64,000 nucleotides of DNA from Candidatus Latescibacterota bacterium (GTDB lineage Bacteria > Latescibacterota > UBA2968). The stretch lies in NCBI GenBank assembly GCA_965116885.1, contig OZ220741.1, positions 3,712,001 to 3,776,000 of the forward strand. The letters are read 5' to 3'. Below, piece by piece: positions 1 to 64,000 of this stretch. The notes under the pieces were generated by a model. That model was not told the DNA's origin. It was given only the letters and a program-made list of their open reading frames with translations, and did no database searches. The translations under genes were made by a program, and so were the position numbers. How positions within the stretch are numbered: the first letter of the stretch is position 1; every line of letters begins with the position of its first letter.

Positions 1-808
1 TATTTTCCCCGGCCACTGCGCGATGGGTTGCTGCATCTGCATTGTGCATCAATACACCGGTTCCGGCTGCGCGCAACATGGGGAGATCATTATTGCCATC
101 GCCCACCGCCATCACTTCATCGAGGCTGCTGCCAATATGGTTGGCAATCGCTGTGAGTGCCGCGCCTTTGTTCACATCCGGGTGCATGATTTCGATGCGA
201 CCCGCCACGGCCCATGCCATGTAAATTTGATCGCCAAATATATTTTTTAATTCTTCAACAGTCTCATCGGCATGCCCGGGTTTGGGCAAGAGCATTATTT
301 TGGGTGGCGCGGCCAATTCTTTCGCGCGTATTTGCTGAGCGAGACCGGCATCGACTTCATAGACCATATTGGTCATTGTGGCTACCGCGCGGCTCATTTT
401 TGTCATGCGGTCGGTGATATAAACTTCGCAGGGGCCTTCGCTATTCATGTCACAGCGGCAATATACAAAATTCATGAGCCGGTCATCGGCATATTGGATC
501 AGCGATAAGAATATTTCATCGGGCAAACGCTGTTCGTGCATGAGCTGGCGTGTGCCATTCGTTTTGGGAGCAAAAACCATTGCGCCATTATAACATCCGG
601 CATAGAGCGCGTCAGCCACGCTGGGATTGCGTACAAACGGGATTTGATTGCGTTCGAAATTGCGCCCACTCATAGACGCTACAGCTACGCCGCGATTCAA
701 CAATTCGCAAATTGCCGCCATCGAAGCATCCGATGGGGTGTTGTTGTGATTTAAGATCGTTCCATCCAGGTCAAAAGCTACGAGTTTGACCACGCGGGTT
801 CTCCTCAT
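1..808 (-). CDS. Cof-type HAD-IIB family hydrolase (3' end runs off the window)
   Basis: Not in the ORF track. Manual minus-strand translation from ATG at 808 gives MRRTRVVKLVAFDLDGTILN (HAD motif I), SGR, IEIMHPDVNKGAAL and VMAVGDGNNDLPML (motif IV). Confidence 0.9.
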   Translation of the reverse strand, partial: MRRTRVVKLVAFDLDGTILNHNNTPSDASMAAICELLNRGVAVASMSGRNFERNQIPFVRNPSVADALYAGCYNGAMVFAPKTNGTRQLMHEQRLPDEIFLSLIQYADDRLMNFVYCRCDMNSEGPCEVYITDRMTKMSRAVATMTNMVYEVDAGLAQQIRAKELAAPPKIMLLPKPGHADETVEELKNIFGDQIYMAWAVAGRIEIMHPDVNKGAALTAIANHIGSSLDEVMAVGDGNNDLPMLRAAGTGVLMHNADAATHRAVAGEN

Positions 809-818
809 TGGGGTGATT

Positions 819-1856
819 TTAATCAACCAAAGGCAACCGAACAGTTCCGCCTCGTTCTGTTGATCGGTGAACTGCCTCGGTGAATTCCATATATTTCATG
901 CCTTCGTAAAAACTGGTATCGCCCTGAGGCCCACCTTTGATGGCATTGATAAAATCGGCTTCCACAGTCCATTCGGTAGCTTCATTTTCAGGAATGGGAA
1001 TTTGTTGTGGCCGCCTGTCGCCTGTTTTTGCGCCGAGGATTTGCGTTCCCATGTCGTAGATCAATGTGCCTTTGCTGCCATAAGCTTCAACGACGGATTT
1101 TCCACCAAATTGCGCGACGCCCGAAAATAGAAATGCCGCACGCGCGCCATTTTCCATTTTGCCTATGATATGCGCCATATCAGGTGTTTCAACCGGTCCA
1201 GTGCCAGACCCATCGGGTAGTGGTCGCTCTTTTGTAAAAATTTCAGTTTCAGCCGTTATGGTTGACATATAGCCAAATACGCGCGCCACGCGCTCGACGG
1301 TAATGCCCATTCCCAGGATATTCAAGCCCGAATATCGGCGCATTTGCCGCCAGTGCAATGGCTCTTCAGTATCCCAATAGCGCCCGCCCAGGTCGCGGAC
1401 ATAGACGTGGAAAATATCACCCAGATACCCTTCATCTATGAGCCGACGCAAGAAACGCCCGCCTTTCCAGGGGGGGGCTGGACAAATTTGGGTTACGAGA
1501 TTGGATTCTCGACTTCTGGCATACATCAATCGGGCTTCGCGCAAGTTCATCGCCATGCGCGCCTGTACAAAGGTGTGTTTGCCCGCGTCTAAGGACGCGA
1601 GGACAAATTCACAGTGTTTGTACGGCCAGGTGCCGATCATTACCGCGTCGATGTCGTCCCGGTGCAACAGGGCCTGTGGGTCGGTCAGGGCTTCGGCTGA
1701 TAAGCCTTGCTCGGCTATGACCTTTTCACCGCTTTCTATGCTGCGGTTGCATATTGCCACGACTTCGGCATCGTCAATTTTTGCCAATCCCGGAAAATGT
1801 CGGCTCCGAAAAATACCACCCGCACCAATAATGCCAATGCGAATTTTATCTGCCAT
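819..1856 (-). CDS. Gfo/Idh/MocA family oxidoreductase
   Basis: N-terminal Rossmann fold IRIGIIGAGG, then DIDAVMIGTWPYKH and GKHTFVQARMA (variant of the EKP motif). Confidence 0.9.
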   Translation of the reverse strand: MADKIRIGIIGAGGIFRSRHFPGLAKIDDAEVVAICNRSIESGEKVIAEQGLSAEALTDPQALLHRDDIDAVMIGTWPYKHCEFVLASLDAGKHTFVQARMAMNLREARLMYARSRESNLVTQICPAPPWKGGRFLRRLIDEGYLGDIFHVYVRDLGGRYWDTEEPLHWRQMRRYSGLNILGMGITVERVARVFGYMSTITAETEIFTKERPLPDGSGTGPVETPDMAHIIGKMENGARAAFLFSGVAQFGGKSVVEAYGSKGTLIYDMGTQILGAKTGDRRPQQIPIPENEATEWTVEADFINAIKGGPQGDTSFYEGMKYMEFTEAVHRSTERGGTVRLPLVD

Positions 1857-1955
1857 TTTTTACCTCGCTGTGTTGTCGTTGTTCTTCTCAATATAGAAAC
1901 TGCAGTGCGAATGTATCACAGTTTTTGCCGATTAGCAAATGAATCGGTCACGGCC

Positions 1956-2819
1956 TCAGGCTGTATCGAACTTCCCTGAGTTCTCTATATATCTTTCATA
2001 GGGAACAAGGTTGACGCCACTCCCCCTGTGGATAAAGATCGAACTCTCGCTATATTCGCCATGGCGAAAGATGGGCTCGAATCCATAGGATCCGACTTCG
2101 GCCTGGAGCCGTCTCCAATCCCGATAACACCGCTTTGGAATGTAGGTCCTGCCATTCACAACAATTGTGTCCTCGCACGCTTCGATCCGCTCCCGTTCGG
2201 ACGGGTATTTTTCGAGCGGTTCGTAGTAGTAATCTGTTGACGGATCGTAAAGACAGTCGTTGTCATAGATGTCATAGGTTTGGCCAGTTGATCTGTCGAT
2301 GACTTTCATGTCCGGAGTATGTCGGGAGGACTCGTAAACCGAGGAACTCACGAGATAGTAGCCCTCAGGCTTCAGTCGCGCCTTGACGCTTTCGAAGACA
2401 GATCTGCGCTCTTCTACAAATACGATGTGATTGATGCAGTAGCTGTCGACGATCAAATCGAACTGGTTTCCACTGTGCGGGATCTGGGTTACGTCCATCA
2501 CCTCATACTGAATGGACAAACCTCGAAGGGTAGCTATTTCCCGGGCCGTGTGGATCGCTTCAGGTATCACGTCGTAACCGGTGACCTGGTAACCCCGCTC
2601 GGCGAGAAATAACGCGCCTGGCCCCACACCGGTGCCGAGTTCGAGAGCCGTTGGATTCGGTGTCTCAAACCGGAGCCTCGGCAAGGCCGCTTCGAGAAAG
2701 TTGCGAGATGAAAAGTCGTGGAAGTCCGTGCCTCCATACGTCCTTTTTGCCCAATTCTCCAGACTCATCCGCGTCATGATTTCGTATCGCCGAATATTTT
2801 CACGGAAGTAGTATCTCAT
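1956..2819 (-). CDS. class I SAM-dependent methyltransferase
   Basis: ALELGTGVG (motif I), VTGYDV and FDLIVDSYCINHI. Confidence 0.85.
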   Translation of the reverse strand: MRYYFRENIRRYEIMTRMSLENWAKRTYGGTDFHDFSSRNFLEAALPRLRFETPNPTALELGTGVGPGALFLAERGYQVTGYDVIPEAIHTAREIATLRGLSIQYEVMDVTQIPHSGNQFDLIVDSYCINHIVFVEERRSVFESVKARLKPEGYYLVSSSVYESSRHTPDMKVIDRSTGQTYDIYDNDCLYDPSTDYYYEPLEKYPSERERIEACEDTIVVNGRTYIPKRCYRDWRRLQAEVGSYGFEPIFRHGEYSESSIFIHRGSGVNLVPYERYIENSGKFDTA

Positions 2820-4130
2820 TTAATCATTCCTGTTTTCGCTTTTCGCCAAACTGGCACAGACCAGTTCTTTATCATTTCGGGCGAACACATGTTTATAGGC
2901 AAACGCAGGATGCGCCCACGTGACACCCCCTCTGCGGTTCAACTGGTCGCGCGTCGGTTCGATCAGTTTCGCGCGGCTGATGATATTCAGCCCGTCCGGC
3001 GAAAGCGTTGTAATCAGGAGTTCGCCGCGCTCATTGAACATCCAGACCTTGTCACCGTTTTTGATAAAATGGATGTTGCTCCAGCGCGCTTTCGGAACCG
3101 CGGTGAGGTCTTCCCAAATCCGATCGCCGTTGCGGGCATCGAGACAGCGGAGTTCCCCATAGCTATCCACACCGTAAATGTAATCGCCGAGTCGGATCGG
3201 GGTTGACATCGTGGAATGGAGCGCGTCTGTGTTCCGCTCATTTTTTCCCTTACGGTGCCAACCGAATTGCATCATCGGCTTATCTGGATTCAGTTTCAGC
3301 AGCAGCGAGCCTTCAAAGAAATCGGTGATAAACAATTCATTTTGATAAAAAACGGGACTTGCGATCCCGATCTCCATGCGAGTCGGTGGAAACGGATGGC
3401 GCCAATGTGTGCTGCCTGTCTGCGGGTTGAGCCCAGCGATATTTCTACCTGTCCAACAGACGAGCACCCGCTCGTCACCCTGTGTAATCACAATTGGAGC
3501 TGAGTAAGATGCGTTGTCTTCAAGGGCTTTCCATTTTTCGGCTCCGGTTTCGCGATCAAAAGCGACAATGCACGCTCCGGGCGTGCCGCCGATTTGTACG
3601 ATGAGGTGTGAACCCTCGACAATCGGCGCGCTCGCAATCCCCCAGGTTGGCATCTCAATATTGTATTCGGTGTTGAGGTCTTTTTTCCACTTCAACGTGC
3701 CGGTTGCAGCATCAAAGCAGTGGAGATGCCCCATCGCCCCCAGGGCGTAAGCGAGTCCGTCATGTATGATAACATTGGCTCGAGGCCCGGCGGTATAGTC
3801 AATGCGGTATTCACACTCGTAGGTGAAGGACCAAATCGATTCCCCTGTTTCCCAGTCGAAACAGTGAACGCGTTCGACCTGTTTCGGTTTCGCGAGACGG
3901 TCAGTAATGTAAACGCGCCCGTCAGCGACGCTCGGGCCGCTATAGCCGCTGCCGATTGGCACTCGCCAACGGATCGGGATCTCCGGTCCGTCAAATGCCT
4001 CCAATATCCCGGTTTCGCTCCAAACACCGTCCCGGTGCGGTCCCCGCCACTGCGGCCATTCATCGGCCAAAACTGAAAATATGGGAAAAAGCACAGCGAG
4101 CAGTATTAGTTTCAATAGGATTCGGTTCAT
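2820..4130 (-). CDS. secreted PQQ-binding-like (BamB-like) beta-propeller protein
   Basis: Signal peptide followed by DEWPQWRGPHRDG, with repeated C/A-x-D-x-x-T-G-x-x-x-W blade motifs. Confidence 0.85.
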   Translation of the reverse strand: MNRILLKLILLAVLFPIFSVLADEWPQWRGPHRDGVWSETGILEAFDGPEIPIRWRVPIGSGYSGPSVADGRVYITDRLAKPKQVERVHCFDWETGESIWSFTYECEYRIDYTAGPRANVIIHDGLAYALGAMGHLHCFDAATGTLKWKKDLNTEYNIEMPTWGIASAPIVEGSHLIVQIGGTPGACIVAFDRETGAEKWKALEDNASYSAPIVITQGDERVLVCWTGRNIAGLNPQTGSTHWRHPFPPTRMEIGIASPVFYQNELFITDFFEGSLLLKLNPDKPMMQFGWHRKGKNERNTDALHSTMSTPIRLGDYIYGVDSYGELRCLDARNGDRIWEDLTAVPKARWSNIHFIKNGDKVWMFNERGELLITTLSPDGLNIISRAKLIEPTRDQLNRRGGVTWAHPAFAYKHVFARNDKELVCASLAKSENRND

Positions 4131-4132
4131 GG

Positions 4133-5485
4133 TTAATCATGTCCTTTTTTAAAACGCAAGTTTTTGACCCGGTTTCCAGTCAGCCTGAACCCTGTAACTT
4201 GTCCCGTATCGTCTCGCGTAAAATAAACTTCTGGAAAAAACCACGCATCTCCGACGAAATGATCATCGTTACAGGTTAGCGATATGTCGTCATGGCGTCT
4301 GTGTTGCGCCACAAGCCGGTTCCCTCGCACACCAATGGTATAGGTGGTATCGAGTTCTTCTGTGTAATAAGCGCCTTCGTATTCTGACAACTGCTCAGGT
4401 GATAGGGGGGCGGTCTCGGTGCGTTCAGGGGTTTGCGTATCCGGCTGGGGTGCTTCGGGCGCGAGAACATCCGCGAGATAGAGATCAGCGACCTTTTTTG
4501 CCAGATTAAGCGGGTTAAAGGTGTCCAGATTACACAATATGACAATGCCAAATTTTTGATCCGGAAAACGTATGAGATGGCTGCGAAATCCCCGCCAGGA
4601 TCCGCCGTGCCCGACTGTTTTCTGTGCTCTGTACTCGCCAGTGTCCAATCCAAAGGCGTAGCTGATCTGTTCTCCATTATTGAGAACGCCCCGCTGATGC
4701 ATCTGCTCAATCACTGCCTGTCCGCCTATTCGTGCATCGTCAAAGTTCAGAATCCACTTTGACAGATCTTCTACTGTTGAATAGAGCGAACTCGAACCGA
4801 GAGCGGTTAAGTTGTTCACGGCATTCTTGAACCCATTATCTTTCACGGACAAATAGGAATACGCCCGGTTTTTTACAATCATCTCGTGGTCATCGTGAAA
4901 GTGGGTGCTGGTCATGGCGAGGGGCTTAAAGATGTTGGCGTCCGTCCATTCGCGAAATGAATCTCCCGTTATTTTTTCAACGATTTCTGCCAGCAGATTA
5001 TACCCCGTATTTGAGTATAAAAACGCTGTTCCTGGCTCGAAATTGAGTTCTCTCTGGCGCCTTACCATTTTCAAAATATGCTTAAACGAAATCACGTCAT
5101 CCATCTGTCCGCCAGCGATGACAAGTGCCTGTACCCAATCCCGCAATCCACTCGTGTGATGCACCAGATGTCGAATCGTTATTTTTGTTCCAAAATCCGG
5201 AACATCGGGCAAGTGCATCCGAATATCGTCATCCAGCGAGAGTTTCCCTTCGTGCAACAACGTGGCGATGGCAAAGCCCGCAAATTGCTTGGAGACCGAA
5301 GCAATGTCGAAGATGGTTGTCGGCGCAATCGGGATGTCGTATTCCAGATTCGCCATACCGTATCCGCGTTTGTAGATAATTTCACTGTCTTTGATAACCG
5401 ATAGAGCCGCGCCAGGGGAATCTGGCTTGTCCCATTCCGCGAACACTTGATCAACTTTAGCCTCAAGTGACTCGTTATTTGGCAT
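4133..5485 (-). CDS. serine hydrolase, class C beta-lactamase/D-aminopeptidase-like, with C-terminal extension domain
   Basis: SxxK (IASVSKQF), LVHHTSG, YSN (FLYSNTGY) and GHGG motifs. Confidence 0.85.
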   Translation of the reverse strand: MPNNESLEAKVDQVFAEWDKPDSPGAALSVIKDSEIIYKRGYGMANLEYDIPIAPTTIFDIASVSKQFAGFAIATLLHEGKLSLDDDIRMHLPDVPDFGTKITIRHLVHHTSGLRDWVQALVIAGGQMDDVISFKHILKMVRRQRELNFEPGTAFLYSNTGYNLLAEIVEKITGDSFREWTDANIFKPLAMTSTHFHDDHEMIVKNRAYSYLSVKDNGFKNAVNNLTALGSSSLYSTVEDLSKWILNFDDARIGGQAVIEQMHQRGVLNNGEQISYAFGLDTGEYRAQKTVGHGGSWRGFRSHLIRFPDQKFGIVILCNLDTFNPLNLAKKVADLYLADVLAPEAPQPDTQTPERTETAPLSPEQLSEYEGAYYTEELDTTYTIGVRGNRLVAQHRRHDDISLTCNDDHFVGDAWFFPEVYFTRDDTGQVTGFRLTGNRVKNLRFKKGHD

Positions 5486-5638
5486 TGGTTACCTTCTCTC
5501 GAAGAATTTCTCGCAAAGCCACCCATCAGAAATGCTTTAACGGTTCTCCTGTTCCTGAACCGCGAATGCGGTTGGGTGAAGGCCAAGCTACCGTGTGGCG
5601 TGTTGCTTCAACGGAATGTTAAGAGAGAGACCTGGATT

Positions 5639-6679
5639 TCAACTAATTGGTTTAGGCACGAGCCGTCCATCTTCGATGGTATAGTCTCGAAATACGCTAA
5701 CTGTATTTTCAAGGAATTCATGAAGAAGGCTAATTGCTCTTAATGCATCTCTCTTCATTGATAACTCAGTAATCGGGCTTTTAGGATGTATGTGTTTATT
5801 TCGTATTCTATTTATAGATTCTAAGACCGCGGCTTGTTCTGAAGTTATCAGGCCAAATGATTGAAGTCGTGGGATTTTCTGACCTAGAGTTTCTTCTTGT
5901 ATTATTTGTTCTCTAATTGATTTATCGATTTCATATCTCTCTATGAGGTTGTTACATATTCGGTCCGCTACCGTTGCAGTTGAGGCTATACAAGAAAAAA
6001 AATGACCGTCTATATATGTATTACGTGCCTCAAGTAACAATGGTCGTATTTCATCATCATCATGTATTATCAGTGTTGGTAATCTCAGGTGACGCTTAAC
6101 CTTATCGACCGCAGTGCGTTTTATTTCGTCAATCTGTAATCTCTTAAGCTGTAGTGTAAATGCTCGCTTTTGAGCTGGAGTACCAATATAACTGTTCTTA
6201 AGCAAATCTATATATACTTTGAGAAATCCTTCTTCAGAGGTTAATTGCAATCCTTCATATCCCAACGCTTTTTTTAACAGTTTGAACTGATTGCCATCTT
6301 CTAAAAAACCCAGCTTTCCAAATGCAATATAATAACGTTCATTCTCTCCTTGGCAGATGAAGATATATGGCCTTCCCCAGTACTGCTTATTCAGTTTAAT
6401 ACGTTCAATTCCTCTTATATCAGGATGTCTAATTTCTTCATCCTTTTTTATAGGCCTCGCTGTTTTGATGTTTATAGTCTCTATCATACCACCAGTCTCG
6501 TCGTTCAAATAAATAGTGGGACCTTTTAATGACTTCCATAGCAATAATCCTGAGCGGAGATGTATAGGACCTGCTTGACGAGATGTATCTACTCGCTTTT
6601 GAATCTCAGGAAAGACCCAAGTTCGGATTATACGCTCAAAAAGCAGTTGAGCAGGTGTTTTTTGTCGTTGCGCTGCCAT
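5639..6679 (-). CDS. hypothetical protein with C-terminal DUF4145/HEPN-like domain
   Basis: Visibly AT-rich ORF. Helical C-terminal region LLEAR...TLGQKI..L...GLI...INRIRNKHIHP carries an RxxxxH motif. Confidence 0.6.
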   Translation of the reverse strand: MAAQRQKTPAQLLFERIIRTWVFPEIQKRVDTSRQAGPIHLRSGLLLWKSLKGPTIYLNDETGGMIETINIKTARPIKKDEEIRHPDIRGIERIKLNKQYWGRPYIFICQGENERYYIAFGKLGFLEDGNQFKLLKKALGYEGLQLTSEEGFLKVYIDLLKNSYIGTPAQKRAFTLQLKRLQIDEIKRTAVDKVKRHLRLPTLIIHDDDEIRPLLLEARNTYIDGHFFSCIASTATVADRICNNLIERYEIDKSIREQIIQEETLGQKIPRLQSFGLITSEQAAVLESINRIRNKHIHPKSPITELSMKRDALRAISLLHEFLENTVSVFRDYTIEDGRLVPKPIS

Positions 6680-6689
6680 AAACTCAGTC

Positions 6690-6920
6690 TCAGTTTGCCA
6701 CTACCAGTGCGTCTTTTGCCTTGCAAGGCAGTTCGACGAGGATGAAATAGGATGCGGGATACAAGTAGTCTTCCCACGATTCGTCAATGACTCTCAAATA
6801 TCCCTCTTGCGCTGCTTCTTCGTCGGGCAAAATCTGATATATTTTCCGCTTCTCCAGATCGTCGCAGTCTCTATTTTCGATACACAGCGCGAATTGAGAT
6901 GATGATCGGGTATTTTTCAT
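6690..6920 (-). CDS. small conserved hypothetical protein of a type usually found in two-gene TA-like pairs
   Basis: FALCIEN...LEKRKIYQILPD....GYLRVIDES.EDYLYP pattern recognised from memory. Start taken at MKNTRSS. Confidence 0.6.
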   Translation of the reverse strand: MKNTRSSSQFALCIENRDCDDLEKRKIYQILPDEEAAQEGYLRVIDESWEDYLYPASYFILVELPCKAKDALVVAN

Positions 6921-6935
6921 TTTTACCACTCCAGA

Positions 6936-7442
6936 TTAGGGAGGGAATAGTGAGGAAAGAAGCGTGTCATAGATTTTTCGGTTGATGCGTCCTGATCGAA
7001 ATAACTCATTGAGTTTATTATGAGCGTCTGTCTCCGAAATGCTATTCTGCCGAAACGCCGCAATAATTTGTCCTGCAATACCCGAAATCTGTACTCCTGC
7101 AAGTTGGGCAACACGCCGTCCAACAGTTTCCTCAATGAGAAGAGGCAACTGCAGTTCAAGCGCAAGCTGTATCGCTTGTATCTCCCCATCGTGTAACCGT
7201 TCTGCTTCTGGTAGAGCAAGCGGCTGTGACACAGGGCGAATTTCTATCAAGTCAATAATGTTGTGGTGATGTAGGTACTCCTGTGGATTTGCAAATTGTC
7301 CTTCTGCAACTTCGTTAAGCACAGCAGGAGGAATGATCAGTTTATCATATAGACAGCGGATGAAGTCATACCCTTGATTGAGTTTTTCCAATGAAATCAG
7401 TGGCCCAGTATTGCTCACAATATGCCGCACAAGTTCCCTCAT
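6936..7442 (-). CDS. PIN-domain protein, DUF3368 family (VapC-like toxin)
   Basis: IVSNTGPLISL, LIIPPAVLNE, LHDGEIQAIQLA and LLIEE...GRRVA motifs. Confidence 0.85.
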   Translation of the reverse strand: MRELVRHIVSNTGPLISLEKLNQGYDFIRCLYDKLIIPPAVLNEVAEGQFANPQEYLHHHNIIDLIEIRPVSQPLALPEAERLHDGEIQAIQLALELQLPLLIEETVGRRVAQLAGVQISGIAGQIIAAFRQNSISETDAHNKLNELFRSGRINRKIYDTLLSSLFPP

Positions 7443-7669
7443 GCGTGCAGTTCTACATCAATGGTCTCTGGCGTATCAACTAAGATGGAAAACCCGAACT
7501 GCGGCAGCAATTCCTCGAACGCACGGCGAGAGATCCCGAGCGCGAGACATGCTTCTTTCTCGGAGAGTTTTCCTACATGGTAGAGTGTTGCAACCAGGAC
7601 TTCTCTGAAATACGTCTGATCGAGGCGAGCAAGCGCAGCCGTATCTGGCAAGTCTAAAGAAATTTTCAT
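7439..7669 (-). CDS. UPF0175 family protein (putative antitoxin)
   Basis: MKISLDLPD...LYHVGKLSEKEACLALGISRRAFEELL. Overlaps the PIN gene start by 4 nt. Confidence 0.8.
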   Translation of the reverse strand: MKISLDLPDTAALARLDQTYFREVLVATLYHVGKLSEKEACLALGISRRAFEELLPQFGFSILVDTPETIDVELHA

Positions 7670-7685
7670 ATTGTATGCCCTTTGT

Positions 7686-7874
7686 TTATGAAGTGACCAA
7701 CGCCTTACATGCATGAATATCTTCTCGAGTCAGCGAAGGATATTCTGCGCGGAGATCCTCGGCAGTGTCCCCATTGGCCAACATCCCCAGGATTAGATGC
7801 ACCGGGATACGGGTACCTTTAATACATGCTTGTCCGTGACAAACTCTGGGATCAATGGCAATACGTTCATGCAT
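7686..7874 (-). CDS. DUF433 domain protein (antitoxin-like), possibly C-terminally truncated
   Basis: RIAIDPRVCHGQACIKGTRIPVHLILGMLANG...YPSLTREDI. Confidence 0.85.
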   Translation of the reverse strand: MHERIAIDPRVCHGQACIKGTRIPVHLILGMLANGDTAEDLRAEYPSLTREDIHACKALVTS

Positions 7875-7913
7875 TTTTTATCTCACCTAAAAGGACTTTC
7901 ACTTCTTATCTAT

Positions 7914-8717
7914 CTATATCATGCCTGTCACTTGCATCGCGGCTCTGACAATCTCGGAGAGCGCGCATTCGCCGGTGACGCGATCATCGAGTTTCCGGCT
8001 GTAGAGCGCAATCACCATTGTCCCTGCTGGGGATTCGACGAAGCCAATATCATTGATTACACCCCGATTCGAGCCGGTTTTGGAACCCCAGCGATAGGTT
8101 TTGGAGGTCGGCACGTATCGGCCGATGCGGCGACCATTCTGTTGCTGGGTCAAGGTGGAGAGCATGGCCTGACAGGCTGCGGGGGATGCGGCCTGGTCGT
8201 CGAGAATCGTCTTGACGACGGCAGTGTAGTCGTTGGGTGTAGCCCAATTTTCCTGTTCCCCTTTAATCGCGAGGCGTCCGCGCATGGGACGTCCGAGAAT
8301 GGAGGCGGTCATACCGAGTTCTCGCATTGTCGCGTTGATGCGATCCATTCCGGCTGCTTCAATCAATATGTTGGTGGCGGTGTTGTCGCTGATGGACATC
8401 ATCAAGTACAGAAGATCTCCAAACGACAGTTGCAGCCCGGTATGCATGTGTCGCAGCACACCACTGCCGGGAGATTTATCCACAGAGCGGACGATGTATG
8501 TGTCGTCGAGCGCGAGTGTGCCGCGATCAATAGCTCTGTAGATCTCGATCATGATCGGGATTTTAACGGTGCTGGCCGCCGGAAACTGATGATCGCCCCG
8601 TGAGGCCCAACGCTCTCCCTGAGGTGAAATTACACTGACGCCGATCATGCCGGGTGATTCATACTCTTTAACCGCTTGTTCCAGCCTGCTCCAGTCTGTG
8701 GTCATGCGGCCTCTCAA
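7914..8717 (-). CDS. class A beta-lactamase-like serine hydrolase, no signal peptide
   Basis: FPAASTVK (SxxK), SDNTATN (SDN) and SKTG (KTG) motifs. Confidence 0.8.
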   Translation of the reverse strand: MRGRMTTDWSRLEQAVKEYESPGMIGVSVISPQGERWASRGDHQFPAASTVKIPIMIEIYRAIDRGTLALDDTYIVRSVDKSPGSGVLRHMHTGLQLSFGDLLYLMMSISDNTATNILIEAAGMDRINATMRELGMTASILGRPMRGRLAIKGEQENWATPNDYTAVVKTILDDQAASPAACQAMLSTLTQQQNGRRIGRYVPTSKTYRWGSKTGSNRGVINDIGFVESPAGTMVIALYSRKLDDRVTGECALSEIVRAAMQVTGMI

Positions 8718-9763
8718 TCAACAATGGGCAAATGGACCGTTGCGCCGCGTTCGACGGAGCGGAATACGGCTTCGGTGAATTCCATGTATTTCACGCCCTG
8801 ATAAAAGGTCGATTCAGCGGGTTTGCCGGTTTTGATCATGTCGATGAAATCTGCCTCAACCGTCCACTCGCGCATGTCGGATGCGGGGACATCCAATTCC
8901 CGCAATGCGCCATCGCTGGATTTTGCACCCAATATACGTTGCTCGTCCAAAACGGGGGAGGTTTCGTAGATGAGTGTACCGTCCGTGCCGTAAATTTCAA
9001 TGCTTTCACCCGGCGCGTGATGCGCGGTGCCGGAGAAGAGATAGACCGCAGTGGCACCGCTTTCCATTTGCGCCAGGATATTTACGGTGTCTGGGCGGTC
9101 AACTGGTCCCATGCCGTCCTCTGTGGAGCGTTCGGTCACATAAGTTTCTGCTTGTGCGGATACGGATTTGGTATAGCCACACCAGCGGTGTACAAATTCT
9201 ACCAGCATGCCCACGCTCATGGTGTTTAATCCGGAGAAGCGACCGATCTGTCGCCAATGTAGCGGCGTACTGGGGTCAATCCCACCGGGCGTCATTGAGC
9301 GGATGACGATGTTGCGAATATCGCCAACATATCCTTCGGCGATCAACCGCTGCACAAACCAGTCGCCCTTTAATGCGTGCGGCGGCTGGCATATCTGGTG
9401 CGCGAGGTCTGATTCCATTGCTGCGGCATACATAATTTTTGCTTCGCGCAAATTCATTGCCATACGCGCCTGGACAAATGCATGCTTGCCCGCATTGAGG
9501 GATTCGAGTACAAACTCGCAGTGTTTGTACGGCCAGGTGCCAATCATCACGGCATCGATGTCATCTCGCGCGATGAGCGCGTGGGGATCGGTCATGAGGT
9601 CGGGATTCAGTCCAAATTCAGCCGCTATTTTGCCGCCACTCTCTTCACTGCGGTTGCATATTGCCACGACCTCGGCATCGTCAATTTGGGCCAATCCCGG
9701 GAAGTGGCGGGTGCGAAAAATACCGCCCGCACCAATAATACCAATGCGAATTTTATCTGCCAT
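8714..9763 (-). CDS. Gfo/Idh/MocA family oxidoreductase (paralog of 819-1856)
   Basis: MADKIRIGIIGAGGIFRTRHFPGL N-terminus nearly identical to the first copy. GGAGG RBS lies upstream of ATG 9763. Confidence 0.9.
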   Translation of the reverse strand: MADKIRIGIIGAGGIFRTRHFPGLAQIDDAEVVAICNRSEESGGKIAAEFGLNPDLMTDPHALIARDDIDAVMIGTWPYKHCEFVLESLNAGKHAFVQARMAMNLREAKIMYAAAMESDLAHQICQPPHALKGDWFVQRLIAEGYVGDIRNIVIRSMTPGGIDPSTPLHWRQIGRFSGLNTMSVGMLVEFVHRWCGYTKSVSAQAETYVTERSTEDGMGPVDRPDTVNILAQMESGATAVYLFSGTAHHAPGESIEIYGTDGTLIYETSPVLDEQRILGAKSSDGALRELDVPASDMREWTVEADFIDMIKTGKPAESTFYQGVKYMEFTEAVFRSVERGATVHLPIVD

Positions 9764-9776
9764 TACAGCCTCCATT

Positions 9777-10772
9777 TTACGGCATGGTCAAGTCTTCGTA
9801 ACCCGTCAGGTGATATTCATATCCCAGATAGTCGAGCAAATTGCACAGTGCGCGGAATGCCACACCAAAACCATCAATACCGCTAAAGCCGCCAAATTGT
9901 CCACCGCCCTTTACGTGGGGTTCCAAATCGATAAATACACCCGGCACCCCCAGTTCCTGAAACTGGCGTTGCAGGCGCGGCACGAGGGTCTTAAAATCTC
10001 GCAGGACCATTTCATGTCCGGCATCGCCTTGATCGACGGGGATAAACCGCGTCAGCCCTCGCTTTGTTGCGCTGTCCAGCATTGGCTGATTGGCCGGCGC
10101 GTTAAATCCTTTGATGTGGATCCATCCCAATCCGGGCTTTGTTTTTTTATATTCGGCAAAAACGCTGTCCGGACTGTGTCCCATGCTTTCCATATTGCCC
10201 ACATCCATGATGATACAGGTATTGGGACTGTCGATCTTTTCGTGCAACGCGATCAGTGTTTCGCCGTCTCCACCGATTAAATGCGATTCCACTTCAGAGC
10301 CATAGATTAGCCCCTCGCTTGCACACAGAGCTACAATCTCTGAGAGCTGATCTGCCGCTTGATTCAGATGCGGCCAGGGGTCGGTCCCATGTGGATGGTA
10401 ATAGCTAAATCCGCGGATGAGTTTTGTGTCAAATGCATGGGCGAGTTCGATGGCGCGTTTGACATCTGTCTCCAGATATTCCTTAAACGGCACATAGCGA
10501 TTGTCTGTACCGTCATCCACGTCCAGCAATTTCACTTTTCCAAGCGGGGAACCAATGCTCGATACCGAAATACCAAATTCACCGTGCAATTTTTGGAGTT
10601 GTACAATCTCCTGCGCGGTTAATTCCATTGCGTTCTTTACCCCGTTGCCTACGTCGATAAACCGGATTGTGTAATAAGACAAGCCAAGCGCGCGCATCAT
10701 GGTAAATTGCTCTTCGGCGCGCTTGCTCACCGGTCCTTCGTCGGCAAAACCCGATAAAATCACCTCTGCCAC
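9777..10772 (-). CDS. sugar phosphate isomerase/epimerase (xylose isomerase-like TIM barrel)
   Basis: ILSGFADE, SSIGSPLGK, IRGFSYY, MDVGN, WIHIK and DLEPH motifs. Confidence 0.85.
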   Translation of the reverse strand: MAEVILSGFADEGPVSKRAEEQFTMMRALGLSYYTIRFIDVGNGVKNAMELTAQEIVQLQKLHGEFGISVSSIGSPLGKVKLLDVDDGTDNRYVPFKEYLETDVKRAIELAHAFDTKLIRGFSYYHPHGTDPWPHLNQAADQLSEIVALCASEGLIYGSEVESHLIGGDGETLIALHEKIDSPNTCIIMDVGNMESMGHSPDSVFAEYKKTKPGLGWIHIKGFNAPANQPMLDSATKRGLTRFIPVDQGDAGHEMVLRDFKTLVPRLQRQFQELGVPGVFIDLEPHVKGGGQFGGFSGIDGFGVAFRALCNLLDYLGYEYHLTGYEDLTMP

Positions 10773-10786
10773 AATAATACTCCTTT

Positions 10787-11245
10787 CTATGAATTAGGCC
10801 AGGTCACTGGAATAAGTCGCAGTGTGCCATTGCCTTGATCGCAACCTGGCGTAATCTCAATTGATTGACTCGTTTTGTAATCCGCCCCCTCCAATACGAC
10901 ACTTGTTGAAAAAGTACACGATCCTCCGGGGGCTATTTCAGCGGGTGTACATATATCTTCGCTTATCCCCAATGGGGTGCCGTTATCACCCAACACACGC
11001 ACGCGCACCTTAAGACCCGTGAGTTCCAAACCCGATTGACTGTCAACCGTGCCCTGAATGTAGATAATATTCACACTTGTAGGCGAACCGGCATCGCCCG
11101 CAGGCGCATTAACAGTTTCACCTCTAATGGAGGTCAGGCTCAAAACGGTTAAATCGTCGGGTATAAAAGTACGCGAGCCGGCAGAATCATCTTTAGAGCA
11201 CGCAAAGAAAAAAAAGATAGATAAAAAACTAATGATGTATTTCAT
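10787..11245 (-). CDS. putative lipoprotein with Ig-like beta-sandwich
   Basis: MKYIISFLSIFFFFA-C lipobox, then beta-rich IQGTV...VRVRVLGDNG...IAPGGSCTF. Confidence 0.6.
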   Translation of the reverse strand: MKYIISFLSIFFFFACSKDDSAGSRTFIPDDLTVLSLTSIRGETVNAPAGDAGSPTSVNIIYIQGTVDSQSGLELTGLKVRVRVLGDNGTPLGISEDICTPAEIAPGGSCTFSTSVVLEGADYKTSQSIEITPGCDQGNGTLRLIPVTWPNS

Positions 11246-11380
11246 CGCAGTGTCCTCTGTTGTGTGATACGGCGCGTTTGACGCAACAATATACACGCCA
11301 AAATCGTATCGGGCAAGGGGGCTATCAGTTGTCAGTCCCAACCACCCAACCCCGGAGGAACGGTGCGGGGTAACTGACCA

Positions 11381-11758
11381 CTAACTGCTTTCCTCAAAAT
11401 CAAACGTCACTGCATCCTGCACACCCGATAGATTCGGACGCGGAGCAAATGCCATTGTCAATGCAATTTCCTGTACCTGTCCTGCCTCAAACCTGGAAAA
11501 CCGATGGGTTGCACGGGAAATTTCTGCCTGGTTTGAACTGCGCAATCTCCAGGTCATGATAAACGGACTGATAATCGGTACCGGTCCCGTATTGACGACA
11601 TCGGCCTGGATATTGACGCCAACAATATCACCCGCCGCATTGTGGATCGGCTCGCGGCGCACGTTGGCAATGGACATAAAATCCGAAAGAAGTTCGTTCT
11701 CGGGCGATATGGGAACGCCGCCACAACCGAGCAAAAGACATACGATGAGCCACCTCAT
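11381..11758 (-). CDS. putative lipoprotein (CARDB/Ig-like)
   Basis: MRWLIVCLLLG-C lipobox and ADVVNTGP...FEAGQVQEI pattern. Confidence 0.6.
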   Translation of the reverse strand: MRWLIVCLLLGCGGVPISPENELLSDFMSIANVRREPIHNAAGDIVGVNIQADVVNTGPVPIISPFIMTWRLRSSNQAEISRATHRFSRFEAGQVQEIALTMAFAPRPNLSGVQDAVTFDFEESS

Positions 11759-11765
11759 GGATTAT

Positions 11766-12545
11766 TTAGCCTCCAAAATACGCCATGCCCACCAGACCGA
11801 TGAGCCAGCAATAATAGGCAAATTGTGCAAAATACCCGCCACTGAGCGAGCTTAGGAGCCATCGAATGGCAAATACCCCGGACACATAAGCTACAACAGC
11901 ACCAATCAGCAGCGGCCACAGCGCGTTCATTTGCGGTGGATGGGCGAGCAAATTGCCAACTTCTAATGCGGTTGCGCCCAAAATAATGGGGATGGATAAT
12001 AAAAAAGAAAATGTTGCAGCTTCGCGACCATCCAGCCCGCGCCACAGGCCCATGCCAATGGTTGAACCCGACCTGGAAATTCCCGGCAATACGGCGGGTG
12101 CCTGTGCAAAGCCGATTAAAATTGCGTCTAAAAATGTAATTTGCACGCGGTCACCCCGCGCAAATCGCGTGCTCCACAAAATACAACCGGTCGCGATTAA
12201 GAATCCGCATACGGCGATTGGGCTGGCAAAAGCCTCTTTGAGCATGTCTTTGAACAAGATTCCCACGGCGCCAGCGGGAATAGAGCCGATGACCAACAGG
12301 TAGATTGTGTGCCAGGATGCGCTATCGCGTCGCAAACATCCGACGAGTAGGTTGCTGATTCGCGTTCGCAAGGCGGTCACTATAGCCAGCAATGTTCCAA
12401 AGTGTACGATTACTTCAAAGGTCACATTACCGGTTTGAATACCCCATGCCGCTTGTCCCAATGCGAGATGTCCCGAACTGCTTACGGGTAAAAATTCGGT
12501 CAGCCCTTGCAATAGGCCCAGGAGCATGGCTTCAAATGGTGTCAA
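11766..12545 (-). CDS. uppP: undecaprenyl-diphosphate phosphatase (BacA)
   Basis: LLQGLTEFLPVSSSGHL and PGISRSGSTI signature motifs. Confidence 0.95.
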   Translation of the reverse strand: MTPFEAMLLGLLQGLTEFLPVSSSGHLALGQAAWGIQTGNVTFEVIVHFGTLLAIVTALRTRISNLLVGCLRRDSASWHTIYLLVIGSIPAGAVGILFKDMLKEAFASPIAVCGFLIATGCILWSTRFARGDRVQITFLDAILIGFAQAPAVLPGISRSGSTIGMGLWRGLDGREAATFSFLLSIPIILGATALEVGNLLAHPPQMNALWPLLIGAVVAYVSGVFAIRWLLSSLSGGYFAQFAYYCWLIGLVGMAYFGG

Positions 12546-13356
12546 GAGATCCCCTCAGCAATTCTATCACGGGTGCCATAGATGCGTCGTTGCAGATTAC
12601 AATATCGTAAGCGCACAGATATGTAGCACTATTTTCTACGATCGCTTCGTTCAAGAATCCCACGCGGATGACACAGTCAGCATCGGCGTTGTCCACCATC
12701 TGTGCATCTTCTATAGTATCTCCCAAAAGCAGGACGCAGCCTCGTGGGGTGCTTGCATGACGCGCTTTGTTAAAGCTGTGGATTACCGGCTCGCAAAATC
12801 CCGCCACCGCGCCATGTGTATCGAATATCAATTTGTTTGCCGTTACTGTCACATTTGAAGTGAGTAAGGCTCTGATTTTTAAGAATTTTGAAATTGCGTT
12901 GCCAATGCCCGCGGATAAAATTAACAGCGGTATATCTCTGTTAGACAATATGTTAAAGAAATCGATGGCACTATCGCGCAAGCGCATGAATTCTCGTGCG
13001 GCAATGTCTTCTATTATTTCTTTGGTAAGCCCGTATTTCTGCATCATCTCAAGCGCCGCCATCCACCAGTCGTGCATGGCTTTTTGTTTTTTGCGGTGCG
13101 AGATGGTCTGCGATATTTCGAGGGGGCGATACCGCGCGTACAGGCGATCCATTTCAACGCGATATGCGTCTCCCAAATAGGCTCCGTGTGCAATTACCGA
13201 ATAAGATGTCGCATCTTGCCCATCTTCTGTTCGCGCTTTTGTCAATGTGCGATCCCAATCGCTGACCACACACAGTTGTTCTATTTCCGAATAGCGGTTC
13301 AGTTGCGCGATTTTGTCCTGCAGAGCATCCTGATCAGCAATTAATACATGGTCCAT
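12532..13356 (-). CDS. HAD hydrolase of the pyrimidine 5'-nucleotidase (UMPH-1/NT5C3-like) family
   Basis: VVSDWDRTLT, MHDWW, LILSAGIG, VIHSFNK, LLLGDT, RVGFLNE and YDIVI motifs parallel those of eukaryotic cN-III. Confidence 0.75.
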   Translation of the reverse strand: MDHVLIADQDALQDKIAQLNRYSEIEQLCVVSDWDRTLTKARTEDGQDATSYSVIAHGAYLGDAYRVEMDRLYARYRPLEISQTISHRKKQKAMHDWWMAALEMMQKYGLTKEIIEDIAAREFMRLRDSAIDFFNILSNRDIPLLILSAGIGNAISKFLKIRALLTSNVTVTANKLIFDTHGAVAGFCEPVIHSFNKARHASTPRGCVLLLGDTIEDAQMVDNADADCVIRVGFLNEAIVENSATYLCAYDIVICNDASMAPVIELLRGSLDTI

Positions 13357-13358
13357 AG

Positions 13359-14554
13359 CTATTGTTCTATCCGCTCGCTGATTTCACCTGTCTCTCTGTC
13401 TTTCACAATTCGCTTCAGGCGTCCATCGGGCATGCGCTCGGTTTTCAGGGTGACAAACTGTGCGTCTGTTTCGGTCGATGCGGTCTCCTGAGCTATTTCA
13501 CCGCCGCGCCATTCCATTTCTATCGGTTCCCATTGTTTTGTTTTTGCCGATTTGTAACACGCATCTATAATTGCATTGACAACATAGCCATCGTACAGGG
13601 TTTCCATTGGTTCGCGTCCTTCATCCCAGGCGTTGAACATATCCACGAACATGTCCGAATATCCCAGTTCGGCGACTTCGTCGCCTACGGGGAAGAGCCA
13701 TCCCGTATCGCCTTCGGCTTTTTCCGCTACATACCCTCCTTGTCCCACAGCCGTGAACATGTCAAATCCCGTGCGCAACCAGTGGTTGAGCCAGATTGTT
13801 CCTTCTGTGCCTGCGACTTCGTCCCGCAGGTCCATGCCCCCGCGAAATGCCCATCCGACCTCAAATTGTCCCATGGATCCATTTTCAAATTTGATCAATC
13901 CGATTCCGTGATCCTCTGCTTCGACTGGGTGTACGAGTGTGTCAGACCAGCACATCGCTTCGACCGGGCGAATGCCTTTGCCTATGAAGTTGCGAATAAT
14001 TTCGATGCAGTGACATCCCATATCGACAATCGCGCCACCACCTGCTTTATCTATGTCCAGAACCAATCACTGTGGGGACCGGGGTGTGTTTCGCGCGATC
14101 GCACCCACAAGATGCGTCCCAATGCGCCGTTTTTCACGGATTCGAGGGCTTTCAAGGTTTTGGGGGGATATACCAGGTCTTCTAAGTATCCGCCAAATAC
14201 GCCTGCCTTTTCCACTGCATTCAGAATTTGCTGGGCTTCATCAGCGGTGCGGCCGAGAGGTTTGGTACACAATACGGCTTTGCCGGCTTGTGCCGCGAGT
14301 GTTGCGGCTTCGAGATGCAGATCGTTGGGCAATCCGATTACCACGCCATCGGTTTCATCATCTTCAATTGCGGCTTTGAGATCCGTTGTCCATCTGGGTA
14401 TGTCCCATTCTTCCGCAAATGTTCTGGCGCGTTCTTCGGTCCGCGAATACACGACCTGCACGCGATCAATTCCCCGATGTCTGTGCAAGGTCATGGTGTA
14501 AAACATTCCGATCAGTCCGGTTCCCAACATGGTCAATTTATGTCCTTCAGCCAT
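13359..14554 (-). pseudogene. Gfo/Idh/MocA oxidoreductase split by a 1-nt frameshift (pseudogene or sequencing error)
   Basis: ORFs 14051-14635 and 13359-14066 are the N- and C-terminal halves. The junction reads TGG TTC TGG ACA TAG, and one extra G restores [11 protein letters not shown]. Confidence 0.85.
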
Positions 14555-14599
14555 TTTAAACTCCTTGTCTTTTTGTATCCTATAGGATACATTTAATAA

Positions 14600-14890
14600 A
14601 TGATAGAAATTCGTCAGACAAATGTTTACATCCAATGGTTCGACAAACTACGTGATCGACAAGCACGAGCACGTATTAATACACGGATTCGGCGTCTTTC
14701 ACTGGGCAACTTTGGCGATGTAAAACCCGTTGGACAGGGTGTCTCGGAGTTGCGAATTACCTATGGTCCAGGCTACCGCGTGTATTTTACTCAGCGAGGA
14801 CAAACACTGGTAATTCTACTTGCAGGTGGTGACAAACGAACACAAGATCAAGATATTAAAACAGCACAAAATTTAGCGCGTAATCTATGA
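14600..14890 (+). CDS. type II TA toxin, RelE/ParE family (addiction module killer protein)
   Basis: [45 protein letters not shown]. Confidence 0.92.
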
Positions 14891-14900
14891 GGAGGTAATC

Positions 14901-15188
14901 ATGGCAAAAACAAAAACATACCCCTGGAATGCCGCGGCCCATCTGAAAACGAAAGCAGATATCGCTGCATATCTCGAAGCCGTGCTTGAGGATGGCGATC
15001 CCAATTTAATCACTGCTGCCTTAGGCGACATTGCCTGTGCCAAAGGTATGACACAAATTGCTCGAGAAACCGGTCTTGGACGCGCAAGCCTCTACAAAGC
15101 ATTGTCACCTGAAGGTAATCCGGGTTTTGCTACGGTGCTCAAGGTTATACACGCATTGGGCTTTCGGTTGCACGCGACCCCTATTTGA
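14901..15188 (+). CDS. type II TA antitoxin, HTH addiction module antidote protein
   Basis: AYLEAVLEDGDP..I..ALGDIA..KGMTQIARETGLGRASLYKALSPEGNP. Lies directly downstream of the toxin, with GGAGG RBS. Confidence 0.92.
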   Translation: MAKTKTYPWNAAAHLKTKADIAAYLEAVLEDGDPNLITAALGDIACAKGMTQIARETGLGRASLYKALSPEGNPGFATVLKVIHALGFRLHATPI

Positions 15189-15209
15189 TTACTAAAAAGC
15201 GATCAGTAG

Positions 15210-15767
15210 TTAGCAAAACAGCGTTGGCTGAATCACGCCTTCATGCGTTAAGAGAAATTTTTTCTTCTCCATCCCCCCAGCATATCCCGTTAGATGACCG
15301 GATGCGCCGATTACGCGGTGACACGGTACCACTATTGCCACGGGATTTTTGCCATTGGCCGCGCCCACGGCTTGCGAGGCGTTCGCATTGCCCAATGCAC
15401 AGGCGATGTCGCCATAGGTTCGCGTCTCTCCAAAAGGTATCTCCAGCAAAAATTTCCATACGCGCTTCTGAAAATCCGTTCCACACAAGTCCAGTGGCAA
15501 ATCGAAAACTTTCAGCGTCCCCTTAAAATACATCGCGAGTTGTTCGTCCACCGCATTTATGATTGGATGATTCTCTGTGCGAGGCAAATTTGTCTTCGCC
15601 TGTTCCGTTTGATCACTTTCAAATGCAATCGCATGTACGCCATTATCTGAGGCCAATACGGTCAACGAGCCCAGTGGACTTGCCACGTCTTTCCATACGG
15701 TCTCTCGCGGCAATTGCTTTAACATTTGTAAATATAGCACAGCGACCTCCGTGAAGGTGAGATACAT
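15210..15767 (-). CDS. ogt: methylated-DNA--protein-cysteine S-methyltransferase
   Basis: GTDFQKRVW..L.EIPFGETRTYG, active-site PCHRV and LTGYAGG. Confidence 0.93.
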   Translation of the reverse strand: MYLTFTEVAVLYLQMLKQLPRETVWKDVASPLGSLTVLASDNGVHAIAFESDQTEQAKTNLPRTENHPIINAVDEQLAMYFKGTLKVFDLPLDLCGTDFQKRVWKFLLEIPFGETRTYGDIACALGNANASQAVGAANGKNPVAIVVPCHRVIGASGHLTGYAGGMEKKKFLLTHEGVIQPTLFC

Positions 15768-15783
15768 CTTACCTTAATTATAC

Positions 15784-15824
15784 AAAAAAACGGGACGTAT
15801 GCTCAAAAGAACATACATCCCGTT
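15784..15824 (-). terminator. intrinsic terminator
   Basis: Minus-strand hairpin AACGGGATGTATGTTC-TTTT-GAGCATACGTCCCGTT, in which both mismatches are G-U wobbles, followed by a U-run. Confidence 0.7.
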
Positions 15825-15849
15825 AAAAGGGGGAGAAAGATGGATTGGT

Positions 15850-15924
15850 TTACTCAATTGGCTTAAGACAGTATCCTACGCCTCGCACTGTGCGGATCTT
15901 TTCCTGTGCTGTGCCCAGTTTTAC
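15850..15924 (-). pseudogene. remnant of the C-terminus of an OmpR/PhoB-family response regulator
   Basis: Minus-strand translation VKLGTAQEKIRTVRGVGYCLKPIE* matches the winged-helix tail (KLG...I.TVRGVGY). An in-frame stop lies just upstream. Confidence 0.6.
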
Positions 15925-16046
15925 CTCATCTCAATTCTTGAATCCCCCCGTATTCCGTGTTATATTGAGCGATGGTTTTTTGTGCCTTCTGTGCTGTCTA
16001 TGGCTTTTTCGTCTTTTATCCGCTCATTACTCTGACCTGCGGGGTT

Positions 16047-16090
16047 TTATCCTGTTCATCCTATCATCCTGCTCATCCTGATTCTGACAG
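16047..16090. repeat. short ATCCTG-based intergenic tandem repeat
   Basis: atcctgttc-atcctatc-atcctgctc-atcctgattctgaca. Confidence 0.55.
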
Positions 16091-16095
16091 TTTCC

Positions 16096-18051
16096 ATGGC
16101 CCTTTCATCCGAAATACAAGCTGAAGCATCTCCCGCGCCGGATACGATAACGTTTCGGTCTATTTTGTTGGGGCTGGTGACCATTGCGGTTGCGACGTGG
16201 TATATGAGCTATTTTGCGGGGAATTTGGTCAAGAGCTATTTGCCCGTAGCTGCTTTGATTCCCTTTGTGATGTGGGTGGGGATCAATGTGGGGTTGATTC
16301 ATTTCTCGCCGCGATTCGCGTTGTCCCGCATTGAGTTGCTTACGATTTTTTCGATGATGTGGATTGTCGGCAGTTTGCCAGCGGTGGGGTGGGGGTTTTA
16401 TGCGGTGAGTCTGATTCCGTCGCCCGAGTTTTTCGCATCGCCGGAGAACCGTCTGCGAGATGCGGTCATTCCCTTTTTGCCCAGGTGGTTCTTTTTGGAC
16501 GCCAATATACCCGATGTACGGGCGGTGTACACCGGGCGTCATCGCGGGGATCCCGTGCCGTGGTTGCTGTGGGTGCGGCCTTTTTTCTGGTGGTTTGTCG
16601 GCTGTATCAGCGCGGTGATGGCGGGATTTTTCGGCAGCGTGCTTTTTTTTAAGCAGTGGCAGGAGAAAGAGCGTCTGGTCTTTCCCATGTCCGAGTTTCC
16701 CGTGGCTTTGATCGAGGGCGCAGATGAAGGCCGCGTGCCCGCTGTGTTGCGAGACAAAATTTTCTGGATCGGGTTCTGGTGTGTGGCCGGTGTGATTTGC
16801 TGGAATATTGTGGGCTATTTTCAACTGAATATGCCGCGGATCACGATTTTTGATCACTATCTCACCAAAGCCGTGGATTTGGGACCGTATTTTCCTGCGT
16901 ATTATTTGCGCGTGCAACCGCTGATTATGGGTTTGGCATATCTTTGTCCGGCTGATATTTTGTTCAGTGTGTGGTTTTACAATGTGATCAATATTTTTAA
17001 GGTGGGGCTGCTGAACCGAACGGGCTTTACGGTGGGATTAGAGGGACAGCCCGCCAAGGCTGGCGAGATAGCGATGCTCGAGATGCACGGTGCGCTGGCG
17101 TGTCTGGTGCTGTGGTCGGTGTGGGTTGCGCGGAAGCACTTAAAGGAGACGGTGCAAAAGGCGTTGAACCGTTCCCGCGCCGTTGATGACGGTGTGCCCG
17201 TTACGTATCGCACGGCATGGGTTGGGCTGGGGTTGGCAACGGTTGGTGTCGGCGGCTGGATGATGTCTTCGGGGGTGGGGTTCTGGGCGATGGCGGGGCA
17301 ACTCATTCTGATGTTTATGTGTTATTTTGGCATTGCGAAATACGCGGCTGCAACCGGATTTACCTATCTCAATCCCGCTGGTGGTAAGGGCGTAGCGCTG
17401 ATTCACTCTGTAATTGGTACGTCGAGACTTTCGCCCACGTCGCAGTCGATGCTGATTTTGTTCAATCGCAATGTGTTTTTGGGAGCCTCAATCCGAACGA
17501 CCTGTCTGGCTGCTATTCCGCATATTTTTCGCATGTTTGGCAATTCGCTACGCCGGCATCCGTGGATATGGGGGATGGTGCCGCTGGCGTATTTGGTCGG
17601 GTATATGAGTGCGGGTGGTTTTTATTTGTTTCGGTGTTATGACGAAGGTGGGTTGAATGGGCTGCTGGTGTCGTGGCCTATGGATTCACTCATTTCGCGG
17701 GTGCCCTATATTGAGGGCAGTAAAATATCGGTTTTTGATACGCAAAAGCTCGGTGTGTGGTTGTTTGGTTTTGCAGAAGCAGGTGTTTTGACTTATTTGC
17801 GTTCGCAGTTTGCATGGTGGCCTTTCCATCCGGTCGCCATTGCGTTTCCGCCCGGGCGATATGCGTTTTGTTTGTTGCTCGTGTGGCTGGTGAAGGTGGC
17901 TGTGTTGCGATTTGGGGGCGTGCAGCTTTACAGGCGGTCGCTGCCGTTCTGGTATGGCGCGATTGTCGGGTATTTGTTTGGCATTGCGCTGTCGAGTGTT
18001 GTGGATGCGATCTGGTTTCCAGATGGCGGACATTTTGTTCACGGTTGGTAA
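16096..18051 (+). CDS. polytopic membrane protein, DUF6785/DUF6784-like putative transporter
   Basis: Many hydrophobic helices, KQW..KERL.FP and C-terminal WWPFHPVA...K...LRFGG..LYR...PF..G. Paralog of 44321-46309. Confidence 0.7.
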   Translation: MALSSEIQAEASPAPDTITFRSILLGLVTIAVATWYMSYFAGNLVKSYLPVAALIPFVMWVGINVGLIHFSPRFALSRIELLTIFSMMWIVGSLPAVGWGFYAVSLIPSPEFFASPENRLRDAVIPFLPRWFFLDANIPDVRAVYTGRHRGDPVPWLLWVRPFFWWFVGCISAVMAGFFGSVLFFKQWQEKERLVFPMSEFPVALIEGADEGRVPAVLRDKIFWIGFWCVAGVICWNIVGYFQLNMPRITIFDHYLTKAVDLGPYFPAYYLRVQPLIMGLAYLCPADILFSVWFYNVINIFKVGLLNRTGFTVGLEGQPAKAGEIAMLEMHGALACLVLWSVWVARKHLKETVQKALNRSRAVDDGVPVTYRTAWVGLGLATVGVGGWMMSSGVGFWAMAGQLILMFMCYFGIAKYAAATGFTYLNPAGGKGVALIHSVIGTSRLSPTSQSMLILFNRNVFLGASIRTTCLAAIPHIFRMFGNSLRRHPWIWGMVPLAYLVGYMSAGGFYLFRCYDEGGLNGLLVSWPMDSLISRVPYIEGSKISVFDTQKLGVWLFGFAEAGVLTYLRSQFAWWPFHPVAIAFPPGRYAFCLLLVWLVKVAVLRFGGVQLYRRSLPFWYGAIVGYLFGIALSSVVDAIWFPDGGHFVHGW

Positions 18052-18052
18052 T

Positions 18053-18098
18053 AGGAATTAAGAATTAAGAATTAGGAATGATCTCAATTTTTAATTCT
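18053..18098. repeat. heptamer tandem repeat (A[AG]GAATT x4) with partial inverted copy
   Basis: aggaatt-aagaatt-aagaatt-aggaatg followed by aatttttaattct. Confidence 0.6.
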
Positions 18099-18109
18099 CT
18101 TTTGGGGGT

Positions 18110-20332
18110 GTGATTATGTCTGATGCAGAAGTAAAAAAGTTATATGGGAGTGCGACAGTGAGTCCGTCGGAAGATGTGGTGGCCGGGTCCTGTGGCACCT
18201 GGACGCTGACTTATACGGCGGGGGAAAAAGGAATTGCGAGGGGTGGGACGATTCGTATTTATACGGATGCGGATTCGGACCGCGCAACGCCTCAGATGGA
18301 TGATCCTGCAGGGGCAGATTATTTGACGGTTGACGCGCCGAGAGAAGCGCGTGTTGGTGCGCTGGTGCAGAGTATGATGTCGATTTTGCTGACTGTAAAT
18401 GGGCGCGCTTTGGCAGCGGGTGAGGAGGTCTCGGTGACTTATGGCGATACAACGGGTGGGGGACCGGGGTTTCGGTCGCAGACCTTTGCCGAGGCGCAGC
18501 ACTTTTTCTGGGTGGCTGTCGATGCGGGAGATGGCGAGGTTGAGATATTGCCCAATCCGCCGTCTTTGTGCATTGTGGGGGGCGAGGCTGTGAAGCTGGT
18601 GATCAATGCGCCGTCTATTGTCGAGTCTGGCAAACCGTTTCGCATTCAGGTCAAGGCCGAAGATGCATGGGGGAATTCTGCGGTTTCTTATCGCGGGGAT
18701 GTGGCGCTCAACGGCAATGATGTGCGCGTGCCGCAAACTGTAAGTTTTGGCGATGCAGATGGGGGCGTGCGGTGGATGGATGAGTGTGTGGTAGAGCGCG
18801 GGGGAGTTCACCGTATCGATGCGGAAGATGGTACACTGGTCGCGCAGAGCAATCCGATTGCGTGCCGCAATGCAGCACCGCAATTCGCGTTGTATTGGGG
18901 GGACTCACACGGCGGTCAGGTGGCTATGGCGGAGAAGATTCCCGATTTTTTCAGGTACGCGCGAGATGTTGCAGCGATTCACTTTGCGGGGTATCAGCGC
19001 AATGATCACGTTTTGAGCAAAAGCGATTGGGTGTTGCAACAAGAGACAGAACGCGCGTATAATCAGCCTGGGCAATTTGTCGCTTTGCCGGGCTTTGAGT
19101 GGTCGGCACAAACCACGCGGGGCGGGCATCACAACGTGTATTTTCGGCGGCACGATCAGCCGATTCGTCGATCTGGACATGAGGGTTTGGCTGACAAGTC
19201 GGACGAAGATACGGATTTGAGGCATATTACAGAGGTCTATGAAGCGTATCGCGGGACGGATACGGTAATTACGGCTCATGTGGGTGGCGAGCATTCCGAT
19301 TTGCAATACCACGATCCCTATCTGGAACCCGCTGTGGAAGTGACATCGGATCACGGGACATTTGAGTGGATTTTGCAGGAGACACTTGAGCGCGATTATC
19401 GCATGGGATTTTTTGGCGGGAGCGATAGCCACAACGGGCGACCGGGCGGCGATACGCCGGGTTTTCAACACCGCCGTTATGCCAAGGCGGGATTGGCTGC
19501 GGTTTATGCGCCCGAGTTGACGATTGAGAGTGTTCTGGATGCGTACAAAGCGAGGCGGATTTACGCGACGACAGGTGCGCGAATTTTGTTGCATACTTCG
19601 TGCGAAGACCATTTGATGGGGGAGGAGTTCACAACGGGAAATACACCGCATATCTCGGCTTTTGTGGCGGGTACTGCGCCGTATGAATCTGTGGAATTGT
19701 TCCGCGGATTGGAACGGATTTATAGCCATCCGATTGAAGGAAAAAAAGACCGCACTCGCGTGCGTATTTTGTGGGAGGGCGCGAGTCGCAAGAGCAGTTA
19801 TTCCGGGGTGATCTGGGAGGGGACCCTGAGGGTGTCGGGGCGTGCGATTAATGGTGTTGAAAAGATTCGGTTTGACAGCCCGCGCTCTCGCGTTTTTGAT
19901 GTGACCGATGAGGGGGTGCGCTGGTACTCTGTGGCGTGTGGGTATCGCAGTGGTATTATTCTCGATCTGCCGGGCGATGGCGACGTGGATATCGAATGCG
20001 TGGTGAATACTTCGGTTATTACTGGGCCCTTGTTCGGCGATCAGGGTATTAAGCCGCCGAGGCGCATGTCTTATGCGCCGGCTGAAAAGGTCGGATTTCA
20101 CGTTGGGGCAAGTGATCTGGAAAATGGTCCGGTGACAATGGAACTCGGGCCATTGAATCGGCGCGTGACAATTGACTACGCGCCCGAGGCACAGGCTGCG
20201 GGTGAAGTATCGTTCGATTTTACCGATGAAAACGCAAAGCCGGGCATCAATCCGTATTATGTTCGCGTGGTGCAAACCGATATGGAGATGGCCTGGAGCA
20301 GTCCAATTTTTGTGGATTATGCCGTGGATTAA
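18110..20332 (+). CDS. DUF3604/PHP-like metallohydrolase
   Basis: LYWGDSHG, NDH, PGFEWS, GHHNVYF, GFFGGSDSH.GRPG, RRIYATTG and YYVRVVQ.D.EMAWSSPI. Confidence 0.8.
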   Translation: MIMSDAEVKKLYGSATVSPSEDVVAGSCGTWTLTYTAGEKGIARGGTIRIYTDADSDRATPQMDDPAGADYLTVDAPREARVGALVQSMMSILLTVNGRALAAGEEVSVTYGDTTGGGPGFRSQTFAEAQHFFWVAVDAGDGEVEILPNPPSLCIVGGEAVKLVINAPSIVESGKPFRIQVKAEDAWGNSAVSYRGDVALNGNDVRVPQTVSFGDADGGVRWMDECVVERGGVHRIDAEDGTLVAQSNPIACRNAAPQFALYWGDSHGGQVAMAEKIPDFFRYARDVAAIHFAGYQRNDHVLSKSDWVLQQETERAYNQPGQFVALPGFEWSAQTTRGGHHNVYFRRHDQPIRRSGHEGLADKSDEDTDLRHITEVYEAYRGTDTVITAHVGGEHSDLQYHDPYLEPAVEVTSDHGTFEWILQETLERDYRMGFFGGSDSHNGRPGGDTPGFQHRRYAKAGLAAVYAPELTIESVLDAYKARRIYATTGARILLHTSCEDHLMGEEFTTGNTPHISAFVAGTAPYESVELFRGLERIYSHPIEGKKDRTRVRILWEGASRKSSYSGVIWEGTLRVSGRAINGVEKIRFDSPRSRVFDVTDEGVRWYSVACGYRSGIILDLPGDGDVDIECVVNTSVITGPLFGDQGIKPPRRMSYAPAEKVGFHVGASDLENGPVTMELGPLNRRVTIDYAPEAQAAGEVSFDFTDENAKPGINPYYVRVVQTDMEMAWSSPIFVDYAVD

Positions 20333-20343
20333 GGAGGATTAAA

Positions 20344-21138
20344 ATGGATGTGACGCGCGTTTCGGCGTGTAGTTTTCCGCTTCGGGAAAAGGATCTGGAT
20401 TATACTTTCAAGGTGATTTCCGAAGCGGGGTTTGACAAAATTGATCTGGTGGGGCGTATGCCGCACTTTTCGGTGACGGACCCCGATTACGATATGGACG
20501 AACTGCGTCGGGTATGCGATAAGTACGGCGTGGCGTTGGCAAATATCGGGTCGTACTGCGGTCGAGATTTTATTGCCGCTTCGGAGGATGATAGGCAGGC
20601 GGCAATGGATGAGATGAAAAAGACGCTGGATGTGGGGAAGGCGTTTGGTTCAAAGTCCATTCGCATTATGCCGGGTGATGGCAAACGCGCTTCGATTGAT
20701 ACGATAGTACCCTATTTTCAGAAATCTGCGGAATACGCCGAGAAATTGGGTATTTACATGGGGATTGAAAATCACGGTACTGAAATTTCTGGCAATCCAG
20801 AGGCTTGTCAGGAGATTTGTGAGAAGGTCGATTCAGAGTATTTTGGGATTTTGTACGAGCCGTGCAATTTGATGGCTGCTGGTGCAGATTATAAGTCCGC
20901 TTTTGATGTGTTTAAGGATTATATCGTGCATGTGCATATCAAGGATGGTGATTACAACTCGGAAGGGAAGTGGGAGCGTTGCATGCTCGGTGACGGTATT
21001 ATCGATTATCACTGGGTGTGGGATCAGGTGGAAGCACTGGGCTACGATCGGGATTACGCACTGGAGTTTGAGGTGGGCGATATCGAACCCGTTGAGACGG
21101 GGTACCGGAAGTGGTATGAGACGTGGGAGAAGGCGTAG
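20344..21138 (+). CDS. sugar phosphate isomerase/epimerase (xylose isomerase-like TIM barrel)
   Basis: GIENH, HVHIKD, LGDGIIDY and ALEFE motifs. Confidence 0.88.
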   Translation: MDVTRVSACSFPLREKDLDYTFKVISEAGFDKIDLVGRMPHFSVTDPDYDMDELRRVCDKYGVALANIGSYCGRDFIAASEDDRQAAMDEMKKTLDVGKAFGSKSIRIMPGDGKRASIDTIVPYFQKSAEYAEKLGIYMGIENHGTEISGNPEACQEICEKVDSEYFGILYEPCNLMAAGADYKSAFDVFKDYIVHVHIKDGDYNSEGKWERCMLGDGIIDYHWVWDQVEALGYDRDYALEFEVGDIEPVETGYRKWYETWEKA

Positions 21139-21177
21139 GAAGTTTGAAGTCGGAAGTGTAAAGGGAGAAGTGTGAAG
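21139..21177. repeat. heptamer tandem repeat (GAAGTNN)
   Basis: gaagttt-gaagtcg-gaagtgt-aaaggga-gaagtgt-gaag. Confidence 0.55.
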
Positions 21178-21186
21178 CATTACGCC

Positions 21187-21210
21187 GTAGGAGCGGTATC
21201 TTTGCCGCGA
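21187..21210 (+). repeat. GTAG-type REP-like palindrome
   Basis: GTAGGA-GCGG-tatctttg-CCGC-GA, between convergent genes. Confidence 0.45.
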
Positions 21211-21266
21211 CTGCTACGACGAAGAGTGAAGGGGTCGGTGGGGGCTGAGGCTGTTCGCTGGCTGCC

Positions 21267-21941
21267 TCACAATAGCTCAATTGCCACGTTGAGGCTGGGG
21301 AGTATGTGGTCGGCAGTGTCGTGATTTTGATGTGCGGTAAAGAAATTGGGTACGGCGAAGACGGTCATGCCAGCGGCTTTTCCAGATTGTACGCCAGCCT
21401 CGCTGTCTTCAAATACGACACAGGTTTCGGGTGGGACATTGAGTTTTGCTGCGGTTTTGAGGTAGATTTCCGGGTCGGGTTTGGTGCGGGTGACGTCGCT
21501 GCCCGAAAAAATAGCGCCAAAGATGTCGTGGAGTGCGCTGGCATTTACGTGGGGCAAGACGCCGTTTTGGAGCGTAGCGCGCATGCGCTGACGCGGTGTA
21601 GATGATGCAATGCCGAGTTTGTAGTGTTTGTTTTGAAGGTGCGATAGCAGGTCGAGAAAGCCAGGCATGAGGTCAATTTGATCGGGATCTGATATTGCGG
21701 TTTCAAAGCGGGTCATCCACGATTCGTGAAAGTCTTCGGGACGGATCGACAAGTCGTATTGTTTGACGGCGTCTGCGCTGTTGTTTTCCACGGGATGTCC
21801 AACGCAGCGCACATAACCTTCGCGCGGTATGTCAATTCCCAGTTCGTTGAGTGTCTGGTTATAGGTGTTGTAATAAATATTTTCCGTATCGACAATCAGG
21901 CCGTCCATATCAAATATGACGGCCTGGTATGGTTTCTGCAT
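21267..21941 (-). CDS. HAD-IA family phosphatase (beta-PGM/CbbY-like)
   Basis: VIFDMDGLIVDTE, IASST, KPDPEIY and VVFEDS..GV. Confidence 0.9.
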   Translation of the reverse strand: MQKPYQAVIFDMDGLIVDTENIYYNTYNQTLNELGIDIPREGYVRCVGHPVENNSADAVKQYDLSIRPEDFHESWMTRFETAISDPDQIDLMPGFLDLLSHLQNKHYKLGIASSTPRQRMRATLQNGVLPHVNASALHDIFGAIFSGSDVTRTKPDPEIYLKTAAKLNVPPETCVVFEDSEAGVQSGKAAGMTVFAVPNFFTAHQNHDTADHILPSLNVAIELL

Positions 21942-21957
21942 TTATTTTTTTCTCCGA

Positions 21958-23883
21958 TCAATATTCAATGGGTTCTCGCGCGACGACGCGCTGGGCGGTT
22001 GCTGCGATTGCTTCGGGTGAGATGCCCGCTTCGTCGCGCAGCGCGCCCTGTGAGCCGTGTTGGAAAAAGCGATCGGGAATGCCCAGGGTGTGTACGCGCT
22101 GGCCTTCTCGCATCTGGTCGCTCAAATAACGCGCAACGCCCGATCCGAATCCGCCTTCAATGGTATTTTCTTCAACGGTGATCAGCACCTGATAGCGGTC
22201 GGCGAGATCGTCGAGCATTTCCAGGTCCATGGGTTTGACAAATCGGCAATTGATCACTGCGGCAGAAATGCCGTCTTTCAGGAGTTTTTTCCGCGCCTGG
22301 CAGGCGTGATCTACCATTGTGCCCACTGCGAGGAATACCAGATCCTCACCATCGGCCAATGCTTCCCAGGAACCGATTTTCAAGACTTCGGGTTCGCGTC
22401 CTGTAAGCGGGGTATGCACGTTGCCGCGGGGATACCGAATGGCAAATGGGTTATCGACTTGCTGCACCGCCGTGTATAACAAATCGCGCAATTCGTCGCC
22501 GTCTTTTGGCGCGGTTACAATCATATTGGGTACGCAGGTTAAATAGGACAGGTCAAAATCGCCGTGATGCGTGGGGCCATCTGCACCCACTAATCCGGCG
22601 CGGTCCATGCAGAAAATCACCGGTGCCGATTGCAGGGCGACATCGTGGATGATCTGGTCGTAAGCCCGTTGCAAAAATGTGGAATAAATCGCTGCGACGG
22701 GGCGCATGCCCTCGAGTGCCATTCCGGTTGAAAATGTCACGGCGTGCTGTTCGGCAATGCCCACATCAAAAAAGCGGTCGGGATGTGCTTCGGAAAAAAT
22801 GTCCAGGCTCGTGCCTTCGGACATTGCGGCTGTCACGCCTACAATGCGGCTGTCATTATTGGCAAGCTCGATCATTGCCTCGCCAAAAACCGTCTGATAT
22901 TTGGGCAGCGGGGTTTTGGGTGATGGCGGGCTGATCGAATGATATTTTATCGAAGCGGCACTATACGGGTCTTCCTCATCTTCTTGAATTGCGCCCTTGC
23001 CCTTAATGGTGTGTACGTGTAAGAGCACAGGCCCCTTCAGATCCCGCACATTTTTCAGGGTTTTTACCATCTCTTCCAGATTGTTGCCGTCCAGAGGTCC
23101 CAGGTACAAAAATCCCAGTTCTTCAAAAAGAATGCCCGGTACCAGCAGGCCCTTTAATCCCTCTTCGAACCCACTCAGTGCGCGTCGCAGATTTTCGCCT
23201 ACGACGGGAATGCGCCCGGCCAAATTCCAGACTTCTCTTTTGATTTTTTTGTAAAGCGGATCATTTGTAATGCGATCTCTAACGCGATTGTAAATCGGAT
23301 CGGTGATAATGCGCGTCAAATAATGCGAAATAGCACCGACATTGGGCGAGATTGACATGCGATTGTCATTGAGAATGACGAGCAGGTCGCGATTGGATGC
23401 ACCGGCATTGTTCAATCCTTCAAGCGCGATCCCACTCGTTATGGCGCCATCGCCAATAACGGCGACTACTTTGTGTTTTTCGCCCATCAAATCGCGCTGT
23501 GCCGCAAATCCCAGTGCTGCGGAGATCGACGTGCCCGCATGTCCTACGGCAAATGTGTCGTACGGACTCTCTGATCGCATCGGGAACCCACTGATGCCGC
23601 CCGGCTGGCGAATGGTTTTGAGTGCTTCGCGTCGCCCGGTAAGCACTTTGTGCCCGTACGCCTGATGCCCCACATCCCACACAATTTTGTCCTGAGGCGT
23701 GTTGTATAGATGGTGCAAAGCCACCGTCAATTCCGCCGCTCCCAGGCTGGAACCAAAATGTCCACCAATCTCTGTCACCACGTCAATGATATATTGCCGC
23801 AATTCCGCACAGACCTGGTGCAATTCTTCTATTGATAGGGACTTTAAGTCGTCAGGTGAATTGATTGTTTCGAGAAGGGACAT
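21958..23883 (-). CDS. dxs: 1-deoxy-D-xylulose-5-phosphate synthase
   Basis: GGHFGSSLG, WDVGHQAYGHK, GDGAITSG, NDNRMSISPNVG, DVGIAEQHAV and DRAGLVGADGPTHHG. Confidence 0.97.
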   Translation of the reverse strand: MSLLETINSPDDLKSLSIEELHQVCAELRQYIIDVVTEIGGHFGSSLGAAELTVALHHLYNTPQDKIVWDVGHQAYGHKVLTGRREALKTIRQPGGISGFPMRSESPYDTFAVGHAGTSISAALGFAAQRDLMGEKHKVVAVIGDGAITSGIALEGLNNAGASNRDLLVILNDNRMSISPNVGAISHYLTRIITDPIYNRVRDRITNDPLYKKIKREVWNLAGRIPVVGENLRRALSGFEEGLKGLLVPGILFEELGFLYLGPLDGNNLEEMVKTLKNVRDLKGPVLLHVHTIKGKGAIQEDEEDPYSAASIKYHSISPPSPKTPLPKYQTVFGEAMIELANNDSRIVGVTAAMSEGTSLDIFSEAHPDRFFDVGIAEQHAVTFSTGMALEGMRPVAAIYSTFLQRAYDQIIHDVALQSAPVIFCMDRAGLVGADGPTHHGDFDLSYLTCVPNMIVTAPKDGDELRDLLYTAVQQVDNPFAIRYPRGNVHTPLTGREPEVLKIGSWEALADGEDLVFLAVGTMVDHACQARKKLLKDGISAAVINCRFVKPMDLEMLDDLADRYQVLITVEENTIEGGFGSGVARYLSDQMREGQRVHTLGIPDRFFQHGSQGALRDEAGISPEAIAATAQRVVAREPIEY

Positions 23884-23988
23884 GATGTCTCTCCTTGTGA
23901 CAGGGTCAGAAATGCTGTCCGCAACATATGTTTAATATAAGCAACACCTGAAAAATCACAAAGTTCTAAAAAAGAAACGATAAATACA

Positions 23989-24025
23989 AAATCGGGCATG
24001 CCGAGTTAGTCGATATGCCCGATTT
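23989..24025 (-). terminator. probable intrinsic terminator downstream of the SDR gene
   Basis: Inverted repeat AAATCGGGCAT...ATGCCCGATTT followed by a T-rich tract on the minus strand. Confidence 0.6.
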
Positions 24026-24039
24026 CATTGTGCAAGAGC

Positions 24040-24819
24040 TCAAAAATCCGTGGGTCTTCCCTGCGCGCCGTCAACGGGAATGGACGCGCCGTTGATCCAA
24101 CTCGCGCGGTCAGATGATAGAAATACGACGACATCGGCGACTTCGAAGTCCGTGCCGAGTCGCTGTGCGGGAAATTCGCGCGTGCGGAATATTTCGTATT
24201 CTTCCGGTGTTTCGTTTTGGAATCGCTCCCAACCGCCACCGGGAAAAAGGAGCGAGCCAGGGCAGACTGTGTTGACGCGGATGTTGTGGGCTGCCAATTC
24301 CCACGCGAGTGCGCCCGCGAGAAATATTTCACCCGCTTTGGTTGCGCCGTATTGCGCGCCCCGGTTTGCGGGTTTCCAGCCCGAGATAGAAGAGATAGTG
24401 ACAATACTGCCGCCATTTCTTTTTTTCATGTGGAGAACAGCCACACGGCTGGCGCGAACCGCGTGAAAAAGGTTGAGGTCAAAGGTTTGCTGCCAGTCGG
24501 CGTCTGTGGAGGTGAGCAGTTCGCGCGATCCCGCTGTCCCGCCCACATTGTTGACGAGGATATCGACGCCGCCGAGTCTATCTGCGGCTGCATTGACAAA
24601 TCGCTCGGTTTCGCCGGGTTCGGCTACATCGAGCGCGAGTCCAAATGCCTCGACGTCGTGTGCGCGAATTTCTTCGAGAGTTTTGTCTATGCCCGCTTGC
24701 CCGCGCGCGCACAAGGCAATGTTGCAACCTTCTGCGGCAAATCGCAATGCGGTTGCGCGACCAATGCCGCGACTGCCCCCGGTGATGAGGGCGACTTTAT
24801 CGGTGAGATTGAGGTCCAT
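24040..24819 (-). CDS. SDR family oxidoreductase
   Basis: TGGSRGIG, LVNNVG, YGATK (YxxxK) and IRVNTVCPG. Confidence 0.93.
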   Translation of the reverse strand: MDLNLTDKVALITGGSRGIGRATALRFAAEGCNIALCARGQAGIDKTLEEIRAHDVEAFGLALDVAEPGETERFVNAAADRLGGVDILVNNVGGTAGSRELLTSTDADWQQTFDLNLFHAVRASRVAVLHMKKRNGGSIVTISSISGWKPANRGAQYGATKAGEIFLAGALAWELAAHNIRVNTVCPGSLLFPGGGWERFQNETPEEYEIFRTREFPAQRLGTDFEVADVVVFLSSDRASWINGASIPVDGAQGRPTDF

Positions 24820-24822
24820 GAT

Positions 24823-25992
24823 TTAATCCTGTTCAACCTTCGGTGGATGGGCGAAGTCGTGATACCGCTCGCGGATATTGCCATCGGTGGCGTCGCCTTT
24901 GTGAAAATAATAGCGATAAATACCGACGAGCGACTCGCCCTGCGAGAGTGTGTGATGACCCCGGCGGCTTTCATCGCCATAAAAATACGAGTGTCCAAAA
25001 GGATTGGCTGTCATCAACCCATAATTGCGCACATGCCAGTGCGTGGGGTGCCGGAAGCTGTCGGGGTGATCCATGATGGCAACGCCTGTTATATTGCCAT
25101 TTACTGGACCTGAGTAATGACACCACGGCGCGCGTTTTCCCCAGGTTTCGTCTTCATCAATGCCGCCAATGCCGTTCTCGATTTTCCCGCCCAGGTCGCG
25201 CTTGACCTCCATTGTCTCTTCCACGCGGATAGACGCCAGGCCGCCTTCTTTTGTGTCGCCGAATAACACATCCATATTTCGGGCGGTGAGCGTGAGGTGC
25301 AAATCCATGATTCGCACGGAAGATGGCGTGTTGTACACAACCCACTCTGCACGCTGATCCAAAATCTCGCGATTTCTGCCCGGAGGTCCTGTCCAACCAT
25401 CCATGCCGACCCAGTCGCTATTCGATACAATCCGCCCCAGGACAGGTCCGCTTTCGAGCAATTCAAAGTCTCGATGCAAAATCCGCCCGTGCGATTCGCC
25501 TTCTGACCAGTTGTCCGCTCCGTTCACTTCTCCGTGTGCAATCCAGATTGAGCGATGGTGATGGTGATCCATTTCTCGTCCGTCTGCCGGCGTGGCCAAC
25601 CGCCGCGTTACCGGGTCGCCATAAGGTCCGATGACGGGATACAAAAGTGGTCGTGCGAGTTCTGTGCCATGACAATAGGTCGTAAAATGCTGGCCGCCAA
25701 TCGAGACAGATACTTCATTTTTACCTTGTGTGACTTCTACATTGTGCCCGGAGTCCGCTGGTTCTTTTCCCAGTGTGAGTTCGTACTCTGCGGTTTGGCC
25801 CGCTCCGAGATTATCGACAATGAAATTGACCTGCAAACCATCGCTCACGGGCGTTACCTGACAGGGAACTTCGCTATCTCCCGCGCTCAGGGTTGCTGTT
25901 GTCGCGCTTTCTGTTGTTTCGACCACCGTCGAAACCGGACAGTTGATCCGATTGTGAGGGCCTGCGTGAACGGTTAGTTTTACTGTTGCCAT
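24823..25992 (-). CDS. DUF6807 ('PmoA-like') family protein, probably carbohydrate-related
   Basis: RPLLYPV.GP.G, DHHHHRSIW, FGDTKEG, WGKRAPWC, MDHPDS and WHVRNYGL..ANPF. Start at MATVKL after GGAGG. Confidence 0.7.
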   Translation of the reverse strand: MATVKLTVHAGPHNRINCPVSTVVETTESATTATLSAGDSEVPCQVTPVSDGLQVNFIVDNLGAGQTAEYELTLGKEPADSGHNVEVTQGKNEVSVSIGGQHFTTYCHGTELARPLLYPVIGPYGDPVTRRLATPADGREMDHHHHRSIWIAHGEVNGADNWSEGESHGRILHRDFELLESGPVLGRIVSNSDWVGMDGWTGPPGRNREILDQRAEWVVYNTPSSVRIMDLHLTLTARNMDVLFGDTKEGGLASIRVEETMEVKRDLGGKIENGIGGIDEDETWGKRAPWCHYSGPVNGNITGVAIMDHPDSFRHPTHWHVRNYGLMTANPFGHSYFYGDESRRGHHTLSQGESLVGIYRYYFHKGDATDGNIRERYHDFAHPPKVEQD

Positions 25993-26081
25993 TTTATCCT
26001 CCGTAATAGTGATATAAGAACATATGTCGTGTATGAGGTTACGAAATCCATTGCCAAAGTCAAGCCTTTCGCACAAAGCCG

Positions 26082-26110
26082 TTGACATCCCCCATGGGGG
26101 CAATTATCAT
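26082..26110 (+). promoter_or_regulatory. sigma70-type promoter with a C5-AT-G5 palindrome in the spacer
   Basis: TTGACA-17 nt (TCCCCCATGGGGGCAAT)-TATCAT, ending about 45 nt upstream of ATG 26154. Confidence 0.6.
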
Positions 26111-26153
26111 AGGGCCGAAAAATTGTCATTATTTATTTTATCTGGAGATTAAT

Positions 26154-27080
26154 ATGTCCATTCTCGTTACCGGAGGCTCTGGCTTTGTCGGTTCCTGGGT
26201 CGCCAAACTCCTCGCCGAAGAGGGCGAAGACGTCATCGCTTTTGACATGTTTGAACGGCGCGACGATTTTTTGTCCCATGTGTCGGATCGCATCACGTTT
26301 GTTGAAGGCAATATTCTGGGCTTCGCACATATTAATGAGATTGTGCGCAATAACCCGGACCTCACGGGTATTGTTCACACGGCCGCGCTTTTGGGGGGAG
26401 ATGTGCGCGACAATCCCCATTTTGCGACACAGGTCAATGTGGGAGGAACACACAATATCCTCGAAGTTGCGCGACAGGTCGGCGGGCTGAAGGTGGTATA
26501 TGTATCCAGCGGCGCGGTTTATGGCAAGCAAGACGGACCGCTGACGGAAGACACGCCCATGATTCCCAGTGATCCCTATGGCGCGACCAAGGCTATGTCG
26601 GAACATCTCTGCCACCAGTATTATGCGACTTATGGCGTCGATGTTCTGTGTGCCCGTCTCTTTTTTTTATATGGTCCTCCCAATGCCCCTGGCCCGGATG
26701 CGGGCTTTAATACGCGCATTTTTGCCGGGCTGAGTGGGCAGGATGTAAGCCTGCCCAAAGGCCGCGAGCAAAAGGCCGATTGGACTTATATCGAAGATGC
26801 CGCGCGGGGTGTTTTGCTCATGCTCAGGGCGACAGATGTGGCCAGTCGATCTTTTAATATTGCGACGGGCACGTACAATCCCATTGACGAAATTATCGAA
26901 GTCGTGCGGCGGCATTCGCCGGGCAATCCCCGGTATGAAGTTGGCCCGGGCGTCAACCTCGAACGCGGCGCGCCACTCGATATTACCCTTGCCCGAGAGC
27001 AACTCGGTTACGAACCCAAATACGATCTCGAATCCGGCGTGCGGACTTACCGCGCCTGGTTTGATCAACGGGGTGTGTAA
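26154..27080 (+). CDS. NAD-dependent epimerase/dehydratase
   Basis: ILVTGGSGFVG, VSSGAVYG, YGATK and DWTYIEDAA. Confidence 0.9.
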   Translation: MSILVTGGSGFVGSWVAKLLAEEGEDVIAFDMFERRDDFLSHVSDRITFVEGNILGFAHINEIVRNNPDLTGIVHTAALLGGDVRDNPHFATQVNVGGTHNILEVARQVGGLKVVYVSSGAVYGKQDGPLTEDTPMIPSDPYGATKAMSEHLCHQYYATYGVDVLCARLFFLYGPPNAPGPDAGFNTRIFAGLSGQDVSLPKGREQKADWTYIEDAARGVLLMLRATDVASRSFNIATGTYNPIDEIIEVVRRHSPGNPRYEVGPGVNLERGAPLDITLAREQLGYEPKYDLESGVRTYRAWFDQRGV

Positions 27081-27096
27081 ATAACAGGAGAAGACA

Positions 27097-28035
27097 ATGT
27101 CAAACAAAACGCTTCGTTACTTAGACGATGGCAGTATTGAGCTGTTTGAAAGGGAAGTGTCCGATCCCGGAGAGAACGAAGTTCAAATTGAAGGTGGCGC
27201 GTGTGGGATATGTTCCTGGGATGTGGTTACGGCTAAACTCGGCAATCAGATGCATCCCATGGCACCGCCGGGACACGAAGGCGTTGGTTATGTCGCCAAA
27301 ATAGGTGCTGGTGTCACGGATTTCAAAGAGGGCGACCGGGTCGCTGGGGGTGGTTTTGCCAATGTCCGCAACTTATCCACGCAGCGCGTTTTCAAAATTC
27401 CGGAATCCGATTTGCCAGATGAATACTGGATTGTTGAGCCTGTGTCCTGTGCCGTTACGGGTATTGACCATTGCCAGATTCAGCCGGGCAATCGCATTAT
27501 GTTAGTCGGCTGTGGATTTATGGGCTTGTTGATTCTGCAGGGACTTCTGCGCTATCCGCTCGACGATTTGATCGTTCTGGATATTGTTCAGAGTCGTCTG
27601 GATTTGGCACAACAACTCGGCGTTGGGGAGGTGTATAACACTGCTGAGGCTGATCTTACTGATCTATCGCAGGAACTCAAGAGCAGAGAGATTGACGTGG
27701 TTGTCGATACCTCTGGTAGTCAGGCCGGTCTGGATCTATCTACCGACATTGTAAAACGCGGCGGGCGCATCAATCTTTTTGGCTGGCTCAAAGGTCAGAC
27801 CGCCTCTTTTGACCCCACAAAGTGGCATTTGGGGGGATTTACCGTTGTCAATTCCGCGCCGGCTTCAAAATTGCGAGATACTTTTGAACCTGCGATTCGC
27901 CTGATTCACAAAGGTATTATTGATCTCAAACCGCTGGTGACACATACGGCAACGCTCGAAGATTATCCGGATTTGATGGTGCAAATTTTGGCGGGTGATG
28001 AAAGCTATATCAAAGGGGTTGTGACGCTGAAATAG
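27097..28035 (+). CDS. zinc-binding (MDR) alcohol dehydrogenase-like protein
   Basis: CGICSWD, GHEGVG, EPVSCA and VGCGFMG. No structural-Zn loop. Confidence 0.85.
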   Translation: MSNKTLRYLDDGSIELFEREVSDPGENEVQIEGGACGICSWDVVTAKLGNQMHPMAPPGHEGVGYVAKIGAGVTDFKEGDRVAGGGFANVRNLSTQRVFKIPESDLPDEYWIVEPVSCAVTGIDHCQIQPGNRIMLVGCGFMGLLILQGLLRYPLDDLIVLDIVQSRLDLAQQLGVGEVYNTAEADLTDLSQELKSREIDVVVDTSGSQAGLDLSTDIVKRGGRINLFGWLKGQTASFDPTKWHLGGFTVVNSAPASKLRDTFEPAIRLIHKGIIDLKPLVTHTATLEDYPDLMVQILAGDESYIKGVVTLK

Positions 28036-28053
28036 AATATGGGATGAGAGATT

Positions 28054-29679
28054 ATGAATGCATCGGGTGAAACGCTGTACAATGGGATTGTGTTGCCAGA
28101 GGTCTGGCCCCCTCGCGATGTGGATGAAGGCGGCACGGCACCTGTTCCCGTCCCCTATTTGGACGATCCGCCAGAGGTGATTTGCATCGATCTGGGCAGG
28201 CAGTTGTTTGTAGATGATTTTTTGATTGCCTCTACTTCTCTAACAAGGGTTTTTGGCGAGGCAAAAATCCACGAGGCGAGTCCCGTCCTGAGTCCCGAGA
28301 CGGATGAGGAGATGGACAATGGGTATTGTCCGATGGCTGCGCCGTTTAATGACGGTGCGTGGTACGATTCCGAAGATGGGTTGTTTAAGCTGTGGTACAT
28401 GCCGGGCTGGTTTCACAGTACGGCGCTGGCAACGAGTCGGGATGGCATCCACTGGGAGCGTCCGGATTTCGATGTTGTGCGCGGTACAAATCTCGTATGG
28501 CCCAATCGGGATGGATACGATAGAGATGGGTGTCTGGTGTGGCTGGACCACGAGGCGGAAAGCTCTGAAAAACGTTTTAAGATGTTTCAGTATTATCGGT
28601 ATGACACAGAGGGAAACGCGACTGCTTCTGAGGGCTGGTTGCACACTTCTCCCGATGGGATTCACTGGTCTGATCCTGTTGTGACAACACCCGTGGGCGA
28701 TAATACGTCATTTTTTTACAATCCATTTCGCAAAAAGTGGTGTATGAGCATTCGGCGGCAGAGTGCCAATTTGCGCGCGCGATTTTATCGGGAGTGCGAT
28801 GATTTTTTGCCTGTGTGGGATCAGGAGCAAGATGAGGTTCTCTGGCAGCGCATTGACAGTCTCGCTTTACCCGATTCCGAACTTCCCGATCACCGGGTCG
28901 CACTTTACGATGTGAATGCAACGCCTTATGAGAGTTTGATGCTGGGGCTGTTCGCAATTTTTCGTGGGCCTGAAAATGATATTTGTGCAGAGAGAGGCGT
29001 GCCCAAAACAATGGATTTGGAATTGGGATATAGCCGCGATGGGTTTCATTTTAGCCGCCCAAACCGCACGCCTTTTCTCGCGTCGTCGCGCCGCATTGGC
29101 GATTGGAATCGGGCGTATTTGCATGCTGTGGGCGGTGTTTGTCTGGTGGTGGGGGATGAAGTATGGATTTATTTTACGGGCTTTTCCGGTCAGTCGCCAA
29201 AGCTCGGCAAGACAGATGTGGGAGCGTTTGGGCGAAGTCGGCGCGTGATGTATGCGGGCGCGAGTACGGGATTGGCAACGATTCGGAGAGATGGTTTTGC
29301 ATCTATGGACGCAGGTGCCAGTGGCGGTGTGCTGACTACGCGACCTGTGGTTTTTAAGGGGCATCGGTTATTTGTGAATGTGGAGGTGCCGAGGGGGGAA
29401 TTGCGGGGGGAAGTGCTGGAAGAAAATGGGCGACCAATCGAAGGTTTAACTGCGGATCAGTGTATGCCGCTTTGTGTGGATCGCACCTGTTGCGAGGTTT
29501 TGTGGACTTCCGGCAAAAATTTATCTTCGATTGCTGGGCGTCCCGTGGTGTTCAGGTTTTATTTGCGGTCGGGGCGATTATTTTCGTTTTGGGTTACGGA
29601 TGATCCCAATGGGGCGAGTTCTGGATACCTGGGGGCCGGTGGTCCCGGTTGTACAAAGGGCCGGGATTTGCCCGGGTGA
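28054..29679 (+). CDS. glycoside hydrolase GH32/GH43-like five-bladed beta-propeller protein
   Basis: GRQLFVDDFLI, ATSRDGIHWERP, SPDGIHWS, YSRDGFHFSR and GLATIRRDGFASMDA. Confidence 0.7.
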   Translation: MNASGETLYNGIVLPEVWPPRDVDEGGTAPVPVPYLDDPPEVICIDLGRQLFVDDFLIASTSLTRVFGEAKIHEASPVLSPETDEEMDNGYCPMAAPFNDGAWYDSEDGLFKLWYMPGWFHSTALATSRDGIHWERPDFDVVRGTNLVWPNRDGYDRDGCLVWLDHEAESSEKRFKMFQYYRYDTEGNATASEGWLHTSPDGIHWSDPVVTTPVGDNTSFFYNPFRKKWCMSIRRQSANLRARFYRECDDFLPVWDQEQDEVLWQRIDSLALPDSELPDHRVALYDVNATPYESLMLGLFAIFRGPENDICAERGVPKTMDLELGYSRDGFHFSRPNRTPFLASSRRIGDWNRAYLHAVGGVCLVVGDEVWIYFTGFSGQSPKLGKTDVGAFGRSRRVMYAGASTGLATIRRDGFASMDAGASGGVLTTRPVVFKGHRLFVNVEVPRGELRGEVLEENGRPIEGLTADQCMPLCVDRTCCEVLWTSGKNLSSIAGRPVVFRFYLRSGRLFSFWVTDDPNGASSGYLGAGGPGCTKGRDLPG

Positions 29680-29682
29680 TGA

Positions 29683-30408
29683 TCAGGTGGGTTTTGTCCA
29701 GTAGGCTTCGAGTTTGTCCTGGGGATCAAAGCCGAGTATTGTGCGTGCGCGCGTGTTTGGGAAGCGATTGTGCGGCAGGTCTGTGGTGACATAGAAGACT
29801 TCAAAGCGCGATGGAAGTGTTTGAAGATCGACTTCTATGGCGCACTTAACGGCTTGTGCGGCATCTCTGGCCGATATGCTGAGGGTGCTGTCGTCGGTAT
29901 TGTGTGGATCGGCGGTGGGGTTTCGAAAGCGCGAGAAGATGAGCGAGAGGACGTGTAGCGGATGGTGTTCGCTGAAGAGTCGGCAGATTTCGAGGCCGAG
30001 ACCTTTGCTCATCGCATAGAGTTCCGTGCCGGGTTGTGGGGGGATTTTTTCAGAAATGGTATGGTCGTAATCGAGGTAGGAAGGGCCGACGAGTGAAAAG
30101 CGAGGTCCCGTGTTGATAAAGCGTTTCATGCCACAGGCAACTGCGGCGCGGAGTGCGTTGTGCGTTCCCATTGTGTTCACGCCAAAAGCAATTTTGCGAT
30201 GGGTGCGCTGAACAGAGCAGTTGATGATGACGTCCATGCCCTCGGCAGCGGACATGACCTGGGCGAAATCGGATACATCGACCTGCCGCGTGTCGTGCGG
30301 TGTATCAATGGGCATGAGGTCGGTGACGCGAAGTTGATGGTGGTCTTCGAGGGCTTTGACGACATAAGGACCGAGAAAACCATTGCCACCGAGGATGAGG
30401 ATGTTCAT
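29683..30408 (-). CDS. NAD-dependent epimerase/dehydratase (uronate dehydrogenase-like)
   Basis: MNILILGGNGFLG and YAMSK (YxxxK). Start trimmed to ATG 30408. Confidence 0.8.
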   Translation of the reverse strand: MNILILGGNGFLGPYVVKALEDHHQLRVTDLMPIDTPHDTRQVDVSDFAQVMSAAEGMDVIINCSVQRTHRKIAFGVNTMGTHNALRAAVACGMKRFINTGPRFSLVGPSYLDYDHTISEKIPPQPGTELYAMSKGLGLEICRLFSEHHPLHVLSLIFSRFRNPTADPHNTDDSTLSISARDAAQAVKCAIEVDLQTLPSRFEVFYVTTDLPHNRFPNTRARTILGFDPQDKLEAYWTKPT

Positions 30409-30412
30409 GGGA

Positions 30413-31219
30413 TTATTGGGTGACGCGCGGGCGATTTGTGCGGTAGGGCGGTTCGAGCAGGGCGCGTTGTGTGGGTGTGAATTCGTCGAGCGCGTTTTCC
30501 ACATCTGGTGGCAAATACCGCGCTGAATAGGTCAGGGTGCCGGGCGAGTATTTGTAGAGAATGGATCTGCGTTGATGGTCGGCTGTCCAGGGGAGCGTGC
30601 CATGTGCCAGTGCTTCTGTGAAGATGATGGCCGACCCCGCCTTTGCCGGGACTTGCTTTACGACACCCATGTCCCGATCTACACGTGCGACATCTCGGGG
30701 TGTTTTGTAGTTGGATTTGTGGCTGCCGGGAATGCAGGCAAACCCGCCTTCGCCGGGGTTGCAATCGGTGAGTACCCAAGAGACTACGGTGAGACCACAG
30801 CGCATGCGTCCATTGTGAAATTGATAAAAGTGCGTCAGGTCGTCAGCCGTGCCTCCGCCATGGATGACATGGCCCTCGGCTCCTTTTTCCATGACGATGC
30901 CGTAGAGGTGGTCGAGGCGACAGTCTTCGCGCAGCAATTCTGCGAGGTAGGGCACGATGTTTGGATGGGCGAGTAAATCGCGGAAGGGCTGACACCAGGG
31001 TTTGGGCCAGGTGAGCATGCCGCCCAGATCGGTGCGCCCGTGTTTGCCCTTGAGTGTTTTGGACTCGCCGGAGAGGGATTGCTCTGGCGGGCGAATGCGC
31101 ATCCTGTCGGGGTTGTTGTCAATGGCTTTGTTACACGCGGCAATTTCGTCGGGTGTTAAAGCGTTTTCGACGACGAGGTAGCCGTTGAGGTCAAAGAAGA
31201 ATTTTTCGTGTTCGTCCAT
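30413..31219 (-). CDS. phytanoyl-CoA dioxygenase (PhyH) family Fe(II)/2OG oxygenase
   Basis: FFDLNGYLVVENAL, GGFACIPGSHK, AGSAIIFTEALAHG and RRSILYKY. The first iron motif is H-G-G rather than H-x-D. Confidence 0.85.
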   Translation of the reverse strand: MDEHEKFFFDLNGYLVVENALTPDEIAACNKAIDNNPDRMRIRPPEQSLSGESKTLKGKHGRTDLGGMLTWPKPWCQPFRDLLAHPNIVPYLAELLREDCRLDHLYGIVMEKGAEGHVIHGGGTADDLTHFYQFHNGRMRCGLTVVSWVLTDCNPGEGGFACIPGSHKSNYKTPRDVARVDRDMGVVKQVPAKAGSAIIFTEALAHGTLPWTADHQRRSILYKYSPGTLTYSARYLPPDVENALDEFTPTQRALLEPPYRTNRPRVTQ

Positions 31220-31255
31220 GTTCGGGAGTCCTATTTGGTTTGGTGAGAAGGTCCC

Positions 31256-31456
31256 TTAATTGTCATCACCCTCATCCCGTCTCATCCGATAGCGACCAAT
31301 CCGCCGTATCAAAATCCACACGAGTCCAATGAGTGCGATATATTGCACCATATCCCAGATCCAGCCCTGCCAGCCCAGGATGCCCGGCCAGAGTGCTCCG
31401 ATGCACATGATGATAAATGCGTCTTCTAAAATCAACCACAGTGGTCGCTCATTCAT
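31256..31456 (-). CDS. small two-TM membrane protein
   Basis: 66 aa with two hydrophobic segments. Overlaps the 3' end of the slt gene. Confidence 0.55.
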   Translation of the reverse strand: MNERPLWLILEDAFIIMCIGALWPGILGWQGWIWDMVQYIALIGLVWILIRRIGRYRMRRDEGDDN

Positions 31457-33626
31457 TTTTGTATCCCAATGATATTTTCACTTCTGACTGTGCATCGTTG
31501 AGGTAAGAATAAACGCGATAATTGCGATACACGAGTTTTACATAATTGCGGGTTTCTTTGTAGGGAATGCGCTCTATAAATTCATCGACGTCTTGTTTTG
31601 TGAGGCGTTTCGCCCATCGCTTCGCAGCATCCAGACCCGCATTATAAGCCGATAGTGCCAAACTAAGTTGCCTGTGCTTATCTTTTCGAAATGCCCTCAT
31701 GTGGTCGGAGAGATGTTGTCCGCCCAATAAAATTGACGTGTGGGGATCGTGGAGGTCTTCGGTTGAAAAATTTTTGAGCTTGACAAGTCGGGCCATGTCC
31801 CGTCCCGTTTGCGGCATCACTTGCATCAGCCCACGTGCGCCCGCGCGAGATACAGCGGTTGTATTAAACGCGCTTTCCTGTCGCATGATGGCGATCATGA
31901 GATTGGGATCCAGATTCATTTTTCGCGCTACCTGGTTGATCTCGCCCCAATAATACGTCGGGTACAATCGACGGAATGAGGCCCGCGTCATGGATATCCC
32001 CTGTGCGCGTTCTAACATTACAATCTGTGCGGATACTTGAAGTGCTTTGTGCATGGCGCGAACGCGCTCATAGCGCGGCTTCAAATCATCCAGCGCGAAT
32101 AAATTGCGTCCGAGAATTTTCCGCGCGCGGTCGTATTCCCGCTCGGCATCTCGGTATAACCCGATAGACGCCAGTACATCCCCTTTTGGGATATGTGTCG
32201 AAGGCGTATAGGATTGACCAACTGATAGGTGTTCGCCCGGTTGGGGTACTTCGATATAAGCATTTTCTGTTTTGCCCAGGACTGCATGTGCGCGCGTTGA
32301 GTAATAAGAGGTGGGAAACCCCTCTGAGGCGCGTTCAATCCAGAATCGCGCTTCTGCTTTTTGTTCCAATTTTTGGTAACATTTGCCCGCCCAATAATAC
32401 CCCTGATCGCGCAGATGGCTCGCAGAGGTCTGGCGCGATAGGCGCAAAAAGGCTTTGGAAGCAGCCGTGTATTGCCGTGTTTGATAAAGCGCGAATCCCG
32501 CCCGCCACGCAGCCTGGTCGGCATAAGTGTTTTTGGGGTAGGCTTTTGCCAGTGCTATAAATAGTTTGCGCGCATCGCTATGACGTCCCCGTCGCTCATA
32601 GGCCATGGCAGCCTGCCAGAAGGCTTCGGGTGCGGTTTTGGCGTTGGGATAGCGGCGCACAAATTCACGAAACCGCGTTGTTCCCGTTAAATCGTGCCCG
32701 AGCTTAATAGCGCATCGGCCCAGGTAAAAAAGTGCTTCGGGCACATGATATACTTTGAAGGCGCGGTCAAACGCGCTTTCAGCTTTGAGATATTTTCGAC
32801 TGCGATAATACACATGCCCCAGTTCGTATTGCGCTTTTCCACGCCATGTAACATCTTGAGATTCATCGATCACTTTGCGCAATAAATTGATAGCCTGTTG
32901 ATATTTTCCGGCATGCATACAGGCCACACCTGCGTAAAACAGTTCTTCAACATCGCGCATATCACTCGGCGCGGGGAGCATTTTGAGAATGGCCGGATGT
33001 TTGGGATAGTTTTTGATCAATTGCAACTGCATCTCGCGCGCAGCAACAGAATCGCCCAGAGCAGTCCAGGCTCTAACCATCCCGGCCAGTGCATCGCCTT
33101 CGTGCGGACGCTTGCCAACAAGTGTTTGATAATATGCGATAGCATCTTCTGCGTTACCCCGTGCAAGCGAGGCTCGCGCGGCATTGAGTGTCGCCTGATC
33201 ACTGATCGGACTCACTGGTTTCATGTGCAGAATTTTTGCATAATAATTTTCAGCGTTTTTGGCTTGTCCCAAAGCCTCGGCGCATTGTCCCATCCAAAAG
33301 GCCACATAATCGGCAATTTCTTTGCGTGTGGTGCCTGAAGACTGCAAGATTGTTAGTGCGTCTGAGTATTTGCCCAGATTCATCAGACAAATCGCGCGTT
33401 GTAACGCGGCGGTGTGCGTATCCCAGGCATCGCGCTGGGTAGTGTCCATATTGTCGAGTGCGAATAATGCTTCGGAAAAATTTTGCTGTGCAATTAGTTC
33501 TGAAACTCGAAAAATGGGATCGCGTTGTTCCCCTATTCCCAAATATCCGACTATTACAAAAACGGCGATAAAGGGGAAGGCAAATAGCGCAGTACGGCTC
33601 ATTAATTTATTTTTTAAAAATGACAT
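31449..33626 (-). CDS. slt: soluble lytic murein transglycosylase with TPR repeats (Slt70-like)
   Basis: TPR-like helices, then AIMRQESAF, SRAGARGLMQVMP, AYNAG and IPYKETRNYVK. Confidence 0.9.
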   Translation of the reverse strand: MSFLKNKLMSRTALFAFPFIAVFVIVGYLGIGEQRDPIFRVSELIAQQNFSEALFALDNMDTTQRDAWDTHTAALQRAICLMNLGKYSDALTILQSSGTTRKEIADYVAFWMGQCAEALGQAKNAENYYAKILHMKPVSPISDQATLNAARASLARGNAEDAIAYYQTLVGKRPHEGDALAGMVRAWTALGDSVAAREMQLQLIKNYPKHPAILKMLPAPSDMRDVEELFYAGVACMHAGKYQQAINLLRKVIDESQDVTWRGKAQYELGHVYYRSRKYLKAESAFDRAFKVYHVPEALFYLGRCAIKLGHDLTGTTRFREFVRRYPNAKTAPEAFWQAAMAYERRGRHSDARKLFIALAKAYPKNTYADQAAWRAGFALYQTRQYTAASKAFLRLSRQTSASHLRDQGYYWAGKCYQKLEQKAEARFWIERASEGFPTSYYSTRAHAVLGKTENAYIEVPQPGEHLSVGQSYTPSTHIPKGDVLASIGLYRDAEREYDRARKILGRNLFALDDLKPRYERVRAMHKALQVSAQIVMLERAQGISMTRASFRRLYPTYYWGEINQVARKMNLDPNLMIAIMRQESAFNTTAVSRAGARGLMQVMPQTGRDMARLVKLKNFSTEDLHDPHTSILLGGQHLSDHMRAFRKDKHRQLSLALSAYNAGLDAAKRWAKRLTKQDVDEFIERIPYKETRNYVKLVYRNYRVYSYLNDAQSEVKISLGYKNE

Positions 33627-33844
33627 TGTGAAAGCCTTTGCGATGAGGTCTGAAAAAATTGTAGTCTATAATGCACGCAATGTCAAGATGCAAAAGCATC
33701 CGCAGAAAAAAACGCGAGTGAGCGGTGTACAACTGGCCGCCTGTCAGGCCAGTTCATTCGAGCGTTTTTCGCAGATGAACGCAGATAAAAACACAGTGAT
33801 AGGCGGGGGGGCGGGGGATATTCACACTTCATTCTGGAGTTTTT

Positions 33845-35218
33845 ATGAAAGCACTTATTCTCGCGGCGGGAAAGGGTGAACGGTTTTTTCCATTTAATGT
33901 TTTTCGTCCCAAGCCGATGTTTCCAATATGCAATCGCCCGCTTTTGGCGTGGACGGTTTCGCGTCTGGTCGATGCGGGTATTACGGATATTGGCATTGTG
34001 GTGGGGCATCGAGGGGGACGAGCGCGCAATTATTTTGGCAATGGGCAGCGCTTTGGCTGTAAAATTACTTATATCGAGCAACCGCAGCCCAAAGGCACGG
34101 CGCATGCGGTGATGCTGGCGTCTGATTTTATTGGTGCTGATGATGTTCTGGTCATTTTCGGAGATGTTTTTTTTAGCGGTGATGCTGTCCCACACCTGTT
34201 AGATGTGTTTAGAGATAGAAACTGTTCTGGTGTCGCTGGTATTGTCCAGGTTGACGATCTCTCATCTCATATACGCGCACACGTCGAAAAGGATCAGAGC
34301 CTATCTTCTTACACCTATAAACCTCGCGGTGGATCGGGACAGGCACTGTCTGGTCTCTATGTTTTTAAGAATGAAATTTTGTCCGATCTGGATAATACCT
34401 CCGATTTTGTGCCGCGAACCCAATTTGGTATCTTTCCGCCTGAGGGTCAGGAAATTTGCGATGTTATCCCATTGCTCTACAGCGAAGGACGCGCGCTTGT
34501 TGCGGCCGATTTGCCCGGATCGTGGTTCGATATGGACCTGCCCTGGCATCCGAAAAATGTCGCGTTTATGGCACTTGACGAAATGGCTGATGGACTTACA
34601 GAGTCCGTTGTTGCGCCAACGGCTACGGTCGATCCCGACGCCCGCATTCGCGGTCCCATCTTTGTCGATGAGAATACCACGATTGCCCGAGATGCTTATA
34701 TTGAGGGGCCCGTCTGGATCGGGAAAGATACGCAGATATTAGAAGGCTCTCACATCGCATCTCGTACTGTGATTGGCGACCGCTGCAAAATTGGTCCTTT
34801 TGCCAAAGTATCGGGTACGGTAGATACCAACTGCCACATTACTTATTTGGGCGAGTTTGGCGGTATTATGCTGGAAGAGGGGCGCGTGACCCATCAGATT
34901 CAGCTTTCGGGTATTTTTGGCGAGCGCGCGGAAATAGGCGCGGGCACACAGGTGGGCACGCTGCGCTTTGACGATGCGGAGATCGAGGTCGAGGTTCAGG
35001 GTATTCGTCGAAAAGCACCCGGTTTTACCGGTGTGTTATTTGGAGATTACTCGCGTACGGGTATCGGTGCGATGATTATGCCCGGTCGCATTGTGGGACC
35101 ATGTGCAATGGTGGGCGCGGGCGTGGTGCTGATGAAAAACGCGCCGCCGTATAAGGCCGTGCTCGTCAAACAGGAACTCGATGTCGTTGACTGGTCGCCC
35201 AATATTTATGAGCGATGA
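33845..35218 (+). CDS. bifunctional sugar-1-phosphate nucleotidyltransferase/acetyltransferase (archaeal GlmU-like)
   Basis: MKALILAAGKGERF..RPKPM, QPQPKGTAHAV and a C-terminal hexapeptide left-handed beta-helix with IGAGT..GTLRFD. Confidence 0.8.
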   Translation: MKALILAAGKGERFFPFNVFRPKPMFPICNRPLLAWTVSRLVDAGITDIGIVVGHRGGRARNYFGNGQRFGCKITYIEQPQPKGTAHAVMLASDFIGADDVLVIFGDVFFSGDAVPHLLDVFRDRNCSGVAGIVQVDDLSSHIRAHVEKDQSLSSYTYKPRGGSGQALSGLYVFKNEILSDLDNTSDFVPRTQFGIFPPEGQEICDVIPLLYSEGRALVAADLPGSWFDMDLPWHPKNVAFMALDEMADGLTESVVAPTATVDPDARIRGPIFVDENTTIARDAYIEGPVWIGKDTQILEGSHIASRTVIGDRCKIGPFAKVSGTVDTNCHITYLGEFGGIMLEEGRVTHQIQLSGIFGERAEIGAGTQVGTLRFDDAEIEVEVQGIRRKAPGFTGVLFGDYSRTGIGAMIMPGRIVGPCAMVGAGVVLMKNAPPYKAVLVKQELDVVDWSPNIYER

Positions 35219-35252
35219 GCGATTTTAGAGCGACGGATCGCCCGATGTTCAC

Positions 35253-35299
35253 CAAACAAATACCCCTATCTGATCATTTTGGACAGGGGTATTTGTTTG
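35253..35299. terminator. inverted repeat, probable terminator between convergent genes
   Basis: CAAACAAATACCCCT ... AGGGGTATTTGTTTG, perfect 15-bp arms. Confidence 0.7.
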
Positions 35300-35365
35300 C
35301 CTGCCCGCCTATCTGCTGACAGGCACAGCAGGCGGACGTGATGGCGTGATCACAGGTCGCCTATT

Positions 35366-36196
35366 TCAATTTATCTTATTGCTCGCCTTTATTTTTTTGC
35401 CATTTTCCTCTTTCAATACAGCACGGATGGCTTCCATGTCAATATCTGGATACGCCTCTTGAATGGCTGCAAATATTTCTCTATGTCCTTCTTCTCGGCC
35501 TTCTTCTCTGGCTTGTTTCATGATGTATTGTGCAAAGGATGATTCGCGCATAATCGCATCCATAAGACCCTCCTGAGATAAAATACGACTAATCGTGGCT
35601 GGCGCATACGCTAACCCACTCAATATCGTCAACCCACCCAAAATGTCAACCTTTATTGAGTCTTCCAATGGCAAGGCTTTGGTCGCATCAATACACTCCT
35701 GTAACCACGCCTCTAAACCTGTCCCTTCAGGTTTCTTCATCAATGGTGCAAACGGAAACAAGCCCGCATGTCCTTCATTGAGAATGTGCTGTCCTTCGAT
35801 CTCGATCAGTCTGATCACGCTGTATTGGAAGATAAGATGGTGACCTGGCAGGTTTTGGATATAGTGTCCCGGATCGTTCTTTCCCGCATTGGGACGCAAG
35901 TAGATCACGCTGGAATAGATCGGCAAGTGATGCGTCTCAATGGCTCTGACTGTATAGCCAGCCATTCGGATGGGCATTGTCGGATCGGTAGTGGTTTGAA
36001 ATTCGTGATGTACCAATGCCTCTTCGCCTGCAATCTGAACTTTGATGAGGCTATCCATGTGGTGTGTTTGGGTTGTGGGTTGTTCTGTGTCGAGGATGTC
36101 GAGAAATTGGACGTCGTCTCGTTGGAGAGAGAGTTGGATGAAGTCTTGAGGGTAGGTTTGGATGAAGTGTTTTGAGATGGTGTCGTATTGGGGCAT
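35366..36196 (-). CDS. Rpn/YhgA-like PD-(D/E)xK family protein (recombination-promoting nuclease/putative transposase)
   Basis: YDTISK..I..YP.DF, HMDSL, HHEFQT..D..MPIRM..Y, VIYL and C-terminal MRES...EEGREEG. Confidence 0.75.
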   Translation of the reverse strand: MPQYDTISKHFIQTYPQDFIQLSLQRDDVQFLDILDTEQPTTQTHHMDSLIKVQIAGEEALVHHEFQTTTDPTMPIRMAGYTVRAIETHHLPIYSSVIYLRPNAGKNDPGHYIQNLPGHHLIFQYSVIRLIEIEGQHILNEGHAGLFPFAPLMKKPEGTGLEAWLQECIDATKALPLEDSIKVDILGGLTILSGLAYAPATISRILSQEGLMDAIMRESSFAQYIMKQAREEGREEGHREIFAAIQEAYPDIDMEAIRAVLKEENGKKIKASNKIN

Positions 36197-36225
36197 GTGC
36201 TTGCCTTTGGTCTGTGTGTTCCTGA

Positions 36226-36255
36226 GGCGGGTGAAAGATGTTTCGCCGCCCCTAC
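36226..36255 (-). repeat. GTAG-type REP-like palindrome
   Basis: Minus strand reads GTAGGGGCGG-CGAAACATCTTTCAC-CCGCC. Confidence 0.4.
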
Positions 36256-36273
36256 ATGTAACCCTCAGACCTT

Positions 36274-36291
36274 ATGCAAACCTTATGCCAA
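36274..36291 (-). promoter_or_regulatory. sigma54-like -24/-12 element upstream of the Rpn-like gene
   Basis: Minus strand TTGGCATAAGGTTTGCAT gives GG-N10-GC within TGGCA/TTGCA contexts. Confidence 0.45.
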
Positions 36292-36635
36292 TGACCTGGA
36301 ATTGGGCAATAAATGGCATGGACAGATGCACAACCCCCTTATTTTACTTTAGTTATTGATCACTCAAATTTAAGAATTATCTGTTGAATCGGATCAGCCT
36401 CAGTGCAAATGCGAGGCAAAAAAGTGTACATTTTGAGCGATGAGTGAGTAGAGAAGTGAAAGATATGTGTTCGAATGTAGAGCGAAAAATGTCCGCCTTT
36501 ATTGATTCATTATTGTGTTTACATAGCGCAATGGCCTATTATTTTTTTCTATGACAATCGGGGTTATTTTTATTTGTTTATCATATATTGCCCACTGTTT
36601 GGACCAGACATCTCATATCTGCATTATGAATCGCC

Positions 36636-39632
36636 ATGCCAGACGATCCCATCACATTAAACGCACGCCAGCGCGAAGCTGTCACCGCGCTGATAGGTCC
36701 CGTCCTTGTGCTGGCGGGACCGGGCACGGGAAAAACGCGGGTGTTGACCGAACGCATTGCGTATCTGGTCTCGCGGCGCGGCGTTCTTCCGGAAAATATC
36801 CTGGCGCTTACATTCACAAATAAGGCCGCGGCAGAACTGCAAATCCGCTTGTCGCGCACGTTGAGCAAAGAAACTGCGGAGGCTATTACCGCAGGTACAT
36901 TTCACAGGTTTTGTATCTCGATTTTGCGCGAGCATCGAGAAACGGTTGGGTTGCCGCCGCATTTTGGCATCGCCGATGAAGACCTTCAGCGCACGCTGAT
37001 CTATCGCGCATTTCCACGCCTGAATCCCAACGAAAGCAATTTGAATAATGTGATGCAAAATGTGAATCGCTTGAAGTGGCAACGGCGATACAAGCCACAT
37101 GTTCCGATGAAAAAAGGGGATGCTGCATTGCTCGATCAGTACGAAGCCGAGCTTAAGAAAAACCGATTGATCGATTTTGACGATCTCATATTTCTCGCGC
37201 ATGACTTGCTGCATTCGCATCGCCAGATTCTGGCGGATTACCGCGCGCAGTTTCAACATATCCTCGTCGATGAGTTTCAAGATACCGATCCGGTTCAATA
37301 CGCCCTCGTTTATTTGTTGGGCGCGGCTTATCGCAGTGTTTTTGTGGTAGCAGATGATGAGCAGTCCATTTACGGGTGGCGACATGCCAGGCCAGAACAT
37401 ATCGAACAATTTCGGGATGATTTTCTCAAAGATCGTTCGCCCATTTTCCTGGAGGAAAATTACCGATCATCTGCAGAAATTTTGCGGCTGGCGCGCGTGT
37501 TTATCGCCAAGAATGAGGTATTGTTTGAACGCAGTATCCATACCCAGAGATCGGGACGCCGCGTGCGGGGGATGGCTTTTGACACGTTTGAGGAAGAAGG
37601 GCAGTTTATTGCGGGCGATATATGGGATCGCATCCGGGAAACACCAGATCTGGTGCACCGGGATATTGCGGTGCTTTATCCGCAACACGCAATAGGCAGT
37701 GAGCTCGAGCGCATTTTTATGCGCGCCAATGTACCCTGCCTGATGGCTCATCGCAGGGGCTTGTTCGACCAGCCCGTGATCCGCCGTGCTCTGTCCGTGT
37801 TGCGCTATGCACTCGATGGCGCAAATGACGCGAGTCTCGAGTTGTTTTTGCGGCGCGAACTCGAAGCGGTGGATCCCAAGTTATACCCGGCGGTGCGGGG
37901 ATTTCAGAAACAAAAAAATATTGGGAGTTTCAAACAGGCCGCTTTTCTGTATCCTCGGACCGTTTCGGAAGAAGAGGGCGTGGATGTAGAATGCGCCCTG
38001 GGTCTGGCAGGTGTGGTACACAATGCCGTGCAAAGAGGCGCGGTCGCATCTTTGCCCCATCTGGTGGATGATATTCTGGATCAATTGAATACGTCGGAGT
38101 TGCCTTCCCTCAAAAATCATCTCGATGACATTGTAGATCCGCTCGAATTTTCGGATCTCAATATCGCACTGAATCGCGTGTTGCCTCTCTGGCGCAGTGG
38201 CGGTACCTTGTATGTGGCGTGTCGAGACGAAGTGCTGCGGCATATGCTCACAACTCTGATCCGGGATGCACTGGCGCGGCCGGGTCTTATCATACGAGAA
38301 GCAATGCCCGGCAGCCGATTGGATGTTTTATCCGATACCCTGATTTTGTCATTTGACGAAGATCCGCCCAAGACTCCCGAACACTTTTTACATTTGGGAG
38401 GCATGGCGTGTGGTGCGATGCTCGCTGCGCTCAAATTGTGTCAGGCGATCCGCTGTGTCGATTTGCCGGCGTATATGCCGGAATACACTGCATTTGCACT
38501 GGAAACCGCGGGTGACGATCCCGAGCATGCACAGATCACGGGTCTGGGGGCTGTGCGCGTGCGAGATGGGCGTGTTGTCGATACATTTTATTCGCCCGTG
38601 CGCCTGCGAGAGGACAAAGGCGAGACGCCTACATTTCAGGAAATTTATCTCGCGTTTCAGGCATTTGTCGGTATTGACATTCTGGTCGCCCACAATGGCT
38701 ATGCGTTCGATTTTCAGGTTTTGCACCGCGAAGCCCGTCGCAATGGCAGGTCTCGCATGCCCAATCCGACGGTTGATATATTGCCTATGGCGCGAAGTTA
38801 TGGCGCAATCGCTGCACGAGATCTGCGCCCTCTTTGCGAGCGGTATGATATTGCGTCAGATCCAAACGATCCGCCAGCACTTGCGCGGGCATCGGCCTTG
38901 TGTCGCGTGTTTGAAGCTATGAAGAAAGAACGCGCTTCTCGCTACCGGCGCATGACGCATGAACGCCTTTTGGATCAAGTGGCTCTGGGCTTGCTTTTTC
39001 GCGCGCGCAGTGGCGCAAGAAATACGGAGTTTTCCCGCGAAGAACACGTGCATTTCAACCTGGGAGCGCAGCGTCTTTTGGGACCGGCCAATTTGTGTAT
39101 TCGCAATCTCGTACAGCACTACCCTCGATTGGATGCCGATCGGCTGCGGGGACAGACGCGGATGTTGCTCGGCGAAGATCCTCGTCCCGATGTGCTCGCG
39201 TTGCACGCTCCCGATCAGATTCAACGCTTTCGAGACCTTTGCGAACGCCACGGTGCTGCTGCGCCATCTCTTCAGGAGGGCATTCGCAATTTGCTCGATT
39301 TTGCCGATCTCTACAAAGTCGAATTGGATACCCAGGACCGCGATGCCGTGCATTTGCTGACGTTGCACGCAGCAAAAGGGCTTGAGTTTCGAGAGGTCTA
39401 TATTTGCGGTCTCGAAGATCGCATTTTGCCCAATGCACGCGCCCTGAATAGCGCAGATTTAGCCGAACAGCGCAGGTTATTGTACGTGGGGATCACCCGC
39501 GCAATGGATCGCCTCACGCTTTCCTGCGTGCGGCATCGTCCGGGCCGAAATATGGCGCCTTCTCGATTCTGGGATGAACTCGGATTAGAACGCGAAGGGG
39601 CGGATAGACGAATTCCCGACTCTGAATCATGA
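36636..39632 (+). CDS. UvrD/Rep/PcrA-family ATP-dependent DNA helicase with large central insertion (degenerate RecJ-like and DEDDh exonuclease-like domains)
   Basis: LAGPGTGKT, LTFTNKAA, VDEFQD, QSIYGWR, LEENYRS, TLHAAKGLEF and RRLLYVGITRA. The insert contains LETAG...LGAVRV and LVAHNG..FDF. Confidence 0.9.
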   Translation: MPDDPITLNARQREAVTALIGPVLVLAGPGTGKTRVLTERIAYLVSRRGVLPENILALTFTNKAAAELQIRLSRTLSKETAEAITAGTFHRFCISILREHRETVGLPPHFGIADEDLQRTLIYRAFPRLNPNESNLNNVMQNVNRLKWQRRYKPHVPMKKGDAALLDQYEAELKKNRLIDFDDLIFLAHDLLHSHRQILADYRAQFQHILVDEFQDTDPVQYALVYLLGAAYRSVFVVADDEQSIYGWRHARPEHIEQFRDDFLKDRSPIFLEENYRSSAEILRLARVFIAKNEVLFERSIHTQRSGRRVRGMAFDTFEEEGQFIAGDIWDRIRETPDLVHRDIAVLYPQHAIGSELERIFMRANVPCLMAHRRGLFDQPVIRRALSVLRYALDGANDASLELFLRRELEAVDPKLYPAVRGFQKQKNIGSFKQAAFLYPRTVSEEEGVDVECALGLAGVVHNAVQRGAVASLPHLVDDILDQLNTSELPSLKNHLDDIVDPLEFSDLNIALNRVLPLWRSGGTLYVACRDEVLRHMLTTLIRDALARPGLIIREAMPGSRLDVLSDTLILSFDEDPPKTPEHFLHLGGMACGAMLAALKLCQAIRCVDLPAYMPEYTAFALETAGDDPEHAQITGLGAVRVRDGRVVDTFYSPVRLREDKGETPTFQEIYLAFQAFVGIDILVAHNGYAFDFQVLHREARRNGRSRMPNPTVDILPMARSYGAIAARDLRPLCERYDIASDPNDPPALARASALCRVFEAMKKERASRYRRMTHERLLDQVALGLLFRARSGARNTEFSREEHVHFNLGAQRLLGPANLCIRNLVQHYPRLDADRLRGQTRMLLGEDPRPDVLALHAPDQIQRFRDLCERHGAAAPSLQEGIRNLLDFADLYKVELDTQDRDAVHLLTLHAAKGLEFREVYICGLEDRILPNARALNSADLAEQRRLLYVGITRAMDRLTLSCVRHRPGRNMAPSRFWDELGLEREGADRRIPDSES

Positions 39633-40411
39633 AAAAAGACAAAGTTTATTTTATTTCTGATGCGCATATAGGTGGGGGCAAATATATCCGTCCGCCGCGC
39701 GTTCGGGAGGATGCGCTGATCGATTTTCTACGCGCCATTCGCAAAGATGCCGAATGTCTGTATATTGTGGGCGATTTGTTCGATTTTTGGTTTGAATATC
39801 GTTCTGTCGTTCCCGCACATGGCGCGCGTGTGATCTTTGAACTCTACCACCTCGTTCAAAGTGGAACGCGCGTCATTTATCTGCCGGGCAATCACGATAG
39901 CTGGTTGGGAGACTATTTATCCGAGCAGGTGGGGGCGGAGCTTCCCGGACCTTTTTGTGACGTAGTACATCAGAATCGGCGTCTGTATGTGACACACGGC
40001 GATGTTTTTCAGCAAAATTGGAAATTTGAACTGCGGCGGCGCATTTTGAAGCATCCACTTTGTATCGCCCTGTTTCGATGGTTACATCCAGATATCGGTG
40101 CTTATCTGGCGCGTATTGTGTCGCGGTCTTCGGACACTGGCATCAAAGAAGGGACGCGAAAGACAAAGAGAACATATTTGCCTGTGTATTTTATTAAAAG
40201 CGCGGCGGAGAAATTGGCTGAGGGATTTGATTTTGTGATTTGTGGACACTATCACGCGCTGAGTGTTGAACCGATGGACGGCGGGACACTTGTTGTGTTG
40301 GGCGATTGGATGAGATACGATTCTTATGCTGTGATCGAAAATGGCGAGATTGCATTAAAGCACTGGCATACAGCACCGGAAAAACCTCTAAAAACATCGG
40401 CTAATCGCTGA
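39629..40411 (+). CDS. lpxH: UDP-2,3-diacylglucosamine diphosphatase (calcineurin-like metallophosphoesterase)
   Basis: FISDAH, VGDLFDFWFEY, GNHD, THGD, CGHYH and LGDW. Confidence 0.8.
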   Translation: MKKDKVYFISDAHIGGGKYIRPPRVREDALIDFLRAIRKDAECLYIVGDLFDFWFEYRSVVPAHGARVIFELYHLVQSGTRVIYLPGNHDSWLGDYLSEQVGAELPGPFCDVVHQNRRLYVTHGDVFQQNWKFELRRRILKHPLCIALFRWLHPDIGAYLARIVSRSSDTGIKEGTRKTKRTYLPVYFIKSAAEKLAEGFDFVICGHYHALSVEPMDGGTLVVLGDWMRYDSYAVIENGEIALKHWHTAPEKPLKTSANR

Positions 40412-40426
40412 TACAGGAGATTGCAA

Positions 40427-41905
40427 ATGATTTTGAGTATTGATCAGGGGACAACGGGGACTACTGCGTTGGTATTGGATTCCCAAGGGGAAATTTTGGG
40501 ACGAGGATACTCGGAGTTTCGACAAAATTTTCCGCGTCCCGGCTGGGTGTCGCACGACGCGGCGGAGATATGGGATACGACACTGAAAGTTATCGACGCA
40601 GCAATTACAGAGGCGGGGATAGATCTCTCAGAAATAAAAGGTATTGGCATTGCCAATCAGCGCGAGACGACCGTTTTATGGGATAGGAGAACGGGTGAAC
40701 CCTTACACGACGCGATTGTCTGGCAGTGCCGACGCACGGCGGATTTGTGCGCCCAATATCGCGCAGATGGCCTCGAAGATATGGTGCGTGAAAAGACGGG
40801 GTTGGTCATTGACGCTTATTTTTCGGCGAGTAAGATCGCGTGGTTACTCGACCGAGTCTATGGTCTGCGTGCGCGTGCGGAGCAGGGAGAGGTGTGTTTT
40901 GGCACTGTAGATAGTTTTTTGTTGTACAAACTCACGGGGGGGGCTGTTCACGCGACTGATTATACCAATGCATCGCGTACGATGATTTACAATATTCACA
41001 GAAGAAAGTGGGATGACGAGTTGTTGGAGATTTTTGATATCCCCGCGGGCATACTCCCCGAAGTGCGATCATCGGCTGGCGACTTTGGAACCACTGTAGA
41101 TTTGGGCATCTTGCCTGCGGGTATTCCAATAGGGGGGATTGCGGGCGATCAGCAAGCCGCGCTTTTTGGGCAACGCGGCGTTCGGGCAGGCGAGATTAAA
41201 AATACGTATGGCACGGGGTGTTTTACACTTTTTCAAACGGGTGATCGGGCGGTGCCGTCCGCGCACGGTTTGTTGACGACGCTTGCGTGTGGGCCTTCTG
41301 GACGCGTATCCCACGCGCTTGAAGGTGCAGTGTTCAGCGCGGGGGCGACGGTTCAATGGCTGCGCGATGGTTTGGGGATTATTGATACCGCCGCTGAGAC
41401 CGAGGCCTGGTCTCAGGCGATTGACGATACGGGGGGGGTGTATTTCGTTCCCGCATTTACCGGCCTGGGGGCGCCGCACTGGGATGCGGATGCGCGGGGG
41501 GTGATTGTGGGGCTTACGCGCGGCACTGGGCGCGCACATCTCGCGCGCGCGGCACTGGAGTCCATTGCCTATCAGTCCGCCGATCTCGTCCATGCGATGG
41601 TTGCCGATGCAGGGCAGTCTGTGACGAGTTTGTGCGTGGATGGGGGGGCTGTGGTGAATGATTTTTTGATGCAGTTTCAAGCGGATATTCTGGATGTACC
41701 GGTGATTCGTCCAAAGTATGTGGAGACGACCGCATTGGGGGCGGGGATGTTGGCGGGATTGGCAACGGGCGTATGGGATAATGCTGACGCGCTTGCCGAT
41801 ATTAACCCACCGCAACGCATCTTTGAGCCTGCGATGTCGCAAGATCGCCGCGAAGCATTGCTGGCAGGCTGGCACAAAGCAGTAGAGCGAACGCTGTTGG
41901 CGTAA
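40427..41905 (+). CDS. glpK: glycerol kinase
   Basis: SIDQGTTGT, NQRETT, AIVWQCRRT, TDYTNASRT, GDQQAALFGQ, KNTYGTGCF and GLGAPHWD. Confidence 0.96.
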   Translation: MILSIDQGTTGTTALVLDSQGEILGRGYSEFRQNFPRPGWVSHDAAEIWDTTLKVIDAAITEAGIDLSEIKGIGIANQRETTVLWDRRTGEPLHDAIVWQCRRTADLCAQYRADGLEDMVREKTGLVIDAYFSASKIAWLLDRVYGLRARAEQGEVCFGTVDSFLLYKLTGGAVHATDYTNASRTMIYNIHRRKWDDELLEIFDIPAGILPEVRSSAGDFGTTVDLGILPAGIPIGGIAGDQQAALFGQRGVRAGEIKNTYGTGCFTLFQTGDRAVPSAHGLLTTLACGPSGRVSHALEGAVFSAGATVQWLRDGLGIIDTAAETEAWSQAIDDTGGVYFVPAFTGLGAPHWDADARGVIVGLTRGTGRAHLARAALESIAYQSADLVHAMVADAGQSVTSLCVDGGAVVNDFLMQFQADILDVPVIRPKYVETTALGAGMLAGLATGVWDNADALADINPPQRIFEPAMSQDRREALLAGWHKAVERTLLA

Positions 41906-41917
41906 CTTATAGACTTC

Positions 41918-43078
41918 TCACTGTATTTGTTTCAAATAGGCAAGATGGGTTTGGGCGGCTTTGTTTTGAGGATCAATGGCGAGCATATCGCGGTAGTGTT
42001 GACCAGCTACCGCGATATCGTTTTTTTGTTCGGCAATGATGGCCAAGCCGTGTAGAATGCGGGTATTATTCGGACGCTGTTCTCGAATGTGATGCAGCAG
42101 TATTTCAACATCGTCAATATAGTCGGGATAATGTAGCTGTTCATTATTTTCTTGAGACAATGCCACGAGACTTAGCAACGGATTCACACTGCCTGCAACG
42201 CCGCTACCTCGACGCGGTTTGAGATCAATTTTATCCCCAATTTCGGGAAGGCCGAGAACAATGGCTTCAATCAGGGATTCAACCGCTTCATCTGATCGAT
42301 CCAGTTCAATTAAAACATTTCCTCGATTATAATGCACAGCGAGATTATCGGGAACCAGTTCAGATAGGATGTCGTAAATCCTCAGTTCCTGTTCAGAATT
42401 TTTTGTCTTGGCCAAATATTCAGCTCGATCGTAGAGTTGCTCAATTTTAGTATGATTATTATCTACGATCTCTTGCGCTTGCTTCTCAAATTCTGGATGC
42501 ACCAGCAAGACGAGTTGACCCTTTTGGTCTTGTGAAAACAAGGGTGTTTTGACTGTGTGCGAAATGTCGCCCAATTCCGAAATAATTTTGTTCAAAAACG
42601 CAGGGGATCGCGATTGAAAAATGGGTTTCCAGGTATTGAGATCATACGATACATCAACAGACCAAAATTCGAGAGATAAAAAACGCCTGAGTGTTGACTT
42701 CAATTTTTCTGTGTTATCAAAAAAAAACGACGTTGTGTAACCATCTTCTACATAGTGGTGAACGAGCCATTGACTGAATTCACGCTGAATAACCCAGGCG
42801 TCCTCCAGGCAATTGGTGATCGTGAGAATTGACCAGAGCGGAATATCCAAATGTACTTTTGCAAGTGCTTGATCAATGGTACAGGATGCACCTTCTTCAT
42901 CATTCTGAGCCAGATGGACATCGTCGATAAAGTTTTCTATGGATAATGCGCGTTTTTCTCGTTCACTTTCTGCGATCACGAGAAAAGTCTTCTGGAAATT
43001 ATCACGGTCAATCGTCAGTGTACGCACGAGTTCCCGATCGCTCATCACAGCACACTGTTGTATAATTTGATCATTCAT
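41918..43078 (-). CDS. hypothetical protein with C-terminal TPR repeats
   Basis: PDNLAVHYNRGNVLIEL and ILHGLAIIA...HYRDMLAIDPQN TPR-like motifs. Confidence 0.65.
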   Translation of the reverse strand: MNDQIIQQCAVMSDRELVRTLTIDRDNFQKTFLVIAESEREKRALSIENFIDDVHLAQNDEEGASCTIDQALAKVHLDIPLWSILTITNCLEDAWVIQREFSQWLVHHYVEDGYTTSFFFDNTEKLKSTLRRFLSLEFWSVDVSYDLNTWKPIFQSRSPAFLNKIISELGDISHTVKTPLFSQDQKGQLVLLVHPEFEKQAQEIVDNNHTKIEQLYDRAEYLAKTKNSEQELRIYDILSELVPDNLAVHYNRGNVLIELDRSDEAVESLIEAIVLGLPEIGDKIDLKPRRGSGVAGSVNPLLSLVALSQENNEQLHYPDYIDDVEILLHHIREQRPNNTRILHGLAIIAEQKNDIAVAGQHYRDMLAIDPQNKAAQTHLAYLKQIQ

Positions 43079-43086
43079 GCATAAAT

Positions 43087-43305
43087 TTACCGGTGATATT
43101 CGCGCAAAGACAAACGCTTTCGCGGTCGTTGGATACCACTGGGGTTTTCAGACACACTAACGTCATTGCGCATCTTGCGACCAATCTTGCGAATCAGATG
43201 AACCCCCCACCAGATTAGCGCTCCGATTACAGCCATCACCATCCCAATGCTGCGACCGCTGGCACTTTCCAGACTCTTGAGCAAACTGTTAATCAGATCT
43301 TCCAC
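43087..43305 (-). CDS. small single-TM hypothetical protein
   Basis: 72 aa with one hydrophobic helix. Fits the operon spacing between purC and the TPR gene. Confidence 0.5.
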   Translation of the reverse strand: MEDLINSLLKSLESASGRSIGMVMAVIGALIWWGVHLIRKIGRKMRNDVSVSENPSGIQRPRKRLSLREYHR

Positions 43306-43320
43306 TGTTGATCGCTTCTT

Positions 43321-44286
43321 TTAAAAATACGGCGCGATATTGTTTTCGATGCGCTCGAGTATGGGCGTGTCATCCACTTCGGTCTCAAATGGTTCGCCTG
43401 TTACGCGCTCAAACAGGTCGATGTATCGCGCGGAGACCTGTGTGCGGATTTCATCATCTAATTCGGGAATATTGTCGTCGGAAATTCCCTTATCCACGAG
43501 CCAGAGGCGCAAAAATTCTTTGTCCAGGCTTTCGGGTTCTTCGCCGCGCGCATGGAGGCCTTCATAAGAGTCCAGAATCCAGTAGCGCGAGGAGTCGGGC
43601 GTGTGAATCTCATCGGCAACGGTCAGATTGCCCTCCGGGTCCAGACCCATCTCGTATTTTGTATCCACGAGAATCAATCCGCGCTGTGCAGCCAGTTCTG
43701 TGCCGCGTGCGAATAATTCCAGTGCTACTTCCTCGACTTCTGCCCATCTGTCTGCATCGACCAGGCCGCGCTCGACAATTTCCTCTGGCGAGATCGATTC
43801 GTCGTGGTCTTCTGCTTTTGTGGTCGGCGTAATAATCGCTTCCTCAAATTTTTGATTTTTCACCATGCCATCGGGCAAGTCAACGCCGCAAAATTTCCGT
43901 ACACCGTTATTGTAATTTGTCCATACCGAGGTGTCTGTACTGCCGGTCAGGTACCGCCGCACGACGATTTCGACGGGTAACATGTCGAGTTCCCGCGCAA
44001 CTGTCACATTGGGATCCGGTACGTCGAGCACCTGATTGGGCACGATATCTGCGGTCTGATCAAACCAGTATTTTGCGGTTTTGTTCAAGACCTGTCCTTT
44101 CAGAGGGATCGCACCGAGTACATGGTCAAACGCGCTTTGGCGGTCTGTGGTAATCAAGATGCGCTTGTCTTCGAGCAGATAGATGTCCCGCACTTTCCCC
44201 TTCTGGTAATGATTCGCCCAGCGGTCAAATTTTGCTTCCAGCAAACAGTTATTCAGTTGTGAACGGATTTGTGCTTGAGAGATCAT
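43321..44286 (-). CDS. purC: phosphoribosylaminoimidazolesuccinocarboxamide (SAICAR) synthase
   Basis: KGKVRDIY, TTDRQSAFD, PVEIVVRRYLTGS, TPTTKA, LVDTKYE and DEIHTPDSSRYW. Start at MISQAQ after AGGAG. Confidence 0.95.
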   Translation of the reverse strand: MISQAQIRSQLNNCLLEAKFDRWANHYQKGKVRDIYLLEDKRILITTDRQSAFDHVLGAIPLKGQVLNKTAKYWFDQTADIVPNQVLDVPDPNVTVARELDMLPVEIVVRRYLTGSTDTSVWTNYNNGVRKFCGVDLPDGMVKNQKFEEAIITPTTKAEDHDESISPEEIVERGLVDADRWAEVEEVALELFARGTELAAQRGLILVDTKYEMGLDPEGNLTVADEIHTPDSSRYWILDSYEGLHARGEEPESLDKEFLRLWLVDKGISDDNIPELDDEIRTQVSARYIDLFERVTGEPFETEVDDTPILERIENNIAPYF

Positions 44287-44320
44287 GAATACACTCCTTA
44301 AAAAAATATTTATGGTTGCT

Positions 44321-46309
44321 TTAAGCTGCACGGAAATGTACGGCGTGGCCCCTTTCTGGGAACCAGATTATATCCAGCATCATTGAGAGAGCTACGCCCA
44401 GGACATAGCCGACGAGCAAACCGATGAAAAAGGGACGCGATTTGTGATAGACAGAGGGGCCGCCCACTTTGAGCATGACCAGCTTAATCAGCCAGGCGAT
44501 AAATAATGTGAAGCTGCTGGCGCGAATCAAGGGCGTTCCAGAAAGCGCGAGGCCCACCGGGTGCAGGGGCCACCACACAAACCGATGGCGCATGAAAATG
44601 AGACCGATCATCGCCAGACCGCCTATGCCGAAAAAGACCAGATTTTCGGGGTTATCCACGTAAAAGGGCGGATTGTCGGCATTCTTAACCGCGTTGGCGG
44701 AATTCCTAAAATAATTGCGCGCACTTCTGGGAATCTCTTGGACATTAAAATTAAACGCGCCTTCGTTGTAGCCCAGGTTCAAAGTGAGAAAAATGCTCGT
44801 TACAAAACTCACTGCAAAAGCCATATAAAGCGCGGCTATCAACTTGCGGCGGTTATCGGTTATGCCTTCGGACAACTTGCCTACCTGGGCGGTAGCCGGC
44901 AAAAACAAGCCCTTGGCATTTCCCGTAATCAAATTGGCAAACCGAAATGCCACATGCGTAGTGGATGGAATCCCGACATTGCCGAAAAAGGGCGCCACGT
45001 AATTCCATGCAATCCCCGGTATCTGCGTGTAGGGCATGCCCGTATCTGACAGAATTTTCGCCATTCCGATATATCCACACACACACGCCATCAGCAGCAG
45101 GGCACTGATGATGGGGTCCATGTTCATCTGCATCATCCAGATAAACAAAAACGCGAGGCCCGCAACCACGCCAACCACGGCTGCGCGATAGGATAATAGC
45201 TCATCGCGGTCATCTATGCTGTCGTCTTTGCCCAGGGCTTTCATTATCACATCTCGCAAATGTAGTCGCGCCACCCAGAACATCGAAATCACCAGTACGA
45301 CGAACGCGCCGCGCGTCTGCCATTGGTACACGCCGCGATAGGCAACGGGAACCATGGATTTATATCCCAATTTGTTGAGCCAGCCACCTTCGACAATGAA
45401 GAGGAGATCGAATATCCATAAACTGAGCAGCACATCGAGGCTGGCAAAATAGGAGAAGAAGATGGAAAACAAGCCCACCGATGCCCGTATGCGCGGAAAC
45501 TGTGGATCGATGATATGCCATCTTCCCCCGTGGATGGGGAAGCGCGGGAAATTTGGCAAGAAATAATTGATACAATTCCAGGCGATCATGCCAAATGCCA
45601 GGATGAATCCAACCCAGAACAGGCGGTTGTACATAAAGCCCGGCAATACGCGTTTGTCGCCTCCCGGTTCGGACATCATATTGATCAGGGGCGCCATGGC
45701 CGGATATGCCAGGCGTTCGTTTTGCACCCACTGTTTTCTAAAAATGACGCCTATACAGGTCAGTACCACAAATGCAGCCGTAAAAGCCATAAACCACCAG
45801 AACAGCGGCAGCACCCATATATCCCAGGGGATAGGCGCGCCTTCGGGACGGCCTTCAAAAAACCACGCGATTCCATTGCCATCATTGGTGGGGATTAAAA
45901 ATTCGGGCAGATGTGGATGTAGCAATTCGGCCCAGTTGTTGTCTTCGGTCGCATAAAAATAAGGTGCGGAAATATATCCGATCAAAAAGCCCGTACTGCC
46001 CCAGATCGGCATGGTTGCACCCACGAGACCCATCGACAAAATGGTGTGCCATTCCCCGGACTGAAGAGAGAATCGCGCAAGCCTGCCTATCACTGCTATT
46101 GCGATGAGCATGGTAATAAATACGATGAGCATGGCCATTGGAATATGCGAGAGCACCATGCGCGAGCCGTGATAATAAAATCGCACATAGACCGCAATCA
46201 CATCCAGTAGTACCACCAGGAGCAACCCCAAACCGATGGCCCGCGGCGTAATACCCCCGCGAGGGGATTGTTCGGCTTCGCGGCCAATATTTGGTACTTG
46301 TGTTGCCAT
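44321..46309 (-). CDS. polytopic membrane protein, DUF6785/DUF6784-like putative transporter
   Basis: RKQWVQNERLAYP and WWPLHPVG...K...LKVGG...Y...RPFFIG. Paralog of 16096-18051. Confidence 0.7.
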   Translation of the reverse strand: MATQVPNIGREAEQSPRGGITPRAIGLGLLLVVLLDVIAVYVRFYYHGSRMVLSHIPMAMLIVFITMLIAIAVIGRLARFSLQSGEWHTILSMGLVGATMPIWGSTGFLIGYISAPYFYATEDNNWAELLHPHLPEFLIPTNDGNGIAWFFEGRPEGAPIPWDIWVLPLFWWFMAFTAAFVVLTCIGVIFRKQWVQNERLAYPAMAPLINMMSEPGGDKRVLPGFMYNRLFWVGFILAFGMIAWNCINYFLPNFPRFPIHGGRWHIIDPQFPRIRASVGLFSIFFSYFASLDVLLSLWIFDLLFIVEGGWLNKLGYKSMVPVAYRGVYQWQTRGAFVVLVISMFWVARLHLRDVIMKALGKDDSIDDRDELLSYRAAVVGVVAGLAFLFIWMMQMNMDPIISALLLMACVCGYIGMAKILSDTGMPYTQIPGIAWNYVAPFFGNVGIPSTTHVAFRFANLITGNAKGLFLPATAQVGKLSEGITDNRRKLIAALYMAFAVSFVTSIFLTLNLGYNEGAFNFNVQEIPRSARNYFRNSANAVKNADNPPFYVDNPENLVFFGIGGLAMIGLIFMRHRFVWWPLHPVGLALSGTPLIRASSFTLFIAWLIKLVMLKVGGPSVYHKSRPFFIGLLVGYVLGVALSMMLDIIWFPERGHAVHFRAA

Positions 46310-46336
46310 TCTCAGTTTTCCTCAAAAAATACGTAC

Positions 46337-47071
46337 CTACAGTGCGTGCCCGCGCAAAACCTCGCGGCATTGTCCCTCGCTATTGCCCGTCACATTATAG
46401 GCAAAGGTATTCATGCGGCGGTCTCGATGCGATGTGTTTGGTCCCGATCCGTGGATGGTCAAGGCACTGAAAAATACCCCATCGCCCGGTTCCATCGGAA
46501 CGGGTACCGCGTCTTCTCGCTCGCGATAGTGCCCCGGCAAAAATACGCCAAAACTCGTTTGTGCGCGTTCGTGTTCTTGCAGGCCCCATTTGTGGCTGCC
46601 GGGGATGAACTGAATACAACCATTTTCGTCATCTGTCCCGTCAATGGCGAGTTGGCAGTTTACCATCAAGGGCCGATTGTCTTCGCGTTTCCAATACGCG
46701 TAATCCTGATGCCAGGGTATTGCCGTTCCATCGCGTGCGGCTTTCATCAATAGCTTGCTGTGATACAGTGAGACATTCGGCCCAATCAGTGACTCAATAA
46801 TATCCAACATATCATTGCAGCGCAATGCGCGATTTAATCCCTCGCTGATTACTTCGCTGTGCATCAGCTGTCGGATGCGCCTGGGCAGGTGTTCATCCTC
46901 AAATTCTTCCCATGAGATCCCGACGCCGTCGTGTGCGTTTTCTGCCATTCGCTTGTGCAAGCCCGCAATTTCGCATTCGATATGGGAAATCTCTCCGGAG
47001 GTGATCAATCCCTTTTTCAACACATATCCATTCTGGTCGTAGAATTTTTGTTCTGCATCCGTTAGCCCCAT
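46337..47071 (-). CDS. phytanoyl-CoA dioxygenase (PhyH) family Fe(II)/2OG oxygenase
   Basis: PWHQD (HxD), ENGCIQFIPGSH and IHGSGPN.S..DRR. Confidence 0.9.
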   Translation of the reverse strand: MGLTDAEQKFYDQNGYVLKKGLITSGEISHIECEIAGLHKRMAENAHDGVGISWEEFEDEHLPRRIRQLMHSEVISEGLNRALRCNDMLDIIESLIGPNVSLYHSKLLMKAARDGTAIPWHQDYAYWKREDNRPLMVNCQLAIDGTDDENGCIQFIPGSHKWGLQEHERAQTSFGVFLPGHYREREDAVPVPMEPGDGVFFSALTIHGSGPNTSHRDRRMNTFAYNVTGNSEGQCREVLRGHAL

Positions 47072-47178
47072 TGGACACTCCTTTGTAAGCATCTAATTTA
47101 CAAATTATGACACGCTCTTGCAAAATCATTTATATTGTATAGCGTGCAAATTAGAAATAGGGAACAGAAATAGAGAGG

Positions 47179-47206
47179 TTGACGTCTTAAATTGATGCGT
47201 TATAAT
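47179..47206 (+). promoter_or_regulatory. sigma70-type promoter for the downstream cluster
   Basis: TTGACG-16 nt-TATAAT, ending about 65 nt upstream of ATG 47270. Confidence 0.6.
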
Positions 47207-47269
47207 TATTTTTAGAGAAAAACCGCCCTTTTTTCACCGCCCAATTGGGCATTAAAATAAGGAAAACCG

Positions 47270-49423
47270 ATGAATATACGTACTATTTTTGCTTTGTTGT
47301 TTTGTAATTCCCTTTTGGGAAGTATTTCCGAGGCGTCTGATTGGACGCACTGGCGTGGTCCTATGCAAAATGGTGCTTCGCCAGAGACGGGGCTTATCTC
47401 TACATGGTCTCTGGAGGGCGAAAATCTGATCTGGCATCGCGAGTTTATCGGCAGATCGACACCGATTATTGTAAATGGTCGGGTCTATGTTATCGGGCGA
47501 ACCGGCAAAGACATAACCGAGCAGGAGCACATCGCGTGTTTTGATGCGGAAACGGGCGACCTTATTTGGGAAAAAAAGTTCAATGTCTGGCACTCAACCA
47601 TAACCTTCAATCGTTTGGGATGGTCAAGCCTGGGGGCCGATGGCGAGACCGGTAATATTTACGCCCATCTCGTCAGTGGGTTATTGCTCTGTTTTGATAC
47701 CGATGGCTATGTCCAATGGCAGCGGTCTCTAACCGAAGAATTTAACCGATTCTCCGGTTATGGCGGACGGTTGCACACACCCGTTGTCGATGGCGATCTG
47801 GTCATCATCAGCATGGGCAATCGCGGATGGGCTGGCGCACCGCCTTCTCATCGGTATGTTGCCTTTAATAAACACACGGGTGAAACCGCGTGGATGGCTC
47901 GTCCGGGAGGCGGTGGACAGGTTGATTTAACCGTTTACTCGACGCCTGTTGTCACGACAATCGACGGGCAGCGCGTGTTGATTGCCGGTAATGGCAATGG
48001 CGGCATTTTTGCCTTTAAAGTCGCAACGGGCGAAAAAGTATGGGGTTTTCCATTCAGTAAGCGCGGCATCAATACCTCGCCTGTCGTGGCTGATAATCGC
48101 GTTTATGTCGCACATAGCGAAGAAAATGTCGATAATACCTCTCTTGGTCGCGTTGCGTGTTTGGATGCGCGCACGGGCAAAGAAATCTGGCGACAAGACG
48201 GTATGACAGCGGGATATGCCTCGCCAGCGGTTCACGCGGGGCGCGTCTATGTTATAGATAATTCGGCCAATGTGCATTGTTTGGACGCCAGGACGGGAAA
48301 GCAATATTGGGAGCAAAATATCGGCACTGTGGGCAAGGGATCGCCGACATGGGCCGATGGCAAACTCTATGTTACTGAAGTCAATGGCGGCTTCCAGATT
48401 CTCAAAACGAACAATATGGATGCGGAAGTGCTCGACAAAAAGAAAATCGCTATGCCCGAAGGTGGGCATGCCGAGATCTACGGGTCTGTCGCAGTTGCGT
48501 ATCGCCGCATCTATTTTGCGACCGAAGCCGGGTTGTTTTGCCTGGGCGATAAAAACGCGCGATTTGAAGTCACATCTTCTCCTCATACAAAGCACGAAAG
48601 CGCGCCTTCGGGTGCCGAACCCGCATCTATTCTTTCGATTCCGGCTGAGGCGACCATACAACAGGGCGAGGTATTGCCCCTGCGGGCAGAGGCTTATGAC
48701 GAAAAGGGGCGCTTGATCGGCAATGCCGACGTTGAATGGTCATTGAGCGGCCTGGATGGAGAGGTGAAGAACAACCAGTTTGTACCATCCAGAGCGGGGG
48801 GGGGCTGGATCACGGCCAAACTGGGGGAATTAACCCGACAAACCTGGGTGCGCGTGGTGCCCGATGTGCCCTGGACAGAGGATTTTGAAAATGTTGAAGT
48901 CGGCACAAATCCACTGCACTGGGTGTGGGGGGGCAGGGGTTTCGTGGTGGAGGAAAAAGATGGCAATAAGGTGCTGACAAAACCACCGGCTGCACGCGGT
49001 TTAGACCGTTCAAATCTCTATGTGGCGCCGTACAAACTCAGTGGTTATACTATTCAGGCCGATCTGATGGGTACGCAAAACAAGCGGCGACGTCCCGATA
49101 TGGGGCTTGTCGCGCATCGTTATATCCTCGACCTTCAGGGCATTCACCAGCGCCTTGAAGTGCGGTCGTGGTCGTCGGATTTGCGCATGGCAAAACGCAT
49201 TGATTTCCACTGGGATATGGGGGTGTGGTACACCATGAAAATGAGAGTTGATATCGAAGGCGGCAAAGCCATCGTCCGGGGCAAAGTTTGGGAAAAAGGC
49301 GATCCCGAACCCGATGTGTGGAGTATCGAAGTTGAGGATCCCCTGCCGATAGAAGAGGGTAGCCCCGCGCTTTACGGCTATTCACCCGCCACGATTTACT
49401 ACGATAATGTGAAAGTGTGGTAA
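47270..49423 (+). CDS. secreted PQQ-like beta-propeller protein with C-terminal Ig-like and lectin-like beta-sandwich domains
   Basis: Signal peptide, DWTHWRGP, repeated CLDARTG..W blades and an extra C-terminal region (PAEATI...; WTEDFE...). Confidence 0.8.
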   Translation: MNIRTIFALLFCNSLLGSISEASDWTHWRGPMQNGASPETGLISTWSLEGENLIWHREFIGRSTPIIVNGRVYVIGRTGKDITEQEHIACFDAETGDLIWEKKFNVWHSTITFNRLGWSSLGADGETGNIYAHLVSGLLLCFDTDGYVQWQRSLTEEFNRFSGYGGRLHTPVVDGDLVIISMGNRGWAGAPPSHRYVAFNKHTGETAWMARPGGGGQVDLTVYSTPVVTTIDGQRVLIAGNGNGGIFAFKVATGEKVWGFPFSKRGINTSPVVADNRVYVAHSEENVDNTSLGRVACLDARTGKEIWRQDGMTAGYASPAVHAGRVYVIDNSANVHCLDARTGKQYWEQNIGTVGKGSPTWADGKLYVTEVNGGFQILKTNNMDAEVLDKKKIAMPEGGHAEIYGSVAVAYRRIYFATEAGLFCLGDKNARFEVTSSPHTKHESAPSGAEPASILSIPAEATIQQGEVLPLRAEAYDEKGRLIGNADVEWSLSGLDGEVKNNQFVPSRAGGGWITAKLGELTRQTWVRVVPDVPWTEDFENVEVGTNPLHWVWGGRGFVVEEKDGNKVLTKPPAARGLDRSNLYVAPYKLSGYTIQADLMGTQNKRRRPDMGLVAHRYILDLQGIHQRLEVRSWSSDLRMAKRIDFHWDMGVWYTMKMRVDIEGGKAIVRGKVWEKGDPEPDVWSIEVEDPLPIEEGSPALYGYSPATIYYDNVKVW

Positions 49424-49455
49424 TCTTTATAACCCCTTACAGATAAAGGAATAAA

Positions 49456-50883
49456 ATGAAATTGAAACGACTTTTTAGCGGATGTGTCATCGTTGGTTTA
49501 ATCGTATCGACTGGTATTGCCGAAGAGGTTATGTGGGGATTTACCCCGGATCGCAATCTCGTGTCAGACGCAAAGAATTTGCCGATGAACTGGAATGTAG
49601 AAACGGGTGAAAATATCGCCTGGAAAGCAGATCTCGGTTCGCAGTCCTACGCCGGTCCCATCAGGATTGGTGGGAAAATATTCATGGGTACAAATAACCA
49701 GATTGAGCGCAATCCCAAAATTACGGGTGACAAGGGCGTGATCATGGCTTTTCGGGAATCCGATGGAAAATTTCTCTGGCAAGCAGCGCATCCCAAGCTG
49801 CCCGCGGGGCGCGTCAATGACTGGCCACAACAGGGCATTTGCTCCACGCCTTATATTCGCGGAGATCGGATGTATTATATCTCGAATCAATGTCGCGTGG
49901 TGTGCGCAGATACAGAGGGTTTTTTGGATGGGGAAAATGACGGTCCATACACCGGGGAAGAGGATACGAGCGACATCGGTGTGGATATTATCTGGGAATA
50001 CGACATGATGGAAGAACTGGATGTGTTCCCTCACAATCTGGCGACCTGTTCGCCCGTGGGAGCGGGCAATCTCCTGTTTGTCATCACCGCCAATGGTGTT
50101 GACGAAGGTCACATCGCCATCCCTTCGCCTTTATCGCCCAGCTTTATTGCGGTCGATCTCAATACGGGGGAACTGGTATGGGAAAAAGCCTATCCGGGTG
50201 AAAGTATCTTGCACGGGCAGTGGTCCAATCCCGCTTATGGCGTTATCAATGGCAAGCCGCAGGTGATCTGCCCCGGGGGCGATGGCTGGGTTTATTCAGT
50301 GGAACCCGAGACCGGCGACCTGATCTGGAAATTTGACTGCAATCCAAAAGACGCTGTGTGGGAGTTGGGTGGGCGCGGCACGCGCAATGCGATTATTTCT
50401 ACCCCTGTTATTTACGATAACAAGGTTTTTATCGGTGTTGGGCAAGATCCGGAGCACGGCGAGGGTATTGGTCATTTGTGGGCTATTGACGCGACGGGTA
50501 CAGGAGATGTGACGGGAAGCCATGCGGTGTGGCACTTTGGCAATGAAAATTACAACCGTACCATTTCAACGGTGGGCATCAGCGATGGCCTGCTCTATGC
50601 GGCAGACCTGAGTGGGTTTGTCTATTGTCTCGATCTAAAAACCGGCACACAGCACTGGAAATACGATACATTTGCCGCGATATGGGGATCGCCTTTTGTG
50701 GCTGATGGGAAGGTGTATATCGGCGATGAAGATGGCGATGTGGCGATTTTGAAAGCTGGAACCCAATTTGAATTGATCAACGAAATCAATATGGGCAGCG
50801 CCGTATATACCACGCCTATTGCAAAAGATGGCATGCTCTATATTGGCACGCGCAATACGCTGTATGCGATTAAGGGCAAATAG
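49456..50883 (+). CDS. secreted PQQ-like beta-propeller protein
   Basis: Signal peptide, MWGFTPDRN and blade repeats (AVDLNTGELVW, CLDLKTGTQHW). Confidence 0.8.
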   Translation: MKLKRLFSGCVIVGLIVSTGIAEEVMWGFTPDRNLVSDAKNLPMNWNVETGENIAWKADLGSQSYAGPIRIGGKIFMGTNNQIERNPKITGDKGVIMAFRESDGKFLWQAAHPKLPAGRVNDWPQQGICSTPYIRGDRMYYISNQCRVVCADTEGFLDGENDGPYTGEEDTSDIGVDIIWEYDMMEELDVFPHNLATCSPVGAGNLLFVITANGVDEGHIAIPSPLSPSFIAVDLNTGELVWEKAYPGESILHGQWSNPAYGVINGKPQVICPGGDGWVYSVEPETGDLIWKFDCNPKDAVWELGGRGTRNAIISTPVIYDNKVFIGVGQDPEHGEGIGHLWAIDATGTGDVTGSHAVWHFGNENYNRTISTVGISDGLLYAADLSGFVYCLDLKTGTQHWKYDTFAAIWGSPFVADGKVYIGDEDGDVAILKAGTQFELINEINMGSAVYTTPIAKDGMLYIGTRNTLYAIKGK

Positions 50884-50899
50884 AAGAGGTCATTACAAT

Positions 50900-51988
50900 A
50901 TGGAAGTGTTGGCAACATCTTTTGCTGATAAGATCAAAGATGCGCGCGATACCCTCGATGCCCATGTGCGGGATATGGTCGCGTGGCATTTTAATCCCAG
51001 TACGGGATGTCCGTTCTGGCTGGAATTTGCAGCGGAACTGGATTTTGATCCTCGGCGGGAGATCGGTGGATACAGTGACTTGAAATACCTGGGACATTTC
51101 CAGGACGAATGGCTGCGCGGCGGTCCCGTGCGGCGATGGATCCCGCGGGGGAGTGAGGGACAGCGGACCTATGTATTTGAGACAGGCGGCTCAACTGGGG
51201 TTCCCAAATATCGGATCAGCCAAAACGATTTTCAGATCGACTACGAAATGTTCAGCGAGCACCTTTCTGAAGAAACATTTCCAAAGGGAGCGGACTGGTT
51301 GATGTTGGGGCCAACAGGTCCCCGGCGATTGCGTCTGGCTGTCGAATATCTCTGTCAGATTCGCGGTGGGATTTGCTTTCTCGTGGATCTCGATCCGCGA
51401 TGGGTCAACAAGCTGATCAAGCGCGGCGCGCTTCAGGAACTGGAACTCTACAAAGCGCATGTTATCGATCAGGCGCTCACTATTTTGCGCGCGAATGACA
51501 ATGTGAAGTGCATGTTCACGACTCCCAAGCTTCTCGAAGAATTGTGCGAAAAAATTTCTCTTCAAAAAGCCGGGATTAGCGGCATTTTCTGTGGCGGAAC
51601 TGAGATGAATGCACAATTCAATCGCTTTGCGCGAGAAGAGCTTATCCCGGGTGTTGATTTTGTTCCTACCTACGGCAATACCCTGATGGGACTGGCGTAT
51701 TCCAAACCGCTCGAACCCGGAGACAATTACGCGATTACTTATTATCCACCCGTGCCCCGCGCGTTTATCGAACTGGTGAATCCAAATAATCCCGATGAAG
51801 AAGTCGGTTATGACGAAGTCGGGCGCGTGATGCTGACGACGCTTACGAAAGAATTTTTTATGCCCCGCTTTCTCGAACGCGATGAGGCCGAACGCGCCAA
51901 ACCGATTGAAGCCTATCCCTGGGATGGCGTGAGAAATTTGGGTCTGTTCTCCGAGTTGCAGGAATCAGTCGTCGTTGGGGTGTATTAA
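50900..51988 (+). CDS. EhpF/EsmB1-like short adenylating enzyme (LuxE/PaaK-related)
   Basis: WHFNPSTGCPFWL...LDFDP, FETGGSTGVPK (P-loop), GPTGP, YGNT and FFMPRFLERD.A.R resemble phenazine-modifying EhpF. Start trimmed to ATG 50900. Confidence 0.7.
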   Translation: MEVLATSFADKIKDARDTLDAHVRDMVAWHFNPSTGCPFWLEFAAELDFDPRREIGGYSDLKYLGHFQDEWLRGGPVRRWIPRGSEGQRTYVFETGGSTGVPKYRISQNDFQIDYEMFSEHLSEETFPKGADWLMLGPTGPRRLRLAVEYLCQIRGGICFLVDLDPRWVNKLIKRGALQELELYKAHVIDQALTILRANDNVKCMFTTPKLLEELCEKISLQKAGISGIFCGGTEMNAQFNRFAREELIPGVDFVPTYGNTLMGLAYSKPLEPGDNYAITYYPPVPRAFIELVNPNNPDEEVGYDEVGRVMLTTLTKEFFMPRFLERDEAERAKPIEAYPWDGVRNLGLFSELQESVVVGVY

Positions 51989-52010
51989 ATTGGGTGGATC
52001 GTTTATCCTG

Positions 52011-53150
52011 TCAGGGTAACCCCAACTCACGGCAGAAAGTAGAAAATGGCAACACGCGCGTGTTGTCTGTTGCATTGCCAAAATCCTTCGTGCCCAGATG
52101 TACCTGGTAAAATCGCGGAATATCTGTTCGTTCTCTGAAGTATCGACAGGTGGGAGAAGTACCGCACTCACCAGTTTTGCACTCGACGGCAAATTCGGCA
52201 TATCCATCGCGGAGAACGACAAAATCTACCTCGCGCTTGTCGGTATCTCGGATGAAGCGCAATTCCATGTCATGTCCTTCCGTATCTTGGACATAGTGGC
52301 AGTACTTCAGCAAGTGTCCGGCTACCATGTTCTCAAAACGGGCACCGCGGTCTGCTACGCGCGACCAGTCCCAGAAATACAGTTTCTTTTCCTTGCGTAC
52401 AGCTCTTATCCTCTTCGCTCCAAATGGTGGAATGCGATAGCACAGGTACAGCCTTTCAAAGATTGTGAGCCAGCGTTCGACGGTTTCGTAAGCCACTTGT
52501 AAGAGTTTGCTGAGGCTGTTGACCGAAAGCGGGGATCCCACGCAGGCGGGCAGGTGAGACAGTAGCAGGTCCAGCATGGATACCTCTCGCACATTTTCCA
52601 GATCGCGGAGATCTTCATAGATGACTCTTGCGGAATGCTCGCGCAGCCACCTGCGGTGAAAGCGCGTCTCCCCCCTGAGAAAAGGCTCGGGGAAACCGCC
52701 AAATCTGAGCAATTGCACCACGAGCGCGTTATCTGACTCCCGTCCGCGTTCCGTCAGTGTGAAGGGATGAAGACGGTAGTAGTGATATCGCCCCTGCAAA
52801 GAGTCGCCGCCTTTGCGGTAGTAGTCCAGCCGAGCCGAGCCGGTAACGATAAAGGAAATGGATGTCTTGTTTTTGTCGAATAATCCCTTCATTAGATTTC
52901 GCCATTGCGCATACTTGTGAATTTCATCGAAAATGATGCGGGTCTGGCCAGAAGGGAGTCTTCCCGCCAAAATATCCTCGCGATCGGCCAGTACATCCCA
53001 GTTCAGGTAGGCAGGTGACGATTCATTTTGGCTTTGTCCCAGCAGGGAGATTGCGAGTGTTGTTTTTCCAACCTGACGTGGCCCTCCGATGAATATCATC
53101 CTGTCTGCGATATCTGCTTCAATATGATCCGTGATGTAGCGGGGTTCCAT
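52011..53150 (-). CDS. AAA+ ATPase with C-terminal DUF4143 domain
   Basis: GPRQVGKTT, IFDEIH, VTGSA, FGGFPEP, KLYFWD, FENMV, REVDFV and VECK. Confidence 0.9.
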   Translation of the reverse strand: MEPRYITDHIEADIADRMIFIGGPRQVGKTTLAISLLGQSQNESSPAYLNWDVLADREDILAGRLPSGQTRIIFDEIHKYAQWRNLMKGLFDKNKTSISFIVTGSARLDYYRKGGDSLQGRYHYYRLHPFTLTERGRESDNALVVQLLRFGGFPEPFLRGETRFHRRWLREHSARVIYEDLRDLENVREVSMLDLLLSHLPACVGSPLSVNSLSKLLQVAYETVERWLTIFERLYLCYRIPPFGAKRIRAVRKEKKLYFWDWSRVADRGARFENMVAGHLLKYCHYVQDTEGHDMELRFIRDTDKREVDFVVLRDGYAEFAVECKTGECGTSPTCRYFRERTDIPRFYQVHLGTKDFGNATDNTRVLPFSTFCRELGLP

Positions 53151-53171
53151 ACTTATCACCTTTCTCGTATG

Positions 53172-53237
53172 TCGTGAGTATTTTAGACTATACCTTAATA
53201 TACTCACGAGTATTTCAGAGTCAATGTGAAAATACTC
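53172..53237. promoter_or_regulatory. paired GAGTAT/ATACTC inverted repeats upstream of the AAA-DUF4143 gene (operator-like)
   Basis: TCGTGAGTAT (53172)...ATACTCACGA (53200) and GAGTATTT (53208)...AAATACTC (53230). Confidence 0.5.
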
Positions 53238-53395
53238 TTATATCTCATTGTGCTTGCTTTTACCGGGACAAAAAGCTATTTTTTTATGCTATTCGCGAGC
53301 TAAAGCCTCACTTGGAGATGATTTAGTGGTTATATAAATTTCTTTTTTGAATGTTGCAGAGAAGCGATCATTAGTCTTTTAAAGAGGCGAAATAC

Positions 53396-54820
53396 ATGAT
53401 TCACTTACCCATTTTACGCGCGGGGGAACCGTACACGAGCTTAAGCGTTCAGGAAGTGTCGCATATTCAAACTGGCGAGCCGCTCGTTCAGGTCAGTCAG
53501 GCAAATCGGGGGCTGGTTGCGAAAGACTTAAATGCAGCGGCGGCGAACAAACGGGTGCTCGACAGGCTGAGTGTATCCGAACTCGTGGGCATAACCCGCG
53601 AAGCCGCGCGCTTATTTGCAGAAGCCGATTTGCCCATTGGCGATCATATCCAGACGCCCGATGACTATGTCAAACAGGTGTCTGGTACAACGGGTATGCC
53701 CGAGGCTCTCTGCCGCGCGAATATGGAAAAGATTCAACTCGTGTGTACGGAGATCGAAGCTATTTTAGGTGGTCTCACGCGCGGGTTAGACCTCGCTGTG
53801 TTCGATGAGGGCTGGTACAATCAGGATGGTCGCTCTCTCAGCTATATATGTCAGGCCGATGCCCTCGGGGCTATATTGCCGAGCAATTCGCCGGGAGTAC
53901 ATGCGCTTTGGGTTCCGTCTATACCGCTCAAGGTGCCCCTTGTTCTAAAACCCGGGCGCGAAGAGCCCTGGACGCCTTTTCGAATTGCACAGGCGTTTAT
54001 AGAAGCGGGGTGCCCGCCAGAAGCGTTTGGGTTCTATCCGACGGATCACGGTGGTGCCACTGAAATTTTGCTTCGCTGCGGTCGCTCCATGCTCTTTGGG
54101 GGCGGGGCGACGGTCGCGCCCTGGCTGAGCGATCCCCGCGTGGAAATCCACGGGCCTGGGCAGAGTAAGGTCATTATTGGCGAAGATGTGATAGACCGCT
54201 GGGAGGACTATCTCGACATCGCGGTTGCCTCAATTGCTGCAAATGGCGGTCGCTCTTGCATCAATGCGTCGGGCGTGTGGGTTCCCGCGCATGGTCGAGA
54301 AATTGCCGAAGCACTCGCAGAGCGATTGGCAAAAGTAGTCGGGAGACCTCTGGATGATCCGGAAGCGCAGATCGCGGCATTTACCAATCCCACATTTGCC
54401 GATCAAATTTCGACAGCGATAGACATTCATCTAAAAACTCCAGGGGCTGAAGATTTGACTGAAAAATTGCGCGGTGATCGGCTGGTCGAGATCGATAGAT
54501 TGAAATTCTTAAATCCCACGGTTGTCTGGTGCGATGATTTTGAACATCCTCTTGCAAATACCGAATATCTGTTCCCTTATGCGAGTGTGGTCGAAGTTCC
54601 GCAGTCGGAAATTCTGGACGAGATTGGACCGAGTCTCGTGGTGACAGCAATAACAGAGGACAGTGCATTTATCGACAAATTGCTCAATTCGCCCCATGTG
54701 GAAAGACTCAATGTGGGCGAGATTCCCACGCATCAGATTTCATGGGATCAACCGCACGAGGGCAATTTGTTCGAACACCTGTATCGGCAGCGCGCGCTGC
54801 AATGGGCGAAACAGGCATAG
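53396..54820 (+). CDS. aldehyde dehydrogenase-fold acyl reductase (EhpG/EsmB2/LuxC-like)
   Basis: LPSNSPGVHALW, KPGREEPWTP.R, FYPTDH, HGPGQSKV, NGGRSCINAS (catalytic Cys), EYLFP and PHEG. Confidence 0.75.
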   Translation: MIHLPILRAGEPYTSLSVQEVSHIQTGEPLVQVSQANRGLVAKDLNAAAANKRVLDRLSVSELVGITREAARLFAEADLPIGDHIQTPDDYVKQVSGTTGMPEALCRANMEKIQLVCTEIEAILGGLTRGLDLAVFDEGWYNQDGRSLSYICQADALGAILPSNSPGVHALWVPSIPLKVPLVLKPGREEPWTPFRIAQAFIEAGCPPEAFGFYPTDHGGATEILLRCGRSMLFGGGATVAPWLSDPRVEIHGPGQSKVIIGEDVIDRWEDYLDIAVASIAANGGRSCINASGVWVPAHGREIAEALAERLAKVVGRPLDDPEAQIAAFTNPTFADQISTAIDIHLKTPGAEDLTEKLRGDRLVEIDRLKFLNPTVVWCDDFEHPLANTEYLFPYASVVEVPQSEILDEIGPSLVVTAITEDSAFIDKLLNSPHVERLNVGEIPTHQISWDQPHEGNLFEHLYRQRALQWAKQA

Positions 54821-54823
54821 GAG

Positions 54824-55939
54824 ATGAAAGCATTTGATTTTTATCCCACTACACGCGTGGTGTTTGGGGAGGGCACGCTCGCGCAGTTGGGGAAACTATC
54901 AGAAAAATTGGGCGGTAGCCGTATTCTTTTTGTGACCGATCCAGGGATTGTAAGTGCCGGGCTTGCAGACCGTGCGATTGCGGTGCTTCAGCGCGCTTCC
55001 CTGGATTTTTTTGTATTTGATGGTGTGGATGAAAATCCCACGACCGCGCACATTGGGGCCGGTGTCGCGTTCGCAAAATCGCGTGGAAATATTGATTTGA
55101 TCGTCGGTATGGGTGGGGGGAGCGCGATGGATTGCGCTAAGGGAATCAATTTTATCCTGACCAACGGCGGTCAGATGGAAGATTATTGGGGTATGGGCCA
55201 TGCGGTAAAACCCATGTTGCCTTCTATCGGGATTCCAACGACTGCGGGTACAGGGAGTGAAGCACAGTCCTACGCGCTTATTTCCGATGCAAAAACGCAT
55301 GTCAAGATGGCCTACGGCGATCTGAAAGCGCGATTTCGAAGTGTTATTCTCGATCCGTCACTGGTCGAAAGTGTGCCGAAAAAAGTCGCAGCAGCAGCGG
55401 GTATAGACGCCATTGCACACGCTATCGAAAGTTATGTTTGCACGCGCCGGAATGCCATTTCTATGATGTTCTCGCAAAAGGCGTGGCAATTGCTTTCATC
55501 GAGTTTTGAAAGCGTGCTGAAGGATGCTTCCGATAGCGAGGCGAGGGGAAAAATGCTTTTGGGGGCGCACTTTGCCGGCGCGGCTGTTGAGAATGCCATG
55601 TTGGGTGCCGCACATGCGTGTGCCAATCCATTGACCGCGCATTTTGGTATTACACATGGTGTTGCTGTGGCACTTATGCTACCCGCTGTCGTCCAATTTA
55701 ATGGAGAAACCGCAGGCACGCGCTATCGTGGACTTGGATCCGATGTTGATGAACTCGTCGAGAAGGTCGTTTTTCTGAAAGAATGTGCAAATCTGCCTTT
55801 TCAACTGCGCGACCTCGGTGTAGCACATGACAGCCTCCCAACACTGGCAAAAGATGCAACTGAACAATGGACAGGTACGTTTAATCCGAGACCTGTGGAT
55901 GAAGATGATTTTTTTGTCCTTTACGAATCTGTGTATTGA
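54824..55939 (+). CDS. iron-containing alcohol dehydrogenase
   Basis: GGGSAMDCAK, IPTTAGTGSE, DAIAHAIE, HACANPL and HGVAV. Confidence 0.92.
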   Translation: MKAFDFYPTTRVVFGEGTLAQLGKLSEKLGGSRILFVTDPGIVSAGLADRAIAVLQRASLDFFVFDGVDENPTTAHIGAGVAFAKSRGNIDLIVGMGGGSAMDCAKGINFILTNGGQMEDYWGMGHAVKPMLPSIGIPTTAGTGSEAQSYALISDAKTHVKMAYGDLKARFRSVILDPSLVESVPKKVAAAAGIDAIAHAIESYVCTRRNAISMMFSQKAWQLLSSSFESVLKDASDSEARGKMLLGAHFAGAAVENAMLGAAHACANPLTAHFGITHGVAVALMLPAVVQFNGETAGTRYRGLGSDVDELVEKVVFLKECANLPFQLRDLGVAHDSLPTLAKDATEQWTGTFNPRPVDEDDFFVLYESVY

Positions 55940-55941
55940 TC

Positions 55942-56022
55942 CGCAGATGGGCGCAGATGGAAGGCTTTTATGCACACACATGATGAAACAGGTAACAACG
56001 TAACCCTCTGTGTTCATCTGTG
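55942..56022 (+). repeat. CGCAGAT-type inverted repeat (16-bp RNA stem) overlapping the start of the next gene
   Basis: CGCAGATGGGCGCAGA pairs with TCTGTGTTCATCTGTG, and all four mismatches are G-U pairs. A related single arm is at 33770-33786. Confidence 0.6.
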
Positions 56023-57127
56023 TAAAACGCTCAAATTATTCGCTGTCTTCTTTTTGGGTTTATTTTTCATTCCCGTCCAGGCAGAAGAATGGAGCCGATT
56101 TCGCGGGGATGCACAATCTACGGGTGTTGCAAATAGCAGCCTGCCCGCTGAACTGGATGTGTTGTGGACAGCGCAAGTCGAAATAGGGATTGAATCCACC
56201 GCCGCAATTTGGCAAGACGCGGTGTATGTGGGCGGGTTGGATGAAAAGCTGTATGCTTTTGATTTTGATAGCGGTGCGATCAAGTGGACGTATGTGGCTA
56301 CGGGTGAGATCAAATCATCGCCACTGGTTTTTGAAAAAACCGTGTTTTTCGGCGATGGCAATGGCGTTTTTCACGCTGTTGATGCACAAACAGGTAATGC
56401 ATTGTGGACGTTTCAAACGGATGGGGAGATTATCTCGTCGGCAAATGCAACCGGGGGGCGCATCCTGTTTGGGTCTTATGATCAGTTCTTATATTGCCTC
56501 GCGCCGGACGATGGGTCTTTGTTGTGGAAGATAGAAACGGATGGTTATGTTCACGGCATGCCAGCTATCGCACAAGCGCATACGCTGATCGCGGGGTGTG
56601 ATGGCCTTTTGCGCGTTATCGATATTGCCAGCGGAAAAGAGCAATCGCAAATTGAACTCGGTGCTTATGTGGGTGCCAGCGCAGCCGTTCATCAGACGCG
56701 GGCTTATGTGGGGACTTATGAAAGCCAGGTCTTGTGCCTTGACTTAACGGCAAAAGAAATTGTCTGGCGATACGAACATCCGCAGCGAAAATTGCCCTAT
56801 TTTGCATCGCCATCCATAACTCCTGAGCGGGTTATTGTTGCAGGGCGCGACAAAATGGTTCACGCGCTTGATCCCGATACGGGCGATGTTTTGTGGACTT
56901 ACACGTCCCGATCCCGATTTGAAGCATCTCCGGTTGTGGTGGGTGATCGCGTTTTTGCAGGGACCTCAGGTGGCAAAATCGTGGCATTAAATATCGAGAC
57001 CAGTGAACTCGATTGGGAATTTGTGACCGGATCGGAATTTGTTGCCTCGCCCAGTGTGGCGCGCGAGCGACTGATTATTGGCACGACAGACGGCACGTTA
57101 TATTGTTTTGGAAAGGCGGAAGAATGA
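55970..57127 (+). CDS. secreted PQQ-like (BamB-like) beta-propeller protein
   Basis: Hydrophobic signal ending VQA-EEWSRFRGD, then regular A.D..TG...W...T.GEI.SS blades. Confidence 0.82.
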   Translation: MHTHDETGNNVTLCVHLCKTLKLFAVFFLGLFFIPVQAEEWSRFRGDAQSTGVANSSLPAELDVLWTAQVEIGIESTAAIWQDAVYVGGLDEKLYAFDFDSGAIKWTYVATGEIKSSPLVFEKTVFFGDGNGVFHAVDAQTGNALWTFQTDGEIISSANATGGRILFGSYDQFLYCLAPDDGSLLWKIETDGYVHGMPAIAQAHTLIAGCDGLLRVIDIASGKEQSQIELGAYVGASAAVHQTRAYVGTYESQVLCLDLTAKEIVWRYEHPQRKLPYFASPSITPERVIVAGRDKMVHALDPDTGDVLWTYTSRSRFEASPVVVGDRVFAGTSGGKIVALNIETSELDWEFVTGSEFVASPSVARERLIIGTTDGTLYCFGKAEE

Positions 57128-58470
57128 GCGAGCAAATCCAGATTCCAGAGCCAGCAACGACCCGTAAAGTGTGGAAGGAAACAGATGTTGGAAGCGTGTT
57201 TGTTTCCAATTATCCGCCTTACTCTTTCTGGCGCGACGAAAACACAGTAGAGATTGAAGAGATGTTGCACGCATCCGATTCGGGGGATAGAGAAACACCT
57301 CTGGGCCTTTATATGCATATCCCATTTTGCCGAAAGCGGTGCAAGTTCTGTTATTTTCGGGTTTATACAGATCGCAATAGTGCTGAAATTCAAACGTATT
57401 TAGATGCTTTGGCAAAAGAGGTGGAAACGTATAGTACCTTGCCGCGTGTTGCAGGTAGAAAATTGAACTTTGTTTATTTTGGCGGTGGTACGCCGTCTTA
57501 TATTAGTGTCAAACACTTAAAGGCTCTGGTTGACAGGGTCAAGGCTGTGATGCCGTGGGATGATGCGGAAGAGGTGGCATTTGAGTGCGAGCCGGGCACG
57601 CTTTCACAGTCCAAAGTTGAGGCTGTTCGGGAAATTGGCGTCACGCGCTTGAGCCTGGGTTTGGAGAACTTAAACGACGATATTTTACGGGAGAATGGTC
57701 GCGCACATGTCAGCAAAGAAATTTACAGGGCTATGCCCTGGGTCAAGGCGCAGGAATTTGCACAGGTCAATGTGGATTTAATCTCCGGTATGGTTGGGGA
57801 ATCGTGGGAGACATGGCGAGATACAGTGCAGGGCACCATTGATCTCGATGCGGATAGCGTTACTATCTATCAGATGGAATTGCCGTTTAATACGACGTAT
57901 TCAAAAGCCATACGCGATGGAGGAGGTTTGCCGGTCGCAGATTGGGCTACCAAGCGCGCGTGGCACAATTATGCGATTGAAGAGTTTGCCAAAGCGGGTT
58001 ATGAGACATCGAGTGCTTATACGCTGGTAAAAAAAGGTCGTCTGAATAAATTCGTCTATCGAGATGCCCTTTGGCGCAGCGCGGATCTCATCGGTACGGG
58101 TGTGGCTTCTTTTTCACATGTGGGTGGTATGCATTTTCAAAACCAGACGCATTGGGATCCCTATATCGAAACTGTTGGAAAAGGGCAACTGCCGATCAAT
58201 CGATCTTTTGTGCCAACAAAAGAAGAGCGACTGATTAGAGAGATGATTTTACAACTCAAGCTGGGACGAATTGAAACAGCGTATTTCCAGAATAAATTTG
58301 GTGTCAATATTCTGCGCCAATTTGGTGAAGCCTATCAAAAACTCAGGGATTACGAGATGCTGGATTTCGATTCGCAAAGTATCACTCTGAGCCGGGAGGG
58401 GCTTTTGCGCGTTGATCAATTGTTACCCGAATTTTACCACGAGAAATATCGCAATTCGCGTTATACCTGA
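57124..58470 (+). CDS. HemN-like radical SAM enzyme (class C methyltransferase/coproporphyrinogen III oxidase family)
   Basis: LYMHIPFCRKRCKFCYF (CxxxCxxC), YFGGGTPS, FECEP, TRLSLG and VNVDLISG. Start trimmed to ATG 57124. Confidence 0.9.
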   Translation: MSEQIQIPEPATTRKVWKETDVGSVFVSNYPPYSFWRDENTVEIEEMLHASDSGDRETPLGLYMHIPFCRKRCKFCYFRVYTDRNSAEIQTYLDALAKEVETYSTLPRVAGRKLNFVYFGGGTPSYISVKHLKALVDRVKAVMPWDDAEEVAFECEPGTLSQSKVEAVREIGVTRLSLGLENLNDDILRENGRAHVSKEIYRAMPWVKAQEFAQVNVDLISGMVGESWETWRDTVQGTIDLDADSVTIYQMELPFNTTYSKAIRDGGGLPVADWATKRAWHNYAIEEFAKAGYETSSAYTLVKKGRLNKFVYRDALWRSADLIGTGVASFSHVGGMHFQNQTHWDPYIETVGKGQLPINRSFVPTKEERLIREMILQLKLGRIETAYFQNKFGVNILRQFGEAYQKLRDYEMLDFDSQSITLSREGLLRVDQLLPEFYHEKYRNSRYT

Positions 58471-58495
58471 GCGAACACTAAGCTATGGAGGATTT

Positions 58496-59737
58496 ATGAA
58501 ATACAGGTATTATTTTTTGCTCGCTGTTGTGCTGTGCTTTTCTTCCGCACACGCGGATTGGCCCCAGTGGTTGGGTCCCAACCGGACGGGTATTTCTTCT
58601 GAAACGGGATTGTTGACAACCTGGGCAACTGATGGGCCAACGGTTGTGTGGGAAAAAGAACTCGGTGAGGGGTTTTCCGGCATTTCGGTCGTAGATGGGC
58701 GAGTCTATACGATGTTTTCTGCTGGTGAAGACGAATTTGTCATTTGTCTGAAAGAAAAAACTGGTGAGGAAATCTGGCGTTTCAAGACAGGTGCCAAATT
58801 TTATGAGCGGCAGGGTGGGAATGGCCCCCGTTCTCAGCCAACTGTAGATGGCGAGCGGGTTTTTGTGCTCAGTGCCGAAGGCTGGTTGTACGCGCTCAAT
58901 GCAAAAGATGGGAAAAAACAGTGGCTGGTCGATCTTTACGATGGGCTGGGCAGTCGCGTGCCAAAATTCGGGTTTTCGACGTCGCCGCTGGTCGAAGGCG
59001 ATTTGTTGCTTTTAGAGGTGGGCACACGGCAGGGGACGTTTATCGCTTTGGATAAGACCAATGGCGCTGTCAAGTGGGCGTCTCAACGAGACATCGTGTC
59101 TTATTCATCGCCCATTGCTGCAGATATTGCGGGTATTCGCCAGGTGGTTTTTGTTTCGGGCGAAGCCGCAGTTGGGCTTTCTCCTGCGGATGGCTCGCTT
59201 TACTGGCGATTTCCTTGGCACACATCTTATGATCTGAATGTTGCCACGCCAATTTTAGTGCCTCCAGATCGCATATTTATCTCTTCGGGTTATGACCACG
59301 GGGCAGCCCTGTTGCAAATATCCCAGGAGGGAGACGGTTTGAGCGTTAAAAAGGTGTGGGAAAGCCGCGGCATGAAAAACCATTTTGGCACATCGCTCCT
59401 GATCGGCGATTATATCTACGGTTTTGACAATGCGATTTTGAAATGTATTGAAGCAGAGACGGGTAAAGAACAGTGGAGACGCCGGGGATATGGTAAAGGA
59501 ACGCTTATTTATGCCGATGGACAGTTGATCATTTTGAGCGATAAAGGCAAACTCGCATTGGCAGATGCATCGCCCCTGAATTTTAGTGAAAAAGTCAGTG
59601 CACAGGTGCTTTCGGGCAAATGCTGGACACCACCAACACTTGCCAATGGGAAAATTTTTGTGCGCGATATGCACAAGATTGTATGCATGGATGTATCAGG
59701 TCCACAGGCGAAATCTGCGGACACGGAGAGCGAGTAA
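58496..59737 (+). CDS. secreted PQQ-like beta-propeller protein
   Basis: MKYRYY signal peptide ending AHA-DWPQWLGPNRTG, plus blade repeats. GGAGG RBS precedes ATG 58496. Confidence 0.85.
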   Translation: MKYRYYFLLAVVLCFSSAHADWPQWLGPNRTGISSETGLLTTWATDGPTVVWEKELGEGFSGISVVDGRVYTMFSAGEDEFVICLKEKTGEEIWRFKTGAKFYERQGGNGPRSQPTVDGERVFVLSAEGWLYALNAKDGKKQWLVDLYDGLGSRVPKFGFSTSPLVEGDLLLLEVGTRQGTFIALDKTNGAVKWASQRDIVSYSSPIAADIAGIRQVVFVSGEAAVGLSPADGSLYWRFPWHTSYDLNVATPILVPPDRIFISSGYDHGAALLQISQEGDGLSVKKVWESRGMKNHFGTSLLIGDYIYGFDNAILKCIEAETGKEQWRRRGYGKGTLIYADGQLIILSDKGKLALADASPLNFSEKVSAQVLSGKCWTPPTLANGKIFVRDMHKIVCMDVSGPQAKSADTESE

Positions 59738-59782
59738 TAGTCGGAAAAGGCCGGGGGGCAACCGATAACCGGAGAGGTCACG

Positions 59783-61915
59783 ATGCGTTATTTTCAACAG
59801 GTTTTAATTTTTATCTGTATTCTGGGCCTGACGGGTAATCCTATTTTTGCGCAAAATACAGAAGAGGAGGAAAAGAAGGAAGAGGAAGAACTGCCCGTTT
59901 ATGCGGGGGAAGAGATTGTGGTGACGGAGAGCAAGGAAAAAGTGCCTACGGTGAGCACTATCGCGTCGAAGGTTCCCATTCCAATCCGCTTGACTCCGGC
60001 GAGTATCGGTGTGGTCAATCACGGGTTGTTCCAGCACCAGAGTGGCGTGGTTTTGGGGGATGCGCTGCGAAATGTAAGCGGGGTCAATATTCAGACCGTA
60101 TTTGGCGTGACGGATTTTTTCGTCATTCGCGGGTTCGATTCGCTTTCCAGCGGGTTGGTGCTCACCGATGGCGCATCTGAGCCGGAAGCCACATTTTACA
60201 ATCTTTACAATCTGGAGCGCGTGGAGGTACTCAAGGGACCAGGCGCATTTTTATACGGCGGCAATCCGCTTTCTGGATCGGTGAATCTGAGTCGCAAACA
60301 ACCGATTTTTACAAATGCGCTCCAGGTCGGGGGTTCTTACGGTCCTTACAATACGATTCGAGGAACCGCAGATGCTAATTGGGCAGATATCGATCAGGGT
60401 GTTGCCTTGCGCGTCAATGCACTGCGACAGGTTTCTGATAGCTATCGAGACGATAAAGACAGCGGTTTGTGGGCTGTGAATCCCGCGGCGACATGGCGGC
60501 CCAGTGACAGAACCACAGTGACTGCCAATTTTGAATATGTCACCAGCAGATACAAATCGGATGCGGGCCTTCCTATTATCAATGAGGCGGTCGCAGATGT
60601 GCCGCGCACACAATCGTATCAATCGCCTTTTGATGCGTCAGATCAAGATATTTATCGGGCGCGCGTCGATCTTCACTCTCGCTTGTCGAGACAGGTCACG
60701 CTTCGCAATAAGTTTTATTATACCGATTTTTCATGGGTGTCTCAGGGCACGTTGTTCAGCGGCATTTTTCCCAATGCTCAGGGAAGTCTGGACATTCTGC
60801 GTTCACTTGTTCTGTTGGATGACCGCCAGAAAGTGTTGGGCAATCAGTTTGAGTTTTTATCCACATTCCGCACGGGGCATGTAGAGCACACGCTGCTTAC
60901 CGGACTGGAGTTGATGCAGTGGAAAGACAAATTTACCTTAGATGTGGCTGCTTTGCCCAATATCGATGTGTTCAATCCCGTAGAGACCGCGAGCACGAGC
61001 CAACCTCATTTTATTATTCCAGGGCAATCGCAGGGGGCGGATTCAAAAAGTCTCGTTGTCGCGCCCTATGTCGTGAATCGCATTGTCTTTTGTCCATGCT
61101 ATGAGGCATTTGTAGGTGTGCGATATGACCGCATTGATTACAATGATCCCCTGACTTCCACCTCTCGCGATTACAACAAATTGAGTCCTATGGCTGGTAT
61201 GGTGTTTTCGCTTAAGGAGGACCTCTCATTTTACGCCAATGTGGGTAAAGCATTTGCGCCTCCTTCCAGCCTGGTCGCAGGCCCGCGAGAGACCGAAGAG
61301 AGTTTTCAGATGGAAGTGGGCGCGAAAAAATTCCTGGTGGACGACCGTCTGCACGCGAGTCTCGCTGTTTATCATCTGGCAAAAAGTAATATCGGAATTC
61401 CCGATGCGACGGGTGTCACACAGCAAGATGGTGATCAACGGTCTCGCGGTGTTGAGGCCGAGGTGATGATGCGCCCAGTGAGAAATTGGCACACATTTTT
61501 GTCCTACTCATTTTCCAATGCGACACTCACCCGCTTTGCCGAGTTTGTTCCCGTGTTCACGCAGACGGGTATCACATACCAGCTTATGGATCGTTCGGGA
61601 AATAGGGCGGCTTTTTCGCCACGCCATATTTTTAATGTGTGGACGGCGAGAGGATTTGACAACGGGTTGGAATTTGGGATTGGGGCGCGCTATGTCACCA
61701 ACCAGTTTATTGCTGCAGACAATCAATTTCAAATTGGGGATGTATTGACGCTGGATGCATCCGCGTCTTATACGTACAGGCAGATGAAATTTCGCATCAA
61801 TGCGAAAAATTTGACCAATCGGGAATACGAAACGCAGGGTAGCCTCGGCGCCCCCACCTCAGTTATTCCGGCCAATCCATTTGGCCTGTACTGTGCTTTT
61901 GAAGTCAATATTTAA
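59783..61915 (+). CDS. TonB-dependent outer membrane receptor
   Basis: Signal peptide, TonB box-like EEIVVT, plug TPASIGVV..ALRNVSGV..FVIRGF, ERVEVLKGPGAFLYG and KNLTNREY near the C-terminus. Confidence 0.92.
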   Translation: MRYFQQVLIFICILGLTGNPIFAQNTEEEEKKEEEELPVYAGEEIVVTESKEKVPTVSTIASKVPIPIRLTPASIGVVNHGLFQHQSGVVLGDALRNVSGVNIQTVFGVTDFFVIRGFDSLSSGLVLTDGASEPEATFYNLYNLERVEVLKGPGAFLYGGNPLSGSVNLSRKQPIFTNALQVGGSYGPYNTIRGTADANWADIDQGVALRVNALRQVSDSYRDDKDSGLWAVNPAATWRPSDRTTVTANFEYVTSRYKSDAGLPIINEAVADVPRTQSYQSPFDASDQDIYRARVDLHSRLSRQVTLRNKFYYTDFSWVSQGTLFSGIFPNAQGSLDILRSLVLLDDRQKVLGNQFEFLSTFRTGHVEHTLLTGLELMQWKDKFTLDVAALPNIDVFNPVETASTSQPHFIIPGQSQGADSKSLVVAPYVVNRIVFCPCYEAFVGVRYDRIDYNDPLTSTSRDYNKLSPMAGMVFSLKEDLSFYANVGKAFAPPSSLVAGPRETEESFQMEVGAKKFLVDDRLHASLAVYHLAKSNIGIPDATGVTQQDGDQRSRGVEAEVMMRPVRNWHTFLSYSFSNATLTRFAEFVPVFTQTGITYQLMDRSGNRAAFSPRHIFNVWTARGFDNGLEFGIGARYVTNQFIAADNQFQIGDVLTLDASASYTYRQMKFRINAKNLTNREYETQGSLGAPTSVIPANPFGLYCAFEVNI

Positions 61916-61918
61916 ACT

Positions 61919-63190
61919 ATGCCTGACTTTACTACAGATCGAAATGCGCTCTGGCAGCGGCAGTTGAAGCGGTTGCGAGGTATGCTGTCTTCAGTGCTGA
62001 AAGGCAATGATTTTTATCGCAATAAGTTGAATCGGGTGGGGATTTATCGGCCCGAGGATATTCAGACGCGCGATGATTACAGGTTGTTGCCCTTCACGAC
62101 TAAAGCTGAATTATCGGCCGACCAGATGGCGTATCCACCTTATGGCAGCAACGTGACTTTTCCGCCAGATCACTATATCCGCGTCCATCAAACATCGGGG
62201 ACTACGGGAGATCCTTTGAACTGGTTGGATACGGCAGAGAGTTGGGATTGGTTTGCGCGTTGCTGGACTTATGTGTATCGCGGAGCGGGTGTGACGGCAA
62301 ATGACAGACTGTTTTTTGCCTTTTCCTTTGGCCCTTTTATCGGATTCTGGACCGGGCATGAGAGCGCGCGTTTAATGGGTGCGATGTCTATCTCTGGGGG
62401 GTCCATGTCGTCGATTCAGCGTTTGCAAGCGATTCGGGATCATGGGGTTACTGTTCTGATCTGTACGCCGACGTATGCCCTGCATCTGGCAGAGGTGGCA
62501 GAGGCAGAAGGTATAGATATTGCAGGCGGGAGTATTCAGACTGCGATTCACGCGGGCGAACCCGGCGCGGGATTGCCTGCGACCAGACGGCGCATTGAGG
62601 AGGCCTGGGGAGCGCGTTGTTATGACCACGCAGGAGCGACTGAGGTGGGGGCGTGGGGATTTGAATGTGCGTTTCGAGATGGCATGCATATCAACGAGGC
62701 AGAATTTATTTGCGAAGTGATCGATCCCGATACAGGTGAACAAGCGAGAGAGGGGGAGTTGGTGCTTACCAATTTGGGACGCGCTGGTATGCCCGTTATT
62801 CGCTATCGCACGGGAGATCGCGTAAAGCTGCATGCGGGAATATGTGATTGCGGTTCGAGTTTCTCTCGTCTCGAAGGGGGCGTGATTGGACGTATCGACG
62901 ATGCGTTGATTGTCCGCGGCGTCAATTTTTATCCCAGCGCGATTGAAAATATCGTGCGGGAGTTTCCCGAAGTGACAGAGTTTGCAGTGGATATCTACCG
63001 ACAACGCGAAATGGATGATATGCAAATTCGCATCGAATTAAATGGCGGAGAGCCAGGGGCAATTTCCGATGCGATAGGTAGAGAGGTACGACATATTCTG
63101 GGCATACGCGCCGGCGTTCAAACCGTGCCGCACAATACTTTGCCGAGATTTGAACTGAAAGCGAGACGGTTTACGGATCATCGAGTTTAA
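61919..63190 (+). CDS. phenylacetate--CoA ligase (PaaK)-family adenylate-forming enzyme
   Basis: LPFTTKAEL, HQTSGTTG, CTPTYALHL, AGEPG, GATEVG, VIRYRTGD and GRIDD.LIVRGVN.YPS.IE. Confidence 0.9.
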   Translation: MPDFTTDRNALWQRQLKRLRGMLSSVLKGNDFYRNKLNRVGIYRPEDIQTRDDYRLLPFTTKAELSADQMAYPPYGSNVTFPPDHYIRVHQTSGTTGDPLNWLDTAESWDWFARCWTYVYRGAGVTANDRLFFAFSFGPFIGFWTGHESARLMGAMSISGGSMSSIQRLQAIRDHGVTVLICTPTYALHLAEVAEAEGIDIAGGSIQTAIHAGEPGAGLPATRRRIEEAWGARCYDHAGATEVGAWGFECAFRDGMHINEAEFICEVIDPDTGEQAREGELVLTNLGRAGMPVIRYRTGDRVKLHAGICDCGSSFSRLEGGVIGRIDDALIVRGVNFYPSAIENIVREFPEVTEFAVDIYRQREMDDMQIRIELNGGEPGAISDAIGREVRHILGIRAGVQTVPHNTLPRFELKARRFTDHRV

Positions 63191-63209
63191 TTTAATAGAA
63201 AGCGTTTCT

Positions 63210-64000
63210 ATGATTTCAAATCACTACGATGTCATTGTCATTGGTGGAGGACCTGCGGGAAGCACGACAGCCGCGCTGGTCGCTGAATACGGTCACCGCG
63301 TGCTGCTGCTGGAGCGGGAGGAATTTCCCAGATTTCAGATCGGTGAGTCCCTGATGCCGGGTACGTACTGGTCATTCAAACGACTTGGGTTGCTGGATAA
63401 GCTAAAAAAAAGTGAGTTTGTCAAAAAGTACAGCGTTCAGTTTTTCAGCGGATCGGGAAAAGGCTCTGCGCCATTTTATTTTCATTTACACGATCCCCAC
63501 GAAAGTTCTATCACATATCAGGTGTTGCGCAGTGAATTTGATCTTATGATGATGGATAATGCCCGTGAGAAAGGTGCTAAAGTCGAGCAGGGGGCGAGTG
63601 TGCATCAGGTGCATTTTTCCGGGGATAGAGCAACGGGTGTGCAGGTAAGATACCGCGATGGACAGATCAGTGATATATCTGCCAGTGTTATCGTAGATGC
63701 GACGGGGCGAAGCGCGCTTATTTCGAGAAGGCTAAAGACCAAGACGATCGAGCCAGAGCTAAAAAAGGCGTCTATTTTCACGCACTACAAAGGCGCGTTC
63801 CGCGATGAGGGTATTGATGAGGGTGCAACGCTGATTTTACATACGCAAGATAAGGACTCCTGGTTCTGGTACATCCCGCTGGCAGACGATGTGGTCAGCG
63901 TGGGTGTTGTTGGGGGATTGGATTATCTGCTACAAAACCGCAAGAGAACCCCCCAGGAAATTTTTGAAGAGGAGTTGACAAAGTGTATCCGCATGGAAGA
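63210..64000 (+). CDS. flavin-dependent halogenase-like / NAD(P)/FAD oxidoreductase (3' end runs off the window)
   Basis: Not in the ORF track. Manual translation gives YDVIVIGGGPAGS, FPRFQIGESL, FVKKYSV, RSEFD, VDATG and an in-frame WFWYIP (WxWxIP) at 63861. Confidence 0.85.
   Translation, partial: MISNHYDVIVIGGGPAGSTTAALVAEYGHRVLLLEREEFPRFQIGESLMPGTYWSFKRLGLLDKLKKSEFVKKYSVQFFSGSGKGSAPFYFHLHDPHESSITYQVLRSEFDLMMMDNAREKGAKVEQGASVHQVHFSGDRATGVQVRYRDGQISDISASVIVDATGRSALISRRLKTKTIEPELKKASIFTHYKGAFRDEGIDEGATLILHTQDKDSWFWYIPLADDVVSVGVVGGLDYLLQNRKRTPQEIFEEELTKCIRME

Follow-up and report, generated by a model that had tools for sequence, protein, structure and literature searches.

Acid-activating, reducing, radical SAM and halogenase-type enzymes, encoded together with secreted propellers and an outer-membrane receptor, form a real gene cluster that is conserved among Latescibacterota. 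The enzyme core of this cluster recurs in several further bacterial phyla and is uncharacterised there too. The cluster is a composite of a conserved enzyme core, variable parts and an insertion. In line with the first-pass annotation of this DNA, no characterised pathway matching the gene set was found in Pfam, NCBIfam or the literature. The reading we prefer, to which we give slightly less than an even chance, is a composite locus around a deeply conserved cytoplasmic enzyme set, where a split carboxylate-to-aldehyde-to-alcohol module would be joined by a radical SAM step and envelope partners.

Gene content and layout

The window (the whole stretch of DNA that was analysed, 64,000 nt) had been described as carrying, at 47270-64000, 11 tightly packed plus-strand genes and one antisense AAA gene. 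Open reading frame calls confirmed these genes and their order, and the family labels given to them were upheld by Pfam, NCBIfam and PDB assignments: four PQQ_2/BamB-like propellers, an EhpF-like ligase, an AAA_14+DUF4143 protein, an ALDH-family protein, an Fe-ADH, a Radical_SAM+HemN_C enzyme, a Plug+TonB barrel, a PaaK-like ligase and a halogenase-like protein with WFWYIP. The features are as follows.

46337..47092, minus strand: PhyH-family Fe(II)/2-oxoglutarate dioxygenase, divergent from the cluster (Pfam PhyH, E 6.7e-38)
47179..47206, plus strand: sigma-70-like promoter hexamers TTGACG-16-TATAAT (11/12 match, top-scoring site)
47239..47250, no strand: perfect 12-bp palindrome GCCCAATTGGGC in the 5′ leader, immediately before the ribosome-binding site (conserved in an alignment of 8 upstream regions)
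47270..49423, plus strand: secreted 717-AA protein, PQQ_2/BamB-like beta-propeller plus ~270 C-terminal AA without Pfam match (PQQ_2, E 6.5e-38; N-terminal signal-like sequence in the translation)
49456..50883, plus strand: secreted or lipoprotein-like PQQ_2 beta-propeller, 475 AA (E 2.8e-23)
50900..51988, plus strand: EhpF-like stand-alone adenylating enzyme, 362 AA, ANL N-terminal domain only (PDB EhpF 3l2k/3hgu, E 6.6e-43, residues 17-348)
52011..53207, minus strand: AAA_14 + DUF4143 ATPase (Pfam; PADLOC candidate defence family PDC-S01, E 2.3e-49)
53396..54820, plus strand: divergent ALDH-superfamily protein, 474 AA (Pfam Aldedh, E 3e-14)
54824..55939, plus strand: iron-containing (group III) alcohol dehydrogenase, Fe-ADH, 371 AA (Pfam Fe-ADH, E 4.5e-46; ADH_Fe_C, E 1.3e-35)
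55970..57127, plus strand: secreted BamB-like propeller of eight-blade type, 385 AA (Pfam Beta-prop_ACSF4, 202.7 bits, cutoff 133; PQQ_2)
57121..58470, plus strand: HemN-family radical SAM enzyme, 449 AA (Pfam Radical_SAM and HemN_C; CxxxCxxC and GGGTP motifs present)
58496..59737 (reading frame opens at 58412), plus strand: secreted PQQ_2 propeller, 413 AA, variable member (E 5e-44)
59783..61915, plus strand: siderophore-type TonB-dependent receptor, plug and 22-strand-type barrel (TIGR01783, 235.7 bits, above the cutoff of 223.5)
61919..63190, plus strand: PaaK-family aryl/acyl acid ligase with small C-terminal domain, variable member (AMP-binding_C_2)
63210..64000, plus strand: flavin-dependent halogenase-like protein, open at the window end (420 AA in relatives), variable member (Trp_halogenase, E 6.8e-20)

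Apart from the surroundings of the antisense gene, the gaps between plus-strand genes range from -7 to 45 nt. The stop of the 385-AA propeller gene overlaps the radical SAM start, and 3 nt separate the ALDH-like from the Fe-ADH gene and the receptor from the PaaK-like gene; such spacing suggests translational coupling. The claim that no canonical core gene is visible held as well, a Pfam scan of 50 ORFs of the window (15 + 35) having given no match to PKS, NRPS, terpene synthase, phz or pqq families. No exporter was found in the 64,000-nt window, and sugar and oxidoreductase genes abound in the rest of it, which by the Pfam scan is ordinary chromosome.

Of the sigma70 promoter claimed at 47179-47206, the hexamers are present with 11 of 12 matching positions, but their spacing is not conserved and the number of promoter-like sites in the region is about that expected from shuffles (20 observed vs. 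19.1 expected). The 16-nt spacing was kept in one of seven aligned relatives (L020); the other six carry a 25–30-nt insert between the hexamers. The palindrome GCCCAATTGGGC has a single exact copy within the window and is a candidate operator or hairpin. The PhyH-family gene adjoins the cluster in both relatives with the upstream flank covered (L011, 92.8%; L017, 71%, partial), and its product reads as a hydroxylase type, not a halogenase type, because the translation holds the HxD motif (WHQD).

Conservation among loci and across phyla

Synteny analysis showed that the genes co-occur as a cluster in other genomes, the order being kept in 20 Latescibacterota genomes and partially in one more distant MAG (L021). 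The ALDH-like, Fe-ADH, 385-AA propeller and radical SAM genes were each present in 14/14 close loci, and this propeller was found in 21/21 loci overall. The EhpF-like gene was detected in 12 of the 14 (the remaining two are cut before its position), the receptor in 13 (L006 is cut) and the PaaK/halogenase pair also in 13. The 717-AA propeller was found at >50% coverage in nine; in the remaining five the 10-kb flank or the contig stops short of its position. One propeller is missing in 2/14 close loci, and the 413-AA propeller was not found in L008, L010, L018 and L019. In L021 (62% radical SAM identity) the order is 475-AA propeller, EhpF-like, Fe-ADH, propeller, radical SAM and, further on, propellers and TonB receptor, with identities of 69.5% for the 475-AA propeller over the portion covered, 68.3% for the EhpF-like protein, 56.7% for Fe-ADH and 50.6% for the receptor. 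No ALDH-like gene lies within the 15.8 kb covered of L021, and the ligase-reductase pairing is therefore not universal.

These comparisons did not bear out one fixed 11-gene unit: the halogenase, the PaaK-like ligase and one propeller come and go, and the AAA gene, a variable insertion, lies outside the pathway. It is absent in L003, L011, L012, L015 and L016, and the interval between the EhpF-like and ALDH-like genes is an insertion hot spot, occupied by the AAA gene in some genomes and by a DUF3857/transglutaminase pair or by a YWTD propeller with a transposase in others.

The hot spot also fits a view of the locus as no single system, with a small enzyme operon lying among unrelated, lineage-abundant envelope genes (propellers, receptor, GT4, Lol) in a conserved chromosomal neighbourhood. 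In relatives the tight co-directional packing extends into GT4, thioesterase and LolD/LolCE-like genes (the last seen in L001), so packing alone cannot define a pathway, and synteny may be partly inherited neighbourhood since a single phylum accounts for 19 of the 20 other loci, full or partial. Further members of the propeller, PhyH and DUF6785 families lie elsewhere in the window, and the promoter spacing is not conserved. Against this, the order in which propellers and receptor alternate with the enzymes is preserved in L021 although identities there have fallen to 48-69%, the 475-AA propeller of L021 is as conserved as its EhpF-like protein, and in the window a propeller gene overlaps the radical SAM start; we consider this view quite unlikely. 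L021 also retains GT4 and LolD-like genes nearby.

Counterparts of the core proteins (EhpF-like, ALDH-like and radical SAM) in KSB1, Poribacteria, Calditrichia and Gemmatimonadota show 63-78% identity. The top EhpF-like match listed is 89% identical to the query and the other 119 are 72-86% identical, those named among them being KSB1, Calditrichia/Calditrichaeota and Poribacteria. Named ALDH-like matches from Gemmatimonadota, Poribacteria and KSB1 show 65-71% identity (matches listed below the nearest relatives, ~64-76%), and named radical SAM matches from Latescibacteria, Poribacteria and KSB1 show 63-67% (likewise, ~63-71%). Linkage across phyla was read from longest-contig values matched by eye among the 120 matches listed per protein, not from views of the contigs themselves. 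Among these matches, radical SAM and EhpF-like proteins share 10 such values (e.g., 25357, 43541 and 65075 in KSB1), ALDH-like and radical SAM proteins seven (e.g., 6466 in Poribacteria), and ALDH-like and EhpF-like proteins nine (e.g., 2998, 3161 and 3425); contigs of the last three lengths are too short for the two genes to be anything but neighbours. The three proteins, taken earlier for tailoring enzymes, thus proved to be encoded by the most conserved genes of the locus, and a broadly distributed metabolite or cofactor route therefore fits better than a lineage-specific halogenated natural product.

The enzyme core and its possible reactions

The EhpF-like protein gave no NCBIfam match, and its Pfam AMP-binding match lay below the cutoff. 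ATG 50900 is its likely start (the reading frame opens at TTG 50819), because homologues have 362 AA. Across 57 sequences the invariant residues include E94-T95-G96-G97, G100, P102 and K103 of the ETGGSTGVPK loop and Y258-G259-N260-T261. The accessible part of the published description places ehpF (AMP-binding) and ehpG (ALDH family) next to each other in phenazine clusters.

The AlphaFold model of the ALDH-like protein (pLDDT 87.6) has an ALDH fold (TM 0.70-0.76), and a fold search with it returned generic ALDHs alone and no LuxC-type reductase. C288, N164 and K185 are invariant, as is H252 at the position of the general-base Glu of hydrolytic ALDHs. We read the protein as a thioester/acyl reductase or CoA-acylating type with an EhpG/LuxC-like role; its residues suit a CoA-acylating, oxidative enzyme equally well. 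Fe-ADH scored below every NCBIfam equivalog cutoff. Homologues of the radical SAM protein have 448-450 AA; its scores with the HutW/ChuW (185.5 bits) and HemN (183.5 bits) NCBIfam models were both below cutoff, and its PDB matches include HemN 1olt (E 1.6e-31) and NocN (E 2.2e-25).

According to the reading that we prefer, the EhpF-like enzyme would adenylate a carboxylic acid, as its homology and conserved nucleotide-binding motifs indicate. Starting from its lack of an ANL C-terminal domain, we infer that the ALDH-like protein may take over the acyl group on its invariant Cys288 and reduce it with NAD(P)H to the aldehyde, because the Cys/Asn/Lys triad is kept, an invariant His stands in place of the hydrolytic Glu, and EhpF/EhpG and LuxE/LuxC are precedents. 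Fe-ADH would then convert the aldehyde to an alcohol. The radical SAM enzyme, whose HemN family is clear, could then carry out either class-C-type methylation or HemN-type oxidative decarboxylation on the scaffold that the other enzymes work on.

The same enzymes might run in the opposite sense in an uptake and catabolic or salvage locus, in which the receptor, aided by periplasmic propellers, would import a scarce compound, an alcohol would be oxidised to an acyl thioester by Fe-ADH together with a CoA-acylating ALDH, and acids activated by the ligases would be broken down further or reused. CoA-acylating ALDHs lack the hydrolytic Glu, as does the ALDH-like protein, and adjoining enzymes for alcohol, aldehyde and acid-CoA, as found here, make up a classic catabolic set. 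The receptor passes the siderophore-receptor cutoff, and the window is exporter-free, ordinary chromosome. We regard this explanation as doubtful: no ring cleavage, beta-oxidation or paa genes were found in the window or L001, catabolic loci seldom include a HemN-family radical SAM enzyme or a halogenase, and the sole studied relative of the EhpF-like protein is, in the accessible part of its description, biosynthetic.

Possible accessory halogenase module and envelope proteins

The PaaK-like ligase scored 221-255 bits with PaaK models, below their cutoffs of 646-700, and matched PDB PaaK 4r1l with E 1.7e-56; comparison of the two ligases ruled it out as a close paralogue of the EhpF-like protein. 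The part of the halogenase-like protein inside the window matched 8zop (E 7.9e-51), CndH and CmlS, and the full-length L001 copy matched 8zop (E 1e-66) and PltA (E 4.9e-53), with WxWxIP aligned and its KK pair aligned to that of PltA. Entries 5bul/5bva, which we take to be Bmp2, are along with PltA among its closest solved relatives. PltA and Bmp2 act on carrier-bound substrates, and no carrier protein was found in the window or L001.

All 11 genes had been interpreted as one cluster for a halogenated, methylated small molecule derived from an aromatic acid. The adjoining PaaK-like and halogenase genes (19-nt gap), their retention in most close loci, the conserved WxWxIP motif and KK pair, the closest solved relatives being true halogenases, and the GT4 and thioesterase genes that come next in relatives all agree with this. 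The accessible portion of a 2026 preprint that mined halogenase and AMP-ligase (Halo_AMP) clusters describes sponge Latescibacterota examples with PQQ-like, TonB and radical SAM genes, reports GT and TE genes in Halo_AMP clusters, assigns 9% of its gene-cluster families to Latescibacterota and names no product. In the kinds of genes (PQQ-like, TonB, radical SAM, halogenase and AMP-ligase) the present cluster resembles these; the expectation that rule-based BGC tools would miss it is partly overtaken by such mining. Yet the halogenase gene is absent from L015, L016, L017 and L021 and the PaaK-like gene from L016 and L021 as far as their flanks are covered, while the remaining cluster stays in all; among six loci at 81-87% radical SAM identity, two have the halogenase and four the PaaK-like ligase. 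Together with the missing carrier protein and core enzymes far more conserved across phyla than tailoring enzymes usually are, this makes a single halogenated-product cluster unlikely. What stands of the interpretation is a conserved, non-canonical cluster, of which the halogenated aromatic part is optional. Within the preferred composite locus, the PaaK-like ligase and halogenase would be an accessory module of this genome and its nearest relatives that could activate and halogenate an aryl acid.

On the envelope side, the secreted PQQ_2 propellers and the receptor may serve in product binding and re-import or in precursor delivery. The best PDB relatives of the receptor are siderophore and metallophore receptors (5nec, 5fok, FhuA, CntO and FoxA). 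The 475-AA propeller is the best conserved of the four and belongs to a very large family (1329 representatives at E<=1e-30, many as fusions in proteins of 800-4400 AA); as such propellers are also common in the genome, their presence in the cluster may be incidental. A fifth PQQ_2 propeller of the window lies at 2820-4130.

Gene order and composite make-up of the cluster

From position 47270 to the window end, ORF listing revealed 11 ORFs on the + strand and a single ORF on the - strand, with gaps between cluster genes ranging from a 7-nt overlap up to 45 nt. Assignment of the products by Pfam and NCBIfam scans and by searches against solved structures confirmed the gene list and order of the first-pass annotation.

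Genes of the cluster: coordinates, strand, product and principal evidence
47270-49423, +, PQQ_2/BamB-like propeller with a C-terminal region without assignment, 717 aa (Pfam)
49456-50883, +, propeller, 475 aa (Pfam)
50900-51988, +, EhpF-like protein, 362 aa (solved EhpF, E 6.6e-43, near full length)
52011-53207, -, AAA_14+DUF4143 ATPase, antisense, 398 aa (Pfam)
53396-54820, +, divergent ALDH-family protein, 474 aa (search against solved structures)
54824-55939, +, Fe-ADH, 371 aa (Pfam)
55970-57127, +, propeller, 385 aa (Pfam)
57121-58470, +, HemN-family radical SAM (rSAM) protein, 449 aa (HemN, E 1.6e-31; NocN, E 2.2e-25)
58496-59737, +, propeller, 413 aa (Pfam)
59783-61915, +, TonB-dependent receptor, 710 aa (above the siderophore-receptor cutoff, NCBIfam)
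61919-63190, +, PaaK-family ligase, 423 aa (PDB PaaK)
63210-end, +, flavin-dependent halogenase-like protein, cut by the window end (PDB halogenases)

As the first-pass annotation had held, PKS, NRPS, terpene, phz and pqq core genes are missing (0 matches in 50 Pfam-scanned window ORFs). No canonical BGC core synthase or precursor (PKS, NRPS, terpene, NIS siderophore, RiPP) was found among the window ORFs and the downstream genes of L001, a related 21-kb locus that extends past the window end, and the 50 scanned ORFs and L001 downstream genes contained no phzA-G or ehpA-E core genes.

The rSAM protein was used as a query with one genome per species, which gave 21 loci (L001-L021). Twenty are from Candidatus Latescibacterota MAGs, with rSAM identity of 81-98%; the remaining locus, L021, is titled "uncultured Deferribacteres" and its rSAM protein is 62% identical. 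All window proteins were then compared with these loci by tblastn. The complete twelve-gene order was seen in L001, L004, L007, L009, L013 and L020. The ALDH, Fe-ADH, 385-aa propeller and rSAM genes were each present in 14/14 of the closest loci, and the receptor, PaaK and halogenase genes each in 13/14, the exception being L006, a short contig that ends earlier. The propeller preceding the receptor was found in 12 and the AAA gene in 11 of these 14 loci. Among six loci at 81-87% identity, some of them cut by contig ends, the halogenase was present in two and PaaK in four; in L015, L016 and L017 the halogenase is absent from the covered flank. L021 has the order 475-aa propeller, EhpF, Fe-ADH, propeller, rSAM, unknown, propeller, propeller, receptor, and tblastn found no ALDH-like, PaaK or halogenase gene within its 15.8 kb.

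The halogenase/PaaK pair is accessory to the cluster. The first-pass reading of a conserved, uncharacterised cluster was borne out by these comparisons; what did not hold is its treatment as a single unit, as the cluster is composite, and the proposed "halogenated aromatic" product rested on the accessory pair. In this lineage, the core is the older part, and the gene pair used for mining "Halo_AMP" clusters was added on to it.

Between the EhpF-like and ALDH-like genes lies a hot spot of insertion whose contents differ among relatives. It holds a DUF3857/transglutaminase-like gene pair in L002, L003, L005, L012 and L015, a YWTD propeller with a DDE transposase in L016, and in the window the AAA gene, whose product hits PDC-S01, a candidate defence family of PADLOC (E 2.3e-49), and which is treated here as an insertion unrelated to the cluster. 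Another position is occupied in L014, where a 286-aa ORF (6954-7814, +) that weakly matches a Cas12f/TnpB-type zinc finger (TNB) lies between Fe-ADH and a propeller, a further sign that the cluster tolerates insertions.

The full-length halogenase of L001 has 420 aa, and among solved structures it is closest to 8zop (E 1e-66), PltA, CndH and CmlS, along with the further halogenase entries 5buk and 5bul/5bva. The FAD motif GxGxxG reads GGGPAG and the WxWxIP motif WFWYIP, and a KK pair aligns to that of PltA, which we take to include the PltA catalytic Lys. On these motifs the window protein is a predicted flavin-dependent halogenase. A carrier protein, as expected for PltA/Bmp2-type halogenases, had no family match among the scanned window and L001 ORFs, and the spaces between genes leave no room for a carrier-protein gene missed in the ORF listing. 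The neighbouring ligase is a member of the PaaK family only (PDB PaaK, E 1.7e-56), with scores far below the PaaK equivalog cutoffs (221 bits vs. 646.3 and 254.7 bits vs. 700). The two genes are 19 nt apart, which places a halogenase and an AMP-binding enzyme in one cluster, the defining combination of Halo_AMP.

Downstream of the halogenase, L001 continues in equally tight packing (17347-21346) with a GT4 glycosyltransferase, a 163-aa protein with no family assignment, a YbgC-type thioesterase, a LolD-like ABC ATPase and a MacB/LolCE-like permease; GT4 (60%) and LolD-like (57%) genes are also found near the L021 cluster. They could form an export or glycosylation arm or could merely be envelope housekeeping genes. 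Since the packing runs on into likely housekeeping functions, packing alone cannot define the borders of the pathway. The first-pass annotation had suggested looking here for ACP, prenyltransferase or UbiD/UbiX genes; L001 yielded none, and neither PKS nor NRPS genes nor any other carrier protein were among its downstream genes.

The core enzymes and their spread across phyla

Of the whole cluster, the EhpF-like/ALDH-like/Fe-ADH/rSAM core and its cross-phylum spread most merit follow-up. Proteins were searched at E thresholds of 1e-30 (rSAM) and 1e-10 (EhpF-like and ALDH-like), and each gave at least 8000 matches, all within the threshold, of which the best 120 were listed. Among the matches listed below the nearest relatives, identity was 72-86% for the EhpF-like protein (KSB1, Calditrichia/Calditrichaeota and Poribacteria named), about 64-76% for the ALDH-like protein (Gemmatimonadota, Poribacteria, KSB1) and about 63-71% for rSAM (Latescibacteria, Poribacteria, KSB1). 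With 63-78% identity between phyla in the matches listed, the genes of the three enzymes belong to the best conserved in the region. Planctomycetota, Acidobacteriota and Actinomycetota are further leads from Atlas look-alikes.

Co-location was compared by eye, using equal longest-contig values in the three match tables, with equality taken as the same contig. Among the matches listed, rSAM and EhpF had 10 such values in common, including 25357, 43541, 65075 (KSB1) and 181960; ALDH and rSAM had 7, including 6466 (Poribacteria) and 67392; and ALDH and EhpF had 9, including 2998, 3161 and 3425 nt. On contigs as short as the last three, the EhpF-like and ALDH-like genes must be adjacent. With equal values read as the same contig, this argues, as indirect evidence, that in several phyla the EhpF-like, ALDH-like and rSAM genes are kept together.

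Residues 17-348 of 362 in the EhpF-like protein align to residues 19-351 of 366 in EhpF (E 6.6e-43). Like EhpF, it consists of the ANL N-terminal domain only and has no C-terminal lid domain, and its size is stable: 76 of the 120 matches listed are exactly 362 aa long and the others 355-388 aa. In an alignment of 57 sequences, E94-T95-G96-G97, G100, P102 and K103 of the loop ETGGSTGVPK were invariant, as were Y258-G259-N260-T261. The protein matched no NCBIfam family, and its Pfam AMP-binding score was sub-threshold. Unlike it, the PaaK-like protein has AMP-binding_C_2 (Pfam); the two have only the P-loop in common, and a recent paralogous origin was rejected. The ALDH-family gene is its partner: only the AAA gene separates the two in the window, and in L011 and L019 no gene lies between them, with L021 as an exception.

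The AlphaFold model of the ALDH-like protein (pLDDT 87.6) has the ALDH fold, with TM scores of 0.70-0.76 to many ALDHs. Cys288, Asn164 and Lys185 were invariant in 62 sequences, and Cys288 aligns to KauB's catalytic Cys motif. The general-base Glu (Glu268 position), compared with KauB, is replaced by His252, again invariant in 62 sequences. The protein thus has the Cys and Asn of a hydrolytic NAD(P)-dependent aldehyde dehydrogenase but not its general-base Glu. Within the ALDH superfamily such residues fit enzymes that form a Cys thioester without hydrolysing it, either acyl reductases (LuxC, EhpG-type) or CoA-acylating dehydrogenases. Fold comparison did not identify a LuxC-type reductase, as the matches listed were generic ALDHs only (TM 0.68-0.76, 13-18% identity).

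The rSAM translation contains the CxxxCxxC and GGGTP motifs and scores 68.4 bits for Radical_SAM and 21.2 bits for HemN_C, the latter slightly below the cutoff of 24. Its best solved relatives are HemN (1olt, E 1.6e-31) and NocN (E 2.2e-25). Three named functions were weighed and rejected: true HemN (TIGR00538, 183.5 bits vs. a cutoff of 324.95), the ChuW/HutW anaerobic haem-degrading methyltransferase (TIGR04107, 185.5 bits vs. 400) and true HemW (169.1 bits vs. 205.4). Being below all of these cutoffs, the protein is orthologous to none of the named members; it may catalyse methyl transfer, decarboxylation or another reaction. In general, the ALDH-like and rSAM proteins are below every NCBIfam cutoff.

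As an intact Fe-ADH gene lies next to the ligase and reductase genes, the simplest scheme would be conversion of an acid to an acyl-adenylate, then to an enzyme thioester, an aldehyde and finally an alcohol. We hold as possible, though rather unlikely, that the EhpF-like protein, the Glu-less ALDH-like reductase, Fe-ADH and the HemN-family rSAM protein form an unrecognised pathway making a common small molecule that is used or recaptured by the PQQ-less propellers and the TonB receptor. Such a pathway would occur in Latescibacterota, KSB1, Poribacteria, Calditrichota, Gemmatimonadota and probably Planctomycetota and Acidobacteriota, and its product would be, e.g., a new cofactor or metal-binding compound with a reduced (hydroxymethyl or formyl), radical-SAM-modified group. 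The conserved core enzymes, none of which has an NCBIfam assignment, represent a gap in curated families; when a set of enzymes is widespread, under strong constraint and unnamed, it usually points to a missing part of common metabolism, such as that of a cofactor, a lipid or a metal-handling compound, and this set occurs in mostly uncultured phyla.

Propellers, receptor and comparison with known systems

All four propellers and the receptor have signal-like N-termini, as read from the translations. The receptor has plug and barrel Pfam domains and scores 235.7 bits for TIGR01783, above the cutoff of 223.5; the solved structures nearest to it are receptors for siderophores and metallophores. 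Whether the propellers belong to the system or are there incidentally has to be weighed. The family of the 475-aa propeller (49456-50883) is very large (1329 representatives at E<=1e-30) and is frequently fused into giant proteins, and it was discarded as a specific marker of the system. The window also contains a fifth PQQ_2 propeller (2820-4130, -) and a second PhyH-family dioxygenase (30413-31219, -), so both families are expanded in this genome. Given the family size and the fifth copy, propeller presence is weaker evidence than it appears. Against an incidental presence stand the interleaving of enzyme, propeller and receptor genes, which L021 retains with identities of 48-69%, and the overlap of the 385-aa propeller stop with the rSAM start. 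PQQ-less propeller proteins are very abundant in these lineages, and a link to the enzyme set and a TonB receptor would give the first functional handle on the secreted forms.

Searches of Pfam, NCBIfam, PDB and the literature returned no characterised pathway with this gene combination, and the literature searches returned EhpF only in phenazine contexts. One of the closest known systems is the ehp cluster of Pantoea (Enterobacter) agglomerans Eh1087, which makes D-alanylgriseoluteic acid. EhpF and EhpG perform the acid reduction towards the griseolutein hydroxymethyl group. As in that system, a 360-aa ANL enzyme without a C-terminal domain is paired with an ALDH-family protein of roughly 460-470 aa. 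In the available portions of published accounts, ehpF (AMP-binding) and ehpG (ALDH family) adjoin in phenazine clusters, EhpF-O convert phenazine-1,6-dicarboxylate to D-alanylgriseoluteic acid, and griseolutein-type compounds carry a 6-hydroxymethyl group. A ligase, an ALDH-like protein and an alcohol dehydrogenase would give the same acid-to-hydroxymethyl change as in these phenazines. However, phz/ehp core genes are missing from the window, the similarity to EhpF is moderate and confined to a single 332-residue aligned stretch, and many non-phenazine phyla have the EhpF-like family, the matches listed being 72-86% identical to the window protein. The linked HemN-family rSAM gene also differs, as none is listed in the phenazine-cluster table of the available account.

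In the LuxE/LuxC system, a stand-alone acid-activating enzyme of ~370 aa passes the acyl group to a Cys of a ~480-aa ALDH-superfamily reductase. The ligase-to-ALDH hand-over logic is the same, and in an Atlas cluster near the ALDH-like protein 12% of members carry the LuxC Pfam domain; yet neither window protein has a Pfam LuxE/LuxC match, and luxD and luciferase genes are missing. To HemN, ChuW-HutW and NosN-NocN (class C), the 449-aa rSAM protein is related by CxxxCxxC, GGGTP and HemN_C, and differs in its scores below the cutoffs of the named members. Siderophore and metallophore loci (PiuA/PiuD, FhuA, FoxA, CntO) resemble the cluster in having a siderophore-type TonB receptor beside cytoplasmic enzymes, but the window has no NRPS, NIS synthetase, opine-type enzymes, periplasmic binding protein, ABC importer or TonB-ExbBD, and no riboswitch or other Rfam element.

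The nearest printed description of such a cluster in the available literature is the Halo_AMP "pseudoclass", obtained by mining sponge metagenomes for clusters with a flavin-dependent halogenase as well as an AMP-binding gene (Loureiro et al., bioRxiv 2026, 10.64898/2026.08.03.742642). According to the available portion of this preprint, the clusters frequently include PQQ-like domains and also TonB transporters, rSAM, GT, TE and nucleotide-binding/TA genes; Latescibacterota are assigned 9% of the families; PaaK-type enzymes (BagE, YtkN) are best matches; and neither a MIBiG match nor a product is given (10.64898/2026.08.03.742642). The class is purely bioinformatic, the detailed analysis there concerns an acidobacterial cluster with P450s, and that portion of the text gives no separate attention to the EhpF-like/ALDH-like/rSAM core or to its cross-phylum spread (10.64898/2026.08.03.742642).

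Upstream region and further features of the window

The first-pass annotation had placed a near-consensus sigma70 promoter before the first propeller gene. This sequence, TTGACG-16-TATAAT at 47179-47206, is indeed the best site of the region (11/12), though promoter-like sites number 20 vs. 19.1 expected from shuffling. In an alignment of eight upstream regions (the window and 7 relatives), a -35-like element was conserved, with an extra 25-30 nt before the -10-like element in 6/7 relatives, as was another block, GCAAAATCA.TTATAT, upstream. The 5' leader of the first propeller gene contains a perfect 12-bp palindrome, GCCCAATTGGGC (47239-47250), immediately ahead of the ribosome-binding site. 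The palindrome is conserved in 8/8 aligned regions, slightly altered in L017, has a single exact copy in the window and is a possible operator. As a regulon mark it was rejected: at <=2 mismatches the window has 4 matches vs. 4.76 expected. One copy with 2 mismatches (47065-47076) falls within the first part of the divergent PhyH gene, and chance expectation covers such matches. No riboswitch or other Rfam family matched anywhere in the window, and no tRNA was found in it.

Two large paralogous DUF6785 + DUF6784 proteins are encoded at 16096-18051 (+) and 44321-46309 (-), the latter just upstream of the PhyH gene. This adjacency is retained in L011, the sole locus whose flank reaches that far; the flank of L017 ends within PhyH. 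A GFO/IDH/MocA oxidoreductase is split over two slightly overlapping ORFs, with its C-terminal half at 13359-14066 (-) and its N-terminal half at 14051-14635 (-), owing either to a frameshift in the gene or to a fault in the assembly. Beta-lactamase-family proteins are encoded at 4133-5485 (-) (PF00144) and 7914-8717 (-) (class-A-like PF13354), <4 kb apart. GC skew is very strongly positive (0.21-0.27) at 16001-22000, 28001-30000 and 40001-42000, coinciding with + strand genes, and is 0.07-0.20 in the cluster region.
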